Below are positions 1 through 64,000 of a DNA stretch of 64,000 nt, piece by piece. Positions within the stretch are counted from its first letter, which is position 1; each line of letters begins with the position of its first letter. The position numbers were made by a program, and so were the translations under genes. The notes beneath the pieces were generated by a model. It was not told the DNA's origin and did no database searches. It worked only from the letters and a program-made list of their open reading frames with translations. The DNA is taken from assembly GCA_017860615.1 (NCBI GenBank), contig JAGDMU010000007.1, positions 6,534-70,533 of the forward strand, given 5' to 3'. This DNA comes from Pseudomonadota bacterium (GTDB lineage Bacteria; Campylobacterota; Campylobacteria; Campylobacterales; Sulfurospirillaceae).

Positions 1-377
1 AAAGGAGGTGGAAATCCTTCATGTAACTCCATGGGTGGCGGTGGCGGCGGCGGTGGATCTCTATGAACAAAGTAGAGTTTTTGCTCATACATTAGCATCT
101 CAGAAAAGGGATCTTCCAGAAGCTTCACACCCTCTTTAAGCAAAAGATGTTTATCTTGCGTGCTGATGCGAACGCCTAACTTTGAAAGCATCGCTTCTTG
201 GTCAGCGTCATTATGAAACGTTACTTTCACCGCCATCATAAAACGCTGAAACGTAAAAAACTGAAGATCACTGATTTGTCTTTTGTATTCGATCACAAAC
301 GCAATATTAATCACAACCAATGTCAGTGCAAAAAAGATTGAGATCAGCGTAACGATAGAGAGTTTACGTATTAACAA
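1..377 (-). CDS. Sensor histidine kinase, N-terminal part (runs off the window start)
   Basis: Translated by hand: a TTG at 377 overlaps the response-regulator stop. The reading is MLIRKLSIVTLISIFFALTLVVINIAFVIEY (TM helix) ... HRDPPPPPPPPMELHEGFPPP, open to the window edge. The kinase call rests on the N-terminal TM and its position after an OmpR regulator; catalytic domains are outside the window. Confidence 0.7.
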   Translation of the reverse strand, partial: MLIRKLSIVTLISIFFALTLVVINIAFVIEYKRQISDLQFFTFQRFMMAVKVTFHNDADQEAMLSKLGVRISTQDKHLLLKEGVKLLEDPFSEMLMYEQKLYFVHRDPPPPPPPPMELHEGFPPP

Positions 378-1035
378 ATTTGTATCCAACCCCTCGAACC
401 GAGAGAATAAAACGAGGCTTTTTAGGATCATCCCCGATCTTTTGGCGAATCCTACCCATAATGACATCAATGCTCTTAAGACTGCTTTCGTACTTGATGG
501 AGCCAATATTGAGTAAAAGTTCTTCTCTTGAGATCACAAAACCCTCTTTTTTCAGCATATAAGAGACGATGTCATACTCTGCCATCGTGAGTCTTACTTC
601 ATTTTTACCCCGCGTGATGATATGCCGCTCTTCATCAATTTTAAACGTTTGATAAGGAGCTTCATTCAAAGTTGAACCTCTTCTTAAAATGGCACGAAGT
701 CTGTAAGCGAGTTCTCTTGGGTCATACGGTTTGGGAAGAAAATCATCGGCTCCTCGCTCAAAACCCATCACTTTATCGCCCATATCGGAACGGGCAGAAG
801 AGATAATAATTGGAAGAGTGGGAATCGATTCATGCACAATGCGGCAAATCTCCAAGCCATCAATTTGTGGCAAAGAAAGGTCCAAAACCAGTGCATCAAA
901 ATTTTCATGTTGGAGTGCGGTTAAGCCCTCTAATGGGGTAAATGCGAGTATGGTTTCAATCTCCTCTTTTGCAAGGGAGTCTTGAAGGAGTTGTGCGAGT
1001 TCCACATCATCTTCGATCATTAAAATTTTAATCAT
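364..1035 (-). CDS. OmpR-family response regulator
   Basis: Receiver domain (MIEDD, LVLDLSLP, FLPKPY) plus winged-helix C-terminus (SVRGVGYKF). Confidence 0.95.
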   Translation of the reverse strand: MIKILMIEDDVELAQLLQDSLAKEEIETILAFTPLEGLTALQHENFDALVLDLSLPQIDGLEICRIVHESIPTLPIIISSARSDMGDKVMGFERGADDFLPKPYDPRELAYRLRAILRRGSTLNEAPYQTFKIDEERHIITRGKNEVRLTMAEYDIVSYMLKKEGFVISREELLLNIGSIKYESSLKSIDVIMGRIRQKIGDDPKKPRFILSVRGVGYKFVNT

Positions 1036-1077
1036 ATTTCGATTATAACGAAGATAAAGTAAATGAAAAGTAACACA

Positions 1078-1105
1078 AAACCACGCTTTGCTTAGAGCGT
1101 GGTTT
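1078..1105 (-). terminator. Intrinsic terminator hairpin after the EF-hand gene
   Basis: Inverted repeat aaaccacgct / agcgtggttt followed by a T-run on the minus strand. Confidence 0.7.
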
Positions 1106-1110
1106 GGGAC

Positions 1111-2043
1111 TTAGGCACTGAAGCTAACAGATGTTCCAGAAAGTGTATTCTGTGTTGAATAATTCGAGATGATTTGTGCTAAAAGCGCTTTCATCAACGA
1201 ATCTTCAGTTGTCTGCGTTGCTTCTTCAGACGTACCAATACTCTCCGCTTTCGTGGAGTCTTTATACGCCTGTGCTTCCGTTGAGCTCACTTTACCATCT
1301 TCGTTGGCATCAGCTTCGTCAAAATTCGCAGCCAATGATTCAAAGAGTGAAGCAAGGTTGCTATCCGTTTCTGAGACTTCATCGACCATTGCGAGAAGCT
1401 CTTCTTCCGTATAGCCTTCATCATCTTCCTCTAAACCCGTTGAAGATGATGGCGGTGGTGGTGGGGGCATACCTCCAGCCGCAGATACCGTACTACTTGT
1501 CTCTGTTGCATCGGTTGTCTCTTGTGTAGATTGCTGATAAGCCATCGCTTCAGCAGAAGTCACTTTACCATCTCCATCAGCATCTGCAACATCGAAATTT
1601 TCGACAACAGACGCTAATAAAGAAGCAAGATTACTATCAGTCGATGAAACTTCTTCCGCTATAGCGGTTAGCTCATCTGCTGTATAACCTGTATCTTCTT
1701 CAGTAGATGAAGATGTTGGTGGCGGAGGTGGGGGCATACCTCCCGCTGCCATTCCTGACTCTTCTGTAAATAATGTGCTCAGTTCGTCTTCACTGATCGT
1801 TCCATCTCCATCACTATCCAGTGATGAGAACGCGCTACTAATAGCACTTTCGTCACTAATTGATAATGCCAGAGCTGCACTGCTAAACTCAGTACTGTCA
1901 ACAGAACCACTCGAATCACTATCCATAGAAGTAAGCAACGCTTCTGCGAATTGTGAACTCAACGAACTGCTACTGCTGGTACTGCTGCCATACGTCCCGT
2001 ACGATGACGTTCCGTAGAGAGAATTTGAACTTATCGTCATCAT
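1111..2043 (-). CDS. Acidic Ser/Thr-rich protein with four EF-hand-like loops and a duplicated polyproline repeat
   Basis: Loops DSDSSGSVDSTEF, DSDGDGTISEDEL, DADGDGKVTSAEA, DANEDGKVSSTEA. Start placed at ATG 2043 behind a GGAGGAG RBS rather than at 2115. Confidence 0.8.
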   Translation of the reverse strand: MMTISSNSLYGTSSYGTYGSSTSSSSSLSSQFAEALLTSMDSDSSGSVDSTEFSSAALALSISDESAISSAFSSLDSDGDGTISEDELSTLFTEESGMAAGGMPPPPPPTSSSTEEDTGYTADELTAIAEEVSSTDSNLASLLASVVENFDVADADGDGKVTSAEAMAYQQSTQETTDATETSSTVSAAGGMPPPPPPSSSTGLEEDDEGYTEEELLAMVDEVSETDSNLASLFESLAANFDEADANEDGKVSSTEAQAYKDSTKAESIGTSEEATQTTEDSLMKALLAQIISNYSTQNTLSGTSVSFSA

Positions 2044-2152
2044 CTCCTCCTTTTTTTGGCTTGGGAATTTCCCAGTAGCAATCCTAACGCCAAAGCGGTA
2101 AACAGTGGGTAACAATGAAAAAAATAATGAAAAAACTCACACGAGTGGATTT

Positions 2153-2836
2153 TTATCCAAACCGATACCCCACACCCGAAATAGTAATGAGCAATGTGGG
2201 TCGATTGGGGTCGATTTCAATTTTTTTACGCAGTTGATTCACAAACACTCGCAGTATTTTGGTATCGCTTTGGTAGCCAACACCCCAGACATTTTTTAAG
2301 ATTTGTGCATGGGTTAACGCTTTGCCACTGTTTTGCATGAAAAATTTCAAAAGACTAAATTCGAGTGGGGTGAGATGCAAAGGCACATCTTCTAACCTAA
2401 ATTCACGTTTTTCAAGATCAAGTTCTAAGCCTTCAACTTTTAATAATGGGTTGCTTTCCTTTTTGGCAACATGTCTGAGTGCAGAGTTGATGCGAGCAAC
2501 GAGTTCTCCCGTAAAAAAAGGTTTCACCACATAGTCATCCGCTCCAAGATTGAGTGAATCCACGATCTCTTGTTCGCCATTTCGTGCCGAGACAATAATA
2601 ATGGGAATGTTGCTAAACTCACGAATTTTTCCTACAAAAAGCTTTCCATCGCCATCGGGAAGTCCTAAATCTAACAAAATAAGATCGGGATTAAACTGAA
2701 CCATATGTGATATACCCTCTTTTTGAGTGCCACATACTTTGAGTAAAAAAGCATGCTCTTCAAGGCTCACTTCTAAAAGCTTTTGAATCTGCTTATCATC
2801 CTCTACAATCAAAATTTTATATTTAGGTTGGGACAT
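2153..2836 (-). CDS. kdpE: KdpE response regulator
   Basis: OmpR-type regulator (LLDLGLPDGDG) directly after kdpD in a kdp operon. Confidence 0.9.
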   Translation of the reverse strand: MSQPKYKILIVEDDKQIQKLLEVSLEEHAFLLKVCGTQKEGISHMVQFNPDLILLDLGLPDGDGKLFVGKIREFSNIPIIIVSARNGEQEIVDSLNLGADDYVVKPFFTGELVARINSALRHVAKKESNPLLKVEGLELDLEKREFRLEDVPLHLTPLEFSLLKFFMQNSGKALTHAQILKNVWGVGYQSDTKILRVFVNQLRKKIEIDPNRPTLLITISGVGYRFG

Positions 2837-4272
2837 TATTCCTCCTCGATGGGAACGTTAAACTCAAAGATGACACTGTTTTCCACATTTCTTGCCCAAA
2901 TCGTTCCACCGTGCGCTTCTACAATTTTTTTGCAGATAAAAAGCCCTAAACCACTGCCATTGATGTCATCACTAATGCCTTTGATTCTGAAAAACTTTTC
3001 AAACACCATTTTAAGGTCTTCCTCACTGATGTGACTGTCTTCATTTAAAACAAAGATGTTACACCTTGCACCCTCTTTTTGAAACCCTAACGTAATGGCA
3101 CTTCCATGTTGTGAGTATTTAATCGCATTTTCCAAAAGATTGACAACCACGCGTTCTATCAAAACGCAATCCGCTTTAAAAATGCCCGATTCTTCTTCAA
3201 TTTTAATGCTAAAATTGCGCTCTTTTAAAATATCTTCAAACTCCCTCGCCGCTTGCGAGAAGATGTCTGCAATGTCGCACCAATCTTTTTTAAGAACCAC
3301 TTTATGGCTTTCAAACCGTGCCGAATCGAGCAAATTGTTCATCAGACGTTCCATCTTTTTCGCACTAAAAATCACTTGGGAAATGATAACGCGTTTTTTC
3401 TCATCCAGCCACGTCTCATCCGTCTTAAGCATCGAAACCATGCCTAAAATGGAAGCAAGCGGTGTTCGTAAATCATGCGAAATGGAACCATACAGCGCAT
3501 TTTTAAGCTCTTCACGTGCTAGAGTAATCGCATTTTTACTGTTTTTTTCTGAAAGAGAGATACGCTCAAAAGAGACCGCCATGACACTGGTGACAGAGTC
3601 TAAAAACATCTTAAGTTCTGTTGTCATCTCATCTTGTTTGATTTTAAGCCCAAGTGCGCCATAAACGACTTCTCGGCTTTGAATGGGAATATAGAGCATA
3701 TCCGAAGCTAAAAAGGTATCCGTACCTGCCCCTGCTATTTTACCATTGTCCAAACACCAATCAAGGACTGCTTTTTCACTCGAAGAGATAAAAATAGCCT
3801 CTAATTTTTCAAACATCGCATCATACTTTTTGCTCGAAAGTGGGCTTTTAGGATCATAATGCGCATAGAGTTTTGGCATCTCATCCACATGCTTGCGCAA
3901 GAAAAAGAAGGTCTCTTTGCCAAGTGATTCAGCGATTAAGGGCATCGCTATTTTAATCACCTGCTTCATCTCTGAAACAGCCGTCACCCTACGACTCAGT
4001 TTATACAGTCTCCTCACCCTCTTCTCTCGTTCGCGTATCACTTCGCCAATGAGTTTCAGCTTTTTCGCTTGCGATGAGATCAGATAAGCAACGATGAAAA
4101 AGATGAAAAAACTCCACAGATGCGAGATGTCACTTACGACAAAGGTATAAACGGGAGGCACAAAAAAGTAGTTAAAAAGTCCGACACCGACAAAGGTAAT
4201 CACCATCGAGGTTTTCATATCGCCTCTGGAAGCAACGATCAGCACAGGAATGAGAATAAGCAGTGCTGCCAT
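2836..4272 (-). CDS. kdpD: KdpD C-terminal half (three TM helices, GAF-like region, histidine kinase)
   Basis: H-box SISHDLRTPL, N-box NLLENAIKY, GSGLGL; starts at what corresponds to TM2 of KdpD. Confidence 0.85.
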   Translation of the reverse strand: MAALLILIPVLIVASRGDMKTSMVITFVGVGLFNYFFVPPVYTFVVSDISHLWSFFIFFIVAYLISSQAKKLKLIGEVIREREKRVRRLYKLSRRVTAVSEMKQVIKIAMPLIAESLGKETFFFLRKHVDEMPKLYAHYDPKSPLSSKKYDAMFEKLEAIFISSSEKAVLDWCLDNGKIAGAGTDTFLASDMLYIPIQSREVVYGALGLKIKQDEMTTELKMFLDSVTSVMAVSFERISLSEKNSKNAITLAREELKNALYGSISHDLRTPLASILGMVSMLKTDETWLDEKKRVIISQVIFSAKKMERLMNNLLDSARFESHKVVLKKDWCDIADIFSQAAREFEDILKERNFSIKIEEESGIFKADCVLIERVVVNLLENAIKYSQHGSAITLGFQKEGARCNIFVLNEDSHISEEDLKMVFEKFFRIKGISDDINGSGLGLFICKKIVEAHGGTIWARNVENSVIFEFNVPIEEE

Positions 4273-5447
4273 AAAGGAGCTTCCTCTTTTGTGTGTTCAT
4301 CAAGGTCATGCTCTTCTAATTTTTGTTCTTGAGTTTTGTTGATATACGAAATAATGCAAAACTCATCGCCTGCATTTAAAAGCTCATCGGCAATATCCAT
4401 ACGCCAGAACTTTCCTAAAAAATTCTTTTTGCGCTTCGCGACAACGATGTGCGTTACAAACCGCGCTCTGGCATGTTTTAAAATCTCTTCGCCAACATCT
4501 TGCCCTGAGACGGTATTTACCTCAGCGCCAAGCTCCTCGGCTAAACGGATATTTTTAGCGAGTTTTTCGCGATTATTGGTTGAGAAATCATCGACGTAAA
4601 GCGCGATCCACTCCGCATTCATCTGCGAAGAGAGCCGTTTGGCATAGCGAATCAAATTGGCAGAAAATTCACTGCCATCAATGCACACCATGACCTTTTC
4701 AACCGCTTCCCAACGCTCTAGTTTATTCTCTTTATACTGATCGTAGACGTCTTTGCTCACGCGTCCTGCGGCTTGTTTGAGCGCAATTTCTCGAAGCGCA
4801 TTGATGTTGCCAAGTTTGAAAAAGTTCATCAGTGCTTTTTCAACGCTTTGCAGTTTGTAGATTTTCCCCTCTTTAAGCCGCTCGACTAATTTTTCAGGAG
4901 GGATGTCGATGATTTGGATTTTATCGACACGTTCTAAAATGCTATCGGGAACGGTTTCAGTAACCTTGACACCCGTAATCTGTAGCACCAAATCGTTAAG
5001 ACTCTCAAGATGTTGAACATTCATCGTGCTGTAAACATCAATGCCATTGTCTAAGATCTCTAAAACATCTTGGTAACGCTTTTGATGCCTTGAGGTGGGA
5101 GCGTTACTGTGAGCCAACTCATCAATGAGCACCACATCAGGTTTGGCTTCCAAAATGGCATCAATATCAAGTTCATACAGACTACTTCCACGGTACACGA
5201 TCTTTTTAGGTGCGATGGAAGGGATGCCTTGGGTTAAACGCTCTGTTTCAGCCCTGCCATGCATCTCAACATAACCGATGCAAACGTGTGTACCACTTTT
5301 AAGCAATTCTTTGGCGTTGCGAAGCATGGTGTAGGTTTTACCCACACCTGCCAAGGCTCCAAAGAAAAGCGTTAGCTCACCTTTTTCGCGTCTATTTTTG
5401 ATCTCTTGAAGAACCAGATCACTCGTTTCTAAGACATCTTCATTCAT
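4239..5447 (-). CDS. kdpD: KdpD N-terminal half (KdpD ATP-binding domain plus Usp domain)
   Basis: GALAGVGKTY, EMHGRAET, LIDELAHSN, STMNVQHLESLND. It ends out of frame, overlapping the C-terminal ORF by 34 nt. Confidence 0.85.
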   Translation of the reverse strand: MNEDVLETSDLVLQEIKNRREKGELTLFFGALAGVGKTYTMLRNAKELLKSGTHVCIGYVEMHGRAETERLTQGIPSIAPKKIVYRGSSLYELDIDAILEAKPDVVLIDELAHSNAPTSRHQKRYQDVLEILDNGIDVYSTMNVQHLESLNDLVLQITGVKVTETVPDSILERVDKIQIIDIPPEKLVERLKEGKIYKLQSVEKALMNFFKLGNINALREIALKQAAGRVSKDVYDQYKENKLERWEAVEKVMVCIDGSEFSANLIRYAKRLSSQMNAEWIALYVDDFSTNNREKLAKNIRLAEELGAEVNTVSGQDVGEEILKHARARFVTHIVVAKRKKNFLGKFWRMDIADELLNAGDEFCIISYINKTQEQKLEEHDLDEHTKEEAPLWQHCLFSFLC

Positions 5448-5448
5448 G

Positions 5449-6027
5449 TTAAGGATTTAAAACTCCAAAGTTTTTATCTAACGCACGGTTTAAAAGAAGG
5501 ACATTCACCCTCTCCTCGCCTATAAAACCCAAAAATTTTCGCTCAATATATTGATTGACAAGTTCTAGCATCTGAACTTCATCCACATGGCGCTCTTTGG
5601 CAATAACCTGAACTTGATAGAGTGCCGCTAATTTCGAGATATGCGGATCAAGCCCACTACCAGATGCCATGACCAAATCACTGGGAATAACACCGTTGCC
5701 AAACCTTACATGTAAAGCTTCTTTACTGGCATCTATTCTATCCAACAAAAGCTTGTTTGTCGGTGCTAAATTGCTCCCACTTGAGGAGAGCGCATCGTAG
5801 CCATCCTCCCCTGCAGCCGAGGGTCGAGCGATAAAATAGCCCTCTTTGGAAAAATTTTGTCCGATAAGCTGGGAGCCTATAACCGTTCCGTTTTCTTCAA
5901 GTAAAAGTCCTGAACTCTGCGTTGGGAAAACCCATGCGCCAACATTGGTAACCACAAGAGGATAGACACCTCCAAGTAAAAATGTCATGACTAAAAGTAA
6001 TTTAATCGATTGAAGTAGTGTTTTCAT
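5449..6027 (-). CDS. kdpC: K+-transporting ATPase subunit C
   Basis: GSQLIGQNF, SGSNLAPTN, SGSGLDPHIS; ATG at 6027 with an AGGA RBS. Confidence 0.95.
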   Translation of the reverse strand: MKTLLQSIKLLLVMTFLLGGVYPLVVTNVGAWVFPTQSSGLLLEENGTVIGSQLIGQNFSKEGYFIARPSAAGEDGYDALSSSGSNLAPTNKLLLDRIDASKEALHVRFGNGVIPSDLVMASGSGLDPHISKLAALYQVQVIAKERHVDEVQMLELVNQYIERKFLGFIGEERVNVLLLNRALDKNFGVLNP

Positions 6028-6037
6028 AGTCTTCCTT

Positions 6038-8080
6038 TTACAAAAGATGCAATGTTGCAAGCAACATATCAAGCAGTTTTATACCCGCAAACGGAACGAT
6101 AATACCGCCAAGTCCATAGATGACCAAGTTTTTTCCCAACACCACATCTGCACTCAAAGCTTTATACCCAACCCCTGAAATCGCCAGAGGAATCAGTGCG
6201 ATGATAATCAACGCATTAAAAATAACCGCCGATAAAATGGCACTCTGCGGCGATGAGAGGTGCATGATGTTCAGCACTTCCATCTGAGGAAACGCCACCA
6301 CAAAAAGAGCGGGGATGATCGCAAAGTACTTGGCAATGTCGTTGGCTAAACTAAAAGTTGTAAGAGCACCTCTCGTCATCAAAAGCTCTTTACCCGTCTC
6401 AACCACTTCAATGAGTTTGGTAGGAGAACTGTCCATATCCACCATATTGGCGGCTTCTTTCGCCGCTTGCGTTCCGCTGTTCATCGCCAGTCCCACATCG
6501 GCTTGGGCAAGAGCAGGGGCATCGTTGGTGCCATCCCCCGTCATCGCCACCGTAAAGCCCTCTTTTTGGTAGTTGCGAATGAGCGCTATTTTGGTATCGG
6601 GCGTTGCTTCGGCGACAAAGTCATCCACGCCTGCTTCTGCGGCAATAGCGGCAGCCGTGATGGGGTTGTCTCCCGTAATCATCACGGTTTTAATACCCAT
6701 ACCTCTAAACTCAGCAAATTTCTCTTTGATGGAAGGTTTGATGATGTCTTTGAGATGAATCACGCCCAACACTTTGCTTCCCTCGCAGACAACCAAAGGC
6801 GTGCCACCTTTTTTACCGATTTGCATACACATATCGTGTGCCTCTTTGGGGAATTTTCCACCCGATGCGGTGACACATTTTTCAATGGCATCCACGGCCC
6901 CTTTGCGGTACTCTTTGCCATCAAGGTCAAGCCCACTCATTCTCGTATAAGCACTAAAAGGGATAAACTGGGCACTTTGGATATTAGCTGGCTCTTTCGC
7001 GCTATAGGTATTTTGCGCAAACGTGACCGTACTTTTTCCCTCTGGGGTGTCATCACTCAGTGATGTTAACAATGCGGCGTAAGCTAGATTATCAAGCTCT
7101 TTGATGTCAATGGGAATAAAAGCACTTGCCATACGGTTGCCAAAGGTAATCGTGCCTGTTTTATCCAGTAACAACACATTGACATCACCCGCAGCCTCTA
7201 TCGCTTTACCGCTCATCGCAAGGACATTCTTTTTAAGCAATCTGTCCATTCCCGCAATACCAATGGCACTTAAAAGCCCACCGATTGTCGTAGGAATCAA
7301 ACAGACCAAAAGCGCAATCAGCGAAACAACGGAGATATCTGCGTTTACATGTAAAGCCATTGGCTTAAGTGTCAGTGTCACCACAATGAAAATAGCGGTT
7401 AAGCCCATCAGCAAAATGGAGAGCGCAATTTCATTCGGACTTTTTTGCCTTTTTGCCCCTTCAATGAGGCTAATCATACGATCCAAAAAGGTCTCGCCCG
7501 GATTTTTCGTGATCTTAATCGTAATTTCATCACTTAAGACAAGCGTTCCACCTGTAACCGAGTTGCGATCCCCTCCTGATTCACGAATCACAGGAGCTGA
7601 TTCGCCTGTAATGGCACTCTCATCAATGCTTGCAATGCCTTTGATGACCTCACCGTCGCTTGGAATCACCTCCCCTGCACTCACGACGACAACATCACCC
7701 ACCCTAAGACTCTCTGAACTCACCTTTCTAAGGGAACCGTCTTCACTTAACTTATTGGCACTGCCGCTTTTTTTACCCGAACGTAACGCACTCGCTTGCG
7801 CTTTGCCTCTACCTTCGGCTAATGCTTCTGCAAAATTGGCAAAGAGTACCGTAAAAAAGAGCCACACAAAGACCCAAAATTCAAATCCAAAAAGAGGAAT
7901 GTTGCCACGACTACTCTCGTAAATCCATATAAAACCTGTGATGAACGTACCCAAATAGACCACAAAAATGATCGGATTTTTAAGCTGTTCTTTGGGAGTT
8001 AATTTTGTAAGACACCCTTTGAGTGCGTCCTTAATAATCGCTTGGTTATAGCTTGAATTAGATTGTTTTTTCATACTCAT
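6038..8080 (-). CDS. kdpB: K+-transporting P-type ATPase subunit B
   Basis: DKTGT phosphorylation site, [16 protein letters not shown]; start may be 8074. Confidence 0.97.
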
Positions 8081-8083
8081 TCC

Positions 8084-9781
8084 TTAAAAAGAGATGCGTT
8101 CAAGCATCATCAAATGCTCAATCACAGGTCCAAGTGCCAGTGAAGGGAAAAACGTAAGCGCACCTGTTAACACAATGGTTGCCACCAAAAGGGTGATAAA
8201 AAGCGCACTTTGGGTATTAAGCGTTCCTTTGCCAAAAGGAACCACTTTCTTTCGTGCCAAACTTCCCGCAATGGCAAGCATGGGGATAATCACGCCAAAA
8301 CGTCCCACAAACATACAGATAGCCAACGCGTAGTTATAGTAAAGCGTATTGCCACTGAGTCCCGCAAAAGCACTGCCATTGTTTGCACTGGCTGAGCTAA
8401 ACGCGTAAAGAACTTGAGAAAGCCCATGCGGTCCTGGGTTGGAGATGGAGCTCGTGGCATCTGGGATTAAAAGCGATAATCCCGTAAAAAGAAGGATGCA
8501 CAGACCTGGAAGCAACACCGCTATCACGGTATAGGTCATCTCCTTGGCTTCAATCTTTTTGCCCATATACTCAGGTGTACGACCTATCATCAGTCCTGCG
8601 ATAAACACACTCAAAATGACATACGCCATCATGCCGTAAAAGCCTGCTCCCACACCGCCGATGACAATCTCACCGAGCATCATCTGCACCATAGTCACCA
8701 TACCTGCAAGCGGCGTAAGACTGTCGTGCATAGCATTGACCGCACCACACGATGCCGCAGTTGTGGCTACCGAGAAAAGAGAGGTCGAGGCAATGCCAAA
8801 ACGCACCTCTTTGCCTTCCATCGCACTCTCACCTACAATGCCTGAAATTTGAGGATTGCCAAATTTTTCAGAAGCGTAATGAGAACCTAACATCAATACA
8901 AAAAGAACAACCATCGCGATTAAGATAGAACGACCCTCACCGCTTTTTTGGCTCATTTTCCCATAGACGAAGAGAAGGGATACAGGTAAGAAGAGGATAG
9001 AAAAGACCTGTACAAAGTTCGAAAGAGACGTTGGGTTTTCAAAAGGGTGTGCGGAGTTGGCGTTGAAAAAACCTCCGCCATTGGTTCCTAACATCTTAAT
9101 GGCCTCTTGCGAAGCCACAGGTCCCATCGGAATGCTCTGATTGACGCCTTCAAGAGTCACTGCGCTAACATAAGGAGCGAAGTTTTGAATGACCCCTTGT
9201 GAAATTAAAAAGAGCGCAGACACCAAAGAGAGTGGAAGCAAAACATACAGCGTTATACGAACCATATCTGCCCAAAAATTGCCGATGGACTCGCTCTCTT
9301 TAGAGATGATACCTCGCATAAAAGCCACCGCTACGGCAATGCCTGTTGAAGCAGAGAGAAAGTTTTGCACGCTTAAGACAAACATCTGCGAGAAATAACT
9401 CATCGTACTCTCGCCACTGTAATTTTGCCAGTTGGTATTGGTCACAAAACTCACCGCCGTATTGAACGCTAGCTCAAACGGGAGTGCGGGTAAGCCTTGA
9501 GGATTGAGCGGTAAAAGGTGTTGTGATAGAACTACCACCAACACAAGCACGATACCCACGCCGTTAAAGAGCATCAGTGCTAAAGCATACTTTTTCCAGT
9601 TCATCTCCAGTTGTGGATTGATGCCACACAAGCGATAAAGACTATTTTCAACATGTAAAAGAAGTGGTGTAAAAACATTTTTCTCACCCACCAACACTTT
9701 GGTAAAAAACCCACTGTACGCTTTTGCCGCACCGAGGAGCAAGATCAAAAAGCTGATAAAAAGGGTTATATCTGCAACCAT
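8084..9781 (-). CDS. kdpA: K+-transporting ATPase subunit A
   Basis: SFVTNTNWQNYSGE, LGTNGGGFF, SANNGSAFAGL. Confidence 0.97.
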   Translation of the reverse strand: MVADITLFISFLILLLGAAKAYSGFFTKVLVGEKNVFTPLLLHVENSLYRLCGINPQLEMNWKKYALALMLFNGVGIVLVLVVVLSQHLLPLNPQGLPALPFELAFNTAVSFVTNTNWQNYSGESTMSYFSQMFVLSVQNFLSASTGIAVAVAFMRGIISKESESIGNFWADMVRITLYVLLPLSLVSALFLISQGVIQNFAPYVSAVTLEGVNQSIPMGPVASQEAIKMLGTNGGGFFNANSAHPFENPTSLSNFVQVFSILFLPVSLLFVYGKMSQKSGEGRSILIAMVVLFVLMLGSHYASEKFGNPQISGIVGESAMEGKEVRFGIASTSLFSVATTAASCGAVNAMHDSLTPLAGMVTMVQMMLGEIVIGGVGAGFYGMMAYVILSVFIAGLMIGRTPEYMGKKIEAKEMTYTVIAVLLPGLCILLFTGLSLLIPDATSSISNPGPHGLSQVLYAFSSASANNGSAFAGLSGNTLYYNYALAICMFVGRFGVIIPMLAIAGSLARKKVVPFGKGTLNTQSALFITLLVATIVLTGALTFFPSLALGPVIEHLMMLERISF

Positions 9782-9912
9782 TGTTTTCCTTTATTAGACT
9801 TTTTTCAATGGGTTATGAAAGAAGTCTATTGGTTATTTAGGAAAATTATAGAGCAGATAAAAATGGGAAAATATCTTGATTTGGGGTTAAAAGATAAGGA
9901 TTTTGTTAGGAT

Positions 9913-9945
9913 GTAAAAAAGGAAATCTTACGACTTCCTTTTTAC
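9913..9945. terminator. Terminator-like hairpin downstream of the yjiG-like gene
   Basis: gtaaaaaaggaa ... ttcctttttac inverted repeat. Confidence 0.55.
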
Positions 9946-9953
9946 GTATTTAC

Positions 9954-10430
9954 TTACACAAAAAAGCGCATAACAAGCATACCAATACAACTGTTGATAA
10001 TACTCACAAGCATCAAAAAAGGCCAGTATTTTTTAGGAACATCGGCAACACCTAAGAGTCGTCCCATATACTGAATTTGAGAAGCCATCAAAAAGAGTGC
10101 TGGCATCAAAATAGTAATATGGGTTGTGGTTAAAAGCCCTTTTGCAAAAAGGCTTACCGCGATACCCACGCCCGCAGAACACGACAACCATGTCGTCATC
10201 AAGACCGTTACGGCTTCACCAGGTAAACCAAAGAATCCCATCACAGGACCAAAAGCAACACCAATGAGTTTCATCGCACCCGTGATATTTAAAATTTCAG
10301 CAATGACATACGCCATAAGCACATTTGGCAGAAGGTTATTTGTCGCAATAAAAAACCCTTTTCGAGCGCCGATAACAAAAATATCAAATGGATTATTGGT
10401 AGTAGGAGGTGTAGTATTATGCATTGACAA
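9954..10430 (-). CDS. YjiG/SpmB-like membrane protein (nucleoside-recognition gate fold)
   Basis: NPFDIFVIGARKGF, FGLPGEA, SQIQYMGRLLG; paired with the upstream YjiH-like gene. Confidence 0.8.
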   Translation of the reverse strand: MSMHNTTPPTTNNPFDIFVIGARKGFFIATNNLLPNVLMAYVIAEILNITGAMKLIGVAFGPVMGFFGLPGEAVTVLMTTWLSCSAGVGIAVSLFAKGLLTTTHITILMPALFLMASQIQYMGRLLGVADVPKKYWPFLMLVSIINSCIGMLVMRFFV

Positions 10431-11076
10431 AATCCTTCTTATAGAGAGTATTTAAGACTAAGCGCGTAAACATCGCTCCAACAAATTTTAAAACAACCAT
10501 TAAAACTAAAGGCATAATAATCGGCACCGTTAATGAAGCAAACAGCGCTGATCCAATCGCAAAGTAGTTATTGATAAGCCCAGCACCTGAGTACTGCCAT
10601 GCAGCCATGATGACAAGCTCTTTCTTGGTAATTTGCTTTTCATCGTACAACTCTTTGGTAAGTGCCGCACCTGCATCGGTACTTTGCAAATCTGTAATCA
10701 ATGCCAAACCCGTACGCCCTGGAATATCCAACAAAGGCCTTAAAAGAGGCGTTAACAATTTATGTGCCGCTCTAATTGCCCCATAATGGCTAAAGATTTC
10801 AAGCACACCTAATGCCAACATAACGGTAGGAATTAACGACAAAGCAAATAAAAATCCACCCTTAGCACTGGTTCCGCCAGAGCCAACAAACGTACTTTTA
10901 GCATCTTGCATGGTGCCAAATTTTCCTGCTAACGTTGTAAAATCAAGCGCACCAAGCCAAGCCATACCATCGACTTTCATAAAAAGACCAGAAAAAAACA
11001 GTACCGCAAATATTAGTGCGATATATGCACCAACACCTACTTTCCATTCATCTGAAGATTGATTTTCTACTCCCAC
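10417..11076 (-). CDS. YjiH-like membrane protein
   Basis: ALDFTTLAGKFG, DLQSTDAGA; hydrophobic; overlaps its partner gene. Confidence 0.8.
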   Translation of the reverse strand: MGVENQSSDEWKVGVGAYIALIFAVLFFSGLFMKVDGMAWLGALDFTTLAGKFGTMQDAKSTFVGSGGTSAKGGFLFALSLIPTVMLALGVLEIFSHYGAIRAAHKLLTPLLRPLLDIPGRTGLALITDLQSTDAGAALTKELYDEKQITKKELVIMAAWQYSGAGLINNYFAIGSALFASLTVPIIMPLVLMVVLKFVGAMFTRLVLNTLYKKDFVNA

Positions 11077-11353
11077 TTACACCCTCCAATTAATAAGATT
11101 TTATTTACATAAAATAATAATTAATATTATTAAATGCCATGAATTATATATTTTATCAAAAAGAAATGAGAAAAAAGTGAGGTCGATTGTATCATTTTTA
11201 TGCAAAATATTGACATGGTTAAAATCTTTATAAAGCGCTATAAAATCGAGAAAATAAGCAAAAAATAAGCAAAAATCAGACATTCTTTGAACGACTATTT
11301 TAGTCTTTACAACAATTAATCTTTATGAATTAAATAATACTAAAGGAATAAAA

Positions 11354-12460
11354 ATGTCAAGAGTGATCGAGCTATATGATTATTTGCATACCATCCCTGA
11401 ATTGGGTTTTGAAGAGCATAAAACAGCGGCTTTTTTAGCAGAAGAACTCAAAAAAGCGGGCTTTCATGTTACAACAAATGTTGGAAGCACAACAGGCGTT
11501 GTCGGCGTTTATGACAGTGGTGTAGCAGGTCCTACCATCGCTCTTCGTGCGGATATGGACGCACTAGGGCATATCATCGAGGGTAAGCTTTGTGCGATGC
11601 ACACTTGCGGGCATGATGCGCACTCGGCTATGGTCCTCACTGCTGCTGAAGAGATGGTAAAAACAGGAGCCATTACAAAAGGAAAGCTCACAATCATTTT
11701 TCAACCTGCTGAAGAGATAGGCACGGGGGCTCTTGCTATGATCACAGGTGGGGCAATTGATGATGTCGATATGATTTTAGGGGTGCATTTACGTCCTATT
11801 GAGGAGACAACGATGGGAAAGGCAACGCCTGCACTCTATCACTCAGCTTCTGAGAGACTCAAAGCAGTTTTTCATGGTGTTTCAGCCCATGGCGCACGCC
11901 CACATTTGGGCATTAACGCCATTGATGCGGCTGTTGCGGCGATTACTGCGGTCAATGCACTTCATCTCAATCCCACAGAAACGTACAGCATTAAAGCGAC
12001 CCAAATGATTGCAGATGCTGGTGTTACCAATGCCATTCCAAACGAGGCAACCGTCATTTGGGATGTTCGCTCCGAATTTAACCCCACTATGGAAAAACTA
12101 CTCGAAAAAGCAAAAGCCGCTATTATTGCAGGTGCTGCAACCATTGGTGCGACTGTGGATGTTACGAATTATTTTGGTATTCCTGCGGCAGAATACTCCG
12201 ATGAAGCCATCGAGGTCTTACGCGAAGCCATCATCGATGTTTATGGAGAAGAAGGGCTTTATCCACCAATTAAAACCGCGGGAGGAGAAGATTTTCATTA
12301 TTTTATCAAGGAAAAACCTTCTATTAAAGCAGGGTATTTTGGCTTAGGCTGTGACCTTACCCCTGGACTACATAATCCTTCGATGGCATTCAATAAAGAA
12401 GCCTTAGAGCAAGGCAAAAATATTTTAATCGCCGCAACCAAAAGAGCACTCAATCGTTAA
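11354..12460 (+). CDS. M20D-family amidohydrolase
   Basis: PELGFEE, LRADMDAL, HTCGHDAH, FQPAEE, GGEDF, LHNP. Confidence 0.92.
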   Translation: MSRVIELYDYLHTIPELGFEEHKTAAFLAEELKKAGFHVTTNVGSTTGVVGVYDSGVAGPTIALRADMDALGHIIEGKLCAMHTCGHDAHSAMVLTAAEEMVKTGAITKGKLTIIFQPAEEIGTGALAMITGGAIDDVDMILGVHLRPIEETTMGKATPALYHSASERLKAVFHGVSAHGARPHLGINAIDAAVAAITAVNALHLNPTETYSIKATQMIADAGVTNAIPNEATVIWDVRSEFNPTMEKLLEKAKAAIIAGAATIGATVDVTNYFGIPAAEYSDEAIEVLREAIIDVYGEEGLYPPIKTAGGEDFHYFIKEKPSIKAGYFGLGCDLTPGLHNPSMAFNKEALEQGKNILIAATKRALNR

Positions 12461-12470
12461 ATACGCACTA

Positions 12471-12499
12471 AACAGAAGCCGATACTCTCGGCTTCTGTT
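12471..12499. terminator. Bidirectional terminator between convergent genes
   Basis: aacagaagccga-tactc-tcggcttctgtt perfect 12-bp stem. Confidence 0.8.
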
Positions 12500-12510
12500 G
12501 CGCTTTTATT

Positions 12511-13656
12511 TTAATTCCGTCTTTTGTACTCTTCATAACCAAAATGGCTGGTCACTTCATAGCTTCCATCACGGTGTAAGACTGCTAAATCGGGTAACTT
12601 AACGCCATTGAAGGTTGTATTTTTCACGATGGTATAGTGAATCATATCCTCAAAAATGAGTTTATCGCCAATCTTTAGGGGTTCATCAAAACTGTAATCA
12701 CCCATGATGTCACCTGCTAAGCACGTTGGTCCTCCCAAACGGTACAAGTGTGGTTTTTCACCTATATCCCCAGCTCCTCGGATAGCGGCACGATACGGCA
12801 TCGCTAGGGTGTCAGGCATATGCGCTTCAGCGGAGATGTCTAAAATGGCAATGTCCATGCCATTATGCACGATGTCAAGCACACTCGCAACCAATGGTCC
12901 TGTTTGCCAGCCCACCGCTTCACCTGGTTCTAAATAGACTTTAATGCCATCATAGCGCGCTCTAAAATCGTTAATAATTTTGATGAGCTTCTCCACATCA
13001 TACCCATCACGCGTGATGTGATGCCCTCCTCCAAAATTAACCCATTTCATACGAGGGATCAAATCTCCAAAGCGTTTCTCAAACCCTTTTAAGACCTCTT
13101 CCAAAGCATTGGCATCTTGTTCACAAAGCGCATGAAAGTGGAGCCCTTCAATCCCTTTTAGTTGATCGTATTGCATATTTTCTTTCGTGATACCAAGACG
13201 ACTGTACATTCCACAAGGGTTGTAAAGATCGACAGGGCTAGATGACACCTCAGGGTTGAGGCGCAAACCACAACTTGTTTTTCCTATCGCTTTGCTTTTG
13301 TATTTTTCCCATTGATTGAACGAGTTAAAAATAAGGTGATCGCTTAATGCTATCACTTCATCAATATCTTCTTCTTTATACGCAGGCGAGTAGGTGTGAA
13401 TTGTGCCTTTAAAATATTCATTAGCAAATTTAGCTTCGTGCAGTCCGCTACACGTACAGCCACTTAAGTACTTATCGACCAGTGGAGCAAGGGCTTTAAA
13501 CGCAAAGCCTTTAAGGGCTAGTAAGATCGTTGCACCTGAGCGTTCACTGACCTCTTTTAAGAGACTTAGATTTTGTTCCAAAAGAATCTCTTCACACACA
13601 TACGCTGGTGTTTGAATATCGTCTATTACAGTTTCAATACGGCTGATTTTTAACAT
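12511..13656 (-). CDS. nspC: Carboxy(nor)spermidine decarboxylase
   Basis: LLALKGF (PLP Lys), GLHFHALCEQ, NFGGGHH, EPGEA, HMPD, TTFNG. Confidence 0.93.
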   Translation of the reverse strand: MLKISRIETVIDDIQTPAYVCEEILLEQNLSLLKEVSERSGATILLALKGFAFKALAPLVDKYLSGCTCSGLHEAKFANEYFKGTIHTYSPAYKEEDIDEVIALSDHLIFNSFNQWEKYKSKAIGKTSCGLRLNPEVSSSPVDLYNPCGMYSRLGITKENMQYDQLKGIEGLHFHALCEQDANALEEVLKGFEKRFGDLIPRMKWVNFGGGHHITRDGYDVEKLIKIINDFRARYDGIKVYLEPGEAVGWQTGPLVASVLDIVHNGMDIAILDISAEAHMPDTLAMPYRAAIRGAGDIGEKPHLYRLGGPTCLAGDIMGDYSFDEPLKIGDKLIFEDMIHYTIVKNTTFNGVKLPDLAVLHRDGSYEVTSHFGYEEYKRRN

Positions 13657-13786
13657 GTTTTTCTCCCAAAATTACACATGAAATGTAGCATTTTTCCTCT
13701 TAATAAACTTAATACTCTTGTTGCATTAAAGAATTCGTCAAAAGTTACGATAGTATTAGGAATTAGAGCAAAAATAAGGAGAATAT

Positions 13787-15925
13787 ATGCAAGCTTTGAG
13801 TATTAAAATTAAAGCTTTGATTGTCTTTATGGTATCCATTTTTTTTGTGGCATCCATCTCTTTGGTGGTAGTCATTTACAAATCACACCAACTCGGGCAA
13901 ACGCAAACCAAAGATGAGGGAGAGCTCATTTTAGAGATCAATAAAAATGAACTCAAAGCCTTTACAACCATGGCGGAAAAGGCAATTGGATCGTTCTATG
14001 AAGCCTCTTCTTCCGAAGCCAACATTGCACAAAAAATCAAAGCAGATGCAATGATTCTCAAAAAAACATTGGACGACATCTACGCCAACAGCAAAGATAA
14101 ACTCTCGAAAGATGAACTGCGCACCATGCTTTTAGCGCTGATTAATGGCTATCGCTATAACAACGATGTAGGGTATTTTTATGCCTATAACATGGAGGGT
14201 GTCAACGTTGTGCATCCTATCAACAAAGCTCTTGTCGGTAAAAATTTGATTGATATGAAAGATAAAGAAGGGAATTTCGTTATTAAAGATATCCTCAAAG
14301 CTGCCAAAGAGGGTATAGGGGTAACCAAGTTCATTTGGCCCCATCCTATTACAAAACAAGATGAGCCCAAACTCTCGTATAACTTTTACTATGAACCTTT
14401 GGATATTGTTATCGGTACAGGCGATTATGCCTCTAGCATCAAAGAGCATTTTCAAAATGAAGCGATTAAAATTCTCAATACCCTACGCTACACGGATGAC
14501 AACGAAGGCTACTTCTTTGGTTTCAAAAAAGGAAATGCGAACAACTATGTGTACGCTTTTCATGCCACAAAGCAAGATCGTCAAGGACAAGGAATTAAAC
14601 TTGACAGCACCGATTCGCAAGGAAAACCATTTCGTAAAGAGCTGATTGAGGGTGCATTAAAAAATCCTAAAGAGGGGGTTTTTGTTATCTACAATTCAGA
14701 ACACCCCATTACGAAAAAAGATGCTCCAAAACTTGCCTACGCCAAATACTTTAAAGAGTGGGATTGGACGATTGTTTCAGGGATTTATATCGATACTATT
14801 GAAGAGCACACCGCCAAACAAGGTGCAAAAATAACTGCCAATATCAATAATATGCTTTTTGAAACGGTTACAACTGGACTCATTGTTGCCCTCATCGCGA
14901 TTATTGCAATCTATTTTCTCATTACCAATCTTATTGCAACGCCGCTTTTAAACTTGCAAGCCACCGCACGTAATTTAGCAGAGGGAGATGGCGATCTCAC
15001 CAAAGCGCTAGAGATCAAAAACAAAGATGAAATCGGTGGAGCATCCAAAGAGATCAATAACTTCATTGAAAAAGTACGCGCAACAATAGCCCTTGCCAAA
15101 GAGACCAGTAGCGAAAATGCCTCCATTGCGCATGAGCTTTCAACCACAACATTGCAAGTAGGCAAACGCGTGGAGGATTCAACCAATATCATCCATCAAA
15201 CCACGCAAATGTCCAATGCGATCCAACAAGAAATAAGCACTTCGGTCACAAAAGCCAAAGAGTCTAAAGAAGAGATCATTAAAGCCAATCAAGAGCTTAG
15301 AAGTGCGCGAGGATTTGTTCAACAGCTTGGAGAACGCGTTCAAAACAGTGCGCATACAGAGCTTGAACTCGCCCATAAAATTCAACAACTGAGTTCCGAT
15401 GCCGACCAAGTGAAAAATGTCCTCACGGTCATCAGCGATATTGCCGATCAAACCAACCTTTTAGCACTCAATGCTGCCATCGAAGCCGCACGAGCAGGTG
15501 AACATGGACGAGGATTTGCCGTGGTTGCCGATGAAGTACGTACCTTGGCGGAACGCACACAAAAAAGTTTGGTAGAGATCAATGCCACCATTAATGTCAT
15601 CGTTCAAGCCATTGTAGATAGTAGTGAGCAGATGAACAGAAACTCTAAAGAGGTGCAAGAGCTCTCATTGATTGCTGAAGATGTTGGCAAAAAAATCAAT
15701 GCTACCGTTGATATGATGGACTTTGCAACCAATCTTAACGATAAAACCGTTACCGACTACATCAACACAGGTTCTAAAATCGAAGAGATCGTGAGTAAAA
15801 TTGAAGAGATCAACACGCTTTCAACCCAAAATACCAGAAGTGTTGAAGAGATCGCAGGAGCAAGCGAGCACCTTAATTCACTCACCGAAAAACTTAACGC
15901 GATTCTTAACAAATTTAGAACATGA
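13787..15925 (+). CDS. Methyl-accepting chemotaxis protein with tandem Cache domains
   Basis: Two TM segments; two Cache-like repeats (GYFYAY...HP, GYFFGF...H); HAMP; signalling motif [31 protein letters not shown]. Confidence 0.95.
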
Positions 15926-15955
15926 GAGAAAGCCCTATTTTAGGGCTTTCTCTCA
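15923..15955. terminator. Bidirectional terminator overlapping both stop codons
   Basis: tgagagaaagcccta-ttt-tagggctttctctca. Confidence 0.8.
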
Positions 15956-16777
15956 ATCCCCTGCTTTTCGTGCTATTGTATCCATCCATGAGGTTGGAAG
16001 CAGACGTTTAAGCCATACAAAGAGTTTCGTTGGAAACGTTACAGGGTAGCGAAACTTCGGTTTTTTGGCTTCAATCGCTTGGACTAAAACTTCCAAGACT
16101 GCCTCAGCACCCAGCGTAAAAGCGCCATCACCACTTTTTTGAAGACGCTCCAGTGTTTTTTCATAAATTTCTTTGTGCGCTGAACGCTCTTGATCGATAT
16201 TGGCTAAAAATTTTGCCAGTGCATTTTTGCGAAAAGCACTGCGAATAGGACCAGGCTCGATGAGAATAACCTCAACACCACTTCCATAAAGTTCCAAACG
16301 CAGCGTATCGGCTAAACCCTCGATGGCAAATTTAGAAGCGTTGTATGCCCCTCGATAACTCATCGCAACAAAGCCTAAAATAGAGCTATTGTAGATGATG
16401 CGTCCATGCCCTTGTTTTCGCATATACGGGAGCACCAAATTGGTAAGCTCTTGCGTTCCAAAGACATTCGTCTCAAACTGTTCTCTAAGAACATTTCGTT
16501 TGAGATCTTCCACAGCTCCTGGTTGTCCATAAGCGCCATTGTTAAAAAGCACATCAATGCGTCCGCCCGTTTGAAAAAGCATCCACGCAAGTGCTACATG
16601 CAAACTACCAGAATCACACAAATCAAGTTTAAAGGCATTGAGCCCTTCATCTTGAAGGCGTTTAACGTCCTCATCCTTGCGACACGTTGCAAAAACGCTG
16701 TAACCAAGCTTGTGTAAACCATGCGCACATGTGTAACCAATGCCCGTTGAACAGCCCGTAATTAAGATATGTTTCAT
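15953..16777 (-). CDS. Short-chain dehydrogenase/reductase
   Basis: TGCSTGIG, NNGAYG, YNASK catalytic motif. Confidence 0.93.
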   Translation of the reverse strand: MKHILITGCSTGIGYTCAHGLHKLGYSVFATCRKDEDVKRLQDEGLNAFKLDLCDSGSLHVALAWMLFQTGGRIDVLFNNGAYGQPGAVEDLKRNVLREQFETNVFGTQELTNLVLPYMRKQGHGRIIYNSSILGFVAMSYRGAYNASKFAIEGLADTLRLELYGSGVEVILIEPGPIRSAFRKNALAKFLANIDQERSAHKEIYEKTLERLQKSGDGAFTLGAEAVLEVLVQAIEAKKPKFRYPVTFPTKLFVWLKRLLPTSWMDTIARKAGD

Positions 16778-17112
16778 ACGCTAATGACAGTCTCGCCTGA
16801 ATTAATCCAACTGCTTAAAAGTTCACCCGTGTAATGAACATCAATGTTGCACGCTTGAAGGCTCTGTGTGACATCCATACTATCGGCACATTTCAAACAC
16901 GCAACGACTTTGACACCATCGGTTATCATCATCTCGACTTTGGCACGTACTTCCAAATCTTCCGCGATTAAACGTTGTGAAGCGCCCCAAACGAGAACTT
17001 CTACCTCATCCATCCAACCTTTTAGGAGTGCGTTATGCGCATAGAGACAAACCATATGCAAAGAGGTTTCCTTGTTGTCTGTGGTCCATAAAATTTTTGC
17101 TTTTTTTAACAT
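16774..17112 (-). CDS. DsrE-family protein
   Basis: VLVWGAS ... VVACLKCAD pattern, 112 aa. Confidence 0.7.
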   Translation of the reverse strand: MLKKAKILWTTDNKETSLHMVCLYAHNALLKGWMDEVEVLVWGASQRLIAEDLEVRAKVEMMITDGVKVVACLKCADSMDVTQSLQACNIDVHYTGELLSSWINSGETVISV

Positions 17113-17142
17113 GATAGTCCTTTACGTGTAAAGAAGGAGAGG

Positions 17143-17170
17143 CTCAAAGCTTGATATACCAAGCTTTGAG
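17143..17170. terminator. Hairpin after the carboxyspermidine dehydrogenase gene
   Basis: ctcaaagcttg-atatac-caagctttgag. Confidence 0.55.
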
Positions 17171-17180
17171 TCGAGTGGAG

Positions 17181-18356
17181 TTATTTAACTTCGAAAGTCT
17201 CTTCAGGTTTCATTTCGATGATTTTCCAAGGAAGTCCTTGGGTGTTGAGCTCATCCATAAAAGGTTTAGCATCGAACTGTTCCATATTGAAAACACCCTT
17301 GCCAGACCATTTGCCTTCTAACATCATCTTAGCACCAATCATTGCAGGAACACCTGTGGTATAGCTGACTGCTTGAGCGCCCGTCTCACGGAAGCACTCT
17401 TGGTGATCGCAAACGTTGTAGATGTACACTTTGCGTTTTTTGCCATCTTTCAGACCTTCAAACACACAACCGATGTTGGTAAAGCCAACGGTTCTTGGTC
17501 CCAAACTTGCAGGGTCTGGAAGAAGCGCTTTTAAGAGTTGAATCGGCACGATTTTCACGCCATCTACTTCAACCTCATCAATGCGAAGCATACCGACGTT
17601 TTCCAAACATTTCATATGCGTAAGGTAACTTTGACCAAAGGTCATAAAGAAGCGAATACGTTTAAGCCCTTTGATGTTTTGAACCAAAGACTCTAACTCT
17701 TCATGGTAAAGCAAATAACTGTCTTTTGGACCCACTTCTGGGTAATCCCACACCATTTTTACGTAACGCCCTTTGGAGCTTACTTCTCTAAGGTTGATCT
17801 CTGGGTTAAAATTTGTTGCAAACGCGTAACCGTGATCGCCCGCATTACAGTCTAAAATGTCAATGGTGTTGATCTCATCAAAGAGGTATTGTTGGGCATA
17901 CGCACAAAAAACGTTTGTAACACCTGGGTCAAATCCGCTACCCAAAAGCGCCATGATGCCAGCATCTTTAAAGGCTTTATCTCTTGCCCATTGCTCTTTG
18001 TACTCAAATTTTGCGAGGTCTGGATGCTCGTAGTTTGCGGTGTCTAGGTAAGGAACTTTCGTTTTAACACATGCATCCATGATGGTTAAGTCTTGGTATG
18101 GCAGTGCGATGTTAAGCACAAGTGCGGGTTTTACTTTTTCAATGAGTGCAACCAGTGCGTTCACATCATCCGCATCGATCGCTGCTGTGTCGATGGTAAT
18201 TCCTAAAGACTCTTTAATTTCTGCTGCGATTTGATCGCATTTTGATTTGGTTCTACTTGCTAAAACAATGTGTGAAAACACTTCTTTGTTCATTGCACAT
18301 TTTTTGGTGACCACACGGCTCACTCCACCCGCACCAATAATTAATACTGTTGCCAT
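17181..18356 (-). CDS. Carboxy(nor)spermidine synthase/dehydrogenase (saccharopine dehydrogenase family)
   Basis: IIGAGGV, ALPYQD, YLDTANYE, GFDPG, NFNPEINLRE, YHEELESL; ATG 18356 with an AAGGA RBS; nspC nearby. Confidence 0.9.
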   Translation of the reverse strand: MATVLIIGAGGVSRVVTKKCAMNKEVFSHIVLASRTKSKCDQIAAEIKESLGITIDTAAIDADDVNALVALIEKVKPALVLNIALPYQDLTIMDACVKTKVPYLDTANYEHPDLAKFEYKEQWARDKAFKDAGIMALLGSGFDPGVTNVFCAYAQQYLFDEINTIDILDCNAGDHGYAFATNFNPEINLREVSSKGRYVKMVWDYPEVGPKDSYLLYHEELESLVQNIKGLKRIRFFMTFGQSYLTHMKCLENVGMLRIDEVEVDGVKIVPIQLLKALLPDPASLGPRTVGFTNIGCVFEGLKDGKKRKVYIYNVCDHQECFRETGAQAVSYTTGVPAMIGAKMMLEGKWSGKGVFNMEQFDAKPFMDELNTQGLPWKIIEMKPEETFEVK

Positions 18357-18460
18357 TTCTATCCTTTGAGGTTTCATTATGAGGCTTCTTTAATAAGAGC
18401 TATACTTCATAGCCATTATCAAAAAAGCCTAGTCTATTTTACGTTTTTTTTATTACTTCT

Positions 18461-19051
18461 TTATTTCAAACTATTGAGCACAATGTGCGCAAGCTCTAAG
18501 GCACGCGCTCGGTGCGAAAAGGCTTTTTTCACACTCTCATCAAGTTCACCCAATGTTTGAGTATAACCACACGGTATAAACATTGGGTCATATCCAAAGC
18601 CGTTGTTTCCACGAGCTTCAGCTATGGCTTCACCGTGCATCCAGCCATGCACACAAAACTCACCTTTAGCACAGACAAGGGCAATGGCTGCGGTGTAAAA
18701 TGCTGGCGTACTCTGTACACCCTTCTCTTTCAAAGCGGCAATAAGTTTGTTCAAATTATCTTTGGCATTGGCATTTACCCCTGCATAACGCGCACTGTAA
18801 ATACCTGGCGCTCCGCCTAAAAGAGGCACGCTAATACCGCTATCATCGCTTAAAACGATATCGTTTTTAGTGTCCAATTTTTCATACACAGCACGCGCTT
18901 TAATCAGAGCATTCTCTTTAAACGTTGTACCCGTCTCATCAATCTCAAAAGGCTCCATAATGTCACTGTAAGCGACCACTTCATACTCTTTGATCCATGA
19001 CTGGAACTCTTTGACCTTACCTTGATTGGACGTGGCTAGAACTATTCTCAA
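18461..19051 (-). CDS. rdgB: Non-canonical purine NTP pyrophosphatase (RdgB/HAM1)
   Basis: LATSNQGK, ENALIKA, DDSG, GFGYDPMF, SHRARA; TTG start at 19051 behind GGAG. Confidence 0.92.
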   Translation of the reverse strand: MRIVLATSNQGKVKEFQSWIKEYEVVAYSDIMEPFEIDETGTTFKENALIKARAVYEKLDTKNDIVLSDDSGISVPLLGGAPGIYSARYAGVNANAKDNLNKLIAALKEKGVQSTPAFYTAAIALVCAKGEFCVHGWMHGEAIAEARGNNGFGYDPMFIPCGYTQTLGELDESVKKAFSHRARALELAHIVLNSLK

Positions 19052-19100
19052 ACGCTGCTCCAAATGCTCGTAATTAATCTTTATTGTACCGATTTTTTGT

Positions 19101-20180
19101 TTAAAACTTAGGCTCCATAATCCACACTTCAAGCGGTGCTTTAAGCTCACCTGCTATCCACTGTGCCCTCTGCCCATACCCCATAAACATATCAGCCCTA
19201 TTCGGTCCTTTGATCGCGCCACCTGTGTCTTGGGCAAACACAAATTTTTCCACTTTATAGTTAGCTGATTCACTCTTCACCGCTATCAGTGAGCCAAGAG
19301 GAATGTAACTTCTATCGACCGCAACAGAGCGCTCAGGTGTTAAAACAAGCCCCAAACTTCCCGTGGCTTTTTGCTCCATTTTCCTGAAAAAAACGTAGCT
19401 TGGGTTGGTATTGAGTAGCGTGTCGATTTGGTTTGGATGTGCCACTAACCAAGCACGAATGCTTTGCAAAGAGACCTCTTCAACACTGGCAAAAATCCCA
19501 CGGTTGATCATCTCGCGCCCTAAGGATTTGTAAGCGTGTCCATTGGAATCTGCATAGCCGATAAACAGGACTCTACCATCACTAAGCTCTACGCGTCCTG
19601 AGCCTTGAACTTCCATAAAGAAAAGGTCAATCTTATCGTCCACATAACAGAGGATTTCGGCATTTAGCTTACGCTTATTGATCTCTTCACGTGTAAAGTA
19701 AGGAACCATCTTACCCTTCACGGAGCGTCCACGCATCTTTTTGTCATTCTCGCCTACAATCATCACAAGATCTTTTGGCTTGCCGTAAACAGGGTATTTG
19801 AACCGTTCTGTTTTTTTCAAACTCCCATGCAAGAGTGGCTCATAATAGCCCGTGAGCATTGAACGCTGATCGTTTGGCTCAACCTTTCTAAGCTCAAATG
19901 AATTTTGAAAAAAAGCTTTGGCATCTTTGACATGTAAAGCTTGTTCACACACATTGGCATAGACTTTTTTGGTTTGAGGAGCAGTGCAATTATGGCGAAA
20001 AAGATAGAGGAGCTCATCAAAGTTCTCATTTTGACTGAGCTTTTCAAAGCGTTCATTGTGCTCTTTAAGAGCACTGACTAAGGCTTCATCTTGAAGCGTT
20101 GGAGAGGTTGTTTTAAAACTACAACCACTCACCAAGACCATTATACATACACAAAAATAGAGACTCTGTCGCATTACCAT
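19101..20180 (-). CDS. mltA: Membrane-bound lytic murein transglycosylase A
   Basis: Lipobox VSGC, TGYYEP, FFMEVQGSG, NPSYVFF, QDTGGAIKG. Confidence 0.92.
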   Translation of the reverse strand: MVMRQSLYFCVCIMVLVSGCSFKTTSPTLQDEALVSALKEHNERFEKLSQNENFDELLYLFRHNCTAPQTKKVYANVCEQALHVKDAKAFFQNSFELRKVEPNDQRSMLTGYYEPLLHGSLKKTERFKYPVYGKPKDLVMIVGENDKKMRGRSVKGKMVPYFTREEINKRKLNAEILCYVDDKIDLFFMEVQGSGRVELSDGRVLFIGYADSNGHAYKSLGREMINRGIFASVEEVSLQSIRAWLVAHPNQIDTLLNTNPSYVFFRKMEQKATGSLGLVLTPERSVAVDRSYIPLGSLIAVKSESANYKVEKFVFAQDTGGAIKGPNRADMFMGYGQRAQWIAGELKAPLEVWIMEPKF

Positions 20181-20214
20181 CCATTAAGAAGAGACACAAA
20201 GGTGTCTCACATTT

Positions 20215-20379
20215 TTAAACTGCTTTTTTAAGCGTCGCTAACTCCGCTTTAATCGCATCAAACTCAGCATAGATTTTATTGTGCTCCATCACGATCCAGT
20301 GGTTTAACCCCACATAATACAGAGACACAAAATACGCAACCACACACCCCGCAAAACCCAAAACATGTGTAATTTCCAT
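20215..20379 (-). CDS. Small 54-aa membrane protein with a coiled-coil tail (absent from the ORF track)
   Basis: Hand translation MEITHVLGFAGCVVAYFVSLYYVGLNHWIVMEHNKIYAEFDAIKAELATLKKAV; AAAGGA RBS; followed by the gagacac/gtgtctc hairpin at 20191-20208. Confidence 0.7.
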   Translation of the reverse strand: MEITHVLGFAGCVVAYFVSLYYVGLNHWIVMEHNKIYAEFDAIKAELATLKKAV

Positions 20380-20521
20380 GGTCTATCCTTTCGTCTTATT
20401 TGAGAAGGATTATAACATAAAACAACCTTGTGCAAAGCGAAGCTAAAAAGAATTCATAGAATTTTCAAAGTTTAACAAAGGTAGAATTTGTCCTAATTAA
20501 ATTTCGAGGAATGTTCTTTCC

Positions 20522-21838
20522 ATGTTTAAAACTATTTTTCCCCTTAGCCTTATCATTTCACTTCGTTTTTTAGGTCTCTTTATCGTCTTACCTGTCCTTT
20601 CCGTTTACGCGCTTCACTTAGAAGGTTCAAACGAATTTTTAGTGGGCATCACCATCGGTGGATACGCCATTACACAGATGTTACTCCAAATTCCTTTTGG
20701 CATTATGTCCGATAAAATTGGGCGTAAAATCACTATTTTTATTGGTCTGGTTATCTTTTTGATTGGCTCCATCGTCTGTGCGTACAGTGAGACTATTTAT
20801 GGGTTAATGATCGGGCGCTTCCTGCAAGGTGCCGCTGCCATTGGCGCTGTAGGAACGGCGATGATCAGCGATATGGTCAAAGAAGAAGTGCGAGGTCATG
20901 CCATGGCGATCATGGGTGGCTGTATTGCGGCAAGTTTTGCGATCTCTATGATGCTAGGCTCACTCATTGGTGGTTATTACGGTGTCGATAAACTCTTTTT
21001 CATTACCGCAGGACTTTCCATCTTTGCGATCATCGTCCTTTATACTAAAGTACCCAATCCTCCAAAAATTGTTCACCATTATGGTGCAGATGAACGTGAA
21101 CTCAAGCATATTTTAAAAGACCGAAATCTTATGAATATGAACATCACCAACATGCTTCAAAAGGGCATGATGACGCTCGCTTTTATGGTCATTCCCATCA
21201 TTATGGTGCAAGAGTTTGGTTTTGCTAAAAAAGAGCTTTGGATGGTGTATCTGCCAGCGATGGTTTTTGGTGTGCTTGCTATGGGACCTTCCGCTATTTT
21301 AGGTGAGAAAAAACACCGTTCCAAAGAGATGCTAATGATCGGTGTAGCACTCTTTGCCATCAGCTATGTTATGATGGGTTACGCACACGCTGCACCATGG
21401 TTTATCGTGGGCGTCGTCATCTTCTTCATCGGCTTTAATATGCATGAACCTTTGATGCAGTCCATGGCAAGCAAATACGCTAAGGTTCACCAAAAAGGTG
21501 CAGCACTCGGTGTTTTTAACACCTTTGGTTATGCGGGAACATTTATCGGCGGTGTGTTTGGTGGTTATTTCTTGCAACACTTTGGCATTAAAGAGATTGC
21601 ATGGGTTATCTTTATTACCTGTATTCTCTGGCTATTTCTCATAGCCACCCTTAAAAATCCAAGCCACAATAAAAACATCTACCTTCCCTACGACAGCTTT
21701 GATCTCGCACGTGTTGAACATTTACACCATGTTATCGGTGTTGTCGAGTGGTATCGCAATGAAAGTGAACAGCTTTTGGTTGTCAAATACGACTCCAATG
21801 TCACCAACAAAGAGACAATTTTAGCAGTCATATCCTAA
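20522..21838 (+). CDS. MFS transporter (YajR-like)
   Basis: Many hydrophobic segments, motif A GIMSDKIGRK, GRFLQG. Confidence 0.9.
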   Translation: MFKTIFPLSLIISLRFLGLFIVLPVLSVYALHLEGSNEFLVGITIGGYAITQMLLQIPFGIMSDKIGRKITIFIGLVIFLIGSIVCAYSETIYGLMIGRFLQGAAAIGAVGTAMISDMVKEEVRGHAMAIMGGCIAASFAISMMLGSLIGGYYGVDKLFFITAGLSIFAIIVLYTKVPNPPKIVHHYGADERELKHILKDRNLMNMNITNMLQKGMMTLAFMVIPIIMVQEFGFAKKELWMVYLPAMVFGVLAMGPSAILGEKKHRSKEMLMIGVALFAISYVMMGYAHAAPWFIVGVVIFFIGFNMHEPLMQSMASKYAKVHQKGAALGVFNTFGYAGTFIGGVFGGYFLQHFGIKEIAWVIFITCILWLFLIATLKNPSHNKNIYLPYDSFDLARVEHLHHVIGVVEWYRNESEQLLVVKYDSNVTNKETILAVIS

Positions 21839-21841
21839 TCA

Positions 21842-22261
21842 GTGAACTTTCTTTCTCTTTTTCTAACCAGCTTCGCTTCAGCCACACTTTTACCAGGTGG
21901 AAGCGAAGCGCTTTTTGTGTATCTCCTCAGTGAACACTTAAACCCTATTCTGCTTTTAGTTGTCGCTACAATAGGCAATACGCTTGGCTCTTTTGTCAAC
22001 TATATTTTAGGAAAATACGCCACTGACTTTGCCTTATCTAAGGGCTATATGAAAGAGAAACACCTTCAAAAAGCCACATCTCTTTTTGAAAAATACGGCG
22101 CATGGAGCCTGCTTTTTTCATGGCTTCCCATCATCGGCGACCCACTCACCTTTGTCGCTGGCATCGTACACTATGCGTGGTGGAAATTTGTCCTCATCGT
22201 AAGTTTTGCTAAACTGGCTCGGTATATTTTTGTCTATCTTGGCTTTTTAGCCATTTCTTAA
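21842..22261 (+). CDS. YqaA/VTT-family membrane protein
   Basis: ATLLPGGSE, GNTLGS, WLPIIGDPL. Confidence 0.85.
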   Translation: MNFLSLFLTSFASATLLPGGSEALFVYLLSEHLNPILLLVVATIGNTLGSFVNYILGKYATDFALSKGYMKEKHLQKATSLFEKYGAWSLLFSWLPIIGDPLTFVAGIVHYAWWKFVLIVSFAKLARYIFVYLGFLAIS

Positions 22262-22271
22262 AGAGGTACGT

Positions 22272-22502
22272 ATGAACACTCCCATCTCCTGCGAATTTTA
22301 CGACCAATTGATAGTCGCTATTCAGCGTAAAATTCCTTCCACCATTGTCTATCTTGAAAACGAAGAAAAGAGCACGGTTAAAGGTGTTGTCACAGAATTA
22401 ATGATGATCGAGTATGAAGAATTTTTAATGCTAAAAGGTGGAAAAAAGATCAATCTTCAAACGATTTTTTCATTTAATGGGAAGAGGCATAAAGAGGGGT
22501 GA
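22272..22502 (+). CDS. Rof-like (Rho-binding) small protein
   Basis: N-terminal PISCEFYDQL resembles the Rof PINCDDYDNL pattern; 76 aa. Confidence 0.55.
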   Translation: MNTPISCEFYDQLIVAIQRKIPSTIVYLENEEKSTVKGVVTELMMIEYEEFLMLKGGKKINLQTIFSFNGKRHKEG

Positions 22503-22514
22503 GCTAAATTTTCA

Positions 22515-22721
22515 TTAAAACTCATTTCCCTCTATACGATTAACACGAATCTCTACAAAGTCATCATGCTTCGATGCAACATAAATTTCGATAGGACGAC
22601 AGCAGACATAACAGTCTTCAATATAACTCTCACCCACTTCGCTACTGGGTTCAATAAAAATTGAAAAACTCTCCCAACAGTAAGGGCATGTTATGGTTTT
22701 ATCAAACAGTGTGTTATCCAT
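22515..22721 (-). CDS. CPXCG-motif cysteine-rich protein
   Basis: CPYCWE ... YIEDCYVCCRPI. Confidence 0.8.
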   Translation of the reverse strand: MDNTLFDKTITCPYCWESFSIFIEPSSEVGESYIEDCYVCCRPIEIYVASKHDDFVEIRVNRIEGNEF

Positions 22722-22754
22722 AAAAACCTTTCAAAAAAGAGTATTGTCAGACGT

Positions 22755-23972
22755 TTACAAGTCTAACAATACGACATCAACCATCTCGCCTTTTTCGATT
22801 TTTTGGACATCTTTTTCAACGCGTAAGAGAACAGGGTTGTCTAAAAGGTTATTGAGAATGGCGCTACTGCCCTCTTTTTTGCCTTGTAAGTCAACGGTCA
22901 GTTGCCCTTGGTCAAAGCGAAGATTGCAAGCGGTAAATTCCACAAATTTGGAACGTTTTTTATAAAGTTCACCCATAAAAGCCTTAATCGTTGGCAAGGC
23001 AAACGTTTGCGCGCGCATTTTACGAAGCAGTGGAGCAATGAACAAAAAAGTACAGACCGAAGCACTGTAAGGAAAGCCTGGAAGCGCATAGATGTATTTG
23101 TGACCTGTTTTGACGACACGTATGTGACGCCCTGGTTTCATGTACGAGCCATCAATAATATTTTCGATTTTCATATCGGTGAGAATGCTTTGTATAAAGT
23201 CAAAATCTCCCACACTTCCGCCACCTGTGGTGATGACGATGTCACTCCACATGAGTGCTTGTCGGAGTTGTTGCTCTATGAGCGTTTTGTCATCACGGAT
23301 CAGTTTAAAACGCATACACTCACAACCCAATTGGCGTAAAATGGCTTCAACGGTGACGTGATTGGAACTGCGAATTTGGGCATTGGAAACTTTTGGTTCA
23401 CCAAAGTCCAAGATTTCATTGCCTGTAGAGAGAATGGCAACACGAGGCTTCATAAAGACTTCAACTTGCACCATACTCACTTCTGCCATCACACCAATCT
23501 CAGCAAAACCGATCTTCGTGCCTTTTTTGATGAGCACTTCACCCGCTTTATAGTTCTCCCCAACAGGACGAACCGCAAAGCCTTTAGACACAGCCGAAGT
23601 GATGTGAATTTTTCCCTCTTTAACTTCAACATTTTCGATGGGAATCAGCGTATCGCTGCCTTCACTCATCAGCGTACCTGTAAAGGTTTTCACACACTCA
23701 CCTTTATGGACTACACCGTGCGTTTCAGTCCCCGCAGGGATAAAATCGCTAATGATCAATGAGCCTAATTGCTGGTCCTCAAAACGAATAGCATAACCAT
23801 CCATCGAAGAGGTGGTATGAGTTGGATTGTTCTCAGTTGCGACAACATCAACGGCAAGAAAACGCCCCAGTGCATCACCGATGAAAATGTTTTCAATGCC
23901 GATTTCGGTTTTTATGGAGTTTTCAAGTGCTTGTAGCGTTTCATCAAAGGGGAGAAAAGTCTTCTTACTCAT
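22755..23972 (-). CDS. moeA: Molybdopterin molybdotransferase
   Basis: SSMDGYA, STGNEI, SSNH, TTGGGSVG, KPG, ALPGFP. Confidence 0.93.
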   Translation of the reverse strand: MSKKTFLPFDETLQALENSIKTEIGIENIFIGDALGRFLAVDVVATENNPTHTTSSMDGYAIRFEDQQLGSLIISDFIPAGTETHGVVHKGECVKTFTGTLMSEGSDTLIPIENVEVKEGKIHITSAVSKGFAVRPVGENYKAGEVLIKKGTKIGFAEIGVMAEVSMVQVEVFMKPRVAILSTGNEILDFGEPKVSNAQIRSSNHVTVEAILRQLGCECMRFKLIRDDKTLIEQQLRQALMWSDIVITTGGGSVGDFDFIQSILTDMKIENIIDGSYMKPGRHIRVVKTGHKYIYALPGFPYSASVCTFLFIAPLLRKMRAQTFALPTIKAFMGELYKKRSKFVEFTACNLRFDQGQLTVDLQGKKEGSSAILNNLLDNPVLLRVEKDVQKIEKGEMVDVVLLDL

Positions 23973-24415
23973 GCGTCTGCCTTTAAAAGCCCAGAGCCAC
24001 TGAGCACGTGTGAGCGCTCTTTCGCATAAACACGTTTCCCCTCTACCAAATCATACTTCCAAATCGGTGCATTGGCCTTGAAATCTTCGACAAAATCGTT
24101 AATCATTTTAAGTGCCACTTTACGTTTGGGAGAGACTACTGCTGCGATGTAGCTTGAAGTGTGGTTGGGAACATCCCCACGAGAGTGTGCCATCAAAAGA
24201 TACGCATTTTGCTCTCTAGCCTTTTCTTGCCACGTATTAAACCAACTGTTTAAAATAGGCTCATAGATGTCAAAACTTAGCCCTTCGATGCCATCTTCAT
24301 CTCTGACGATGCCTACAAAAGGGATAAATGCACCATAATTTTTATCGCAAATGTGATCGTACCACGATGCTAAAATCGTGTTGACCGATAAAGGTCCATT
24401 GTGAAGTTCAAGCAT
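23969..24415 (-). CDS. moaE: Molybdopterin synthase catalytic subunit
   Basis: FVGIVR, FKANAPIWK. Confidence 0.92.
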   Translation of the reverse strand: MLELHNGPLSVNTILASWYDHICDKNYGAFIPFVGIVRDEDGIEGLSFDIYEPILNSWFNTWQEKAREQNAYLLMAHSRGDVPNHTSSYIAAVVSPKRKVALKMINDFVEDFKANAPIWKYDLVEGKRVYAKERSHVLSGSGLLKADA

Positions 24416-24418
24416 AAC

Positions 24419-24640
24419 TCAACCTCCACAAACAGGAGGTAAAAGGGAGATTTTATCTTCTTTTGAGATGGGGATATTGAGGTCGCAAACAAGGGTGTCA
24501 TTGACAGCAACAGCGCAGATGGCAAGCCAATCTTGAAGTTCTTTATCGTCTTTAAAAAAGGTTTTGAGTTCTTGTAGATTTGCAATATCTACTTCAATGC
24601 TAGGGCGTCCGAGAGGGCCCAAAAATTCGACTTTTGCCAC
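24419..24640 (-). CDS. moaD: Molybdopterin synthase sulfur carrier
   Basis: Ubiquitin-like size, C-terminal PPVCGG. Confidence 0.92.
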   Translation of the reverse strand: MAKVEFLGPLGRPSIEVDIANLQELKTFFKDDKELQDWLAICAVAVNDTLVCDLNIPISKEDKISLLPPVCGG

Positions 24641-24726
24641 GAATGTTCCTTATAAAATATAAGATTTAACCACCAGAGTACTTTGCCTCTTCTTAGGCTA
24701 GCTTTAGGACCCTAGTGGCTAACGTA

Positions 24727-24751
24727 GTCTTTTAGGCAAAGCCCAAAAGAC
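24727..24751 (-). terminator. Terminator hairpin after nifU
   Basis: gtctttt-aggcaaagccc-aaaagac. Confidence 0.55.
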
Positions 24752-24760
24752 GTTATTAAA

Positions 24761-25750
24761 TCAGATAGGTAATATTCGTATATTTTTACTTAATTTCTCT
24801 TGTAGTACAGCTTCAATCGCAAAAAGTGTGCCCGTAGAGCTACTTGCACAACCGCTACATGCGCCAAGATAGCGAATGTAAACATCGGTCATACCATCAT
24901 CACCTTGTTTAATGTCAAGAATTTCGAGGTTACCACCATCCATAACAAGCATTGGGCGGATATTTTCATCAATCACCGCTTCAATTTGTTGGAATTTTTT
25001 AACAACGGTCAAATCATCAAAGCTAACCGTATTGCTACCTTCAATTTTTGAATTAGAAATAGCGAGCAAATGGTCATGTTCCATCTCAGCTCTCGTATCT
25101 CTTAAAATGTCAACAAGGTAATACTCTCTTGCCTCATGCCCACCAGGCTTGATACAGGATTTACAAAATGCACCTGCTTTGGTGTAATTGGTGATCTCTT
25201 CAACCGTTTTGAGGTTGTTGATTTTGATGACTTCTTTAATCGTACCAAGGCTCACACGTGCACATTCACAGACGATAATGTCATCTTCAAATGAAGCAGC
25301 ATCCACGCCTTTAAACGAAGCTGCCGCTGCCTTGATAACATCGTATGCCATAACAGAGCAGTGCATTTTTTGAGGTGGAACCGCAGGAATATCTGGCGTG
25401 TCGCGCATCGCTTTTTCAACGTCAATATTGGTGATTTTAACCGCTTCAGAAACCGTTTTACCCTTACAAAGTTCTGCCATTGTGTCAGAACTTGCAATCG
25501 CAGTACCGCAACCAAAACTTTTGAATTTTGCCGCTTTGATCACTTCGGTTGCTTCATCAACGATCCAGTAAAGTCTGACCGCATCACCACAACTCTCCGC
25601 ACCAAAATCGGCGATAATGAGCTTTCCACCCATATTTTTAGCATCTTCTTCTGTGAGCTCACCCATGTTTTGGGGGTGGTTCATCAAATCTTGTACTTTT
25701 TGGCTGTATTCCTCCCAAATGGAGCCGCCAATTAAACTATTTTTTGCCAT
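24761..25750 (-). CDS. nifU: NifU-type Fe-S scaffold protein
   Basis: SCGDAVRL, FGCGTAIASS, KMHCSVM, CECARV, GAFCKSC, GACSGC. Confidence 0.95.
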   Translation of the reverse strand: MAKNSLIGGSIWEEYSQKVQDLMNHPQNMGELTEEDAKNMGGKLIIADFGAESCGDAVRLYWIVDEATEVIKAAKFKSFGCGTAIASSDTMAELCKGKTVSEAVKITNIDVEKAMRDTPDIPAVPPQKMHCSVMAYDVIKAAAASFKGVDAASFEDDIIVCECARVSLGTIKEVIKINNLKTVEEITNYTKAGAFCKSCIKPGGHEAREYYLVDILRDTRAEMEHDHLLAISNSKIEGSNTVSFDDLTVVKKFQQIEAVIDENIRPMLVMDGGNLEILDIKQGDDGMTDVYIRYLGACSGCASSSTGTLFAIEAVLQEKLSKNIRILPI

Positions 25751-25776
25751 TTTTTTATCCTCTATTCGTTATTGAA

Positions 25777-26985
<1,209 letters not shown>

Positions 26986-27059
26986 CTATATAGGATAAAC
27001 TTTATCCTAATTAATTTCTGAATACTATTACTTTCTATATTAAAAAATACTAAAAAAAA

Positions 27060-28364
27060 TTAAGCAATGATCTGTTTTAACTCAGAAATCGTTGCGTCAA
27101 ATTCAAAAACCTCTTCAGGGCTTTGTTGTAAAAAACCATTCATTTTATCTTTCTTGTTAATAGCGATATCTAACTCTTTATCGTTACCTTTTTCATACGC
27201 ACCAATACGGATCAAAACTTCATTTTCTTTCAAAATGGAATTGAGTCGTTTAAAACGCATCGCCGCTTTTTTATGATCTCCATCGATGACATCGCCCATA
27301 ACCCTTGAAGCACTGTTTTGAATGCTAATCGGTGGGTAAATACCATAATCCGTAAGCTCACGACTGAGAACAATATGACCATCCAAAATACTCCTGGACT
27401 GATCGGCAATTGGATCACTTAGATCATCGCCCTCAACCAATACTGTAAAGAACGCGGTAATAGAGCCTTTGCCTTCCTCTTTTCCTGCTCGTTCCATGAG
27501 TTGAGGAAGAAGTGCTAAAACCGAAGGTGGATACCCTTTTGAGGTTGGAGGTTCACCTAAAGCAAGGCCAATTTCACGTTGTGCCATCGCAAAACGTGTC
27601 ACAGAATCCATCATAAACAGAACATCTCTGCCTTGATTTTTAAAATACTCTGCGATACTCATCGCACTAAAGGCACCATACTTTCGCATTAAAGGCGAAT
27701 CGTCGCTGGTTGCAACAACAATCACCGTATTAGCAAGATCACCACCTAGGTTTTTCTCGATAAACTCAGGAACCTCACGTCCGCGCTCACCGATAAGGGC
27801 AACCACTTTAATGGGTGCTTCAGACCCTCGGACGATCATACCCATCAGTGTGGACTTACCCACACCACTTCCCGCGAAAATACCCATTTTCTGACCCTTA
27901 CCACACGTCAAAAGCCCATCAATGGTTTTAACACCAACACGAAATGGCTCGTTAATGAGTCCTCTTTTCATCGGATCCAGTGGCGCTTTCATGATAGGTG
28001 CCATAGACGTTGCACCTATCGTTCCTTTGCCGTCTTTGGGGCGAATAAACGGATCAACCACGCGACCAAGGAGCTCTTCACCTACAGGAATCATCATTCC
28101 CTGCTCACTGATAAACACTTTATCGCCTGTTTTAAACCCTTCGATAAAGCCAAAAGGAGAGATAAAAAAGGAGTTACGATCCACTTCTGTAATCATGCCA
28201 AGCTCACTTTTTTTACCATCCAAAGAGACAATTTTGACAATATCCCCAATACTCGGTCTTAGCCCACACGCCTCAATCGTCGTGGAGCTAATTTTGGTAA
28301 TCGTGCCAAACATAGGAGAGAGGCTTTTGCCGTGAAGTTTTTCTTTAAGGCGCGCTAGTGGCAT
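27060..28364 (-). CDS. fliI: Flagellar export ATPase
   Basis: AGSGVGKST, IGERGREV, MDSVTRFAMAQREIG. Confidence 0.95.
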   Translation of the reverse strand: MPLARLKEKLHGKSLSPMFGTITKISSTTIEACGLRPSIGDIVKIVSLDGKKSELGMITEVDRNSFFISPFGFIEGFKTGDKVFISEQGMMIPVGEELLGRVVDPFIRPKDGKGTIGATSMAPIMKAPLDPMKRGLINEPFRVGVKTIDGLLTCGKGQKMGIFAGSGVGKSTLMGMIVRGSEAPIKVVALIGERGREVPEFIEKNLGGDLANTVIVVATSDDSPLMRKYGAFSAMSIAEYFKNQGRDVLFMMDSVTRFAMAQREIGLALGEPPTSKGYPPSVLALLPQLMERAGKEEGKGSITAFFTVLVEGDDLSDPIADQSRSILDGHIVLSRELTDYGIYPPISIQNSASRVMGDVIDGDHKKAAMRFKRLNSILKENEVLIRIGAYEKGNDKELDIAINKKDKMNGFLQQSPEEVFEFDATISELKQIIA

Positions 28365-28939
28365 TAGTAGCGATTTGCCTGTGGTGCGTTGATAATATCA
28401 AAAAACTCTTTCCTCGTATCTGCTTTGAGAAAGAGCCCTCGAAGTGCTGATGTGGTAGTGTTAGAGTGTGTTTTTTCAACCCCTCTCATCTCCATGCACA
28501 TATGACGCGCTTGGATGACAACACCCACCCCTTTTGGAGCGATAACATCATCTATGGCTTTAGCGATTTGCTCGGTCAGTTGTTCTTGAATTTGGAGACG
28601 ACGTGCAAAAATGTCAACCATACGTGGAATTTTGGAGAGCCCAACAACTTTTCCATTCGGAATGTAGGCAACATGAGCACGACCAATAATCGGTAAAAGG
28701 TGATGTTCACACATCGAATAAAACTCTATATCTTTAATCAATACCATTTGATTATTGTCGCTCGCAAAAAGTGCTTCACCCAAGACTTCATTGGGACTTT
28801 GATGATACCCTTGTGTCATATATTCATACGCTTTAAAAACACGTGTTGGTGTTTTTAAAAGCCCTTCTCTATGGGTGTTTTCACCAATTATTTCGAGCAT
28901 TGTTTTGACAGCTTGTTCAAACTCTTCTTGTCTGTGCAT
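28364..28939 (-). CDS. folE: GTP cyclohydrolase I
   Basis: [29 protein letters not shown]. Confidence 0.97.
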
Positions 28940-29067
28940 TGTGATTCACTTCTGTTAAAATTAAGACGAGATATTTTATCTCTATTTTGCTTTTTAATGG
29001 ATAAAAAGCGACTTAAAAGCAATTTTTTGGTATATTTGAGCAAAATTTTATATCGAAAAGGGATTTT

Positions 29068-30366
29068 ATGCAAATTAAAGTTAACCGTACAAATAGTGCT
29101 AATGCTGCAGTTGAGGCAACCATTTCACCTGCACTTTTACAAAAGAAAGAAGAGAAGATGATTGCATCGGCTGCTTCAAATATGAAAGTGGATGGTTTTA
29201 GAAAAGGAAAGGTTCCTACACATATCGTTAAAGCACGCTACGGCAAACAACTCAAAGAAGATGCACAAACAGAAGCACTTAGAGAGCTTTACACTAAAGC
29301 TTTGGCAGAACTTGATGTTAAAGCTGACTTCGTTGTAGGAGAGCCTAGTTTTTCTAAATTTGAAGAAAAAGATGGCGGTTTAGAGCTTGTGATGAAACTT
29401 TCATTTAGACCAACTGTCAATGTTGATGGCTATAAAGAGTGCGTACCTGAATACAAAGCTCCAAAAGTAACCAAAAAAGAGATTAGCGAGAGACTTGAAA
29501 AAACTTTGGCATTGGTTGCTGATCTTAAAACCGTCGAAGAAAAAAGAGCCGTTAAATCGGGCGATTTCGTTGTCATCGATTTTGAAGGCTTCTTAGATGG
29601 TGTTGCATTTGAAGGTGGTAAAGCAGAAGGCTATACACTTGAAATCGGCAGTAACTCTTTCATCCCAGGTTTTGAAGATGGTATCGTCGGTATGAAAGTA
29701 AGCGCTAAAGCAAAAGAGATCGCTGTAACTTTCCCAGAAAACTATGGCAACAAAGACCTTGCGGGCAAACCAACCACCTTTAAAGTGATCCTCAAAGAGA
29801 TTAAAGTTAAAGATATCCCTGAGACTCCAAGCGAAGAGATGATTAAAAAACTTCTTCCAGGCGTAGAAAACCCAACACTTGAAGTACTTGAAGAACAAAT
29901 CGAAACTGAAATCCGCAATGAGAAACTTGCAAAACTTTTCAATGAAGACGTTAAACCTAAATTTGTTGAAAATGTTTTAGAGAAAATTGCACTTGACCTT
30001 CCAGAGAACATTGTTGACCAAGAAATTGATCTTCAAATGAGAAGTGTTTTTGGAAAACTCAGCGAAGATGAGATCAAAGAGTTTGCAGGCAATCCAGAGA
30101 AAATTAAAGAGAAAAGAGAAGAATTTAGAGCTGAAGCAGAAAAAAGTGTTAAACTTACCTTCATTGTTGACGAGTTAGCAAAACAAGAGAGTATCAACGT
30201 CAGTGACCAAGAAGTCCTACAAATGATCTACTTTGAAGCAATGCAACAAGGTGCTAATCCAAAAGAATACCTAGAGTTTTATGAGAAACAAGGCGTTCTT
30301 CCTGCAATTAAAATGTCTATTATCGAAGAGAGACTCTTCACCAAGCTTTTTACTAAAGGTAAATAA
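29068..30366 (+). CDS. tig: Trigger factor
   Basis: [12 protein letters not shown] domain IDFEG...FIPGFEDG. Confidence 0.97.
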
Positions 30367-30956
30367 TGAGCTATTATGTTCCTGTCGTTATCGAAAAAAC
30401 TGGTAGAGGCGAGAGAAGTTACGATATCTACTCTCGCCTTTTAAAAGATCGTATCATTATGCTCAGTGGTGAGATTAATGATGTTGTTGCTTCTTCAATT
30501 GTTGCACAGCTACTTTTCCTTGAAGCGGAAGATCCTGAAAAAGATATTTATCTTTACATCAACTCCCCCGGTGGAGTTATTACCAGTGGCTTTAGCATCT
30601 ACGATACAATGAACTATGTCAGACCTGACATTAGTACCATTTGTATTGGTCAGGCTGCTTCGATGGGAGCATTTCTGCTAAGCTCTGGTGCTAAAGGTAA
30701 GCGTTATGCTCTTCCTAATGCACGTATTATGATTCACCAACCACTGGGTGGTGCTCAAGGGCAAGCAACCGATATTGAAATCCAAGCCAAAGAGATTTTA
30801 CGCATGAAACAAGTGCTCAATGAAATTTTGGCAAAAAATTGTTCACAGAAACTTCCAAAAATCATTAAAGATACTGAGAGAGATTTTTTCATGAGTGCGG
30901 AAGAGTCATGTGAATATGGCTTAATTGATAAAGTATTAGATAAAAGTTTTAAATAA
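30366..30956 (+). CDS. clpP: ClpP protease
   Basis: [30 protein letters not shown]. Confidence 0.98.
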
Positions 30957-30976
30957 CATAGAAAAGAAGGCAAACA

Positions 30977-32068
30977 ATGGTTCGTTTCAATAAAGAAAAA
31001 GGGAAAACGGGTGTTTATAATATCGATGTCAAGGATGATATGATCGAGCAAGCCCCGCCACCATCACCTCCAAAAGAGCCTATTGTAACCCAAGCATCCA
31101 ACAGTGAGCTTGAAAAATTTGCCACCTTAGTATTAAAGGTGTTGGGAGATGAGAATATTCCTCCCACACCCACTAATTTTCAGATCTATTTTGACAAACT
31201 TTTAGAGAGTAAACCTGCTGCTTTTAAAAAGCGTATTAATGACTTTTTGGAGCTTGAAGGTACGAATAATGATGAAAATCATGCACGTATTGAGCGTGAA
31301 GTCAAAGAGGGTTTTGCACAGATCAAAAATATCATGCAAGTGGTTTCTACAGTGTATCGCAACCTCAATGTCATGCAAGAGATTATTAAAAAGCGCTCAA
31401 CACAGTTAGAGACGAATTCTAATCCTCTTTCCATTCAAAATATTATCTCCTCTTTGAGTGAAGATCTTAACAAAATGTTTGGTTTAACGACAAAACAAAT
31501 TGATCTTTTAAAAGATTATTATCAAAAAACAACAACCATTTTACAAGAGGTCGATAACCAATCTATTTTTGATGTTAAGTACGGTGTTTACAATCGTCGT
31601 TACCTCTTAAAATCGCTTCAGGATGAGATCAAACTCATTAAAAACTATGCGCATCCAAGCTCTTTGGTTTTGGCGCGTGTTAAAGAAGATACGCTAGAAA
31701 AAATTGTGAATAAAAAAGATAAAGATACCGTTGTACGCAACATTGCCAAACTCCTTTTAAAAACGTCTCGCAGAAGCGATGTTGTGGCTCATTTTGGGGA
31801 TGGTATTTTTGCAATGATTCTCAAACATACTGATATTGTAGGTGCTAAAAAAGCGTGTGATCGTATCAGCGAACTTGTCTATCAAACCAGCTTTTTCGTA
31901 GGAACGGGCGAAGTTGAAACTGATATTGAGCTTGCCATTGTATCTCTTGATACAGATCATAATGCTGAAGAATTTATTGCAGCAACCCTTGAAGAACTCC
32001 CACATACAGGCAAAAAATATGTTCCGTATATTGTCTGTACGCCGTCCCTTCCAAGCGAGGAGCTATGA
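30977..32068 (+). CDS. Coiled-coil protein with a degenerate GGDEF-like domain
   Basis: DVKYGVYNRRYL and RRSDVVAHFGDGIFAMIL match the GGDEF fold without the GG(D/E)EF signature. Confidence 0.7.
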   Translation: MVRFNKEKGKTGVYNIDVKDDMIEQAPPPSPPKEPIVTQASNSELEKFATLVLKVLGDENIPPTPTNFQIYFDKLLESKPAAFKKRINDFLELEGTNNDENHARIEREVKEGFAQIKNIMQVVSTVYRNLNVMQEIIKKRSTQLETNSNPLSIQNIISSLSEDLNKMFGLTTKQIDLLKDYYQKTTTILQEVDNQSIFDVKYGVYNRRYLLKSLQDEIKLIKNYAHPSSLVLARVKEDTLEKIVNKKDKDTVVRNIAKLLLKTSRRSDVVAHFGDGIFAMILKHTDIVGAKKACDRISELVYQTSFFVGTGEVETDIELAIVSLDTDHNAEEFIAATLEELPHTGKKYVPYIVCTPSLPSEEL

Positions 32069-32580
32069 TTAGAGAGGTATTAGTTTATCCCAATAAGCTT
32101 CTACGTGAAACTTCTAAAGATGTCACGCACTTTGATGCACATCTGCACACGCTTTTGCAAGATATGTACGATACTATGGTTTGCAGAGAAGGCATTGGAC
32201 TTGCTGCGATTCAAATCGGAGTGCCATTAAACGTATTGCTTATTAACCTTGTCGATGACGATGGTGCTCAATTGATCGAAAATCTCTATGAAATCATCAA
32301 TCCTGTTATCCTTGCGAAAGATGGTTTAACCATCTATCAAGAAGGCTGTTTGAGTGTTCCAGGGTATTACGATGAAGTTGAACGTGCTGCCCATATTAAA
32401 GTTGCTTACTTTGATAGAAATGGCAACCGACATGAAGAAGAGTTTACCGATCTTATGGCAATTGCCGTGCAACACGAAATGGATCATCTTAAAGGTCGTC
32501 TTTTTATCGAAAAACTCTCTTACTTAAAACGTAAAAAATTTGAAAAAGAGTGGAAAAAAAAGCAAAAAGTAGGTAAATAA
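32065..32580 (+). CDS. def: Peptide deformylase
   Basis: GIGLAAIQ, EGCLS, HEMDH. Confidence 0.98.
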   Translation: MIREVLVYPNKLLRETSKDVTHFDAHLHTLLQDMYDTMVCREGIGLAAIQIGVPLNVLLINLVDDDGAQLIENLYEIINPVILAKDGLTIYQEGCLSVPGYYDEVERAAHIKVAYFDRNGNRHEEEFTDLMAIAVQHEMDHLKGRLFIEKLSYLKRKKFEKEWKKKQKVGK

Positions 32581-32582
32581 CC

Positions 32583-32748
32583 GTGGAAGAAGCTGTCGCA
32601 CTTTCCAAGGTAAAACACGCTAAGTGCGCCACGTTATACGGCAACAAAGCTTATGAGGTTGATGTCGAATCAACCTTAGTACGAGCCTTACCAGGCTTTA
32701 GTATCGTAGGAATCGCCGACCAATCCATCCAGGAGTCACGTGAACGTA
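32583..32748 (+). pseudogene. comM: comM (YifB/Mg-chelatase-like) 5' fragment, interrupted by the transposon
   Basis: CATLYG...VDVE...LPGFSIVGIADQSIQESRER; joins IKSAL at 54262 in frame once the element and one ACGTA copy are removed. Confidence 0.93.
32744..32748 (+). repeat. Target-site duplication ACGTA, left copy
   Basis: gaACGTA|tgtt; matches 54257-54261. Confidence 0.92.
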
Positions 32749-32754
32749 TGTTAA

Positions 32755-32814
32755 TCGTCAAAGACAATTGGACTTCGTCAAAGACAATTGGACTTCGTCA
32801 AAGATAATTGGACT
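32755..32814 (+). repeat. Three tandem 20-bp transposase-binding sites at the tnsE-like-proximal end
   Basis: tcgtcaaagacaattggact x2 plus tcgtcaaagataattggact, no spacers. Confidence 0.9.
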
Positions 32815-32831
32815 AAACTAGGTCTATCTCA

Positions 32832-34604
32832 ATGGATAAATTTAGCGATTTACTCCTCTTCGCTGATTTTTCCCAACAATACTCTGCTGAATTTGAACTA
32901 GGTTATCGATTTATCATTTACGTTATTGGTTCACCAAGGCGTACGCCTACAACTTCATACATTACAAGCCAATATCAAATTCCATTGTACATTCTTGCAG
33001 AATCATCTTCAAGTACAACCGAAAAATATAAGCTGTTAATTCATTATGTGCCTTTTGAATATATAGTAAGAATTTCAATAGGTGATGAAATCTTACCCAT
33101 GGGTAACATTCGCTATTTGGGTTCCTTATCTGATTTCAAATACACAAAAGATAAGAATGAAGGATTTTTAACAAAAAAAGCAGTCTCTATTTCAAAAGAA
33201 ACTATCAAAAATCCAATAATATGTACTTTATCAGAACTCATCACGAATTATGGCTTATTTAATAAAATACCGCAAGATCTATTAGATAGCAATGCAAAGG
33301 ACGAATGGTTTTATCTCTTCAAAACGGATGAAGGGTCTTTAGTTATTTCAGCAGTTGAGATTCTACGTCATTTTTATTTAGCCTCACCTGGTCCGTCATT
33401 GACTAACCATATTTTAGATCCAAAAGGCGTACAGAATTTATCACGTGGCATTACAACTGACAGAATGACGCGCAAAGGGAAGAAATACCCCTATTTTAAG
33501 ATTGATATCCATCCTTTCTCTCAAATGGTTGATATCAATAAAATTTTCTTCTTTAGCTGCTCAAGAAGAAACAAACAATACTTTTCAAGTATTGCTCATC
33601 ATTTTTTAAAAACACACAAACTTAACGCTCTCATACCAACATTGCGTACTCTTCATTTATCTGTAGATATATACAAACAAGGCGATTATTTTTTAATTAC
33701 AAAAATCCATGAAAGCAGTATTGCATCTCATATGCAAGACTGGATTGTTGATTATACCCACCCACAATCAAGACCTCATGTTATTAAACAAAAAGTTAAA
33801 CCACCTCAGATAGTTCAACGAGCTGATCCATCTAACGTGGTAAGTCATGTTCAGTATACAAACAAAAAAATCAAACCTAAAAAAATATCTGATAAAAGCC
33901 AATTTTTTGGTGAGGGAAAACTAGAAAACCCCAAATTTCCTCTGGGACCTACTTTTAAACATTTACCCAATGAAGAAGAACGAACAGTTACTGAGTCAAA
34001 TAAAATATCTAAAGACTTGGGAGATAGAGACATTGGACTAAGCGGTCGAGGCCTTAATAAAGACGGCCCTATTGCCGTAGAAACATATACTAAAAAAGAT
34101 AAAAGCCAGAAGAAAAAAGATGAAGCAGAGGAAGGCGAAGAAATTCAAAGCAAACAGACGTTATATGATGAAGAGATAAGCACTAAAATAATTGAAAAAA
34201 TAGCTCAAGAGTTTATAGCGCAAGGTTGCTCTGCTCACATACAATATAAAAGCGTTAAAAGACCCTATATCTCACAAAAAATCGTATACAAATCAATTAA
34301 ATATTATGTTGAAATTCTGATCCAAAAAGAAGAGCTACAGTTTGTTTACGTTGATATCTTAGCCAAACAATATACAGCGACTTCCGCAATTTATAATGAT
34401 AAAAAAGAAGTATTACTTATAAAACGCGATAAACAATTCAAAGATTACTACATCAAAAACTTGATTTATGATCAATTGGTAGAAGGCAACCATAAATGGG
34501 GCGCTAAATCACCTTATAAAAAGTTATTCACTTATTCAATGATCAAACATCGCCAAGATTTGAAATCATTTGTTGAATCTATTTTGGAGATTATGTCTCG
34601 CTAA
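32832..34604 (+). CDS. TnsE-like protein (590 aa, putative alternative target selector)
   Basis: Recalled Tn7 TnsE motifs match in order: ISAVEILRHFYL (IPQLELARSLFL), YFSSIAHH (YESIFRH), LHLSV...DYFLITKI (LHVKG...DYLVEEI), FVYVDI (FVLLEV), late W and H. Alignment is by eye only. Confidence 0.55.
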   Translation: MDKFSDLLLFADFSQQYSAEFELGYRFIIYVIGSPRRTPTTSYITSQYQIPLYILAESSSSTTEKYKLLIHYVPFEYIVRISIGDEILPMGNIRYLGSLSDFKYTKDKNEGFLTKKAVSISKETIKNPIICTLSELITNYGLFNKIPQDLLDSNAKDEWFYLFKTDEGSLVISAVEILRHFYLASPGPSLTNHILDPKGVQNLSRGITTDRMTRKGKKYPYFKIDIHPFSQMVDINKIFFFSCSRRNKQYFSSIAHHFLKTHKLNALIPTLRTLHLSVDIYKQGDYFLITKIHESSIASHMQDWIVDYTHPQSRPHVIKQKVKPPQIVQRADPSNVVSHVQYTNKKIKPKKISDKSQFFGEGKLENPKFPLGPTFKHLPNEEERTVTESNKISKDLGDRDIGLSGRGLNKDGPIAVETYTKKDKSQKKKDEAEEGEEIQSKQTLYDEEISTKIIEKIAQEFIAQGCSAHIQYKSVKRPYISQKIVYKSIKYYVEILIQKEELQFVYVDILAKQYTATSAIYNDKKEVLLIKRDKQFKDYYIKNLIYDQLVEGNHKWGAKSPYKKLFTYSMIKHRQDLKSFVESILEIMSR

Positions 34605-34620
34605 GAAACTGCCTTCTGTT

Positions 34621-34895
34621 TTCTCATTTAAAATATAAGAATTTGCACAAATCTTATATTTTGACCTTTTTTTTGGCATCAAAATATAAGAAATCACCAA
34701 AAAGTTATATTTTGATATAACGCTTTAGTATATTAAAATATCTTTTTTACCTTATAACTATGGATATGAAACTACCAAATTCCCAACTATTCTCAGTTTT
34801 CATATAAATGTTAAGAATATGCACAAAACTTATCATTTGACCTCTTTTTTGGTATCAAATGATAAGAAATCATCAAAATATTATCTTTTAATATA
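34621..34895. repeat. Two diverged ~99-bp direct repeats (period 176), each with two ~33-bp palindromes
   Basis: Copy 1 34621-34719, copy 2 34797-34895; half-sites aaaatataag/cttatatttt versus aaatg(a/t)taag/cttatcattt. Confidence 0.85.
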
Positions 34896-35057
34896 GCTTG
34901 GGGATAAAATATACGTATGAGAAAAGTATTATGAATAAAAGCTATTTTCCTATAGCACTTATCAAAACAATTTGAGAGATTCTACGTATATAGATATGTC
35001 ATAATTCCATACGTTAGGTTTACACGTTTGTTTCAAATTACATATTGAGGATGATAC

Positions 35058-35735
35058 ATGGCAGCGATTTATACAATAAATTATTATCAAACAACACCTC
35101 TAATATCGTCTCACATGCCATATGAAGCTTACGATAAAAGAAAAAAAATTAAACGACCTTGCACATTATGTGAATATGATGAAACTACTGCTGTTGTCAT
35201 ATGGAGCGACACTAGAAGGGAGGGTAAAGTCTTACTTCAAGACCTAGAATTTAAAGGAATTATCCCTCAAAATAGTGATATTCTGAAAATTGGGCTCATA
35301 ATTGATCCTATCCCATGTTGGAAATGCCATAAAATTTCTCATTCAATTTATGCAGTAGAAATAATTTATATGGACACTTATATACAACTGCATACACATG
35401 TTGAACCACAATTATTAGATAAGTTTGATCATACCATACTCAAGCAATATCAATTGGGAGAAGTGAAAGAACGATATAGCAAAACAATGCAACAAAGATA
35501 TTTATCAGAGGGTTGCTTCTATTGTGATGCACTTTTCGGTAAATTTTATCTTAGTGACTCTCGTCTGGAATATGAAATTACTCTAAGTTGGCCGGAAGCA
35601 TGTGATTATATTGAAATATCATATGAAGATTATTGCATGCTCAATCTGGGTCATTTTGTGGCATATAGACCAGATGAATTATTGCAATACCACAAATACA
35701 ATCACGAAGATGAAATTGACGAAGATATTTTTTAA
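35058..35735 (+). CDS. Hypothetical protein with three CxxC pairs (probable Zn-binding)
   Basis: CTLC, CWKC, CFYC; GAGG RBS. Confidence 0.7.
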   Translation: MAAIYTINYYQTTPLISSHMPYEAYDKRKKIKRPCTLCEYDETTAVVIWSDTRREGKVLLQDLEFKGIIPQNSDILKIGLIIDPIPCWKCHKISHSIYAVEIIYMDTYIQLHTHVEPQLLDKFDHTILKQYQLGEVKERYSKTMQQRYLSEGCFYCDALFGKFYLSDSRLEYEITLSWPEACDYIEISYEDYCMLNLGHFVAYRPDELLQYHKYNHEDEIDEDIF

Positions 35736-35743
35736 TGATATTG

Positions 35744-35938
35744 TCAAACTTTAATAAAAGACAGCCAATACGCCAAAGATATACTAGCAACGCCAGAAAG
35801 AATTAACTCCGTAATAAAGTGAATCAGATTATTGTTGCCTTTTTCTATCCTGACAGCCCAATAAATTTCATACAAATGATCACTGCAAGTGTCAGTGGTA
35901 AAAAGCGCGATGGTTTCTCCCTGCCACTCAAATTTCAT
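35744..35938 (-). CDS. Small protein with a C-terminal TM helix
   Basis: 64-aa ORF ending FITELILSGVASISLAYWLSFIKV. Confidence 0.5.
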   Translation of the reverse strand: MKFEWQGETIALFTTDTCSDHLYEIYWAVRIEKGNNNLIHFITELILSGVASISLAYWLSFIKV

Positions 35939-36024
35939 ATATATTAACTTTATATGATTACTTAGTATAATTATATTTCAATTGTGAAAGAAGCATATAG
36001 AAAATTTGCATAATTGGGATAACA

Positions 36025-36918
36025 ATGGAAATCACAAAAAAATTTAAACTCACCAAATTATACATTTTGTTGGTTCTTGTAGTTTTAGTCATTTGGAGTA
36101 TGTCGTGGTATTATTTTTACTATGCCAACGATGACTTTATACAGAATATAAAAGATAAACCATTAGGTGATTTCTTCGACACAATAAATGTTCTTTTTGG
36201 TGGACTTGGATTAGCTGGAGTTATTGTTACGCTTCTTCATCAAATCAATGAAACCAGTAATGTGGATGAGAGAAATAGTGCAGTTGCAAAAGCTCTATTA
36301 GAAACTGCCGAATCTAATAAAATTATTGCCAATGAAGCAAGAGAAAAAGCCATTTTGGATTTATATCAAACATTTTGTAGTGAATACTTCCAGAAAGTTA
36401 AAACTTCGTCCATGAACGTTATGATTGCTGCTATTCAAAACAAAAATTACTGTGATTTTATGATTAGTAGATTTTTCATTATTTCAAATAAAACATTAGA
36501 TGTAGAGATCTTGCTTCAAAGCAAAAAATATAAAGAACTATCCACAGCTAACTCTTCTATCAGTATGTTAGAAAAAGAACAATCAGATAGATTTAAATTG
36601 GATGAACTAATCAATTTCTTCACTTTATTGTCTCATAAAAATGAATCCAGTGCTATTATCAAAAACTGTGACTTCTTTTATGATTGGTGGAGACCGTTAT
36701 TTTGGTTTATTTCAATACAACAACTAGAATATTATAATTCTAATGAACTTGTACAAAAATATTCGCAAAAGCCTTATTTTCATGATGTCGTAAAAAGGCT
36801 TGATGCAATCTATGGATGGGAATCTTTTGATTCTACTGAAGAGTTTTGGAATTATTTTTTAGCCCATCCAAAAATTCAAAGCTATGGTATTGATCCAAAA
36901 TTTAAAGCTACTTACTGA
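36025..36918 (+). CDS. Two-TM protein with a cytoplasmic domain, Abi-like N-terminus
   Basis: TM1, then LGDFFDTINVLFGGLGLAGVIVTLLHQ, a pattern typical of putative abortive-infection membrane proteins. Confidence 0.55.
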   Translation: MEITKKFKLTKLYILLVLVVLVIWSMSWYYFYYANDDFIQNIKDKPLGDFFDTINVLFGGLGLAGVIVTLLHQINETSNVDERNSAVAKALLETAESNKIIANEAREKAILDLYQTFCSEYFQKVKTSSMNVMIAAIQNKNYCDFMISRFFIISNKTLDVEILLQSKKYKELSTANSSISMLEKEQSDRFKLDELINFFTLLSHKNESSAIIKNCDFFYDWWRPLFWFISIQQLEYYNSNELVQKYSQKPYFHDVVKRLDAIYGWESFDSTEEFWNYFLAHPKIQSYGIDPKFKATY

Positions 36919-36976
36919 CCTAAAACCTTAAAAAATAATAGGTTATGTAATTGTGCGATGGTTGAATAATAGACAT

Positions 36977-37294
36977 TTATTTGATTGAATCTAAGATACG
37001 GTTGACAATTGCTTTAGCTTTTTCTTTGTCATGGTTTGATCCAATGCCCGTTACCCATTTATCAATTTCATAACGGTCAAAGAGGAGTTTACCTTTTTTA
37101 TAGTAGTGAACACCTTCGATGAATTCATTGTCTTTTAACGCATAAATTCTGTCTTTTGAATAGCCAAGATAGGTGCTTAGTTCATTAACATTAAGCCATC
37201 GTTTTTGCGAAGCAGTATCCAAACGTTGCTCAATGATAGTTAATTTTTCAAGTATTTGAGGTAAAAGTTCAAGATTTTCTAATGCGATTTCCAT
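36977..37294 (-). CDS. Excisionase-like HTH DNA-binding protein
   Basis: RWLNVNELSTYLGYSKDRIY ... LLFDRYEIDKW. Confidence 0.8.
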   Translation of the reverse strand: MEIALENLELLPQILEKLTIIEQRLDTASQKRWLNVNELSTYLGYSKDRIYALKDNEFIEGVHYYKKGKLLFDRYEIDKWVTGIGSNHDKEKAKAIVNRILDSIK

Positions 37295-37478
37295 TTGACA
37301 TATCCTTATTATTCAGAGTAATATTTTATTACAATTCAAAAGATCATCTTATATAAGTCTTTTGTAATTCTATCATGTAGGAAGATAACTTATTTGTGTA
37401 TCTTCCTGCAAAATTTGAAAGATATTTGCGCTTACAATAAAGTTATAATGTCATACTTCAAAGTCACAAAGGTAATTT

Positions 37479-37769
37479 ATGAAAAGTATCATCATAAGCC
37501 TTCTGCTCTTGCTAACCCTACAGTTATTTGCCTCAGATGTTCAAAGTAACTTCGCCATTCAGCCAGACTCGCAAAATTGTGAATCGATAATAAAAGATGG
37601 GAATAAAGATTTACTTGTTCAAAGAGGTTGTTGTTCACATCATGGCGGAGTTTGCGGTTGCAAAAGTGGTCGAGTAACCTGCTGTGACGGTAGTTATAGT
37701 CCAAGCTGCACTTGTAAAGGCGGCGAAACTATTATTGATGAAGATGAAGGGTTTAAAATCAAGCTCTAA
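37479..37769 (+). CDS. Small secreted Cys-rich protein
   Basis: Signal peptide MKSIIISLLLLLTLQLFA; GCCSHHGGVCGC...CCDGSYSPSCTC. Confidence 0.75.
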   Translation: MKSIIISLLLLLTLQLFASDVQSNFAIQPDSQNCESIIKDGNKDLLVQRGCCSHHGGVCGCKSGRVTCCDGSYSPSCTCKGGETIIDEDEGFKIKL

Positions 37770-37907
37770 TAAATAAATTCTATTTACAATTTTATAAATA
37801 AAAACTATTTTAAATAAATTTTATTTATTTGCTTGAAAAATGGTTGTATCACCGACAAATCGCACTTTACTATATTCCCATTGCACTTTTAGAAACAATA
37901 TTTAAGA

Positions 37908-38540
37908 TTAGAAATGTCTTACATATCCAGTTTCTGGGGATATCTCAATCGTACGATTTTGCGTACCATCTGTGATAACAATGGTGCATCTTGCAGTAAT
38001 AAGGTTTTGATGTGGAGCAGTAGCAGGAAACGAGGTGTTATCGTCATAAGGGCGACCAATTTCATCAAAAAATATTCGTCCACCAGCAGAGCAATTATTT
38101 GTAATTGTTGTAATTCCATATTTACGAGTCAAGTCAAGATTTTGATTACGATTGTTTCCTAATGATGAGTCACCTGAAAGAACAATAGCTGTATTTAGAG
38201 GATCTTTTGCATATTCTGCTGTATCACCTAAAGCTGCGTTTTGATTTTTATCTGAAATAATCCAATAAACAAGATTTCCATTAGCGGAACTATCTGCACT
38301 AAAGTGAATATGCCATCTTTCACGATAATAAGTTGCATCATTTGCATCAAATTTATTATCCATCATTGCTAAGTGTTGTGTATAACGAATATGACTTACA
38401 ATTTGATCAGCAGCTTCAATAATAGTATTGCGTTGAAAGCTAGCAGAGACAAAATATGACAATATTCCTACAATAACAATGACAAAGACAAGCTCAAGCA
38501 TAGTAAAAGCTTTGCGTGTAATAGTTTTAGAGGTTTTCAT
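37908..38540 (-). CDS. Prepilin-type (type IV pilin / T2SS pseudopilin) protein
   Basis: RKA|FTMLELVFVIVIVGILS cleavage/methylation motif; C-terminal IEISPETGYV. Confidence 0.88.
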   Translation of the reverse strand: MKTSKTITRKAFTMLELVFVIVIVGILSYFVSASFQRNTIIEAADQIVSHIRYTQHLAMMDNKFDANDATYYRERWHIHFSADSSANGNLVYWIISDKNQNAALGDTAEYAKDPLNTAIVLSGDSSLGNNRNQNLDLTRKYGITTITNNCSAGGRIFFDEIGRPYDDNTSFPATAPHQNLITARCTIVITDGTQNRTIEISPETGYVRHF

Positions 38541-38599
38541 GTGGATTATTCTAACATAATTTTGATATTATGGCTTGAACAATAATACAAGGGATTATC

Positions 38600-38908
38600 A
38601 TGCATCCTTCGCTCCAAAACATTACTGCTATGACCATAACCTTTGCTGGATTGATCATCGGTCTAACGACATTTGATACTTACCTCTATAATTACCATAC
38701 TAAAGAAGCTACTCAAACAATTTTACATGAAATGGTTAAAGAGTGTCATATGATTAAAGCAAGAGAAAAGCTTGATGATAGTTTTGAACAAACAAGTTTG
38801 GCAGTAAATAAAATGCTAGGAAGAGGTAATCAAGCTCTTACTCAAGAATCTTATTTGGAGTTGGTTTCTTTATGCGTGGTTACTCAAAAGAATAAAGCTA
38901 AAATCTAA
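38600..38908 (+). CDS. Hypothetical protein with an N-terminal TM helix
   Basis: 102-aa ORF, AAGGGA RBS. Confidence 0.55.
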   Translation: MHPSLQNITAMTITFAGLIIGLTTFDTYLYNYHTKEATQTILHEMVKECHMIKAREKLDDSFEQTSLAVNKMLGRGNQALTQESYLELVSLCVVTQKNKAKI

Positions 38909-38971
38909 TGTTAAATATTATGGTAAATGTAAAATGAAATATCAAAATAATCTTTCTACAAAAGAACTCAA

Positions 38972-40981
38972 ATGAAGCTATTGTATATACATATTGAAGA
39001 AGATTACAAGCACATCAAAGCTGGCGGATATTATTTCGATAAAGAGTTTAATGTTATAAATTTCAACACTACACCTGGACAAAGGAAAATTACATTAGAA
39101 ACAAACCCAAATTATCATAGACCGTTTAATCAAAATATCAATAATATCTCTTGTATTGTTGGGAAAAACGGTGTTGGAAAAACTACGTTTTTTGAATTGA
39201 TTATAGCTCCATTACTATGGAGATTAGATGGACCTCTTTTAGAGAATAAAATCCATTTACTTTATTATGATGAAATCGAAAAAGAATTTTATATCCAATC
39301 TTATACAGGTCAAGCAAATAATTGGGGACTATATTTAGATGGCCATAAAATACATCTTTTCAAAAATAAAAAAAATAATAGTACGAAAATAAATGTAGAA
39401 TCTGGCTCTACGTATAGATCCGTTTTTCCTTATCAAATGAATATTATTTTTCATAGCCTTTCTCCCTTTGATAGAATTTATGATTTATTGAAACTACAAT
39501 TATCAGATGCTTCGTATGGTCAAATAGAACACTATCGAAAAAGATTGAAATACATTGGTACACGACAAATAGAAAACAATGAAACAATCTATGAGTATAT
39601 GACTTTGATAAATTTGATCTCAATATTACTTGATAATAACTCAAAAGAAATGTTTAGTAAGTTAGGGTATGAGTATGGGAATATCGAAATTAATATAGTG
39701 AATGAAGAAGATGAACTTACTATTAATATCCCTGAATTTACTTCATTTAAAGATGAATCAAAAAAAATGTTGGAAGTTTTTTTTACAGAAGAATCATATA
39801 TGGAATTAAAAGAAAAATTATCTTTTTATTTGATTGCAGATTCAATTAATGGAGATTTTTTCAAAGAATTATTACTTAAAAGCGTAAAAATAGATACACC
39901 AAAAAGATTTCTTAATTTTTTATCAATAATAGCTGAAGAAAACCAAAATACAATTTCTTTAGAGACTATTATGGAAGCGATTTATCAATATCTATTAAAT
40001 TTAAATTTTCCAGAACAGATTAAAGAATTATGTACCAGTGAAAATTATAAATTTTTGACAGAAATCTTTGAAAATAAAAAGGAATTATTAACCATTGATC
40101 AATTTAGTGATAGTGAATATTTAAAAGAAAGAGTGAATAGCCCTGAGTTTTTAAAGCTTTTAAAATTTATTAAAAAGCTAGCAATTAGGAACCTTATTAA
40201 TTTTAAAATGTATTTGTTAAAAAAAGGGGAATCTTTTGATTATTTTAGGTTAAGTTCGGGGGAAAAAACATTATTATCTTATTTTGCAAATATCCTTGGG
40301 AGAATAAGAGAATTAGATGACATTCAAGCCGAAAATGCTACTTACTCCTCTATACAAAATAAATCTTACTTAATACTTATCGATGAAGTAGAACTTCATT
40401 TACATCCTGAATGGCAGAGAAACTTTATTAAACAATTAAATGAATTTTTTACTTATTTTGATAAAAGTAAAAAATTTCAATTTGTTATTGCAAGTCATTC
40501 TCCTTTTATTGTAACTGATATATACGATGAAAACATTATTTATTTGGGAGAGAACAACCCTAACACCAAAACATTTGGTGGGAATATATTTGATATTTTC
40601 AAGGATGATTTTTATGTGAGTAATACCATAGGTTCTTTTAGTGAAGGGATTATTAAAGATTTATCAGAAATCATCTATATCTTATTTGCTATACAAAAAG
40701 CTTTAAATGAAGGTAACTTTTTTATACTCAGAGAATACTTAGATTTGATGTATGAAACTTCCGAAAGAGAGGAAGAAAATAGAAAATTATTAGAGGAGCT
40801 TGTAACATTTTTGCAAGTAAAGAATAATAGTAAGTTTTCTAAACTTTCTACAAATCGCTTTCTTCCTTTAAAGGGAGATTTTATGCATGAATTTAACAAA
40901 ATCAAAAATAATATTGGTGAAGAAGTTGTTAGAGAACATTTCGATAAAATGTTAAATTATATACGAGAATCACATGCTTAA
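38972..40981 (+). CDS. ABC/SMC-type AAA ATPase, PtuA-like
   Basis: Walker A GKNGVGKT, signature LSSGEK, Walker B LILIDEVELHLHPEWQ, SHSPF; overlaps the HNH gene. Confidence 0.85.
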   Translation: MKLLYIHIEEDYKHIKAGGYYFDKEFNVINFNTTPGQRKITLETNPNYHRPFNQNINNISCIVGKNGVGKTTFFELIIAPLLWRLDGPLLENKIHLLYYDEIEKEFYIQSYTGQANNWGLYLDGHKIHLFKNKKNNSTKINVESGSTYRSVFPYQMNIIFHSLSPFDRIYDLLKLQLSDASYGQIEHYRKRLKYIGTRQIENNETIYEYMTLINLISILLDNNSKEMFSKLGYEYGNIEINIVNEEDELTINIPEFTSFKDESKKMLEVFFTEESYMELKEKLSFYLIADSINGDFFKELLLKSVKIDTPKRFLNFLSIIAEENQNTISLETIMEAIYQYLLNLNFPEQIKELCTSENYKFLTEIFENKKELLTIDQFSDSEYLKERVNSPEFLKLLKFIKKLAIRNLINFKMYLLKKGESFDYFRLSSGEKTLLSYFANILGRIRELDDIQAENATYSSIQNKSYLILIDEVELHLHPEWQRNFIKQLNEFFTYFDKSKKFQFVIASHSPFIVTDIYDENIIYLGENNPNTKTFGGNIFDIFKDDFYVSNTIGSFSEGIIKDLSEIIYILFAIQKALNEGNFFILREYLDLMYETSEREEENRKLLEELVTFLQVKNNSKFSKLSTNRFLPLKGDFMHEFNKIKNNIGEEVVREHFDKMLNYIRESHA

Positions 40982-41957
40982 GATTAGTCAAACATCTCAA
41001 AATGCAATATTGCATTATTTACAAAAAAATGATTATTGCACAGATAAAAAGATAAATGAAGCAACCTTTGGATTTTTAAATATACCTAATAGAACAAAAT
41101 ACTTTTTAAAAGACTTGCCATTTGAAGAAAATTATAAAATTTCTCATAGTACCTTAATGTCTCCCTATCATAATAATGAGAACATAATAGAGGCTTTTTT
41201 TGATAAGTTGCAAAGAGTCTATGGAGTGGGTTCTCGTGATATTTTTTATAATACAGGAAAAGATGATGAAGTAGATAAAACTCTTGATACTAATGAAGCG
41301 CAAGTAAAAGTTATTAAACTTTTTTTATTAAAAAAATACTCCAATATGTATAATAATTTTAGAAAAAATTATGGAAAAAGAGTTATTGAAGAAACAGGTA
41401 ATAATATCTGCCCATACTGTTATCGAAGTTATATTAGTGTTATTGAAGCAGAAACAGGAAAAAAATCATTAACTCCTGATTTAGATCATTTTTATCCAAA
41501 ATCAAGATACCCATTTTTAGCAGTTACATTATCAAATTTAGTTCCTTCATGCCTTTTATGTAACGAACGAGCAAAAAATGATCAAGATTTTTACAAAAAT
41601 TCTATATATCCACCACAAAAATTTTTTGATGAAATTGAATTCGATTATGATGTGTATCTAAATAAGATTTACATAAAAAACTATAAACAATTGATTATTG
41701 ACCCTAAATATAAAATACATTTAGATACTTTTTTAATTCAAGAAACCTATGCAACACATACAGAAATTTTACAAAACATCATCAATAAACATAAAAAATA
41801 TAAACAATCTAAGATTCAAGATTTGGTAAAACACACTGTAGGATTATCTGGAACGTATGTCAAAAAGATAGTTTTTTATGAGTATGAGTATATGAATAAA
41901 AAAACAGAATTACTGTATAAACTCAAAAAAGATTTATATGAAAAGATAATTAAATAA
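40974..41957 (+). CDS. HNH endonuclease, PtuB-like (Septu-type pair)
   Basis: CPYC...DLDHFYPKSRYPFLAVTLSNLVPSCLLCN. Confidence 0.85.
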   Translation: MLKISQTSQNAILHYLQKNDYCTDKKINEATFGFLNIPNRTKYFLKDLPFEENYKISHSTLMSPYHNNENIIEAFFDKLQRVYGVGSRDIFYNTGKDDEVDKTLDTNEAQVKVIKLFLLKKYSNMYNNFRKNYGKRVIEETGNNICPYCYRSYISVIEAETGKKSLTPDLDHFYPKSRYPFLAVTLSNLVPSCLLCNERAKNDQDFYKNSIYPPQKFFDEIEFDYDVYLNKIYIKNYKQLIIDPKYKIHLDTFLIQETYATHTEILQNIINKHKKYKQSKIQDLVKHTVGLSGTYVKKIVFYEYEYMNKKTELLYKLKKDLYEKIIK

Positions 41958-41987
41958 ATTTTGAAAAAACAATTTTGATCGTATTCT

Positions 41988-42167
41988 GTATATAAATCCG
42001 TTGATATCACCAAAGGCAAATAAGGTTTAGAGTATGCCTTTGCCCTTAAACGTCAAATAGACACTATTGTTGAGTATTTAAAGAAACAAGCATTGCCTAT
42101 GAAGATTAGTGTTGAGAATGTGGCCAAAATGGTTATTAATCCGTTTGAATTAGTATATAAAGAATAA
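41988..42167 (+). pseudogene. Possible 3' gene remnant with an in-frame stop
   Basis: VYKSVDITKGK*GLEYAFALKRQIDTIVEYLKKQALPMKISVENVAKMVINPFELVYKE*; protein-like composition, no start codon. Confidence 0.35.
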
Positions 42168-42259
42168 AGAGTCATGATGAATTCAAATTCTTTATTAAAA
42201 TTTTCATTTTCAACAGTAATGATAATTCATTAAATACGCATATTAAGCTTATTATAATT

Positions 42260-43696
42260 TTAATCTGATGGGTTTTCAATCTGTTGAATAGCATCATACG
42301 CACGTCTATGACCTAATTTATCCGCTTTACGAAGATACTCTATAGCATTTTTGTTTGAGTCTTCCGTACGCAATAATTCAACCCCTAAATTAAAAGCAAT
42401 ACTTGCATCATTAGGATCCAATGTAAATGCTTTTTTTAGAGCACGTACAGCTTCATCATGGCGGCCTAGTTCTACCAAAGCGCATGATACGTGATACCAA
42501 CCAGAAGCAATATCGGGATACTCATCTATCAGTTTAGCAAAACATTGAAGTGCTTTATTATGTTCTCCAGCATATCCATACACAACCCCTTTTAGATGAA
42601 TTAATGCACCAGTATCTTGTTTTGTCTTTAAATTTTCGTCTATTTGAAACAAGGCATCACCATATTTTTTTTGCTGAACGAGTCGCTCTATCATATGCAT
42701 AAATTCAACTTCCGTCAACGATTTGTCCTGCTGTTCTTCTTGGATATGCAGTTTATTTTTTAACTTTGGTTTCGTTACCACGATATCGTAAGGGACTTTT
42801 TCTATTTTATTGGCACCTTGTATCTTGCGTATTTTAAACAACGCAACTTCATTAGGTACATGCGCTTCGACCAACTCAATGTAGTGCTTTATTCGTTCAT
42901 CTGGACATAACATGCCAAAGATTATTTCAGTAATATCTCCAGGCCATTCAAATAAGCCTCCAAATGGTTCTACATATCGCCATTCTTCCTCATAACTCCA
43001 ACATGTATGCTTTGTAGTTATTGCTTTCTGAAATGTTTTGTCTGAAAATGCAACTTCATATCCTGAAACATATAGTTTAAAGTTTTCATCAACTGCAAAA
43101 GTCATTTCTGTATTAAAACCATTTTTATCCGTTAATGGCAATTCATCAGAATATATAATGGGTAAAAAGTGTTTTTCATTAGAAAGTTTGCATTCACCAT
43201 GATTGGAAAATCCGATACATATCCCCGTGTGGCTATTTCCATAGTGCGCCCACATTAAAGGATGGTCCGGCTTACATGAAAGACTAAAAATTCCAACTGC
43301 ATTTAACTGACGATCTATATGTAAAAATAAATTTAATGGGTTAGATGGGTAATGTCCTGTTTTTTCCATAATAAACTTTGCATATAAATCATACGATTCA
43401 TCTAAATTAACATGTCCTTTTATCATATTTAATAGTTTTTGTATTTCTTCCAGAGAAAGCCCATAAAAATCTCCATTTGATTTTTTTGCTTTCACCGCCA
43501 TATAGACAAACCCAGATACGGCAGCTTTTTTGAGTTTAAGTATTTGTTCTTCTATCCAAGTGTGACCAATATCCTGCAATGAGCATTCAAATGGATCATT
43601 CAAGCCTTCGGCTGTAGACAAATACACTTTTCCTGTCGTAAATATATCCTCGGTATATTTTGAATCTGAACGATACTTATAAAAAACTCGATTCAT
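42260..43696 (-). CDS. DUF2971-like domain fused to C-terminal TPR repeats
   Basis: YKYR, LNDPFE, LMWAHYGNSHTGICIGF, TK...WSYEEEWR; TPR-like repeats after about residue 330. Confidence 0.8.
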   Translation of the reverse strand: MNRVFYKYRSDSKYTEDIFTTGKVYLSTAEGLNDPFECSLQDIGHTWIEEQILKLKKAAVSGFVYMAVKAKKSNGDFYGLSLEEIQKLLNMIKGHVNLDESYDLYAKFIMEKTGHYPSNPLNLFLHIDRQLNAVGIFSLSCKPDHPLMWAHYGNSHTGICIGFSNHGECKLSNEKHFLPIIYSDELPLTDKNGFNTEMTFAVDENFKLYVSGYEVAFSDKTFQKAITTKHTCWSYEEEWRYVEPFGGLFEWPGDITEIIFGMLCPDERIKHYIELVEAHVPNEVALFKIRKIQGANKIEKVPYDIVVTKPKLKNKLHIQEEQQDKSLTEVEFMHMIERLVQQKKYGDALFQIDENLKTKQDTGALIHLKGVVYGYAGEHNKALQCFAKLIDEYPDIASGWYHVSCALVELGRHDEAVRALKKAFTLDPNDASIAFNLGVELLRTEDSNKNAIEYLRKADKLGHRRAYDAIQQIENPSD

Positions 43697-43907
43697 AAGC
43701 TTTTCCCTTCATTAAATATATTAATTTTCTATAACTATCTGCAATTTAATTGGTGTATTAACTTAATTGTGGACTAATACTTCATGAATCCAATACGTAT
43801 GTGGTGCGTTCAAACTTAACCAAATAAACAATTTGAGCATTTTCTTTAATCAAGAGAGTATATAGATAACTATTATTTAAAGTTGTCTACTTCTTTATTG
43901 TATTATT

Positions 43908-44579
43908 TTAAGTATTACAAAAATCTAAAAAGATATGTTGAATTTTTTTTATATTATTTTCGTCTTGATGATGTAGTGATTCATAACAATAAGGACAAGC
44001 AATTATTTTGTCACTTTTTTCCAATTTTTTTATGCAGTTAGCTGCTTGATAATTTTTGCGATTTTTAAATAATTGCATATTCAGGCTATTTATAATATTT
44101 TCAACTTTTCCATTTAAAACATACCCAACAATAGATCCATTTGTATATTTTTCAGTTCTAAAATTTTCTATTCCCGTATCAATGTATCTGTTTATATAGC
44201 TTGATGCTTTTTTGGTTCCATAGTTATTTTCGTATAAATTTTTAGCTTCAAAAAAATATTCTTTTGATTCTGGAGAATTCCAGTTAAATATTCTTATATC
44301 AATTATTGGTAATGATTTTGGATTGTTATGGCCAATTGGTAAAGTATCTTTAATGAGTGGATATTGAGGTGTGATATCTAAAGGATAATGATTAGTTAGA
44401 TCAGATTTTTTCATAAATGTTATTAAGTGGTTTGTGAACTGATCCTCAAACCACTTAAGATTAAATTGTTGATTCTCTAATGCTAAAAAATATGCTTCCA
44501 ATAAAAGTTTAAATGACAAAATACTAATCGGTGGAATATGGCATTTAGTCTTAGCTAATGTCTTCTTCGATAGCGCCAT
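43908..44579 (-). CDS. Putative PD-(D/E)XK nuclease partner of the methylase
   Basis: IIDIRIF...YFFEAKNL; start overlaps the methylase stop. Confidence 0.55.
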   Translation of the reverse strand: MALSKKTLAKTKCHIPPISILSFKLLLEAYFLALENQQFNLKWFEDQFTNHLITFMKKSDLTNHYPLDITPQYPLIKDTLPIGHNNPKSLPIIDIRIFNWNSPESKEYFFEAKNLYENNYGTKKASSYINRYIDTGIENFRTEKYTNGSIVGYVLNGKVENIINSLNMQLFKNRKNYQAANCIKKLEKSDKIIACPYCYESLHHQDENNIKKIQHIFLDFCNT

Positions 44580-47500
44580 TAATACATACTCATTATCTCT
44601 AAAGTTATATTTTGAGCGTCTTCAATGGCACTCGATAGATTCCAAAATCTTTTTTGATTCGGTTTAACAACATAAATTTTATCATCGTCAAAGTACGTTA
44701 AATTTTTTTGCACATATATACCTTTTGAGTATTCGCGTAAAGTATACCGATTGAGCATTGATAATATATGATTGAACTCTTTTTCAGCGTAAGTTATAAT
44801 ATGCTTATCTATTTCTTTTCCTACTTTATCAACAAACTGGAGTACTACTAAAGCAAGAGGACTAAAATGAGATATTTGATAAACAGTAGATATTATTTCT
44901 AGCTCACTATCTTTTAAAGTTTGATTTAATTCATAACACAACTTCTTGCTGTATTCGATAGATTCTGGAGATTTAGAATTTAATGGCTTCATCGAGATTG
45001 ACTTATCGCCTTTATGAAATAAATCTACTTTATACTTAATTGCGTCATCTATTAATATTCTCTCATTTTGAGAAAAATCAAGAATATCATAAATCGTATT
45101 ATTAATCTCATTTTCATTAACTTTATGATGAGATTCCCCAATAATACGATCAATAGTATTTGCTATTTCATGGATTTTATCATTATCTATATTCGGCAAT
45201 GGTAACTCTAAATATTCATCTAACATGATTTGTTCTCTTTCAACCGTATACGAAGAAGCAGTCATTAACAAAAAATAATGAGCATAGTTTGAGCTAAATA
45301 CTACAGATAAATATTTTAAAATAATTTCATTTTTTGTTTCAGAATAGAACCCGTAAACACCGTCTCTAAAGGAACAATCATAATCTATATATGAGCCACA
45401 TATTTGATTCCCAGATATAAATCCTTTTTTCAATACAAAATGCGGTGCTTTAAAAATTTCTGGATACTTCGCCGTCATATTAAATTTAGTTATCTGTGGT
45501 ATGTCTCTTAAAGTAGTGGCTTGATAGATTTCTAAATAAACTTTTTGAGTTGGTAGAGTTGCCTCTTTAAGAGAATCATTGATTGGATAATTGCTATTAA
45601 CAGTATATAGCCTATTGATTGTAGATGCCTTTAAATATGGGAGTTTACATAAATCTTGATCTTCTTTCACAATCCTTTTTCTATTTGATAATAACTGAAA
45701 TCCAACACCATGTTTAATGTTGTTTTTCTTAGCAAAATCCATAAAAGAGATACTTTTGTTTAATAACCTATTTAATAAATTAAAATCATTTAAATTACCC
45801 CATTGTGCAATTTTCCATATCTTTGTATTAGGCTTTTGACATTCAAATCGTGGTAAATACTTTATGTCACTAGAATCGATAATAATACCCTCTGCCAAGT
45901 GATTTTTTATATATGTCTTAGGAGACCAATACTCTATTGTTTTGGATGGATTTGTAGGAATTTTTGATTGAAAAAAATATATAGAAGCGGGAACGACAGC
46001 TGATGAGAATAGTTGTCCGCCAAATGCTTTTGGAGCTTTTCTGAGTATAGATAAATTATATATTTTTTCTACATAATTCTCATTAAAAAGCCATTTCCTG
46101 AAATTTTGTGAAGGCTGTTGAGTTTTAGTCAATAGCTTAGTAGGTGCCAAAAGTGCTATTTTTCCATTAGGTGCTAAGAGTGTTGATTTATATATAAATG
46201 GTATAACGAATTCTGGTGGAAAATTTCTGTCCTGACAATACTGTTTAATGTGTATTGGAGCATTTTCGCCATAAGGAGGATTTCCGACAATAACATCATA
46301 ATCTTTTTCAATCTCTTTATTGTCAATAATAGTATCTGTTCTATATAGGTTATACCCTTGTTTAAGTAAAGTATTGTCATCTTTATCATTAATTAAGTAT
46401 GGAAATTTTTCTTCACCTTGATACCACAACGTTGCAGGATGTAAAAAGTCAAGCATGGCCAAATACAAACTAAATGTTGTAACCTTAATAGAATTTTTAT
46501 TTAGTTCTATACCGTAAATACTATAATGCATTAATTCTTTTAATATTTTAAAGTCTACACCTTTATTGGGGTGAGCTTTTTGCCACCTTTTTACAATTCT
46601 TTTGTAAGCTTCAACCAAAAAAATACCTGAACCGCAAGTTGGATCTAAAATTTTAACTTTATAGTCTTGACTATCGATTGGTAAAACCTCATTTAGCATA
46701 AGTTCAACCAATTCAGGAGGCGTATAATAACTCCCACTTAGTTCTTTGTCTATTTCACTTAAAAAATTTTCATATATTTGACTTAAAAGCTCAATATTTA
46801 TTATGTCAAATTTAAAAATTCTCCAGTCACTAAATAGATTTTCATTTTTTATTTCACCATTGATAAAACATTTTTTTAATAATTGTAAATGTTTCCCTTT
46901 GATCGTTTCTCGCTCAAGCTCAGTTACTGGAAATACATTACCATTAAAATTTTCTTTTATTCTGCCAAAAAAAGCGTATGTTGCTTCCTCATCTTCCAAC
47001 AAATCAAAATATGAATTTACTTCTTTATTTTTGCCTTTATAAAATTCTTCGGGAGTAGCCTTTTTATCTTCAAGGTACATAATAAAGAGCGATCTCATGA
47101 TAAGCGCATGAATAATATCTAAACTAATACCATCTTGTTTAAATACCTTAGCTAAATTTACAAGGCTTGCAACTAGAAACTTATCAATTCGTTTGTCTAA
47201 TTTTATTTTTTTGAGATATTCATTATTTCTTGTCCAAATTGAACCGCTATCAACTGCATGAGCTGAAAATATTTCAACAAGTTGACTCAGCTTTTCCTTA
47301 TCATCAAACCCACTCGCTACTATTTCATGATTTTTTAATATACCTTGAATATCTTTTGAATCATTGTTAAATGCAACTGGTTTACTATTGCAATTGTAAA
47401 TTCTTATTTCTGTTAATGCCGTAACATATAGGAACGTTACTTTTTTGAAGTTCCATAAATTATGATGAGTCTTTGCAATTTCTCTTATTGTTTCTTCATC

Positions 47501-47635
47501 AAATTGCAAGACTTCTTTAAAAAAGACTGTTGGATATTTACCTGAGTAATGGATTTTATCAATCCCTAATTCTTTTTCACGCTTAGAGGCTTCATGAATA
47601 TTGTTAAATTGTAAAATCTCATAAAATTTACTCAT
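44579..47635 (-). CDS. Large N6-adenine DNA methyltransferase (type IIG/Eco57I-like architecture)
   Basis: GSYYTP, motif I LDPTCGSGIFL, motif IV VGNPPY, long C-terminal TRD-like region. Confidence 0.88.
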   Translation of the reverse strand: MSKFYEILQFNNIHEASKREKELGIDKIHYSGKYPTVFFKEVLQFDEETIREIAKTHHNLWNFKKVTFLYVTALTEIRIYNCNSKPVAFNNDSKDIQGILKNHEIVASGFDDKEKLSQLVEIFSAHAVDSGSIWTRNNEYLKKIKLDKRIDKFLVASLVNLAKVFKQDGISLDIIHALIMRSLFIMYLEDKKATPEEFYKGKNKEVNSYFDLLEDEEATYAFFGRIKENFNGNVFPVTELERETIKGKHLQLLKKCFINGEIKNENLFSDWRIFKFDIINIELLSQIYENFLSEIDKELSGSYYTPPELVELMLNEVLPIDSQDYKVKILDPTCGSGIFLVEAYKRIVKRWQKAHPNKGVDFKILKELMHYSIYGIELNKNSIKVTTFSLYLAMLDFLHPATLWYQGEEKFPYLINDKDDNTLLKQGYNLYRTDTIIDNKEIEKDYDVIVGNPPYGENAPIHIKQYCQDRNFPPEFVIPFIYKSTLLAPNGKIALLAPTKLLTKTQQPSQNFRKWLFNENYVEKIYNLSILRKAPKAFGGQLFSSAVVPASIYFFQSKIPTNPSKTIEYWSPKTYIKNHLAEGIIIDSSDIKYLPRFECQKPNTKIWKIAQWGNLNDFNLLNRLLNKSISFMDFAKKNNIKHGVGFQLLSNRKRIVKEDQDLCKLPYLKASTINRLYTVNSNYPINDSLKEATLPTQKVYLEIYQATTLRDIPQITKFNMTAKYPEIFKAPHFVLKKGFISGNQICGSYIDYDCSFRDGVYGFYSETKNEIILKYLSVVFSSNYAHYFLLMTASSYTVEREQIMLDEYLELPLPNIDNDKIHEIANTIDRIIGESHHKVNENEINNTIYDILDFSQNERILIDDAIKYKVDLFHKGDKSISMKPLNSKSPESIEYSKKLCYELNQTLKDSELEIISTVYQISHFSPLALVVLQFVDKVGKEIDKHIITYAEKEFNHILSMLNRYTLREYSKGIYVQKNLTYFDDDKIYVVKPNQKRFWNLSSAIEDAQNITLEIMSMY

Positions 47636-47642
47636 GAATGTC

Positions 47643-47876
47643 CTAAAAAAAATAATCTTCGAGTCGAATATTTTTCGTTTCTAATACTTTTAAGCATTTA
47701 AAGAAAAATACTGCATTAAATGCACCCCTACTCATTTTATTGTTAAATGAATATTCCGTAAGCTCTTCACCATCTTTATTTAATCGCTCGACCAAGTCTC
47801 TTACATGTAAATTTTTTTTTGCAAGTTCTGACTTGATGATTCTTTTTGGTACGTCTTTAATATCCATATCCAACAC
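47643..47876 (-). CDS. DUF6471-like small HTH protein
   Basis: IKSELAKKNL...DLVERL...SFNNKMSRGAF; 7 nt upstream of the methylase. Confidence 0.7.
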   Translation of the reverse strand: MLDMDIKDVPKRIIKSELAKKNLHVRDLVERLNKDGEELTEYSFNNKMSRGAFNAVFFFKCLKVLETKNIRLEDYFF

Positions 47877-48212
47877 CTAATTGTTTTACCTTACAATTGT
47901 AGCATAAAATGATTGTATTTATATCGTTATTGGTTATAAATATACAATTATTAATATATTTATATTTAAATAGTATAATCGATTTCGATATAATTATAAT
48001 CGATAATATTAAATAATGAACTCTTGATTGCATACCACTTTCTTCATAGTAAAAACTATATCCTTTTATCATTTATAAGAAAATGCCGTACTGCCACTAA
48101 AAATAAAGTGTATTTTTTTATAAAAAATTTAACTGGGTTAAAACATAATATTGTAAATCATCAAGTTAAAGTAAGTAATGATTAGAATGTCTATTGTGTT
48201 TTGTTACACATA

Positions 48213-49310
48213 TTATTTCAAATACCGATACCCACTCATCCACTGATAACCAGTAATCTCTGCAAATCTTTTTGCAGTTAATTTTTCATTTTTAGACAAA
48301 TACGCCTTAATACTCTCCACCTCTCCTTTACTAAGTGGACGCATAACTTCGACACACTCCTCCAAGGGTTTTAAAAACCAAAAAGGTAAATCTCTACAGT
48401 TATTTTTTCTTTCGTATTTTTCTAGAATTCGTGGCTTATTTGTTATTTTACGTCGTTTAAAAAAGTATTGAAACTGATACGGCCAATTTTGAAAAAGCTC
48501 CACAGATCTTTTGATGATTCTAAACATCTGTCTTGTAGTAAATTGTTCAGGGAAAATTTGATGCCTCTTCAAATCATTTTGAACTATTTTCTTCCAATAA
48601 CTAGCATGACTCATATGTCTCGTAAATATCCTCAGCACATAAAAATAACTCATTGAATAGTACCATCTACCATTCAATATAAAATAGCCTCGTTTTGCAA
48701 TACTCAAAAGCCTTCTAATAGCTTTTAGCCCTTCTGAATATTGTGGAATCATAATAGGTGTTCTATCTAATAAATTTGCTCCACATTTAAAACAAAACTC
48801 CATACCTTGATCTTCTAGTGAATAAACCGATGCAAGCGGAGATCCACACTTTGGACACTGTGACTCAAGAAAACAACAATGTTTTGTACAAGCATTCACA
48901 AAATAAAGCTTCCACTCTTTTTTATAATAAGCATTTTCTTTTAGACATAAAGGACAATAACACAGCCCTCTCTCGCGTTGATGATATTTTATATCATGCG
49001 ATAAAGTTACTATCCAGCGCTGCTTTCCTTTGCCATTAATAGTTTCTTGGATATACCCTTCATAGCTTTTAAGGCGCATTTGTTGTATTCGCTCAATGCT
49101 CACATCCGTACACTCGGACAAAGTTTGCCAAAAGCTTTCAGGGTACTCATAAATATCAATATCTTTGTTGAAGTAACTTTTACCTGCCCAATGTTGCGAA
49201 AAGAGTCCTACAACGGTTGTAAAGTTAGCCTTTGCAATACGTGTTAGCCACGAAGAAAGAAGCTCGCCCTCAAATGGTTCGACAGTAAACAACCATTTTT
49301 GAGCTGACAT
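48213..49310 (-). CDS. tniQ: TniQ/TnsD-family target selector
   Basis: PFEGELLSSWLTRIAKAN, CPLCL, CTKH..FLESQCPKC, CFKC; about 200-aa C-terminal extension. Confidence 0.9.
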   Translation of the reverse strand: MSAQKWLFTVEPFEGELLSSWLTRIAKANFTTVVGLFSQHWAGKSYFNKDIDIYEYPESFWQTLSECTDVSIERIQQMRLKSYEGYIQETINGKGKQRWIVTLSHDIKYHQRERGLCYCPLCLKENAYYKKEWKLYFVNACTKHCCFLESQCPKCGSPLASVYSLEDQGMEFCFKCGANLLDRTPIMIPQYSEGLKAIRRLLSIAKRGYFILNGRWYYSMSYFYVLRIFTRHMSHASYWKKIVQNDLKRHQIFPEQFTTRQMFRIIKRSVELFQNWPYQFQYFFKRRKITNKPRILEKYERKNNCRDLPFWFLKPLEECVEVMRPLSKGEVESIKAYLSKNEKLTAKRFAEITGYQWMSGYRYLK

Positions 49311-49312
49311 AG

Positions 49313-50203
49313 CTATTTCCTCCGATCACTTGGTCTTTCGTATGGAATTGACTCAAGTATTTCTAAATCAATCGATTCTTTATTATTTTGAATCGCATAA
49401 ATTGTAGATTTTGTAAGAATTTTGGCAACTTCTCCAATTAAACCTTCACTCATCCAATGGATCTTTTGTACAAGAGATTTACGATGTAAACGAGAGGGTT
49501 CACGAAGTGGCAACGTCTTCTCAAAACTCATAAGAAGCCTTGCAAAATCTTCATTGAGTTCCCACGTATCAAGCCGCAAGGTATCAAAACGCCTCGCAAT
49601 CTGTGTTTCAGAAGAGAGTGTGCGTTGCACCTCTGGCACGCCTGCTACTACAACACTTACTTTTGCATTGGTACCAAGTTGTTTGAGCGCTGAAAGAAAT
49701 TTTGTTTGTTCTCTAAGACCACCATGATAGATATCCTGCATTTCATCAATAATAATCATCTTTGTACCCAAAGCACTAAGAATATTTTCTACCTGCTTTT
49801 CTTTACGTGAAGATGATTCTGTCGTTAGGTATGGTACATTCAAAGCATCCAAGATTTTTTCATAAAGAATATTCGAAGAAGGTGCAATGGGTGCTGAAAA
49901 ATAGACTATTGGAATATGATTTTGGCCTCCCTTTAAAAAAGAGGGATGTTGTTCCATAAAATAATTGAGTATCGTTGTTTTACCATTGTTGCTATCCCCA
50001 ACAATAGTGAAATGTTGCATTCGATTATTCGCTTTTTCCAGGAAAGCGATTTCAAGTTCATTGAGAATACTAAGTGCTTGAGGATATGGTATCCACACTT
50101 TTTCTTGAGCTTTTTGAATCCGCTCAATCGGTGTTTTCAATAAAACAGCTCGAACACCTTCTAAAAGTGATGCTTGATGATCTAATATCTCTTTTTCACT
50201 CAT
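49313..50203 (-). CDS. tnsC: TnsC/TniB AAA+ ATPase
   Basis: GDSNNGKT, MIIIDEMQD, QIARRF, SEGLIGEV. Confidence 0.9.
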   Translation of the reverse strand: MSEKEILDHQASLLEGVRAVLLKTPIERIQKAQEKVWIPYPQALSILNELEIAFLEKANNRMQHFTIVGDSNNGKTTILNYFMEQHPSFLKGGQNHIPIVYFSAPIAPSSNILYEKILDALNVPYLTTESSSRKEKQVENILSALGTKMIIIDEMQDIYHGGLREQTKFLSALKQLGTNAKVSVVVAGVPEVQRTLSSETQIARRFDTLRLDTWELNEDFARLLMSFEKTLPLREPSRLHRKSLVQKIHWMSEGLIGEVAKILTKSTIYAIQNNKESIDLEILESIPYERPSDRRK

Positions 50204-52098
50204 TTGTCACCTCTTTCAGATATTCCCTCAAACGGTTTGATGTTTGAAAACATATCTTCATCACCTTCTTCAAAAGTCTCTTCGTTCACACTAGGAACTA
50301 TTGACTTCGCTGGCTTAGATTCATTAATGACCGGTGATGCTTTGAGTTTAATGGCTCTTTCATTTTTTTTACGAGTCTGAAGAGTTTTTTGGGCAGCATC
50401 TTTTTCAAGGTTTTTCATCCTCTCGATTGAAAGGAATACATCATGTTCACTATGTTCTCTACGCTCATCGGCATCCAATTTCTTCTTAACTGCACAATAT
50501 TCCCAAAGCGAGACGCCTGTCGCTTTTGCTCTACGATCTTTAAGTGGGATGCTGTGATACTGCTTTGTATCAGGATCATAGAAATAAATGAGACTGATAT
50601 CTCGTGGATCTCTTCGTATGAGATACGTTTTAGAGCTTTTTCCATGTTTATCTAAAGAGCGTGGTATAAAGCTATTGAGCACATCAGAGTAATACGTAAT
50701 CCCATCTAAAACAATTCCGTAGCGCTGGATGGTTCTTTCATCATAGGGGAGAAGATTTAATCGAAGTCTTGCAGCATCTTTTTTCTCAGCTCTCATTATC
50801 CTTCCACGAGGTGGTGTATTTGGTCCACCAAGCATTCCTTCTAGATAGCGGGCTATTGGACTTTTTCCCAAAGCTGAGTGAACTTTATGATGGTACACTT
50901 CTGTAATTAAAATAGTAAGCCACTTTTCAAATTCTTCAAGCGTCATATTGGCATGTTTGACAGAATCGTAAGTTCCTTTTTGGGTGATATTTGAAAAAGT
51001 GGTTCCTTTGAGTGTGTGAATATCTTCATTGAGAGTTCTGACCAAACGCTCAATATGCCCTCCAAAATTCGGACGACCAACAGGGCGCCATACTGCTGTC
51101 ATCTTGTACTCTTTGCAGACCATTTCAATATCTTTACCTCTAAACTCTTTTGCATTATCCATATGAATCATGCTAGGGAAACCTTCAAGTGGCCATTTCG
51201 TTTGAATGCCATATTTTACGAGAATTTCATCTTTTGAGAGAATTGCATTGGCCAAGCATTGCCCCGTCCCAAAATAACCTGGTGAATCGAATGAAATGTA
51301 AAAACCTGCGATCATCCGACTGTAAACATCAATGGCTAGTGTAATCCAAGGACGACCAATTACTTCTCGATGCTTACTATCCACCAATTCAATATCTACT
51401 CGTGTATGATCTATTTGTATAACTTCCAAAGGATAATTACCATCAGGAAACTCCCCTTTTATCGGATAAAGAGGATGAACTGATTTTTTACCTTCGCGTT
51501 TTTTCATGCTAATGCGCTTATCTAACGCTTCCACTCGCCTTCCTATAGTTGCTAAACTAGGAGGTTCAATATTCGCATTTCTGCATCTAAGCACAATATC
51601 TTCATAGGTTTTTTGAACGGTTGGTTTTTGTTCAGAGAGATAATACTCATCCAAGGCACTGGCAATAATAGCTTCAAGTTCTTCAGCTAAACGCGATTTA
51701 CCTTTACCACCAGTAGTTCCTTCATAAATTAAAGAAGTCAAACGCTGTGTTTTTTCATAAGCCTTCAACCAATTATAGATACTACTTGAAGCGACATTGC
51801 ATTCTTTAGCCCTTTGATTGACTTTTTCTCTTGTTCTATTTTCCAAAAGTGGTTCAATGATTTTAAAACGTTCTTCGGCTTTTTTTAAATGATGTTCTGG
51901 TACTTGCGATAGGTCTTCATAGACAGTATCTTGCCTTTCTTCTTCAAGCTCACTAGAGAGGTCTTGAATAAAAAGTGTTTCGATTTTTCCCGTTGCGAGA
52001 TTTTTTGCTAAAACTTTATCAATATCCAATAATTTACGAATTTCATACTCTTCATTCTGGTAAAAGACATGTGTTCCGCTTCGTATATCAAGGCTCAT
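50200..52098 (-). CDS. tnsB: TnsB DDE transposase
   Basis: IQIDHT (D), HMDNAKEF (D), GHIERL (E); GRPWITLAIDVYSR; Mu-transposase-like C-terminus. Confidence 0.93.
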   Translation of the reverse strand: MSLDIRSGTHVFYQNEEYEIRKLLDIDKVLAKNLATGKIETLFIQDLSSELEEERQDTVYEDLSQVPEHHLKKAEERFKIIEPLLENRTREKVNQRAKECNVASSSIYNWLKAYEKTQRLTSLIYEGTTGGKGKSRLAEELEAIIASALDEYYLSEQKPTVQKTYEDIVLRCRNANIEPPSLATIGRRVEALDKRISMKKREGKKSVHPLYPIKGEFPDGNYPLEVIQIDHTRVDIELVDSKHREVIGRPWITLAIDVYSRMIAGFYISFDSPGYFGTGQCLANAILSKDEILVKYGIQTKWPLEGFPSMIHMDNAKEFRGKDIEMVCKEYKMTAVWRPVGRPNFGGHIERLVRTLNEDIHTLKGTTFSNITQKGTYDSVKHANMTLEEFEKWLTILITEVYHHKVHSALGKSPIARYLEGMLGGPNTPPRGRIMRAEKKDAARLRLNLLPYDERTIQRYGIVLDGITYYSDVLNSFIPRSLDKHGKSSKTYLIRRDPRDISLIYFYDPDTKQYHSIPLKDRRAKATGVSLWEYCAVKKKLDADERREHSEHDVFLSIERMKNLEKDAAQKTLQTRKKNERAIKLKASPVINESKPAKSIVPSVNEETFEEGDEDMFSNIKPFEGISERGDK

Positions 52099-52732
52099 AG
52101 ATACTCTCCAAGATAGTGTATAACGACAATTTTACATTCAAGTCTACTTTGATTTTCTTATATCGTACAAGTGCCCAAAGTGTTGGCACAATGTCTATTT
52201 GTTCAGAAGGGTCTGGGGTGATTTTTGCGAGTAATTCATTTAAGCGGTTAAAAGGAGTGAAAGCAGTATAAATTTTTTCATACTGCTTCGGGTCAATGTA
52301 TTCGTAATCTAACAAAAATTTGATATTCCAAAACAAGTCTTCATTTTGCAAATAAGGGCATCTTTCGGTGAAAATACGAAAAGTCCAATTCTTTTTTTGT
52401 TTGCAAAATTCTATTGCTGCACGAAATTTATGTTCAAACTCGTCAAATTTCTCCAGTAACTCACTGCGATATTTTACTTCACCTAAAATGTAAGAACCAT
52501 CATTTAGTGTGAGTAAGAAATCAGGAGTATAGGAGCGATCTTTGCCTTGAAACTCATATTCAATAGTTAATGGCTGATCATCAAAAGCTTTGATTTGAGG
52601 TAAATAATCAAAGAGGAAGTAAAAATCTCGTTCAAGCTTAGATTCAAAAGAGACAAAACCATGCAAAGCTTTATTGGAGCCAATTTTGCCAGTGATATTG
52701 CGATAGTTTTTAGGGATTTTGCGTTTTCCCAT
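52088..52732 (-). CDS. tnsA: TnsA endonuclease
   Basis: FESKLERD, QPLTIEY, YTPDFL, GEVK. Confidence 0.9.
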   Translation of the reverse strand: MGKRKIPKNYRNITGKIGSNKALHGFVSFESKLERDFYFLFDYLPQIKAFDDQPLTIEYEFQGKDRSYTPDFLLTLNDGSYILGEVKYRSELLEKFDEFEHKFRAAIEFCKQKKNWTFRIFTERCPYLQNEDLFWNIKFLLDYEYIDPKQYEKIYTAFTPFNRLNELLAKITPDPSEQIDIVPTLWALVRYKKIKVDLNVKLSLYTILESIYEP

Positions 52733-52783
52733 TTCAAAATTACCTCGCTTAAGATACTTTTAGCTTGCTAATTCTTTAAAATT

Positions 52784-53518
52784 TTATACCCAATATTGTT
52801 TAATGTCTTCAATTGGATCACTCGCTTTAGTGCGGTGCACCATTGCATGGCAATTTGGACAAAGAGGCACCAAATCTTGCGTCGGTTTTACACTGTAATT
52901 TTTCTTTATTTTATTTAATGGAATAATGTGATGAACATGAATAAATCCATCACCAAGTTCTCCATATTTCTGCGTAAAATCAAATTTGCAAATAAAACAT
53001 TTACACCCATAATGCCTTATACAAGCATCTCTAGCTGCTTTATTTCTTTCATACGCATTAACTTGTGTCTGTATCATACTTCCTTCTGGGTAACCATCCT
53101 CAGGAACACGGTTTTCATCTTCTGGATAGGTTATATTTTGCGATAGTACCCGTTGAACTTCAATTTGTTTCTCTAAAGTATCAAGATAGGTAATCCGACG
53201 ACTTAAAATATCAGTTGACAACCTTTCATTTGAATAAATAATTTCAATATTTGTCATTTTATAACCATGTGGATACTGTATATTCTTCAAGTCTTGCTTA
53301 TATTTACCAGTATAGACAGCTTTTGCCACAATATAACCATCAAAAGAATAATAAACAGTTGACCCTTTATAAAATTTTTCTGGGTTGCGTTTACGAAAAT
53401 CAAAAAAGAAATTATGCCTCTCCTTAGGCAAGGTTTCATAAAAATATTCACGTGCACCATGAATATCTAGCTCTCCAAATGCATCTACATTTTTTCCCAA
53501 TCTAAATAATAAATCCAT
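52784..53518 (-). CDS. McrA-like HNH endonuclease with an uncharacterised N-terminal domain
   Basis: EG...YERNKAARDAC...CFICKFDF...IHVHH...LCPNCHAMVH. Confidence 0.85.
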   Translation of the reverse strand: MDLLFRLGKNVDAFGELDIHGAREYFYETLPKERHNFFFDFRKRNPEKFYKGSTVYYSFDGYIVAKAVYTGKYKQDLKNIQYPHGYKMTNIEIIYSNERLSTDILSRRITYLDTLEKQIEVQRVLSQNITYPEDENRVPEDGYPEGSMIQTQVNAYERNKAARDACIRHYGCKCFICKFDFTQKYGELGDGFIHVHHIIPLNKIKKNYSVKPTQDLVPLCPNCHAMVHRTKASDPIEDIKQYWV

Positions 53519-53579
53519 AATGATCCTCTATTGTAAGAATATTTTAGAGTATATGAATGCTAATAATGAACTTATTGTA

Positions 53580-53795
53580 TTATAATCTATTAAAGTTCTC
53601 TGATTCCATTTGTTTAAGAGCTTCATCTTTATTGGAAGCTTCAAAAATTCCGGTTCTCTCAAAATCTATGCTGGTATATCTTGATCTTTCCACTTTTGCC
53701 GCTTCTCTATTTTCATATGGTCCACATAAGATATTTTGACCTCTCTCAGTATGTGCATTCGAATTATAATTACTTACCCCAAAATAAAACATCAT
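53580..53795 (-). CDS. Small hypothetical protein
   Basis: 71 aa, AAGGAG RBS, co-oriented with the HNH and tns genes. Confidence 0.6.
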   Translation of the reverse strand: MMFYFGVSNYNSNAHTERGQNILCGPYENREAAKVERSRYTSIDFERTGIFEASNKDEALKQMESENFNRL

Positions 53796-54123
53796 GTTCT
53801 CCTTTTAGATCTTAAATTAATTTACAAAAGATATTTTATAACTTATATAATATAATGTATATACTATATAATAAGTGCTTTTAGTTGCGCAGAAGAACTA
53901 GAGACATATGAAAGTACTACAAGGCTTAATCTTACGGTAATCATTTACTAAAATCTATGTGTAACCTAATTATTAGCAATCAATCCATTACCCTTAATAT
54001 AACTTTATTTTTTGTAAAAGTGAGTTATTCAATATTAAATAACTCGTATATACTACATAAAATCAACAGGATAGAACTTAGAATGTGTTATTATTATTTT
54101 ATGAATACAAGATGCTAATGAAT

Positions 54124-54256
54124 AATCCAAGTATCTTTAAAATTTTTGGAGGTTAGTCCAATTGTCTTTGAATAAAGTCCAAGTATCTTTGTCACAAAAC
54201 TATAGTAAATACTATATTTTTATGCTATTTGGTCTAATTGTCTTTGAAAAATTACA
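54124..54256 (-). repeat. tnsA-proximal transposon end with four transposase-binding sites
   Basis: Sites at 54124-54140, 54155-54171, 54176-54192 and 54231-54247, reverse complements of tcaaaga(c/t)a(a/c)ttggact; terminal CA at 54255-54256. Confidence 0.88.
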
Positions 54257-54261
54257 ACGTA
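54257..54261 (+). repeat. Target-site duplication ACGTA, right copy
   Basis: ttaca|ACGTAtaaaa. Confidence 0.92.
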
Positions 54262-55631
54262 TAAAATCAGCTCTTTCAAGCATCAACTTCCAATTTCCTG
54301 CCCAAAAAATAACAATAAACCTTTCACCTTCGGATCTCAAAAAAGAGGGAAGCCACTTTGATTTGATCATCGCTCTTCTCATTGCTATCCAAAAAGAGCG
54401 TTTTACCTGTAACGATTTTTTTATCTTTGGCGAGCTTGGGTTGGATGGCAAAGTCAAGAAAACCAATGCCATTTTTCCTATTATTCTCTCTCTTGCAGCA
54501 CACATGCCAAACCTTCGTGTTTTGATTCCAACAGAACTACTCTCAAAAGTACAACAAATTCCCAATATTGAAGCATATGGTGTTGAAACACTGCATGAGG
54601 CTCTACTCTTTTTTAAAGAAAAACGCTTTAATACAGAAACACCTTCAGATAAGCAGATTTTTTGTGAAAATGCTTTAGAAATTGAAGGTAAACACTATTT
54701 TTATAGCACTCAGTTTCCACTGGACTTTAGCGATGTTTTAGGACAACACCGAGCCAAACGCGCTATGCTCATCGCTGCTGCTGGTATGCACAACCTTTTG
54801 ATGGAAGGAAGTCCAGGATGCGGCAAAAGCATGAGCATCAAACGTCTTCGCTACATCTTGCCTCCTCAAAGCATCGAAGAGATACTCGAATCCAACGCCT
54901 ACCAATCACTTCAAGAAGAGGACGTTGAACTAAGCCCTCTTAGACCTTTTAGGTCACCCCATCACACCTCTTCTCGCCCGTCCATCTTTGGTGGAGGCAG
55001 TTCGCAAAGTAGAGCAGGTGAAATTGCCCTCGCCCATAATGGCGTTCTGTTTTTCGACGAATTTCCCAATTTTTCTAAAACTGTTTTAGAGAGCTTAAGA
55101 GAACCACTTGAAGATCATCGAGTCCTCATCTCACGGGTCAATACGAAAGTAAGTTATGCGACCAAATTTCTGTTTGCAGCAGCGCAAAATCCTTGTCCAT
55201 GTGGCAATCTTTTTAGCCAGAGCCATGAATGCCGCTGTAGCGAAGTAGAAATCAATCGTTATAAAAACCGTATTTCCGAGCCGATTATGGACAGAATTGA
55301 TCTGTACATTCAGATGAGTGAAGAACATTCTAAAGAGCAAGGTCTTAGCTCAAAAGAGATGTTTGAGCAAGTGCTAAGAGCCTTTGTGATGCAAAAAAAG
55401 CGTGGTCAAAATGAACTTAATGGCAAGCTGGACGAACATAATACAATGCGCTTTTGTACATTGGAAACAAAAGCAAGCGAGAGCTTAGAGATAGCGCAGA
55501 GTCGTTTTGGACTGAGTCAGAGAAGTATCCATAAAGTACTTCGCATCGCACGTTCTATCGCCGATTTGGCGCAGAGTGAACAGATCTTACAAGAACACCT
55601 TCTTGAAGCCTTAAGCTTCCGTAAGCGTTAG
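54257..55631 (+). pseudogene. comM: comM 3' portion
   Basis: KITINLSPSDLKKEGSHFDL, GELGLDG, GSPGCGKS, FRSPHHTSS, LFFDEF, AAQNPCPCG. Confidence 0.93.
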
Positions 55632-55640
55632 GAGAAACCA

Positions 55641-57038
55641 ATGCATTATGTCTATGAAGAAACCAATACACTTGATAAGCGTTGTTATAAAAATTTTAGT
55701 TTAACTCCTGAAATCTTGATGGAACATGCTGGCCTTGCCCTTGCTCGCGCGGTGAAAAAAAAGCTTACAAGCAAGCGCACTGCTCTCTTTGTCTGTGGCG
55801 CAGGAAACAATGGTGCGGACGGCATTGTCGCCGCACGCATACTGCATGGCGCGTATAACGTAAGCCTTTATCTTCCATATGAACTTAAATCAGAGCTTGC
55901 AAAACTACAATTAGAGCGTGCCAAAAAAGTAGGCGTTGTCATCGTGAACAAACTCATTGATGCTGACGTTTATGTCGATGCCCTCTTTGGCGCAGGGCTC
56001 AATCGTCCTTTAGACGAGCTTACATGTAAACTGCTTGAAACGCTCAATGTAAAGCAAGGCTGCAAAATAGCGTGTGATATCCCCAGTGGCATTCTTAATG
56101 ATTTAACGCTTAGTTCTGTCATTTTCCAAGCCCATGAAACGATTACCATGGGCGCTTTGAAACTGAGTTTACTCAATGATAACGTTAAAGATGCTGTTGG
56201 AAAAATTCAAGTCGCCAATCTAGGTATCGCACGAAACCAATATGAAATACCTAGCTCCATCTTTTTACTTCGAAAAAGTGATCTCAAACTACCCATTCGC
56301 ATCAAGAAAAATACTAATAAAGGTACCTTCGGGCATGTTGCGATTGTACAAGGCTCCAAAGAAGGAGCGGCACGCCTTGCAGGCATAGGAGCATTTCATT
56401 TTGGCGCAGGACTGGTAACGCTCATAGGTGAGAAACCTAAAAAATTGCCTATTTATCTAATGAACAGCGAAACACTGCCAAAAAATGCTAATGTGATTGT
56501 GGCAGGCATGGGACTTGAAATGCCATTTGATGAAGCAGCTCTTAAAGCACTTTTGCTTTCCAATGCTTTGCCATTGGTTATCGACGCATCCTTGTCACAT
56601 CGTCCACTGATTACGGAGATTATCGCCTCAAAAAAACCTGTCGTTTTAACCCCACATCCCAAAGAATTTAGCTCGATTTTAGAACTTACATGTAAAGAAA
56701 AAGTCAGTGCTGAAGCGATCCAAGCCAACCGTTTTGAACACGCTAAACGCTTTAGCCTTGCCTTCCCACATGTCGTACTGGTTCTCAAAGGTGCAAACAC
56801 CATCATCGCGTACAATGGTGAGCTTTTCATCAACACCTATGGCACACCCTCTCTTGCAAAAGGTGGCAGTGGCGATGTGTTATCTGGCATGATAGGAGCA
56901 CTTCTAGCACAAGGTTATACCCCAATAGATGCTGCCATTAGCGCAACGCTCGCTCATGCACTTGTCTCTAAACAGTTTACATGTAATAATTTTGCACTCA
57001 CCCCGATTGATATTTGTAAAGGTCTTAAATGGTTATAA
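55641..57038 (+). CDS. nnr: Bifunctional NAD(P)H-hydrate epimerase/dehydratase
   Basis: GAGNNGADG, DALFG, DIPSG, NKGTFGH, LTPHPKE, KGGSGDVL. Confidence 0.92.
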   Translation: MHYVYEETNTLDKRCYKNFSLTPEILMEHAGLALARAVKKKLTSKRTALFVCGAGNNGADGIVAARILHGAYNVSLYLPYELKSELAKLQLERAKKVGVVIVNKLIDADVYVDALFGAGLNRPLDELTCKLLETLNVKQGCKIACDIPSGILNDLTLSSVIFQAHETITMGALKLSLLNDNVKDAVGKIQVANLGIARNQYEIPSSIFLLRKSDLKLPIRIKKNTNKGTFGHVAIVQGSKEGAARLAGIGAFHFGAGLVTLIGEKPKKLPIYLMNSETLPKNANVIVAGMGLEMPFDEAALKALLLSNALPLVIDASLSHRPLITEIIASKKPVVLTPHPKEFSSILELTCKEKVSAEAIQANRFEHAKRFSLAFPHVVLVLKGANTIIAYNGELFINTYGTPSLAKGGSGDVLSGMIGALLAQGYTPIDAAISATLAHALVSKQFTCNNFALTPIDICKGLKWL

Positions 57039-57607
57039 AGAAAATTGCTATTTTATTTAGTGGAGAGGGCAGTAATTTAGAAAAACTGCTCGCGGCTCTT
57101 CACAACCAAGTATTTGAACATTGTAAAATCGAAGTTGCAACCACCATTTGCAATCGTCCTAATGCTGCAGGAATCGAAAAATCACGCGCGTATGGCATAG
57201 AACCTATTATTATCGATCATACGCTCTATTCAAGCCGTGAAGCCTTTGATGAAACCCTTGTAAAGGCAATCCATAACAGTGGAGTTGAACTTACCGTTCT
57301 TGCTGGATTTATGCGTTTTCTCACTCCGTATTTCACAGAACATGTTAAAGCGATCAATTTACATCCTTCACTCCTTCCCCTTTTTAAGGGAGGCAATGCT
57401 ATAAAAGAGAGCTTTGATTCACCCATGAAGGTCGCAGGCATCAGTGTTCACTATGTCAGCGAAGAGCTTGATGGCGGTGAAATCATCGCACAACGCTGTT
57501 TTGAGAAAGTTGAGGGCATGAGCTTGGAAGCATTTGAAGCCAAAATTCATGCGCTTGAACATGAACTCCTTCCCGAAACTGTTAAAAATTTACTCAATAG
57601 GAACTAA
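57029..57607 (+). CDS. purN: Phosphoribosylglycinamide formyltransferase
   Basis: [29 protein letters not shown]. Confidence 0.96.
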
Positions 57608-57609
57608 AA

Positions 57610-58401
57610 ATGAACGACATTCTCAAAGTAGGCAATATTGAATTTGCAAGCCGTTTGATCGTAGGAAGCGGTAAATACCCTGACTTTCAAACCACAAAAG
57701 ATGCAACTTTAGCGAGTGGCTCAAAACTCATCACTGTAGCAGTGCGTCGTGTCAACATCACCAATCCTAACGAAGAAAATCTCATGGATTACTTCAAAGG
57801 CACGGACATCAAACTGCTTCCAAACTCCGCAGGATGTACCACAGCAGAGGACGCTATCACGCTTTTTAGAATGGTTCGAGAAGCGACAGGACTTGATCTG
57901 ATTAAACTTGAAGTCATTGGTGATACGGCTAAAACACTCTATCCCGATGTTATGGAAACTCTTAAAGCATGTGAAGTTCTAGCACGAGATGGCTTTACCA
58001 TCATGACCTACACTAACGATGATCCTATTATGGCTAAACGCTTAGAGAACGCAGGAAGTGCTGCGGTTATGCCTTTGGCTTCACCTATTGGCAGTGGTCT
58101 TGGTATCCAAAATCGCTACAATGTTCTTTTCATTAAAGAAGCAGTCAACATCCCTGTTATTGTCGATGCAGGTATTGGTTGCGCAAGTGATGCGGCTATT
58201 GCAATGGAAATCGGTGCAGATGGAGTCTTAACAAACACTGCGATTGCGCAAGCTAAAAATCCTATTTTAATGGCAGAAGCGATGAAACACGCTGTGCTTG
58301 CAGGACGTTCTAGCTTCCTAGCTGGACGCATTGCTAAAAAGCCTTTTGCAACCGCTAGTTCTCCAACAGAAGGACTCATTGAGTTCCACTCAAAAGCCTA
58401 A
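57610..58401 (+). CDS. thiG: Thiazole synthase
   Basis: [36 protein letters not shown]. Confidence 0.96.
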
Positions 58402-58412
58402 AAAATTTTTCC

Positions 58413-58441
58413 TTGACAAAAGGCTGTAATTTGGATAGAAT
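58413..58441 (+). promoter_or_regulatory. Sigma70 promoter of the tRNA operon
   Basis: TTGACA-17 nt-TAGAAT. Confidence 0.8.
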
Positions 58442-58480
58442 TTCAGCCTTAAAAAGACCAACTTAAGTTTTTTTAATTGT

Positions 58481-58558
58481 CGGGGCGTAGCGCAGTCTGG
58501 TCAGCGCACCTGGTTTGGGACCAGGGGGTCGAAGGTTCGAATCCTTTCGCCCCGACCA
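58481..58558 (+). tRNA. tRNA-Pro(TGG)
   Basis: cggggcg acceptor, cctgg-TTTGGGA-ccagg, GTTCGAATC, CCA. Confidence 0.96.
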
Positions 58559-58576
58559 TGTTATAATTTTTAAAAT

Positions 58577-58635
58577 GTTAGAGCATCAGGTTGTGGTTCT
58601 GAGGGTCGTGGGTTCGATCCCCATCACTCACCCCA
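58577..58635 (+). pseudogene. 5'-truncated tRNA-His(GTG)
   Basis: Anticodon arm tcagg-TTGTGGT-tctga, T-arm GGTTCGATCC and 3' strand cactcacc-CCA are present; the complementary 5' acceptor strand and first D-stem strand are absent. Confidence 0.85.
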
Positions 58636-58660
58636 TTAGACCAAAGAGCAGTGTTTTTAT

Positions 58661-58737
58661 GCGCTCGTAGCTCAATTGGATAGAGCAACGGACTTCGGAT
58701 CCGTAGGTTGTAGGTTCGACTCCTTTCGAGCGCACCA
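58661..58737 (+). tRNA. tRNA-Arg(TCG)
   Basis: gcgctcg acceptor, acgga-CTTCGGA-tccgt, CCA. Confidence 0.95.
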
Positions 58738-58755
58738 CCTTAAAACCGAGAAGAT

Positions 58756-58832
<77 letters not shown>

Positions 58833-58879
58833 CCTTTTAAGACGGAGCCTCAGCTTCGCAAAATTTACTACTGTTGTGT

Positions 58880-58964
58880 GCGGATATGGTGAAATTGGTA
58901 GACACGCCAGACTTAGGATCTGGTGCCGAGAGGCATGGGAGTTCGAGTCTCTTTATCCGCACCA
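58880..58964 (+). tRNA. tRNA-Leu(TAG)
   Basis: ccaga-CTTAGGA-tctgg, long variable arm, CCA. Confidence 0.95.
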
Positions 58965-59084
58965 TCCCTTTAATAGGGACTTTCAAACAACTTCTTCCCC
59001 TAATTTATCTTTCTTTTTAATTTCTTTGGGTACGTCATAGGGTACGGTTTGAGAATTGAATTTTGAGAAAATTCAATAGTATAA

Positions 59085-59699
59085 TTACAAATAAAACGAA
59101 ATTCCAAAGTATTCATTATTTTTCAATAGATCTTTATAGCAACTCAAAAGTAAAAATAATTCAGACTCATTCAAGCTATTAAAAAAGTTTGTGATAGCAT
59201 CTATTCGATACTCCTCTTTCTTACTCATCTCTAATTCAAAAGCTTCTTTATTCTTCTCTGTTAATTTAAAATTCTTTCGTATCTGTTTAATCTCTATTTC
59301 GGCTATATCTTGAGCATAGTAATTTTGTATGTTAGAAATATTTTTGTAAAAATGATTAAAATCTTTGATATCAATAGTTACGTTTGACTGTTGAAAATAA
59401 TCCTCTATAATATTAACTGCTGTTTTCGATCCTATTGAATCTAACCCACTAATTTTTCTTTCAAGTTGTTTTTTTACGAGGCTTGATACTTTATTGAGTA
59501 TGTTTATATCTTGAATATTTTTGTTTTGATTGAAACTATCGAGTGTACTGATTGAACCTTTTTCTATAAACTCCTCTAAATCTTTATCAGGCAAATATCT
59601 TTCAATCAATTTGACAATTTTTCTGTCTTCTTTTTTCCAACGATACCAGGTTGGTGCACTAAATCCAAATAACTCTTCAATTATATCTTTAAACTTCAT
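59085..59699 (-). CDS. Putative HTH repressor
   Basis: N-terminal IIEELFGFSAPTWYRWKK helix-turn-helix; divergent from the xis-like gene. Confidence 0.65.
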   Translation of the reverse strand: MKFKDIIEELFGFSAPTWYRWKKEDRKIVKLIERYLPDKDLEEFIEKGSISTLDSFNQNKNIQDINILNKVSSLVKKQLERKISGLDSIGSKTAVNIIEDYFQQSNVTIDIKDFNHFYKNISNIQNYYAQDIAEIEIKQIRKNFKLTEKNKEAFELEMSKKEEYRIDAITNFFNSLNESELFLLLSCYKDLLKNNEYFGISFYL

Positions 59700-59859
59700 T
59701 TCTCACCTACAAAAGTAACATAGTATTATTATAGCATAATATGTAGTTACATGGAGTTATATTCTGTTACTTAAATTTTATCTACATGTAAGTTTTATAA
59801 TATTAATATTCTCGAAATATTTATATATAAAGTTTCATAATAAAATTAAGGAGTGGAAA

Positions 59860-60102
59860 ATGGAGCAAAAAATTACAATCCTGGATAATAGTATAGTAAA
59901 CACTTTGCTAGAGCAGCAGCAACAGATATTAAACTTACTAAAGGGCAAAACTAACGATAGCGGTGAATTTTGTAGCGTAAAAGACGCTGCAAAAATTTTA
60001 AATATCAGTGAACAAAAGATTCGATTGATGCTTGATAATGATGAGTTGAAGTATAGAAAGCTTGGCAGAGCAATCCGTATTTATCGATCATGTCTAATTT
60101 AA
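59860..60102 (+). CDS. Excisionase-family HTH protein
   Basis: FCSVKDAAKILNISEQKIRLML...KLGRAIRI; AAGGAG RBS. Confidence 0.85.
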   Translation: MEQKITILDNSIVNTLLEQQQQILNLLKGKTNDSGEFCSVKDAAKILNISEQKIRLMLDNDELKYRKLGRAIRIYRSCLI

Positions 60103-60105
60103 AAA

Positions 60106-60145
60106 CTCCCTTCTCTAAAAGTTTGGCGACCGCAGAGAAAGGGAG
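60106..60145 (-). terminator. Hairpin with a GTTTGGCGAC loop, terminator-like for leftward transcription
   Basis: ctcccttctct / agagaaagggag stem preceded by aaaaa. Confidence 0.5.
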
Positions 60146-60243
60146 CAATTAAAGCCTAGCAAGAGTCTTTAATCAAGCCGCATTATATCTTACTGCTCCT
60201 TGATTATTCAACCACGTTTATTAAGTGACACAAGGTTGAACAC

Positions 60244-64000: not shown

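Follow-up and report, generated by a model that had tools for sequence, protein, structure and literature searches.

The element described here belongs to a small lineage of Tn7-like transposons in Campylobacterales that has not been described before and inserts into comM at about codon 55, a family-specific insertion point that is likewise previously undescribed. In the model that we favor as the probable overall explanation for this codon-55 lineage, TniQ acts as a compact TnsD at comM and TnsE serves an alternative pathway. All coordinates refer to the window, by which we mean the whole 64,000-nucleotide stretch of DNA that was analyzed.

The Tn7-like element proper occupies window positions 32749-54256 (21,508 bp), has TGT...ACA termini, begins with TGTTAATCG and ends with AAATTACA, and is flanked by a 5-bp target-site duplication, ACGTA, at 32744-32748 on the left and 54257-54261 on the right. 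TnsB-type repeats with the motif TCAAAGACAATTGGAC are present at both ends. The left end (32749-32814, plus strand) comprises the TGT terminus and three tandem 20-bp TnsB-site repeats (TCGTCAAAGAC/TAATTGGACT); because relatives carry two repeats there, the third points to a 20-bp duplication in the window copy. The right end (54126-54256, minus strand) contains repeats at 54156, 54177 (weak, with three mismatches) and 54232 and closes with the ACA terminus. The four core genes all lie on the minus strand and were assigned by Pfam: tnsA (52088-52732), encoding a 214-aa endonuclease (Tn7_TnsA-like_N, 2e-18); tnsB (50200-52098), encoding a 632-aa DDE transposase (Mu-transpos_C and HTH_Tnp_Mu_2, together with the TnsB tree; the rve match is under its curated cut-off, at 25.0 vs 32.6 bits); tnsC (49313-50203), encoding a short TniB-type AAA+ regulator of 296 aa (TniB, 1.9e-52); and tniQ (48213-49310), encoding 365 aa (TniQ, 6e-21, as well as alignment and structural modeling). 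TnsA and TnsB encoded together, TnsC/TniB and a TniQ-family protein in the same operon, TGT...ACA ends with repeats at each, the 5-bp duplication, and a site and orientation common to its relatives all mark the element as Tn7-like, and it is the only Tn7-like core in the host genome. With both ends, the duplication and the complete TnsA/TnsB/TnsC/TniQ set recovered, the original prediction of an intact transposon holds, and on its sequence the element is a functional-looking Tn7-like transposon with heteromeric TnsA+TnsB, a short TnsC, a 365-aa TniQ and a divergent TnsE at the opposite end.

Joining the flanks with a single copy of ACGTA gives an uninterrupted 511-aa ComM open reading frame, with ...QESRER to the left of the insertion point and IKSALSS... 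to its right, so that the exact restoration of the frame, the duplication and the position near the 5' end of comM are as had been predicted. The gene is split after codon ~55, at about position 28 of the 121-position ChlI N-terminal profile, into a 5' fragment (32583-32748, plus strand; codons 1-55 and the left copy of the duplication; translation VEEAV...QESRER, in frame with the 3' part) and a 3' part (54261-55631, plus strand; codons 56-511; Pfam ChlI, Mg_chelatase and Mg_chelatase_C), which the tnsA-proximal right end of the element faces. Around the insertion point, at about codon 55, ComM has a conserved motif, ...E-S-K/R-E-R on the left and I/V-K-S-A-L... on the right. TnsF, which is used by Tn6022 and Tsy, targets the Walker-B region of comM (PMC10293859). 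Because Walker B (VLFFDE, in the Mg_chelatase domain), where TnsF-type elements insert, is ~245 codons downstream of the insertion point, codon ~55 represents a different att site.

The targeting of comM is not a one-off event: when the insertion sites of relatives were checked, every readable junction (nine left and five right, in three Campylobacterales families) shared one position in comM and one orientation. Left junctions fall at the identical nucleotide in L031, L032-34, L035, L036, L150, L151 and L142, and right junctions do so in L037, L041 and L154. The duplications track the host sequence (ACGTA, GAGAA, GCGTA, ACGCA, GCGCA and GCGTG), and flank sequences and cargo vary among relatives. 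In L041/L142, GCGTG flanks the element on both sides, within a Sulfurimonadaceae-like comM with 83% identity to genus g71, and in Aliarcobacter vitoriensis a decayed copy is flanked on both sides by GACAG, 2 bp upstream of the common position. L039 at first seemed a counter-example, because two-partner secretion genes lie 360 bp from its tnsA and it shows no end; in its sister contig L154, however, these genes prove to be ~10.6 kb of cargo, and the right end adjoins comM codon ~54. Nearly all of the relatives come from metagenomic contigs; a TnsB alignment search returned 80 loci, among which only A. vitoriensis belongs to the codon-55 lineage, and a TniQ alignment search of GTDB species representatives gave no matches. 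The left-end motif was not detected in IMG/VR viral contigs, and no copy of the lineage was found in the plasmid collection, its TnsB matches all being <60% identical (best among the matches listed, 38.7%).

Queries with the TnsF of Tn6022 from A. baumannii pAB3 (476 aa, 12 CxxC) and with a five-sequence TnsF HMM detected TnsF in four other loci (L030, L086, L124 and L136; E 1e-26 to 1e-235). Across the window and every six-frame ORF of the genome, the best matches reached only E=0.68-0.9. tniQ is followed by a 71-aa ORF and DUF6471, and the overlapping TnsF/Orf3 of Tn6022 type is not there. Within the element there is no Pfam or NCBIfam match to Cas genes, no CRISPR-like array and no Rfam match; the absence of both TnsF and CRISPR that had been proposed is thus upheld. 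A small conserved ORF or a non-coding guide 3' of tniQ was also considered and rejected, with no conservation across six relatives, no Rfam match and no array. Absence of TnsF is also seen in 16 of the 19 surveyed loci with comM elements at Walker B, across many phyla.

We therefore suggest TniQ as the candidate selector, since only tnsA, tnsB, tnsC, tniQ and tnsE are conserved across the window element, L037, L038/L154, L041 and A. vitoriensis. Its AlphaFold2 model (pLDDT 83) has a core with a zinc ribbon, a helical domain and a single terminal three-helix helix-turn-helix (HTH), predicted at residues ~328-364; by Foldseek the model matches the TniQ/TnsD structures 9gs9, 8fcu and 8v32 and is globally similar to TnsD 8v32_J. 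TniQ had been called extended, which it is not: its 365 aa are on a par with the Tn6022 TniQ (369-371 aa), and the difference lies in its C-terminal half, which ends in the HTH and is unrelated in sequence to that of the Tn6022 protein. Two properties speak against TniQ acting alone: its length equals that of TniQs from Tn6022 and type I-F3 CASTs, which are unable to find targets unaided, and a single terminal HTH offers far less surface for contacting DNA than the several HTHs at the C-terminus of Tn7 TnsD.

TniQ might be an adaptor only, with comM read by an unrecognized host protein or by an element protein not homologous to TnsF. TniQs of 365-400 aa in Tn6022 and type I-F3 CASTs do need TnsF or Cascade (PMC10293859, PMC11014353), and the best Foldseek matches of the window TniQ are adaptor TniQs. 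Against this arrangement, no element gene beyond the five is kept across these relatives, the DNA 3' of tniQ and in the slot between tnsA and the right end is unrelated between them, and a host partner would need to be common to three bacterial families; we regard it as unlikely. As a direct, TnsD-like selector, TniQ would probably recognize comM via its predicted C-terminal HTH. In our model, TniQ would act as a compact TnsD through its lineage-specific C-terminal half and terminal HTH, binding conserved comM DNA just 3' of the insertion point, on the right-end side, at a putative site within the first ~100 bp. Bound TniQ would bring in TnsC, which would set the position of TnsAB, and TnsE would provide an alternative pathway to conjugal plasmids or replication forks. 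The element would carry a variable defense cargo and inactivate comM as a side effect, from which it might profit; the originally proposed block on curing by transformation is speculative.

Also conserved is the 590-aa product of a gene adjoining the left end (32832-34604, plus strand), which reads inward, opposite to the tns operon, and is kept in all relatives, always at the left end. The original prediction had left it as an unknown factor; it is a TnsE homolog by its C-terminal fold and by a link through the element L050. The top seven Foldseek PDB matches of its AlphaFold2 model (pLDDT 72) are to the TnsE C-terminal domain (5d17, 9d5l, 5d16), with prob 0.95-1.00 and target-normalized TM-scores of 0.50-0.65, and a weak match to PriB (3fhw) fits the OB/PriB-like N-terminal region that precedes this domain in TnsE. 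An hhalign comparison with the 580-aa protein of L050, which passes the Pfam TnsE_C cut-off, gives 97.3%. Pfam TnsE_C has no direct match to the window copy or the window genome, the TnsE link being structural and transitive through L050, and hhalign of the family against A. baumannii Tn6022 Orf4 and against the 517-aa protein of L045 was not significant. The protein was rejected as a hidden TnsF or a new selector because it is poor in Cys, lacks zinc fingers and has the C-terminal fold of TnsE. From sequence comparison and the predicted fold, we conclude that it is a divergent TnsE.

Conservation alone would allow TnsE a role in targeting, because it is kept as strictly as TniQ, and one could imagine that, alone or with TniQ, it was re-purposed as the comM selector of the codon-55 lineage. 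Its presence in every relative at the left end fits this idea, as does its strong divergence from characterized TnsE, evident in the missing Pfam match of the window copy and the lack of detectable similarity to Tn6022 Orf4. However, the predicted structure has the DNA-binding fold of the TnsE C-terminus, and TnsE does not track the insertion site, because the homolog in L050 belongs to an element at a different comM site. Moreover, nearly all elements that target glmS or comM encode a TnsE homolog, and these proteins are believed to direct insertion to plasmids or replication forks in a sequence-independent manner (PMC11406308). Such re-purposing seems to us less likely still than a TniQ that is only an adaptor.

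The location in comM could also date from one ancient insertion that was passed on vertically or through homologous recombination, and several relatives do occur in one genus with common def-comM synteny. This explanation is largely refuted and very improbable: the joined comM aligns contiguously in 24 congeneric genomes, and because the site is thus empty in 24 other Sulfurospirillum species, occupancy is not ancestral. The occupied hosts belong to three families (Sulfurospirillaceae, Sulfurimonadaceae-like and Arcobacteraceae) with ComM only ~50% identical, each with a matching duplication of its own sequence, and the elements differ in cargo and are divergent (TniQ identity 33-85%). In the TnsB tree, the elements of the codon-55 lineage form one clade (SH-aLRT 99). 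The targeting of comM had further been described as convergent, and here the targeting stands while the convergence is uncertain; because the nearest clades include comM Walker-B elements that also lack TnsF, a change of position within comM and an independent capture are equally likely. Since Tn6022 depends strictly on TnsF, we also considered whether TnsF or a Tsy-type element might act in trans from another place in the genome. This is scarcely credible, given that the whole assembly (99.97% complete) has no TnsF match by tblastn or by a profile run with filters off, that TnsF directs insertion to Walker B and not to codon 55, and that hosts of three families have the identical site.

The defense cargo that had been anticipated is present. 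After tnsE come two copies of a ~106-nt unit, 80% identical (34614-34895, before the next gene), and a 225-aa Cys-rich protein without family match (35058-35735, plus strand), which has 87-94% identical counterparts after tnsE in only a subset of the relatives. We rejected this protein as a stand-alone zinc-finger selector: L032 and L035 have an unrelated Nmad2 protein there and occupy the same site. Further inward are a Septu-like two-gene system (38972-41957, plus strand; 669-aa AAA ATPase and 327-aa HNH protein; PADLOC PDC-M62A/B, PtuA/PtuB-like), a DUF2971-TPR protein (42260-43696, minus strand; PADLOC candidate system PDC-S31), and DUF6471 (77 aa) with a 1018-aa type IIG-like restriction-methylase and a 223-aa partner (43908-47876, minus strand). 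The slot between tnsA and the right end holds a 244-aa HNH endonuclease (52784-53518, minus strand) and other genes in L037, L041 and L154. Across the lineage, cargoes include Septu-like, type IIG restriction-modification, McrBC, Wadjet, CBASS and Dnd-like systems and a two-partner secretion system.

Similarly to Tn6022/AbaR of Acinetobacter, the window element has heteromeric TnsAB, a short TniB-type TnsC, a TniQ of ~365-370 aa, a distal tnsE-type gene on the opposite strand, a 5-bp duplication, one orientation inside comM with the right end toward the 3' part, and accessory cargo. Unlike the window element, Tn6022/AbaR encodes TnsF/Orf3 (N-terminal zinc fingers and XerH-like CB domains) right after and overlapping tniQ and inserts in the Walker-B region near codon 300 rather than at codon ~55 in the ChlI N-terminal domain. 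The window TnsB is only ~35% identical to that of the Tn6022-like copy in pAB3 and falls in a separate clade of the TnsB tree, the TniQs can be aligned only over the N-terminal ~180 aa, and Orf4 and TnsE have no detectable similarity. Tn7 TnsD is a protein of ~500 aa whose C-terminus carries several HTH domains, and Tn7 insertions lie downstream of glmS and leave that gene undisrupted. The window element would share with Tn7 a two-pathway logic, in which a TniQ-family protein directs insertion to a conserved chromosomal coding sequence beside the right end and TnsE to mobile DNA, and it has the same TnsE C-terminal fold, but its 365-aa TniQ has one terminal HTH, its target gene is disrupted and its TnsC is of the short TniB type. 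Type I-B1 CAST variants, which home to comM with a crRNA (PMC11406308), are likewise Tn7-like elements reaching comM by a TnsF-independent route, but they use Cascade and a guide RNA, whereas the window element has no cas genes, array or Rfam match. Tsy, a tyrosine-recombinase transposon with active TnsF, also inserts in comM, but has no Tn7 core and uses YRec and TnsF at Walker B, none of these Tsy genes being present in the window element.

To our knowledge, comM is the best-known gene purposely targeted by transposons, by the described routes of TnsF (Tn6022, Tsy) and crRNA (type I-B1 CAST). The codon-55 lineage brings a third route, apparently with a small TniQ only, and a second position that is precisely defined. 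The chances seem to us evenly balanced that a 365-aa, single-HTH TniQ with TnsABC suffices for this second att site, that TnsF may be the exception, and that comM has been captured repeatedly, at at least two positions, by direct recognition of the TniQ/TnsD type. With only five genes (TnsA, B, C, Q and E) and a natural target that is conserved, the lineage provides a compact system, and codon-55, TnsF-less Walker-B and TnsF-dependent TniQs together make up a comparison set for how TniQs gain DNA specificity. Finally, these elements document the traffic of defense islands into comM in environmental Campylobacterales.

Altogether, our results identify a Tn7-like lineage that is independent of TnsF and CRISPR and has a family-specific new att site at codon ~55 of comM. 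The element in the window is real and intact. It spans 32749-54256 (21,508 bp) between copies of ACGTA at 32744-32748 and 54257-54261; at the left junction ...GAGTCACGTGA and ACGTA are followed by TGTTAATCGTCAAAGACAATTGGACT..., and at the right junction ...GTCTTTGAAAAATTACA is followed by ACGTA and TAAAATCAGCTC... When the flanks are joined through a single ACGTA, a frame of 511 aa stays open throughout (...QESRER/IKSALSSINF...), so that both the duplication and the restored frame of the original prediction are borne out. Because Pfam ChlI, Mg_chelatase, and Mg_chelatase_C are found in the 3' part of the joined frame, the interrupted gene is comM, which is split after codon ~55, within the N-terminal ChlI/Lon-like domain. 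Copies of TCAAAGACAATTGGAC lie at both element ends. The left end carries three tandem 20-bp TnsB-site repeats (32755-32814), compared with two in every close relative, which points to a recent duplication of 20 bp in this element. As predicted, the core set is complete, with TnsA (214 aa), TnsB (632 aa), a short TniB-type TnsC (296 aa), and TniQ (365 aa) all encoded on the minus strand. The cargo includes the expected defence genes, namely a Septu-like pair (PADLOC PDC-M62A/B, PtuA/PtuB-like), a DUF2971-TPR protein (PDC-S31), and a type IIG-like restriction-methylase (1018 aa) with small partners, together with an HNH protein, a prepilin-like protein, and several proteins without a family match.

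The insertion site is shared across relatives. TnsE and TniQ have close homologues (76-85% and 75-85% identity, respectively) in metagenome-derived contigs only, and in these the left junctions (loci L031, L032/33/34, L035, L036, L150, and L151) and right junctions (L037 and L154) fall at the identical nucleotide position, with 5-bp duplications that match each host's own sequence (ACGTA, GAGAA, GCGTA, ACGCA, and GCGCA). Their cargo is varied: McrBC, Wadjet, Dnd-like, and UvrD-nuclease genes occur, as does a two-partner secretion locus of 10.6 kb. This locus (L154:5285-15590, the same as L039) lies beyond tnsA, before the right end is reached, which is unusual for cargo, and encodes an ShlB-type transporter and a 2474-aa TPS exoprotein. 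A more distant copy with CBASS cargo (L041/L142; TniQ 43%, TnsB 62%, and TnsE 34% identity) is flanked by GCGTG at each end and sits at the same codon, in a comM with 83% identity to that of a non-Sulfurimonas genus of Sulfurimonadaceae. An even more divergent copy of ~22.9 kb in Aliarcobacter vitoriensis CECT 9230 (L062/L143, NZ_PDKB01000005.1; TnsB 45%, TniQ 34%) has a GACAG duplication that is shifted upstream by 2 bp; with a right terminus of TAT instead of TGT and a stop codon within tniQ, it looks decayed. Insertion of relatives at unrelated sites, which would make comM a one-off target, was not seen: all junctions read lie at comM codon ~55, apart from the 2-bp shift in A. vitoriensis, and among the relatives examined no lineage copy lay elsewhere. 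The window genome belongs to Sulfurospirillum, and the site is empty in 24 other species of this genus, in which the joined flanks align uninterrupted. In a tree of 97 TnsB proteins, the lineage forms one clade (SH-aLRT 99) that adjoins other Campylobacterota elements.

Known comM-targeting elements of the Tn6022 type depend on TnsF (Orf3, 476-498 aa). This protein, whose gene directly follows tniQ, combines N-terminal zinc fingers with XerH-like CB domains and binds comM at its Walker-B region (PMC10293859; PMC11014353). We searched with a TnsF (476 aa, 12 CxxC motifs) from the Tn6022-like element of pAB3, an A. baumannii plasmid, and with a five-sequence HMM built from it and the TnsF sequences of L030, L086, L124, and L136. 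Both tblastn and the HMM recovered each of the latter four proteins (E 1e-26 to 1e-235), and the best matches in the window or among all six-frame ORFs of its 99.97%-complete genome reached only E=0.68-0.9. The genome holds no second Tn7-like core, and no CRISPR-like repeats or Rfam matches were found within the element. The absence of TnsF and CRISPR proposed originally therefore holds, and no TnsF that might act in trans was found in the genome.

The 590-aa protein encoded at the left end (32832..34604, plus strand) has no match in Pfam or NCBIfam, and a search of 1.84 billion representative proteins yielded only 16 relatives. In its AlphaFold model (18 sequences; pLDDT 72, ~90 over the N-terminal 310 residues), the top seven PDB matches are to the TnsE C-terminal domain (5d17, 9d5l, and 5d16; probability 0.95-1.00), and PriB is matched weakly. 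With hhalign, the profile of the 590-aa family matched (97.3% probability) a 580-aa protein that occupies the equivalent place in L050, another element from Campylobacterales; this protein exceeds the Pfam TnsE_C gathering score. In Tn6022, tnsE likewise lies on the opposite strand (PMC10293859), and TnsE homologues are almost universal among comM-targeting elements (PMC11406308). On the basis of the structural matches, the L050 alignment, and this gene placement, the 590-aa protein is a divergent TnsE. Sequence similarity to A. baumannii Orf4 was not detectable, which fits the reported extreme divergence between TnsE branches. Between tnsE and the next gene (34614-34895), a ~106-nt unit without an Rfam match occurs twice (80% identical, 176 bp apart). 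The 225-aa Cys-rich protein that follows (35058-35735; also in L031, L036, and L150) shows 87-94% identity between relatives, compared with 77-81% for TnsE; in L032 and L035, an unrelated protein of equal size with an Nmad2 domain takes its place.

Only tnsA, tnsB, tnsC, tniQ, and tnsE are conserved throughout the lineage; relatives differ downstream of tniQ, in the slot that separates tnsA from the right end, and in the gene that follows tnsE. TniQ is modeled with a TniQ/TnsD fold (pLDDT 83; Foldseek matches 9gs9, 8fcu, 6v9p, and TnsD 8v32) and is alignable with Tn6022 TniQ only across the N-terminal ~180 residues; its C-terminal half is common to the lineage, with three short C-terminal helices (328-340, 346-353, and 357-364) and a helix-turn-helix sequence pattern. 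The end nearest tnsA faces conserved coding sequence (...KSAL..F.FP..K[IL]T[IV]NL[SA]PS..), as it does in Tn7, and AAATCAGC, which lies just past the duplication at +3 to +10 on the right-end side, is invariant in three very different hosts. Because of the conserved gene set, these properties of TniQ, and the conserved DNA, and because TnsE does not track the codon-55 site (its homologues also occur in elements inserted elsewhere in comM), we suggest that TniQ is probably a TnsD-like direct selector of the comM site. Two caveats attach to this role, in that the lineage TniQ is no longer than adaptor-only TniQs and has one predicted helix-turn-helix where TnsD has several. A partner not yet recognised might instead read comM, but with every gene beyond the five variable, we consider this unlikely. 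Re-purposing of TnsE as the comM selector, conserved as TnsE is in the lineage, is the more doubtful given that homologues occur at another comM site. In the model with TniQ as the predicted direct selector, TniQ would direct insertion to codon ~55 and TnsE would serve the plasmid pathway.

The element works like Tn7 and Tn6022, but it lacks two of the features that define Tn6022, TnsF and the Walker-B site (~codon 300), and it belongs to neither the CRISPR-associated transposons nor the Tsy elements. The term "convergent" in the original proposal needs care: neighboring clades in the TnsB tree include comM Walker-B-site elements, making a change of position within comM possible. A different Tn7-like element in the genus of the window (L047, genome G114), whose TnsB groups with Walker-B-site elements, has the 3' part of comM (codons ~298-511) downstream of tniQ on the same strand, opposite to the usual orientation, which may reflect a rearrangement or an inverted insertion. 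In Nitrosophilus labii (G084), near-identical Tn7-like cores occur in two places, one at the Walker-B site of comM on the chromosome (L049) and the other on the 102-kb plasmid NZ_AP022827 (L048), where a partial second tnsA-tnsB pair adjoins it.

The premise that comM targeting implies TnsF is itself weakened by our survey. Among 19 loci from many phyla in which the right end abuts comM at ~codon 300, TnsF was detectable in only three (L086, L124, and L136) and not in the other 16 (L043-L046, L049, L050, L076, L082-L085, L088, L092, L104, L119, and L121). The 8.5-kb element in L045 is complete and contains just TnsABC, a 411-aa TniQ, a Tsp45I R-M pair, and a 517-aa protein without assignment. 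L086 (12700-15621, Sedimenticola sp. MAG) encodes a 973-aa TniQ-TnsF fusion with a TniQ domain, a Phage_int_SAM_4 domain, and 15 CxxC motifs; it resembles the one fusion mentioned by Faure et al. 2023. As proposed originally from the known role of ComM in transformation, disruption of comM might shield the element from being cured by transformation. If our reading of the 19 Walker-B-site loci is correct, comM targeting independent of TnsF would be widespread, and recognition by TniQ only would gain general interest.

Follow-up and report, generated by a model that had tools for sequence, protein, structure and literature searches.

Duplicated four-arm palindromic units at the backbone–cargo junction of a comM-inserted Tn7-like transposon in Sulfurospirillum

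Hairpin repeats of the REP/BIME or Correia type act as weak terminators or insulators at the 3′ ends of transcripts, and long palindromes are recombinogenic. Templated correction within quasi-palindromes and conversion between arms are established mutational behaviours of inverted repeats. For Tn7-like elements, we know of no dedicated mechanism of cargo turnover. Here we describe palindromic DNA placed exactly on the joint between the backbone and the cargo of such an element, within a 64,000-nucleotide stretch of a Sulfurospirillum genome (the window; coordinates count from its first letter unless a contig is named).

The low-G+C island of the window is a Tn7-like transposon splitting comM, the element spanning ~32749–54257. 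Its TnsB-type end repeats (TCGTCAAAGACAATTGGACT) lie at 32755–32814 (three copies) and, inverted, at 54153–54262, and tnsA, tnsB, tnsC and tniQ occupy 48213–52732 on the minus strand. Two palindromic units lie in the 453-bp gap between ORF590 and ORF225, with the following features.

32832–34604, plus strand: ORF590, tnsE-like gene of 590 residues at the left end of the element; its 3′ end adjoins unit 1
34596–34985, plus strand: insertion block of 390 bp, relative to the empty-site relatives L081 and L083
34614–34719, plus strand: unit copy 1, four AT-type half-sites (AAAATATAAG/C); the best-formed copy
34630–34662, no strand assigned: palindrome 1 of copy 1, AAAATATAAGAAT - TTGCACA - AATCTTATATTTT, a 13-7-13 layout; 14-nt arms, 93% complementary
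34667–34674, plus strand: T8 tract of copy 1, between its subunits
34678–34716, no strand assigned: palindrome 2 of copy 1, ATCAAAATATAA - 15 nt (GAAATCACCAAAAAG) - TTATATTTTGAT; 12-nt arms, 100% complementary
34790–34895, plus strand: unit copy 2, half-sites s1–s3 of TG type and s4 of AG type; 86% identical to the G041 unit
34806–34838, no strand assigned: palindrome 1 of copy 2, AAATGTTAAGAAT - ATGCACA - AAACTTATCATTT; s1 has one uncompensated T
34855–34892, no strand assigned: palindrome 2 of copy 2, TCAAATGATAAG ... ATTATCTTTTAAT; arm match poor, TG versus AG type
34965–34985, plus strand: diverged second copy of the final ~21 nt of the tnsE-like gene, AAACAATTTGAGAGATTCTAC, versus AAACAATTTTGGAGATTATGA in L081; right insertion joint
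35058–35735, plus strand: ORF225, Cys-rich, without family match; ~60 bp after ORF590 in the empty-site relatives

The cargo at 38972–41957 and 42260–43696 comprises a Septu-like pair—a PtuA-like ATPase and a PtuB-like HNH protein, with PDC-M62A and PDC-M62B as best PADLOC models—and a DUF2971-TPR protein that matches PDC-S31. A 244-residue HNH-domain protein (52784–53518, minus strand) sits between tnsA and the transposon end, an odd position for cargo.

The two units are direct repeats of 106 nt each, 80% identical and offset by 176 bp. Each holds four half-sites of 13–15 bp (s1–s4), ordered forward, reverse, forward, reverse and sharing the core motif AAA[A/T][T/G]ATAAG; the half-site motif in full, (A/G)TCAAA[A/T][T/G]ATAAGAA, is present in eight copies over both units. 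The central arms of copy 1 are cttatattttga (34653–34664) and tcaaaatataag (34679–34690), enclosing a 14-nt loop, and those of copy 2 are cttatcatttga (34829–34840) and tcaaatgataag (34855–34866). Half-sites are spaced 22–28 bp centre to centre, and palindrome centres lie 51 bp (~5 helical turns) apart. The symmetry is nested: a ~50-bp subunit, in which two arms enclose an asymmetric core, occurs twice in tandem per unit, its two cores, TGCACAAA and TCACCAAAA, aligning in direct orientation, and the whole unit is itself an inverted repeat with 35-nt arms (77% complementary). Shuffles contain the string AAAWKATAAG 2.2 ± 1.4 times; the window has 10 matches, five of them inside 34630–34866 (237 bp). 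The duplicated four-arm palindrome is real and far above chance, in a region that is non-coding and highly symmetric. A first-pass annotation of this DNA had already described the duplicated four-half-site unit, and its sequence, coordinates, central arms and 14-nt loop are all as it gave them. It also read each outer palindrome as 13-7-13; palindrome 1 has this layout (TTGCACA or ATGCACA core), and palindrome 2 of copy 1 reads 12-15-12 (34678–34716).

The window matches L081 and L083 through 34595 and again from 34986, so 34596–34985 is extra DNA. These empty sites run from ...TTTTGGAGATTATG directly into AGTATATAGATATGTCAT..., and reach an ORF225 homologue ~60 bp on. The 390-bp block contains the end codons of ORF590, both units, a 70-bp spacer and a 90-bp tail; that it is an insertion missing in the closest relatives had escaped the first-pass annotation. 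ORF590 takes its final two codons and stop (TCT CGC TAA) from the block, which should caution annotators of this tnsE-like gene that its end codons come from inserted DNA. The relatives of ORF590 at 76–85% identity, five proteins in public assemblies, have no unit beside the gene, two of these relatives being exact empty sites. L078, L079, L080 and L082 instead carry an Nmad2-domain gene 22–23 bp after the tnsE-like gene, again without a unit. This gene (PF18753; L078 2078–2755 and L082 1891–2544, 225 residues in one and 217 in the other) is spaced as if it formed one operon with the tnsE-like gene, and is unrelated to ORF225 of the window. The C terminus of ORF590 (34587–34604) reads ..ILEIMSR before the stop, with ..ILEIMSI in the empty-site relatives and ..ILDKLRSM in the others; such varied tnsE-like C termini place the backbone–cargo break inside or just past the last codons in every relative. 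At the right joint, the 34965–34985 repeat is nearer to the L081 allele than to the left copy in the window (15/17 identical, p ~0.009 versus shuffles). This joint looks like mosaic recombination between two alleles, and not like a transposition footprint.

Searches for the unit elsewhere recovered few copies. The 2.79-Mb host genome holds no further half-site pairs, and BLAST of 61 family genomes found the unit beyond the host only in G041, another Sulfurospirillum. A sequence-only covariance model of the unit, run over 401 Campylobacterales genomes, gave no additional copy, its best weak match (G026) falling inside a response-regulator gene. Exact-pattern scans of GTDB species genomes and JGI metagenomes returned the G041 element again and nothing else, and that of IMG/VR returned no unit, these pattern scans demanding CTTAT in s2 so that L084-like variants would escape; BLAST against plasmids and phages likewise found no unit. 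The further copies thus number two, a complete one in G041 and a partial one in L084, a Logan metagenome contig with an ORF590 homologue. A dispersed repeat or MITE was rejected because the searches of genome, family and order gave no other copies, and a plasmid or phage origin for want of any match.

The one unit of G041 matches copy 2 at 86% identity; it begins 15 nt past the stop of ORF603 (603 residues) at the left end of the G041 element and sits between convergent genes. That element, also present as one JGI metagenome contig, is a separate comM Tn7-like transposon with its own tnsABC-tniQ, a TnsB 33% identical to that of the host element and a comM insertion point ~740 bp further in. 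The L084 unit is copy-1-like, lies 96 nt after ORF527 (an unrelated gene of 527 residues) and is truncated by the contig end. That contig stops within the unit (L084 4742–4808), and a broken assembly at that point would be consistent with the sample holding several copies of the unit. ORF590, ORF603 and ORF527 share no similarity with one another, and neither do the compared flanks of the unit copies, whose boundaries are sharp. Homologues of ORF603 (85–91% identity) and of ORF527 are without the unit, and those of ORF590 have none beside the gene; the unit is accessory because close relatives of all three genes lack it. It is thus a discrete accessory module that moves independently of neighbouring genes. 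The absence of an adjoining unit from relatives of all three also led us to reject a 3′ tag of one gene family, and the spacer and tail show no significant similarity to the ORF603 or ORF527 regions, from either of which they might have been left over.

Half-site positions 7–8 form a variable dinucleotide with three states. AT is found in every copy 1 arm and in s4 of G041, TG in s1–s3 of copy 2 and s1–s2 of G041, and AG, a one-step intermediate linking the two, in s4 of copy 2 and s3 of G041. The arms can pair as s1:s2 with s3:s4 or as s1:s4 with s2:s3, and either scheme is ~85% paired over the four copies. Double-sided changes are seen in only 2–3 pairs, all at this same dinucleotide, in a covariation sample of four copies (one partial) that has no statistical power; those in s1:s2 are common to copy 2 and G041, and the whole set amounts to one or two events. 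RNAalifold returned an unfavourable covariation term (+1.11), with the s1:s2 hairpin alone common to all copies. Arms have also decayed without compensation: L084 s2 (CTTAT to ACTAT), G041 s3, and s1 and s4 of copy 2. Unit identity between the elements (86%) is about that of neighbouring relic DNA (84%); being no better conserved than adjacent decaying DNA, the unit gives no sign of selection by conservation alone. The first-pass annotation had proposed compensatory substitutions and, from them, symmetry under selection. The first proposal stands in part, AT to TG being matched in the paired arms of copy 2 but in only one or two events. The second is not supported, given so few events, the RNAalifold term, the uncompensated decay and the similar identity of relic DNA; covariation, which the annotation had proposed to look for among homologues, is absent on balance over the four copies. 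A pristine copy beside several degraded ones is more what a neutral or selfish repeat would show than what a conserved site would. Recurrent changes at positions 7–8 can reflect templated quasi-palindrome correction or arm conversion, or a change in the specificity of a binder.

Folding as RNA also differs among copies. Copy 1 forms one long nested hairpin (−23.1 kcal/mol; z = −5.9 on the plus strand and −3.9 on the minus strand), copy 2 a central hairpin only (z = −2.7) and G041 three small hairpins (z = −1.1). Hairpin energies span −8.7 to −2.9 kcal/mol; that of palindrome 1 weakens from −8.7 in copy 1 to −3.6 in copy 2, where palindrome 2 gives −3.5. The good fold of copy 1 on both strands, together with a sigma-70-like promoter match upstream of copy 2 (TTGATA-16-TAAAAT, 34712–34739), is what a small ncRNA gene or other structured RNA could offer in its favour. 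We regard such a gene, one of the candidates of the first-pass annotation, as very unlikely: Rfam gave only a sub-threshold chance match (MIR1444, 20 bits versus a gathering score of 80, E = 3.8), minimum-free-energy structures differ among copies, covariation is absent on balance, and neither copy 2 nor G041 keeps the promoter match, such matches occurring at chance level in the region.

The unit lies downstream of a same-strand gene, in the same orientation, in three of three contexts, and its T-run is on the sense strand only. The T-rich run is kept in all four copies, as T8, TCT6, TCT7 and TTGT5. A selected 3′-end RNA element—an intrinsic terminator, an insulator or an mRNA stabiliser, ending the tnsE-like transcript and protecting the cargo from read-through—would suit this constant orientation, as well as a start 10–15 nt past the stop of the end-proximal gene in two backbones (96 nt past ORF527), the convergent genes around the G041 unit, and a conserved sense-strand T-run following the sole structure shared by all copies. 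We consider it unlikely because its AU-rich stems are weak (−3.6 to −8.7 kcal/mol) and end 4 nt before the T-run, a terminator scan of the region returned 0 sites, the second palindrome is left without a role, and close relatives with the ORF590–ORF225 pair manage without the unit. Scans at or below chance likewise led us to reject a promoter or terminator.

Comparing the host element with that of G041 (C4:163176–179710) reveals four collinear islands of shared DNA with different genes between them.

34790–34895: the unit, 86% identical to G041
35754–35911: 84% identical to G041
37476–37832: 92% identical to G041
41997–42148: 84% identical to G041

Identities of 84–92% despite a TnsB at 33% argue for recent cargo exchange between deeply diverged backbones, and the shared islands point to frequent recombination among co-resident or successive comM insertions. 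The 35754–35911 island corresponds to a 63-residue membrane-protein gene, intact in G041 and reduced here to a frameshifted relic; the relic reading frame is ORF64 (35744–35938, minus strand), and the intact protein has two membrane helices. L082 has a 63-residue ORF at the place matching ORF64, of which only the C-terminal half reads the same. The best-conserved island (92% at the DNA level) contains ORF96 (37479–37769, plus strand), a small secreted Cys-rich protein with a signal peptide and without family match.

A tyrosine-recombinase core site, lox/FRT- or pdif-module-like and used by a host or foreign enzyme to swap cargo modules, would give the unit a part in such exchange. Palindrome 1 has the 13-7-13 layout and asymmetric core of such a site. 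The unit always joins unrelated flanks, exactly at the backbone–cargo junction in two elements, and the G041 unit looks chimeric, being copy-2-like on its left and copy-1-like at the last four informative sites (Fisher p ~0.015, before correction for breakpoint choice); this look could equally come from retained ancestral states. Its prospects are nonetheless slim. Palindrome 2 has a 13–15-nt spacer, longer than a core site allows, cargo modules are not enclosed by a unit at each end, most related elements lack the unit altogether, and neither complete carrier element encodes a recombinase. In the host element none of the six PF00589 matches of the genome falls within C27:39282–60790, the nearest (C27:74951–75433) lying outside it, ~4.4 kb beyond the right end of the window; profile matches for PF00589 and PF00239 thus bear out the first-pass annotation, which had seen no recombinase in the element. 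That nearest match is a tyrosine integrase, probably part of a separate mobile element at ~59–64 kb of the window.

The only recombinase evidently common to the host and G041 genomes is XerH, which the first-pass annotation had named as a possible partner. The difH consensus is ATTGAAAA-N6-TTTTCAAA, with a 6-bp centre (PMC3325230, PMC2731167). The host difH (G000 C16:10347) reads ATTGAAAACTGTAATTTTCAAAG and is unlike the unit arms. A likely xerH lies at C16:34042–34560, ~24 kb from difH, and the host appears to use a single-recombinase XerH/difH system. We rejected a host Xer site, the unit having arms of the AAAATATAAGAAT type and spacers of 7 and 13–15 nt versus difH arms about a 6-bp centre.

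The ~100-bp unit, with its two dimer-type palindromes and the A/T tract between them, may resemble two-subsite res sites, as used by Sin and the beta recombinase. Each copy carries two palindromes that would be candidate subsites, its sequence pointing to no particular spacers or crossover dinucleotide. A res-type site served by a serine resolvase or invertase, put forward in the first-pass annotation as a res-like multi-site, is nevertheless next to negligible as an explanation: PF00239 has 0 matches in the host genome (99.97% complete) and none in the contig region of the G041 element.

Eight copies of a 13–15-bp motif at fixed spacing, with palindrome centres 51 bp apart, would also make a double-stranded DNA array of binding sites (operator, centromere-like or oriT-like), read by a trans-acting protein whose gene lies elsewhere than in the element, with AT and TG arms differing in specificity. 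The asymmetric cores and the T-tract are conserved and several arms have changed at two motif positions, as such an array might. We find it doubtful. The carriers share no DNA-binding protein: neither the Xis-like HTH protein, which the first-pass annotation had listed as a partner, nor ORF225 has a homologue in the G041 genome, the other complete carrier, and a cargo-encoded partner was rejected on that basis. Pfam, NCBIfam and PADLOC made no DNA-binding or recombinase call on ORF225 or ORF297. The host genome has no other such site, arms have decayed in G041, L084 and copy 2, relatives with the same neighbouring genes do without the array, and the promoter scan is at chance level. A relic of a Tn7 end was rejected too, since the half-sites alternate in orientation and bear no relation to the TnsB repeats (TCGTCAAAGACAATTGGACT).

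Nothing that we found shows the unit to be a recombinase site or a structure kept by selection. The reading that we favour, tentatively, is an accessory hairpin-prone palindromic module of ~97–106 bp from a variable pool of comM Tn7-like cargo in Sulfurospirillum, whose symmetry would stem largely from duplication. On this reading it belongs neither to the transposon backbone nor to the regulatory region proper to any gene. The unit entered the element within the 390-bp mosaic insertion at the backbone–cargo junction. Its symmetry would be mostly inherited, from nested duplication of one half-site, and now and then repaired by hairpin-templated (quasi-palindrome) correction or inter-arm conversion, which would account for recurrent change at one pair of positions across several arms; purifying selection for a dedicated protein partner is the alternative to such repair. 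The unit has no orientation-specific features other than the s1:s2 hairpin, the sense-strand T-run and its position in 3′ untranslated regions, behind the upstream gene; from these, weak termination or insulation is the most, and the only cis activity, that seems likely. The recombinogenic nature of palindromes would explain the novel joints at the unit edges.

Several observations sit less easily with an accessory module of this kind. It has no target-site duplication and no clean MITE-like terminal repeats, and its right joint is a mosaic scar. Copies are very few, and the module has no known mobilising enzyme. The cores (TTGCACA and ATCA[C/T]CAAAA) and the T-run are conserved at least as well as the arms, which fits sequence-specific recognition too, just as the focus of change on half-site positions 7–8 fits a switch in the specificity of a binding protein. 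The empty terminator scan, the weak hairpins (−3.6 to −8.7 kcal/mol) and the 4-nt gap before the T-run count against even a modest role in termination.

There is a small chance that the unit is instead a cis-acting site that travels: a hotspot of recombination or a core site, used by a host-encoded or trans-supplied enzyme, or an orphan oriT- or centromere-like site. Cargo would pass through it from one deeply diverged Tn7-like transposon to another at a different comM position, with AT, AG and TG as co-evolving specificities. If it is true that the unit hosts exchange, its importance is greater. Under the favoured reading of an accessory palindromic module, the unit is of modest importance, marking how Tn7-like cargo regions are rebuilt.

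How does this locus compare with described systems? Like an integron attC, the unit sits at the 3′ end of an ORF in fixed orientation, and its folded form has an outer stem, an internal unpaired spacer, an inner stem and a loop. It differs in having no RYYYAAC or GTTRRRY boxes, the arms being ATATAAG and GTTATAT with a G-G clash, and no adjoining IntI, integrase in the element or cassette array; an attC was rejected, the R boxes being absent. F sopC-type centromere or operator arrays are tandem repeats that each hold a palindrome, with a period of about whole helical turns, as here; the unit differs in that no partition or regulator gene is associated with it, and its palindromes number only four and decay in some copies. 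A Rho-independent terminator has a stable G+C-containing stem directly before its U-tract; the s1:s2 stems of the unit are weak and stop 4 nt short of the T-run.

The lox/FRT and dif/pdif sites (arms of ~11–14 bp about a 6–8-bp overlap) resemble palindrome 1, with its 13-7-13 layout and asymmetric core, and the pdif sites of Acinetobacter plasmids lie, like the units, at module boundaries. The spacers here are 7 and 13–15 nt rather than 6–8 in both palindromes, the arms are unlike the host difH and the elements encode no cognate recombinase; unlike pdif modules, those of the cargo do not have sites on both flanks.

The extragenic palindromic repeats are the remaining comparison. Unlike REP, BIME, REPIN and MITE families, the unit is not dispersed, having two copies in the genome and occurring only in Tn7-like cargo; its subunits are direct repeats, whereas the REPs of a REPIN are inverted, and no target duplication is visible. 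Compared with a MITE, only s1 and s4 serve as inverted ends (9–11 bp), the flanks of the four copies are without duplication, and what repeats over 21 nt at the right joint is a diverged copy of an allele rather than a clean duplication. With the REP/BIME, REPIN and Correia-type repeats the unit nevertheless shares a ~100-bp non-coding module built of nested imperfect palindromes, able to form one long or two short hairpins about a central A/T tract, and set, with sharp boundaries, just downstream of genes in unrelated contexts.

Follow-up and report, generated by a model that had tools for sequence, protein, structure and literature searches.

How a Tn7-like element equipped with only a short TniQ finds one position inside a protein-coding gene is the question raised by this locus. 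comM is a favoured landing site, reached by Tn6022 via TnsF, by Tsy elements, and by some CAST I-B1 guides. In Tn6022, targeting requires both TniQ and TnsF, and takes place at the Walker B motif (PMC10293859; PMC11014353). In the stretch of DNA analysed here (64,000 nucleotides, hereafter the window), comM is split by a transposon whose TniQ has 365 residues, and a sequence-only reading had proposed that this protein, mid-sized and with an HTH-like tail, binds comM itself. We asked which parts of this proposal stand, and which protein of the element is the likely reader of comM.

A Tn7-like transposon at codon 55 of comM

The borders of the element are placed by its ends, by the perfect 5-bp duplication ACGTA, and by the restored ComM, so that it spans 32749-54256 (21,508 bp, 21.5 kb) in the Arg55 codon of comM (...QESRER|IKSAL...), within the N-terminal Lon/ChlI-like domain (Table 1). 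The termini are TGT/ACA, and the ends hold three (left) and four (right) TnsB-type repeats, the latter at 54125-38, 54156-69, 54177-90, and 54232-45. The repeat core, AAAGAYAMTTRGAY, has seven copies in the 64-kb window, all within the two ends, with 0.01 expected by chance. When the element is removed in silico (32583-32748 joined to the sequence from 54262), ComM is restored as an intact protein of 511 aa, collinear and gap-free with the uninterrupted comM of two same-genus genomes. The 3' fragment matches ChlI, Mg_chelatase, and Mg_chelatase_C in Pfam and the YifB family in NCBIfam. The Walker B motif (FFDEF) falls at residue 319 of the restored protein; the insertion lies at codon 55 instead.

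Table 1. Features of the element, its comM flanks, and the predicted recognition site, in window positions
Feature	Positions	Strand	Evidence or remark
comM 5' fragment, codons 1-55 plus 1 nt	32583..32748	+	last 5 nt are the left duplication copy
Target-site duplication ACGTA, left copy	32744..32748		read off the sequence
Left end: terminal TGTTAATC, then three contiguous 20-bp TnsB-type repeats	32749..32814	+	repeat search
TnsE-like gene, 590 aa, first inside the left end, reading inward	32832..34604	+	relatives, Foldseek
Variable cargo	34605..48212		Pfam
tniQ, 365 aa	48213..49310	-	ORF, Pfam TniQ, homologues, AlphaFold2 model, Foldseek
TniQ tail, codons 328-365, predicted three-helix, HTH-like	48216..48329	-	AlphaFold2, subfamily conservation
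tnsC, TniB-type AAA+ regulator	49313..50203	-	Pfam TniB, E 1.9e-52
tnsB, DDE transposase, Mu-type C-terminal domain	50200..52098	-	Pfam Mu-transpos_C, HTH_Tnp_Mu_2, rve
tnsA, endonuclease subunit	52088..52732	-	Pfam Tn7_TnsA-like_N, E 2e-18
HNH-domain protein, between tnsA and right end	52784..53518	-	Pfam; treated as cargo
Right (tnsA-proximal) end; reverse complement begins TGTAATTTTTCAAAGACAATTAGACC	54120..54256	-	sequence, motif scan
Target-site duplication ACGTA, right copy	54257..54261		read off the sequence
comM 3' fragment: Arg55 codon at 54258-60, Ile56 to stop	54257..55631	+	Pfam, NCBIfam
Recognition interval predicted earlier, +21 to +106 from the insertion	54280..54365		encodes a conserved ComM block
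Narrower predicted TniQ footprint, +24 to +71 from the duplication centre	54283..54330		by analogy with TnsD/TnsC geometry

Conservation across the subfamily is limited to tnsABC, tniQ, and the TnsE-like gene; all else is variable cargo, which begins directly after tniQ in every member. In the window this cargo includes an AAA_21/AAA_15 ATPase pair, a DUF2971-TPR protein, an N6-methyltransferase with a DUF6471 HTH, a pseudopilin, and an excisionase-like HTH, and it differs at the same place in relatives (Wadjet, CBASS, McrBC, and others). The HNH protein was considered as a core gene and rejected, as its place is taken in relatives by unrelated genes, either for a 442-aa protein or for an SDH_protease protein. 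No cas genes and no CRISPR array were found in the element, which is an intact Tn7-like transposon and a defence-island carrier in a Campylobacterota genome. A 77-aa DUF6471 HTH protein beside tniQ was also considered, as a partner of TniQ, and rejected: it is encoded (47643-47876) between tniQ and the DNA methyltransferase, 7 nt from the latter, it again accompanies a methylase in a second element variant (L088:10695-10910), and it is absent from L001, L002, L005, and L006. It is probably the controller of a restriction-modification cargo.

In its overall design, the element is close to the Tn6022/AbaR backbone of Acinetobacter (TnsABC, TniQ, TnsF, and TnsE; PMC10293859, PMC11014353), which also inserts into comM in one orientation with a 5-bp duplication, has a short TniQ (~370 aa), and carries resistance or defence cargo. 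However, Tn6022 inserts at Walker B, near codon 300-320, and not at codon 55, and it has TnsF, an inactivated tyrosine-recombinase-like selector, after tniQ, where the window element has none. Tn7 is alike in its fixed-distance insertion, with the tnsA-proximal end beside conserved coding sequence, but inserts downstream of glmS, whereas the present element disrupts comM from inside.

The sequence-only reading had placed the recognised sequence in a conserved comM segment on the tnsA-proximal side and had named a constant offset among relatives as a check. The 3' piece directly adjoins the tnsA-proximal end (54256), after the duplication copy (54257-54261), and the motif FQFPAQKITINLSPSDLKKEGSHFDL is encoded within it at 54288-65. 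The offset check, once run, was positive because the right ends of relatives adjoin comM at the same nucleotide: this is so for six elements in the same orientation (L001, L005, L093, L094, L095, and L006, the last with a TniQ of 43% identity), and a seventh (L096) lies within 2 bp. TniQ in the six is 43-87% identical, and the host ComM falls to as little as 50% identity. The tnsA end is always beside the 3' part of comM, the target-site duplications at this position read GAGAA, GCGCA, GAGAA, ACGCA, and GCGTG. Left junctions, read in L087 and L088, fit this insertion point as well. In the literature consulted we found no description of the codon-55 site, which is a second precisely used site in the gene.

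Some individual loci at or near this site deserve mention. The right end of L096 seems to read TGACAAAA and not TGT, and its insertion point may be shifted by 2 bp. In L088 the host flank is nearly base-for-base that of the window (L088:1-290 against 32583-32830), and the element variant is different, with a TnsE-like protein of 85% identity and two left-end repeats against three in the window; this suggests independent insertions, or replacement, at one site in one host lineage. A comM in genome G044 that matches from residue 49 only was considered as an occupied site and rejected, as no element is there and the 5' region is degenerate. This same-order gene (L147, G044:C1:47000-66500, at ~18000-18300) is transposon-free, with its first ~50 codons degenerate or frameshifted.

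The 365-residue TniQ and its C-terminal tail

The reading frame at 48213-49310 on the minus strand does encode a TniQ of 365 aa ending in ...KLTAKRFAEITGYQWMSGYRYLK, as had been read from the sequence. Residues 8-148 match Pfam TniQ (PF06527, E 6.2e-21), and the Pfam search of the 365 aa returned no family besides TniQ. The gene is the last of a tightly packed tnsA-tnsB-tnsC-tniQ operon, and it has 34 homologues in a set of 5.8 billion proteins, of which the closest seven are 75-85% identical and one 43%. It is a genuine gene, and a chance reading frame is excluded. Members of the subfamily were found at only three loci in a metagenome scan; a scan of GTDB genomes returned distant relatives only and no subfamily member, and of the genomes searched across the order, just that of the window contained the subfamily.

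The alignment shows seven invariant cysteines of zinc-binding type (C119, C122, C141, C152, C155, C173, and C176), and the AlphaFold2 model (mean pLDDT 82) has a TniQ core followed by three short helices. Foldseek with this model recovers the TniQs of CAST I-F and I-B (327-402 aa), V-K TniQs, and TnsD (8v32_J), and the top matches are the adaptor TniQs of CAST I-F and I-B. The adaptors of CASTs are thus alike in structure and length; unlike CASTs, the window element has no cas genes or CRISPR, and its site is set by sequence context in unrelated hosts. The earlier argument that a mid-sized TniQ should be DNA-binding fails at this point: because these adaptors and the Tn6022 adaptor (371 aa) are equally long, 365 aa cannot separate readers from adaptors. 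The glmS selectors TnsD of Tn7 and of CAST I-B have the same TniQ-family N-terminal core and zinc-binding cysteines, but are 500-600 aa long, with three to four C-terminal HTHs over 36-50 bp, whereas the window TniQ has at most one small HTH. It lacks the long multi-HTH extension of TnsD, and has ~38 residues past the core, in one predicted three-helix unit. One small HTH touches only a few bases.

The helices of the tail are predicted at 328-340, 346-353, and 357-364 (AlphaFold2; pLDDT 68-90). The tail is present in 9/9 subfamily members, and A346, K347, G354, S359, Y361, and R362 are invariant across the nine; S359, Y361, and R362 sit on the last helix and are replaced in relatives inserted at Walker B. 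The assignment of the tail as an HTH is weak: the window's own tail matched no HTH family in Pfam, and in one orthologue only, that of L006, the tail gave HTH_IclR (0.0015), TrmB, and MarR matches, all below cut-offs.

Distant relatives at the Walker B site and exchange of tniQ

Distant TniQ relatives of 25-37% identity come from 21 genomes (L010-L085), in elements beside comM residues ~300-510. In these Walker B relatives, the insertion precedes the Walker B codons by ~45-60 bp, the tnsA end being again the nearer one, and the loci (for example L011:5736-11185 and L085:5695-11002) have only tnsABC, tniQ, and comM in common. A tblastn search found no TnsF homologue in the Walker B loci. These elements (L011, L013, L042, and L085 among them) share with the window the TniQ clade, the tnsABC-tniQ layout, the gene, and the orientation, and several have HTH-like tails; they differ in the comM site and in their varied tails. 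We found no literature description of them, and they serve here as a comparison set. In several Walker B loci, a convergent 590-660-aa gene without a family match lies directly after tniQ.

The C-termini of the TniQs at Walker B are of four kinds: none, HTH-like, zinc ribbon, and extensions that bring the total to 520-556 aa. The elements with tail-less proteins (332-358 aa; L043, L046, L085, L064, and L031), with a zinc-ribbon tail, and with long tails are all at one fixed Walker B position of comM, so that comM targeting in the TniQ clade does not in general depend on a tail. Specificity could reside in the TniQ core or in some unseen factor.

Two loci at codon 55 bear on the mobility of tniQ itself. 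In L096 (L096:1-5034), TniQ is 77% identical to that of the window, and TnsA, TnsB, and TnsC are 40-52% identical; in L006 it is the other way round, TniQ being 43% identical and TnsABC 62-66%. These identity patterns show tniQ to be, by all appearances, a module that is exchanged between backbones. L096 was considered as a natural swap experiment and found to be non-discriminating, as the nearest relatives of its backbone use the same site; because all three backbones already use the codon-55 site, the exchange seen in L096 and L006 is not a clean test of specificity.

Selection of the comM site

In Tn6022, for which the reference was plasmid pA85-3 (L149), TniQ has 371 aa and TnsF 476 aa. 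This TnsF gave no tblastn match in the window or in ~148 loci, and none in the whole genome at E<=1, and a search for Tn6022 in the family of L042's genome did not find it. The other candidate is the 590-aa protein at the left end. It is found in this subfamily only (BLAST, jackhmmer), with 34% full-length identity in L006 and 76-85% in P0036-40, and it accompanies this TniQ in every locus that includes the left end. Searches of Pfam and NCBIfam with it gave no family match, and a distant homologue has a weak match to Pfam TnsE_C. The AlphaFold2 model is poor (pLDDT 42), with the C-terminal domain alone interpretable, and the best seven Foldseek matches in the PDB are all to the C-terminal domain of TnsE (E about 1e-2, probability 1.0). 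In Tn6022, tnsE is divergent, on the opposite strand, and the inward-reading gene of the window may be its counterpart, with its TnsE C-terminal match taken from the model of pLDDT 42. The protein was considered as a displaced TnsF, or a new comM selector, and rejected as the leading idea, since its structural matches are to TnsE C-terminal domains only. Just downstream of its gene, at 34614-34895, are two 106-nt direct repeats, 80% identical and 176 nt apart, and inverted repeats occur inside each of them.

Because neither the element nor the genome has a TnsF, and the one further conserved gene is TnsE-like, TniQ is the strongest candidate for selecting comM, and it appears to be the only plausible site selector that the element encodes. 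We put at about even the chances that TniQ selects the target by binding comM directly, as a compact TnsD-like protein. It would bind on the tnsA-end side, with contacts ~25-70 bp from the insertion (about 54283-54330), using its core (helical domain 1, two zinc sites, and helical domain 2) and probably also the three-helix tail. It would then nucleate TnsC, which would position TnsA and TnsB such that the element enters the Arg55 codon of comM, always in the same orientation and place, and creates a 5-bp duplication. The TnsE-like gene at the far end may offer an alternative route, into replicating plasmids. We infer that TniQ binds DNA, the place where it does so, and the participation of its tail.

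Other readings of the same data have to be weighed. A somewhat unlikely one is that TniQ is an adaptor only and that comM is read by another partner, either the 590-aa TnsE-like protein or a host protein, with the tail as a docking module. This would resemble the CASTs and Tn6022, whose 371-aa TniQ needs TnsF and docks it through a C-terminal helix, and short TniQs without large extensions are described as a hallmark of systems with an extra selector (PMC10293859); in addition, the top Foldseek matches of our TniQ are adaptors, and the 590-aa protein accompanies it at every available left end. On the other hand, searches of the element, the loci, and the genome gave no TnsF homologue, no further gene is conserved among subfamily members, and TnsE, which the 590-aa protein resembles, is known for targeting plasmids and replication forks. 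The window TniQ aligns with that of Tn6022 over residues 4-180 only (26% identity), with the C-terminal halves unaligned, so that its tail is not detectably a TnsF-docking helix. It is unlikely, too, that comM is read through the conserved core of TniQ only, with the tail serving for stability, regulation, or contact with TnsC or TnsB. The tail-less relatives (332-358 aa) that hold a fixed Walker B position argue for this, as do the lack of an HTH family match in the window tail and the case of AvTnsD, in which base-specific contacts are made by the N-terminal HTH1 and HTH2 (PMC13251919). However, the sequence recognised in those relatives is not the same, a further factor might be at work there, and the tail of the subfamily is a predicted folded three-helix unit, found in all nine members with S359, Y361, and R362 unchanged.

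We regard it as very improbable that the recognised sequence belongs to the opposite flank, within the 5' piece of comM (FSIVG...IQESRER, about 32690-32748), or spans the insertion point. The 5' piece is equally conserved across the order, TnsF recognition is reported to span the insertion point, and in AjTn6022 a 40-50 bp deletion on either side of the insertion site lowered transposition (PMC10293859). In Tn7, AvCAST TnsD, and crRNA-guided CASTs, however, the selector is on the right-end (tnsA-proximal) side (PMC13251919), and the conserved motif of our Walker B relatives is also on the right-end side, at about +45 to +60.

Should TniQ read comM by itself, the distinction between adaptor and reader would be blurred; TniQ as adaptor and TnsD as reader are said by Faure et al. 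to form a continuum. The codon-55 site is reached without TnsF, by a TniQ no bigger than the adaptor versions, and a TniQ that reads alone would represent a very compact protein-guided targeting module, together with a natural series for the study of specificity change. It is a possibility, which we put forward tentatively, that the 365-aa TniQ alone acts as a "mini-TnsD", needing neither TnsF nor Cascade nor a long array of HTHs to find one base position in a gene that is nearly universal; its wider clade would have evolved at least two comM sites (codon 55 and Walker B) and exchanged small C-terminal modules (none, HTH, zinc ribbon, or long). If true, no smaller site selector that is self-sufficient and evolvable would be known in the Tn7 family. 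The locus also adds to the evidence that mobile elements have repeatedly been selected to knock out natural transformation.

As to where a direct reader would bind, the interval proposed earlier (54280-54365) is reasonable in its side and its starting point, but is about twice as long as the 36-50 bp that TnsD proteins of 500-600 aa cover (EcoTnsD covers ~36 bp; PMC13251919), which by analogy would be too much for this TniQ. In AvTnsD, HTH1 and HTH2 of the core make base contacts ~35-53 bp from the insertion, right end proximal, the extra HTHs extend to ~74 bp, and TnsC occupies the gap (PMC13251919). Because of this Tn7/CAST geometry, we predict contacts in the narrower footprint of Table 1, and this estimate also takes into account that in the Walker B relatives the Walker B motif is at about +45 to +60, counted from the right end. 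On the same analogy, contact with the far half of the interval (KKEGSHFDL) is less likely.

The comM flank in 30 genomes of the order varies between +17 and +28, and its conserved part extends from +29 to +106. Among the right flanks of real targets, AAATC (54264-68) is invariant in 7/7, and TTTCCT (54294-99, +35 to +40) and AAAGAGGG (54342-49) in 5/5 of those reaching that far, the five being all that are long enough to compare, four of them from closely related hosts, and coding constraint also shapes these runs. TTTCCT falls within both the earlier interval and the narrower footprint, and AAAGAGGG within the earlier interval only. At the junction itself, the right end of the element (54162-54261) can be read without a stop, and in the same frame, into the rest of comM (...LFGLIVFEKLQ|RIKSAL). 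L001, L005, L093, L094, and L095 share this open frame; in L006 a stop interrupts it two codons ahead of the junction, and the frame is thus not conserved across the subfamily.
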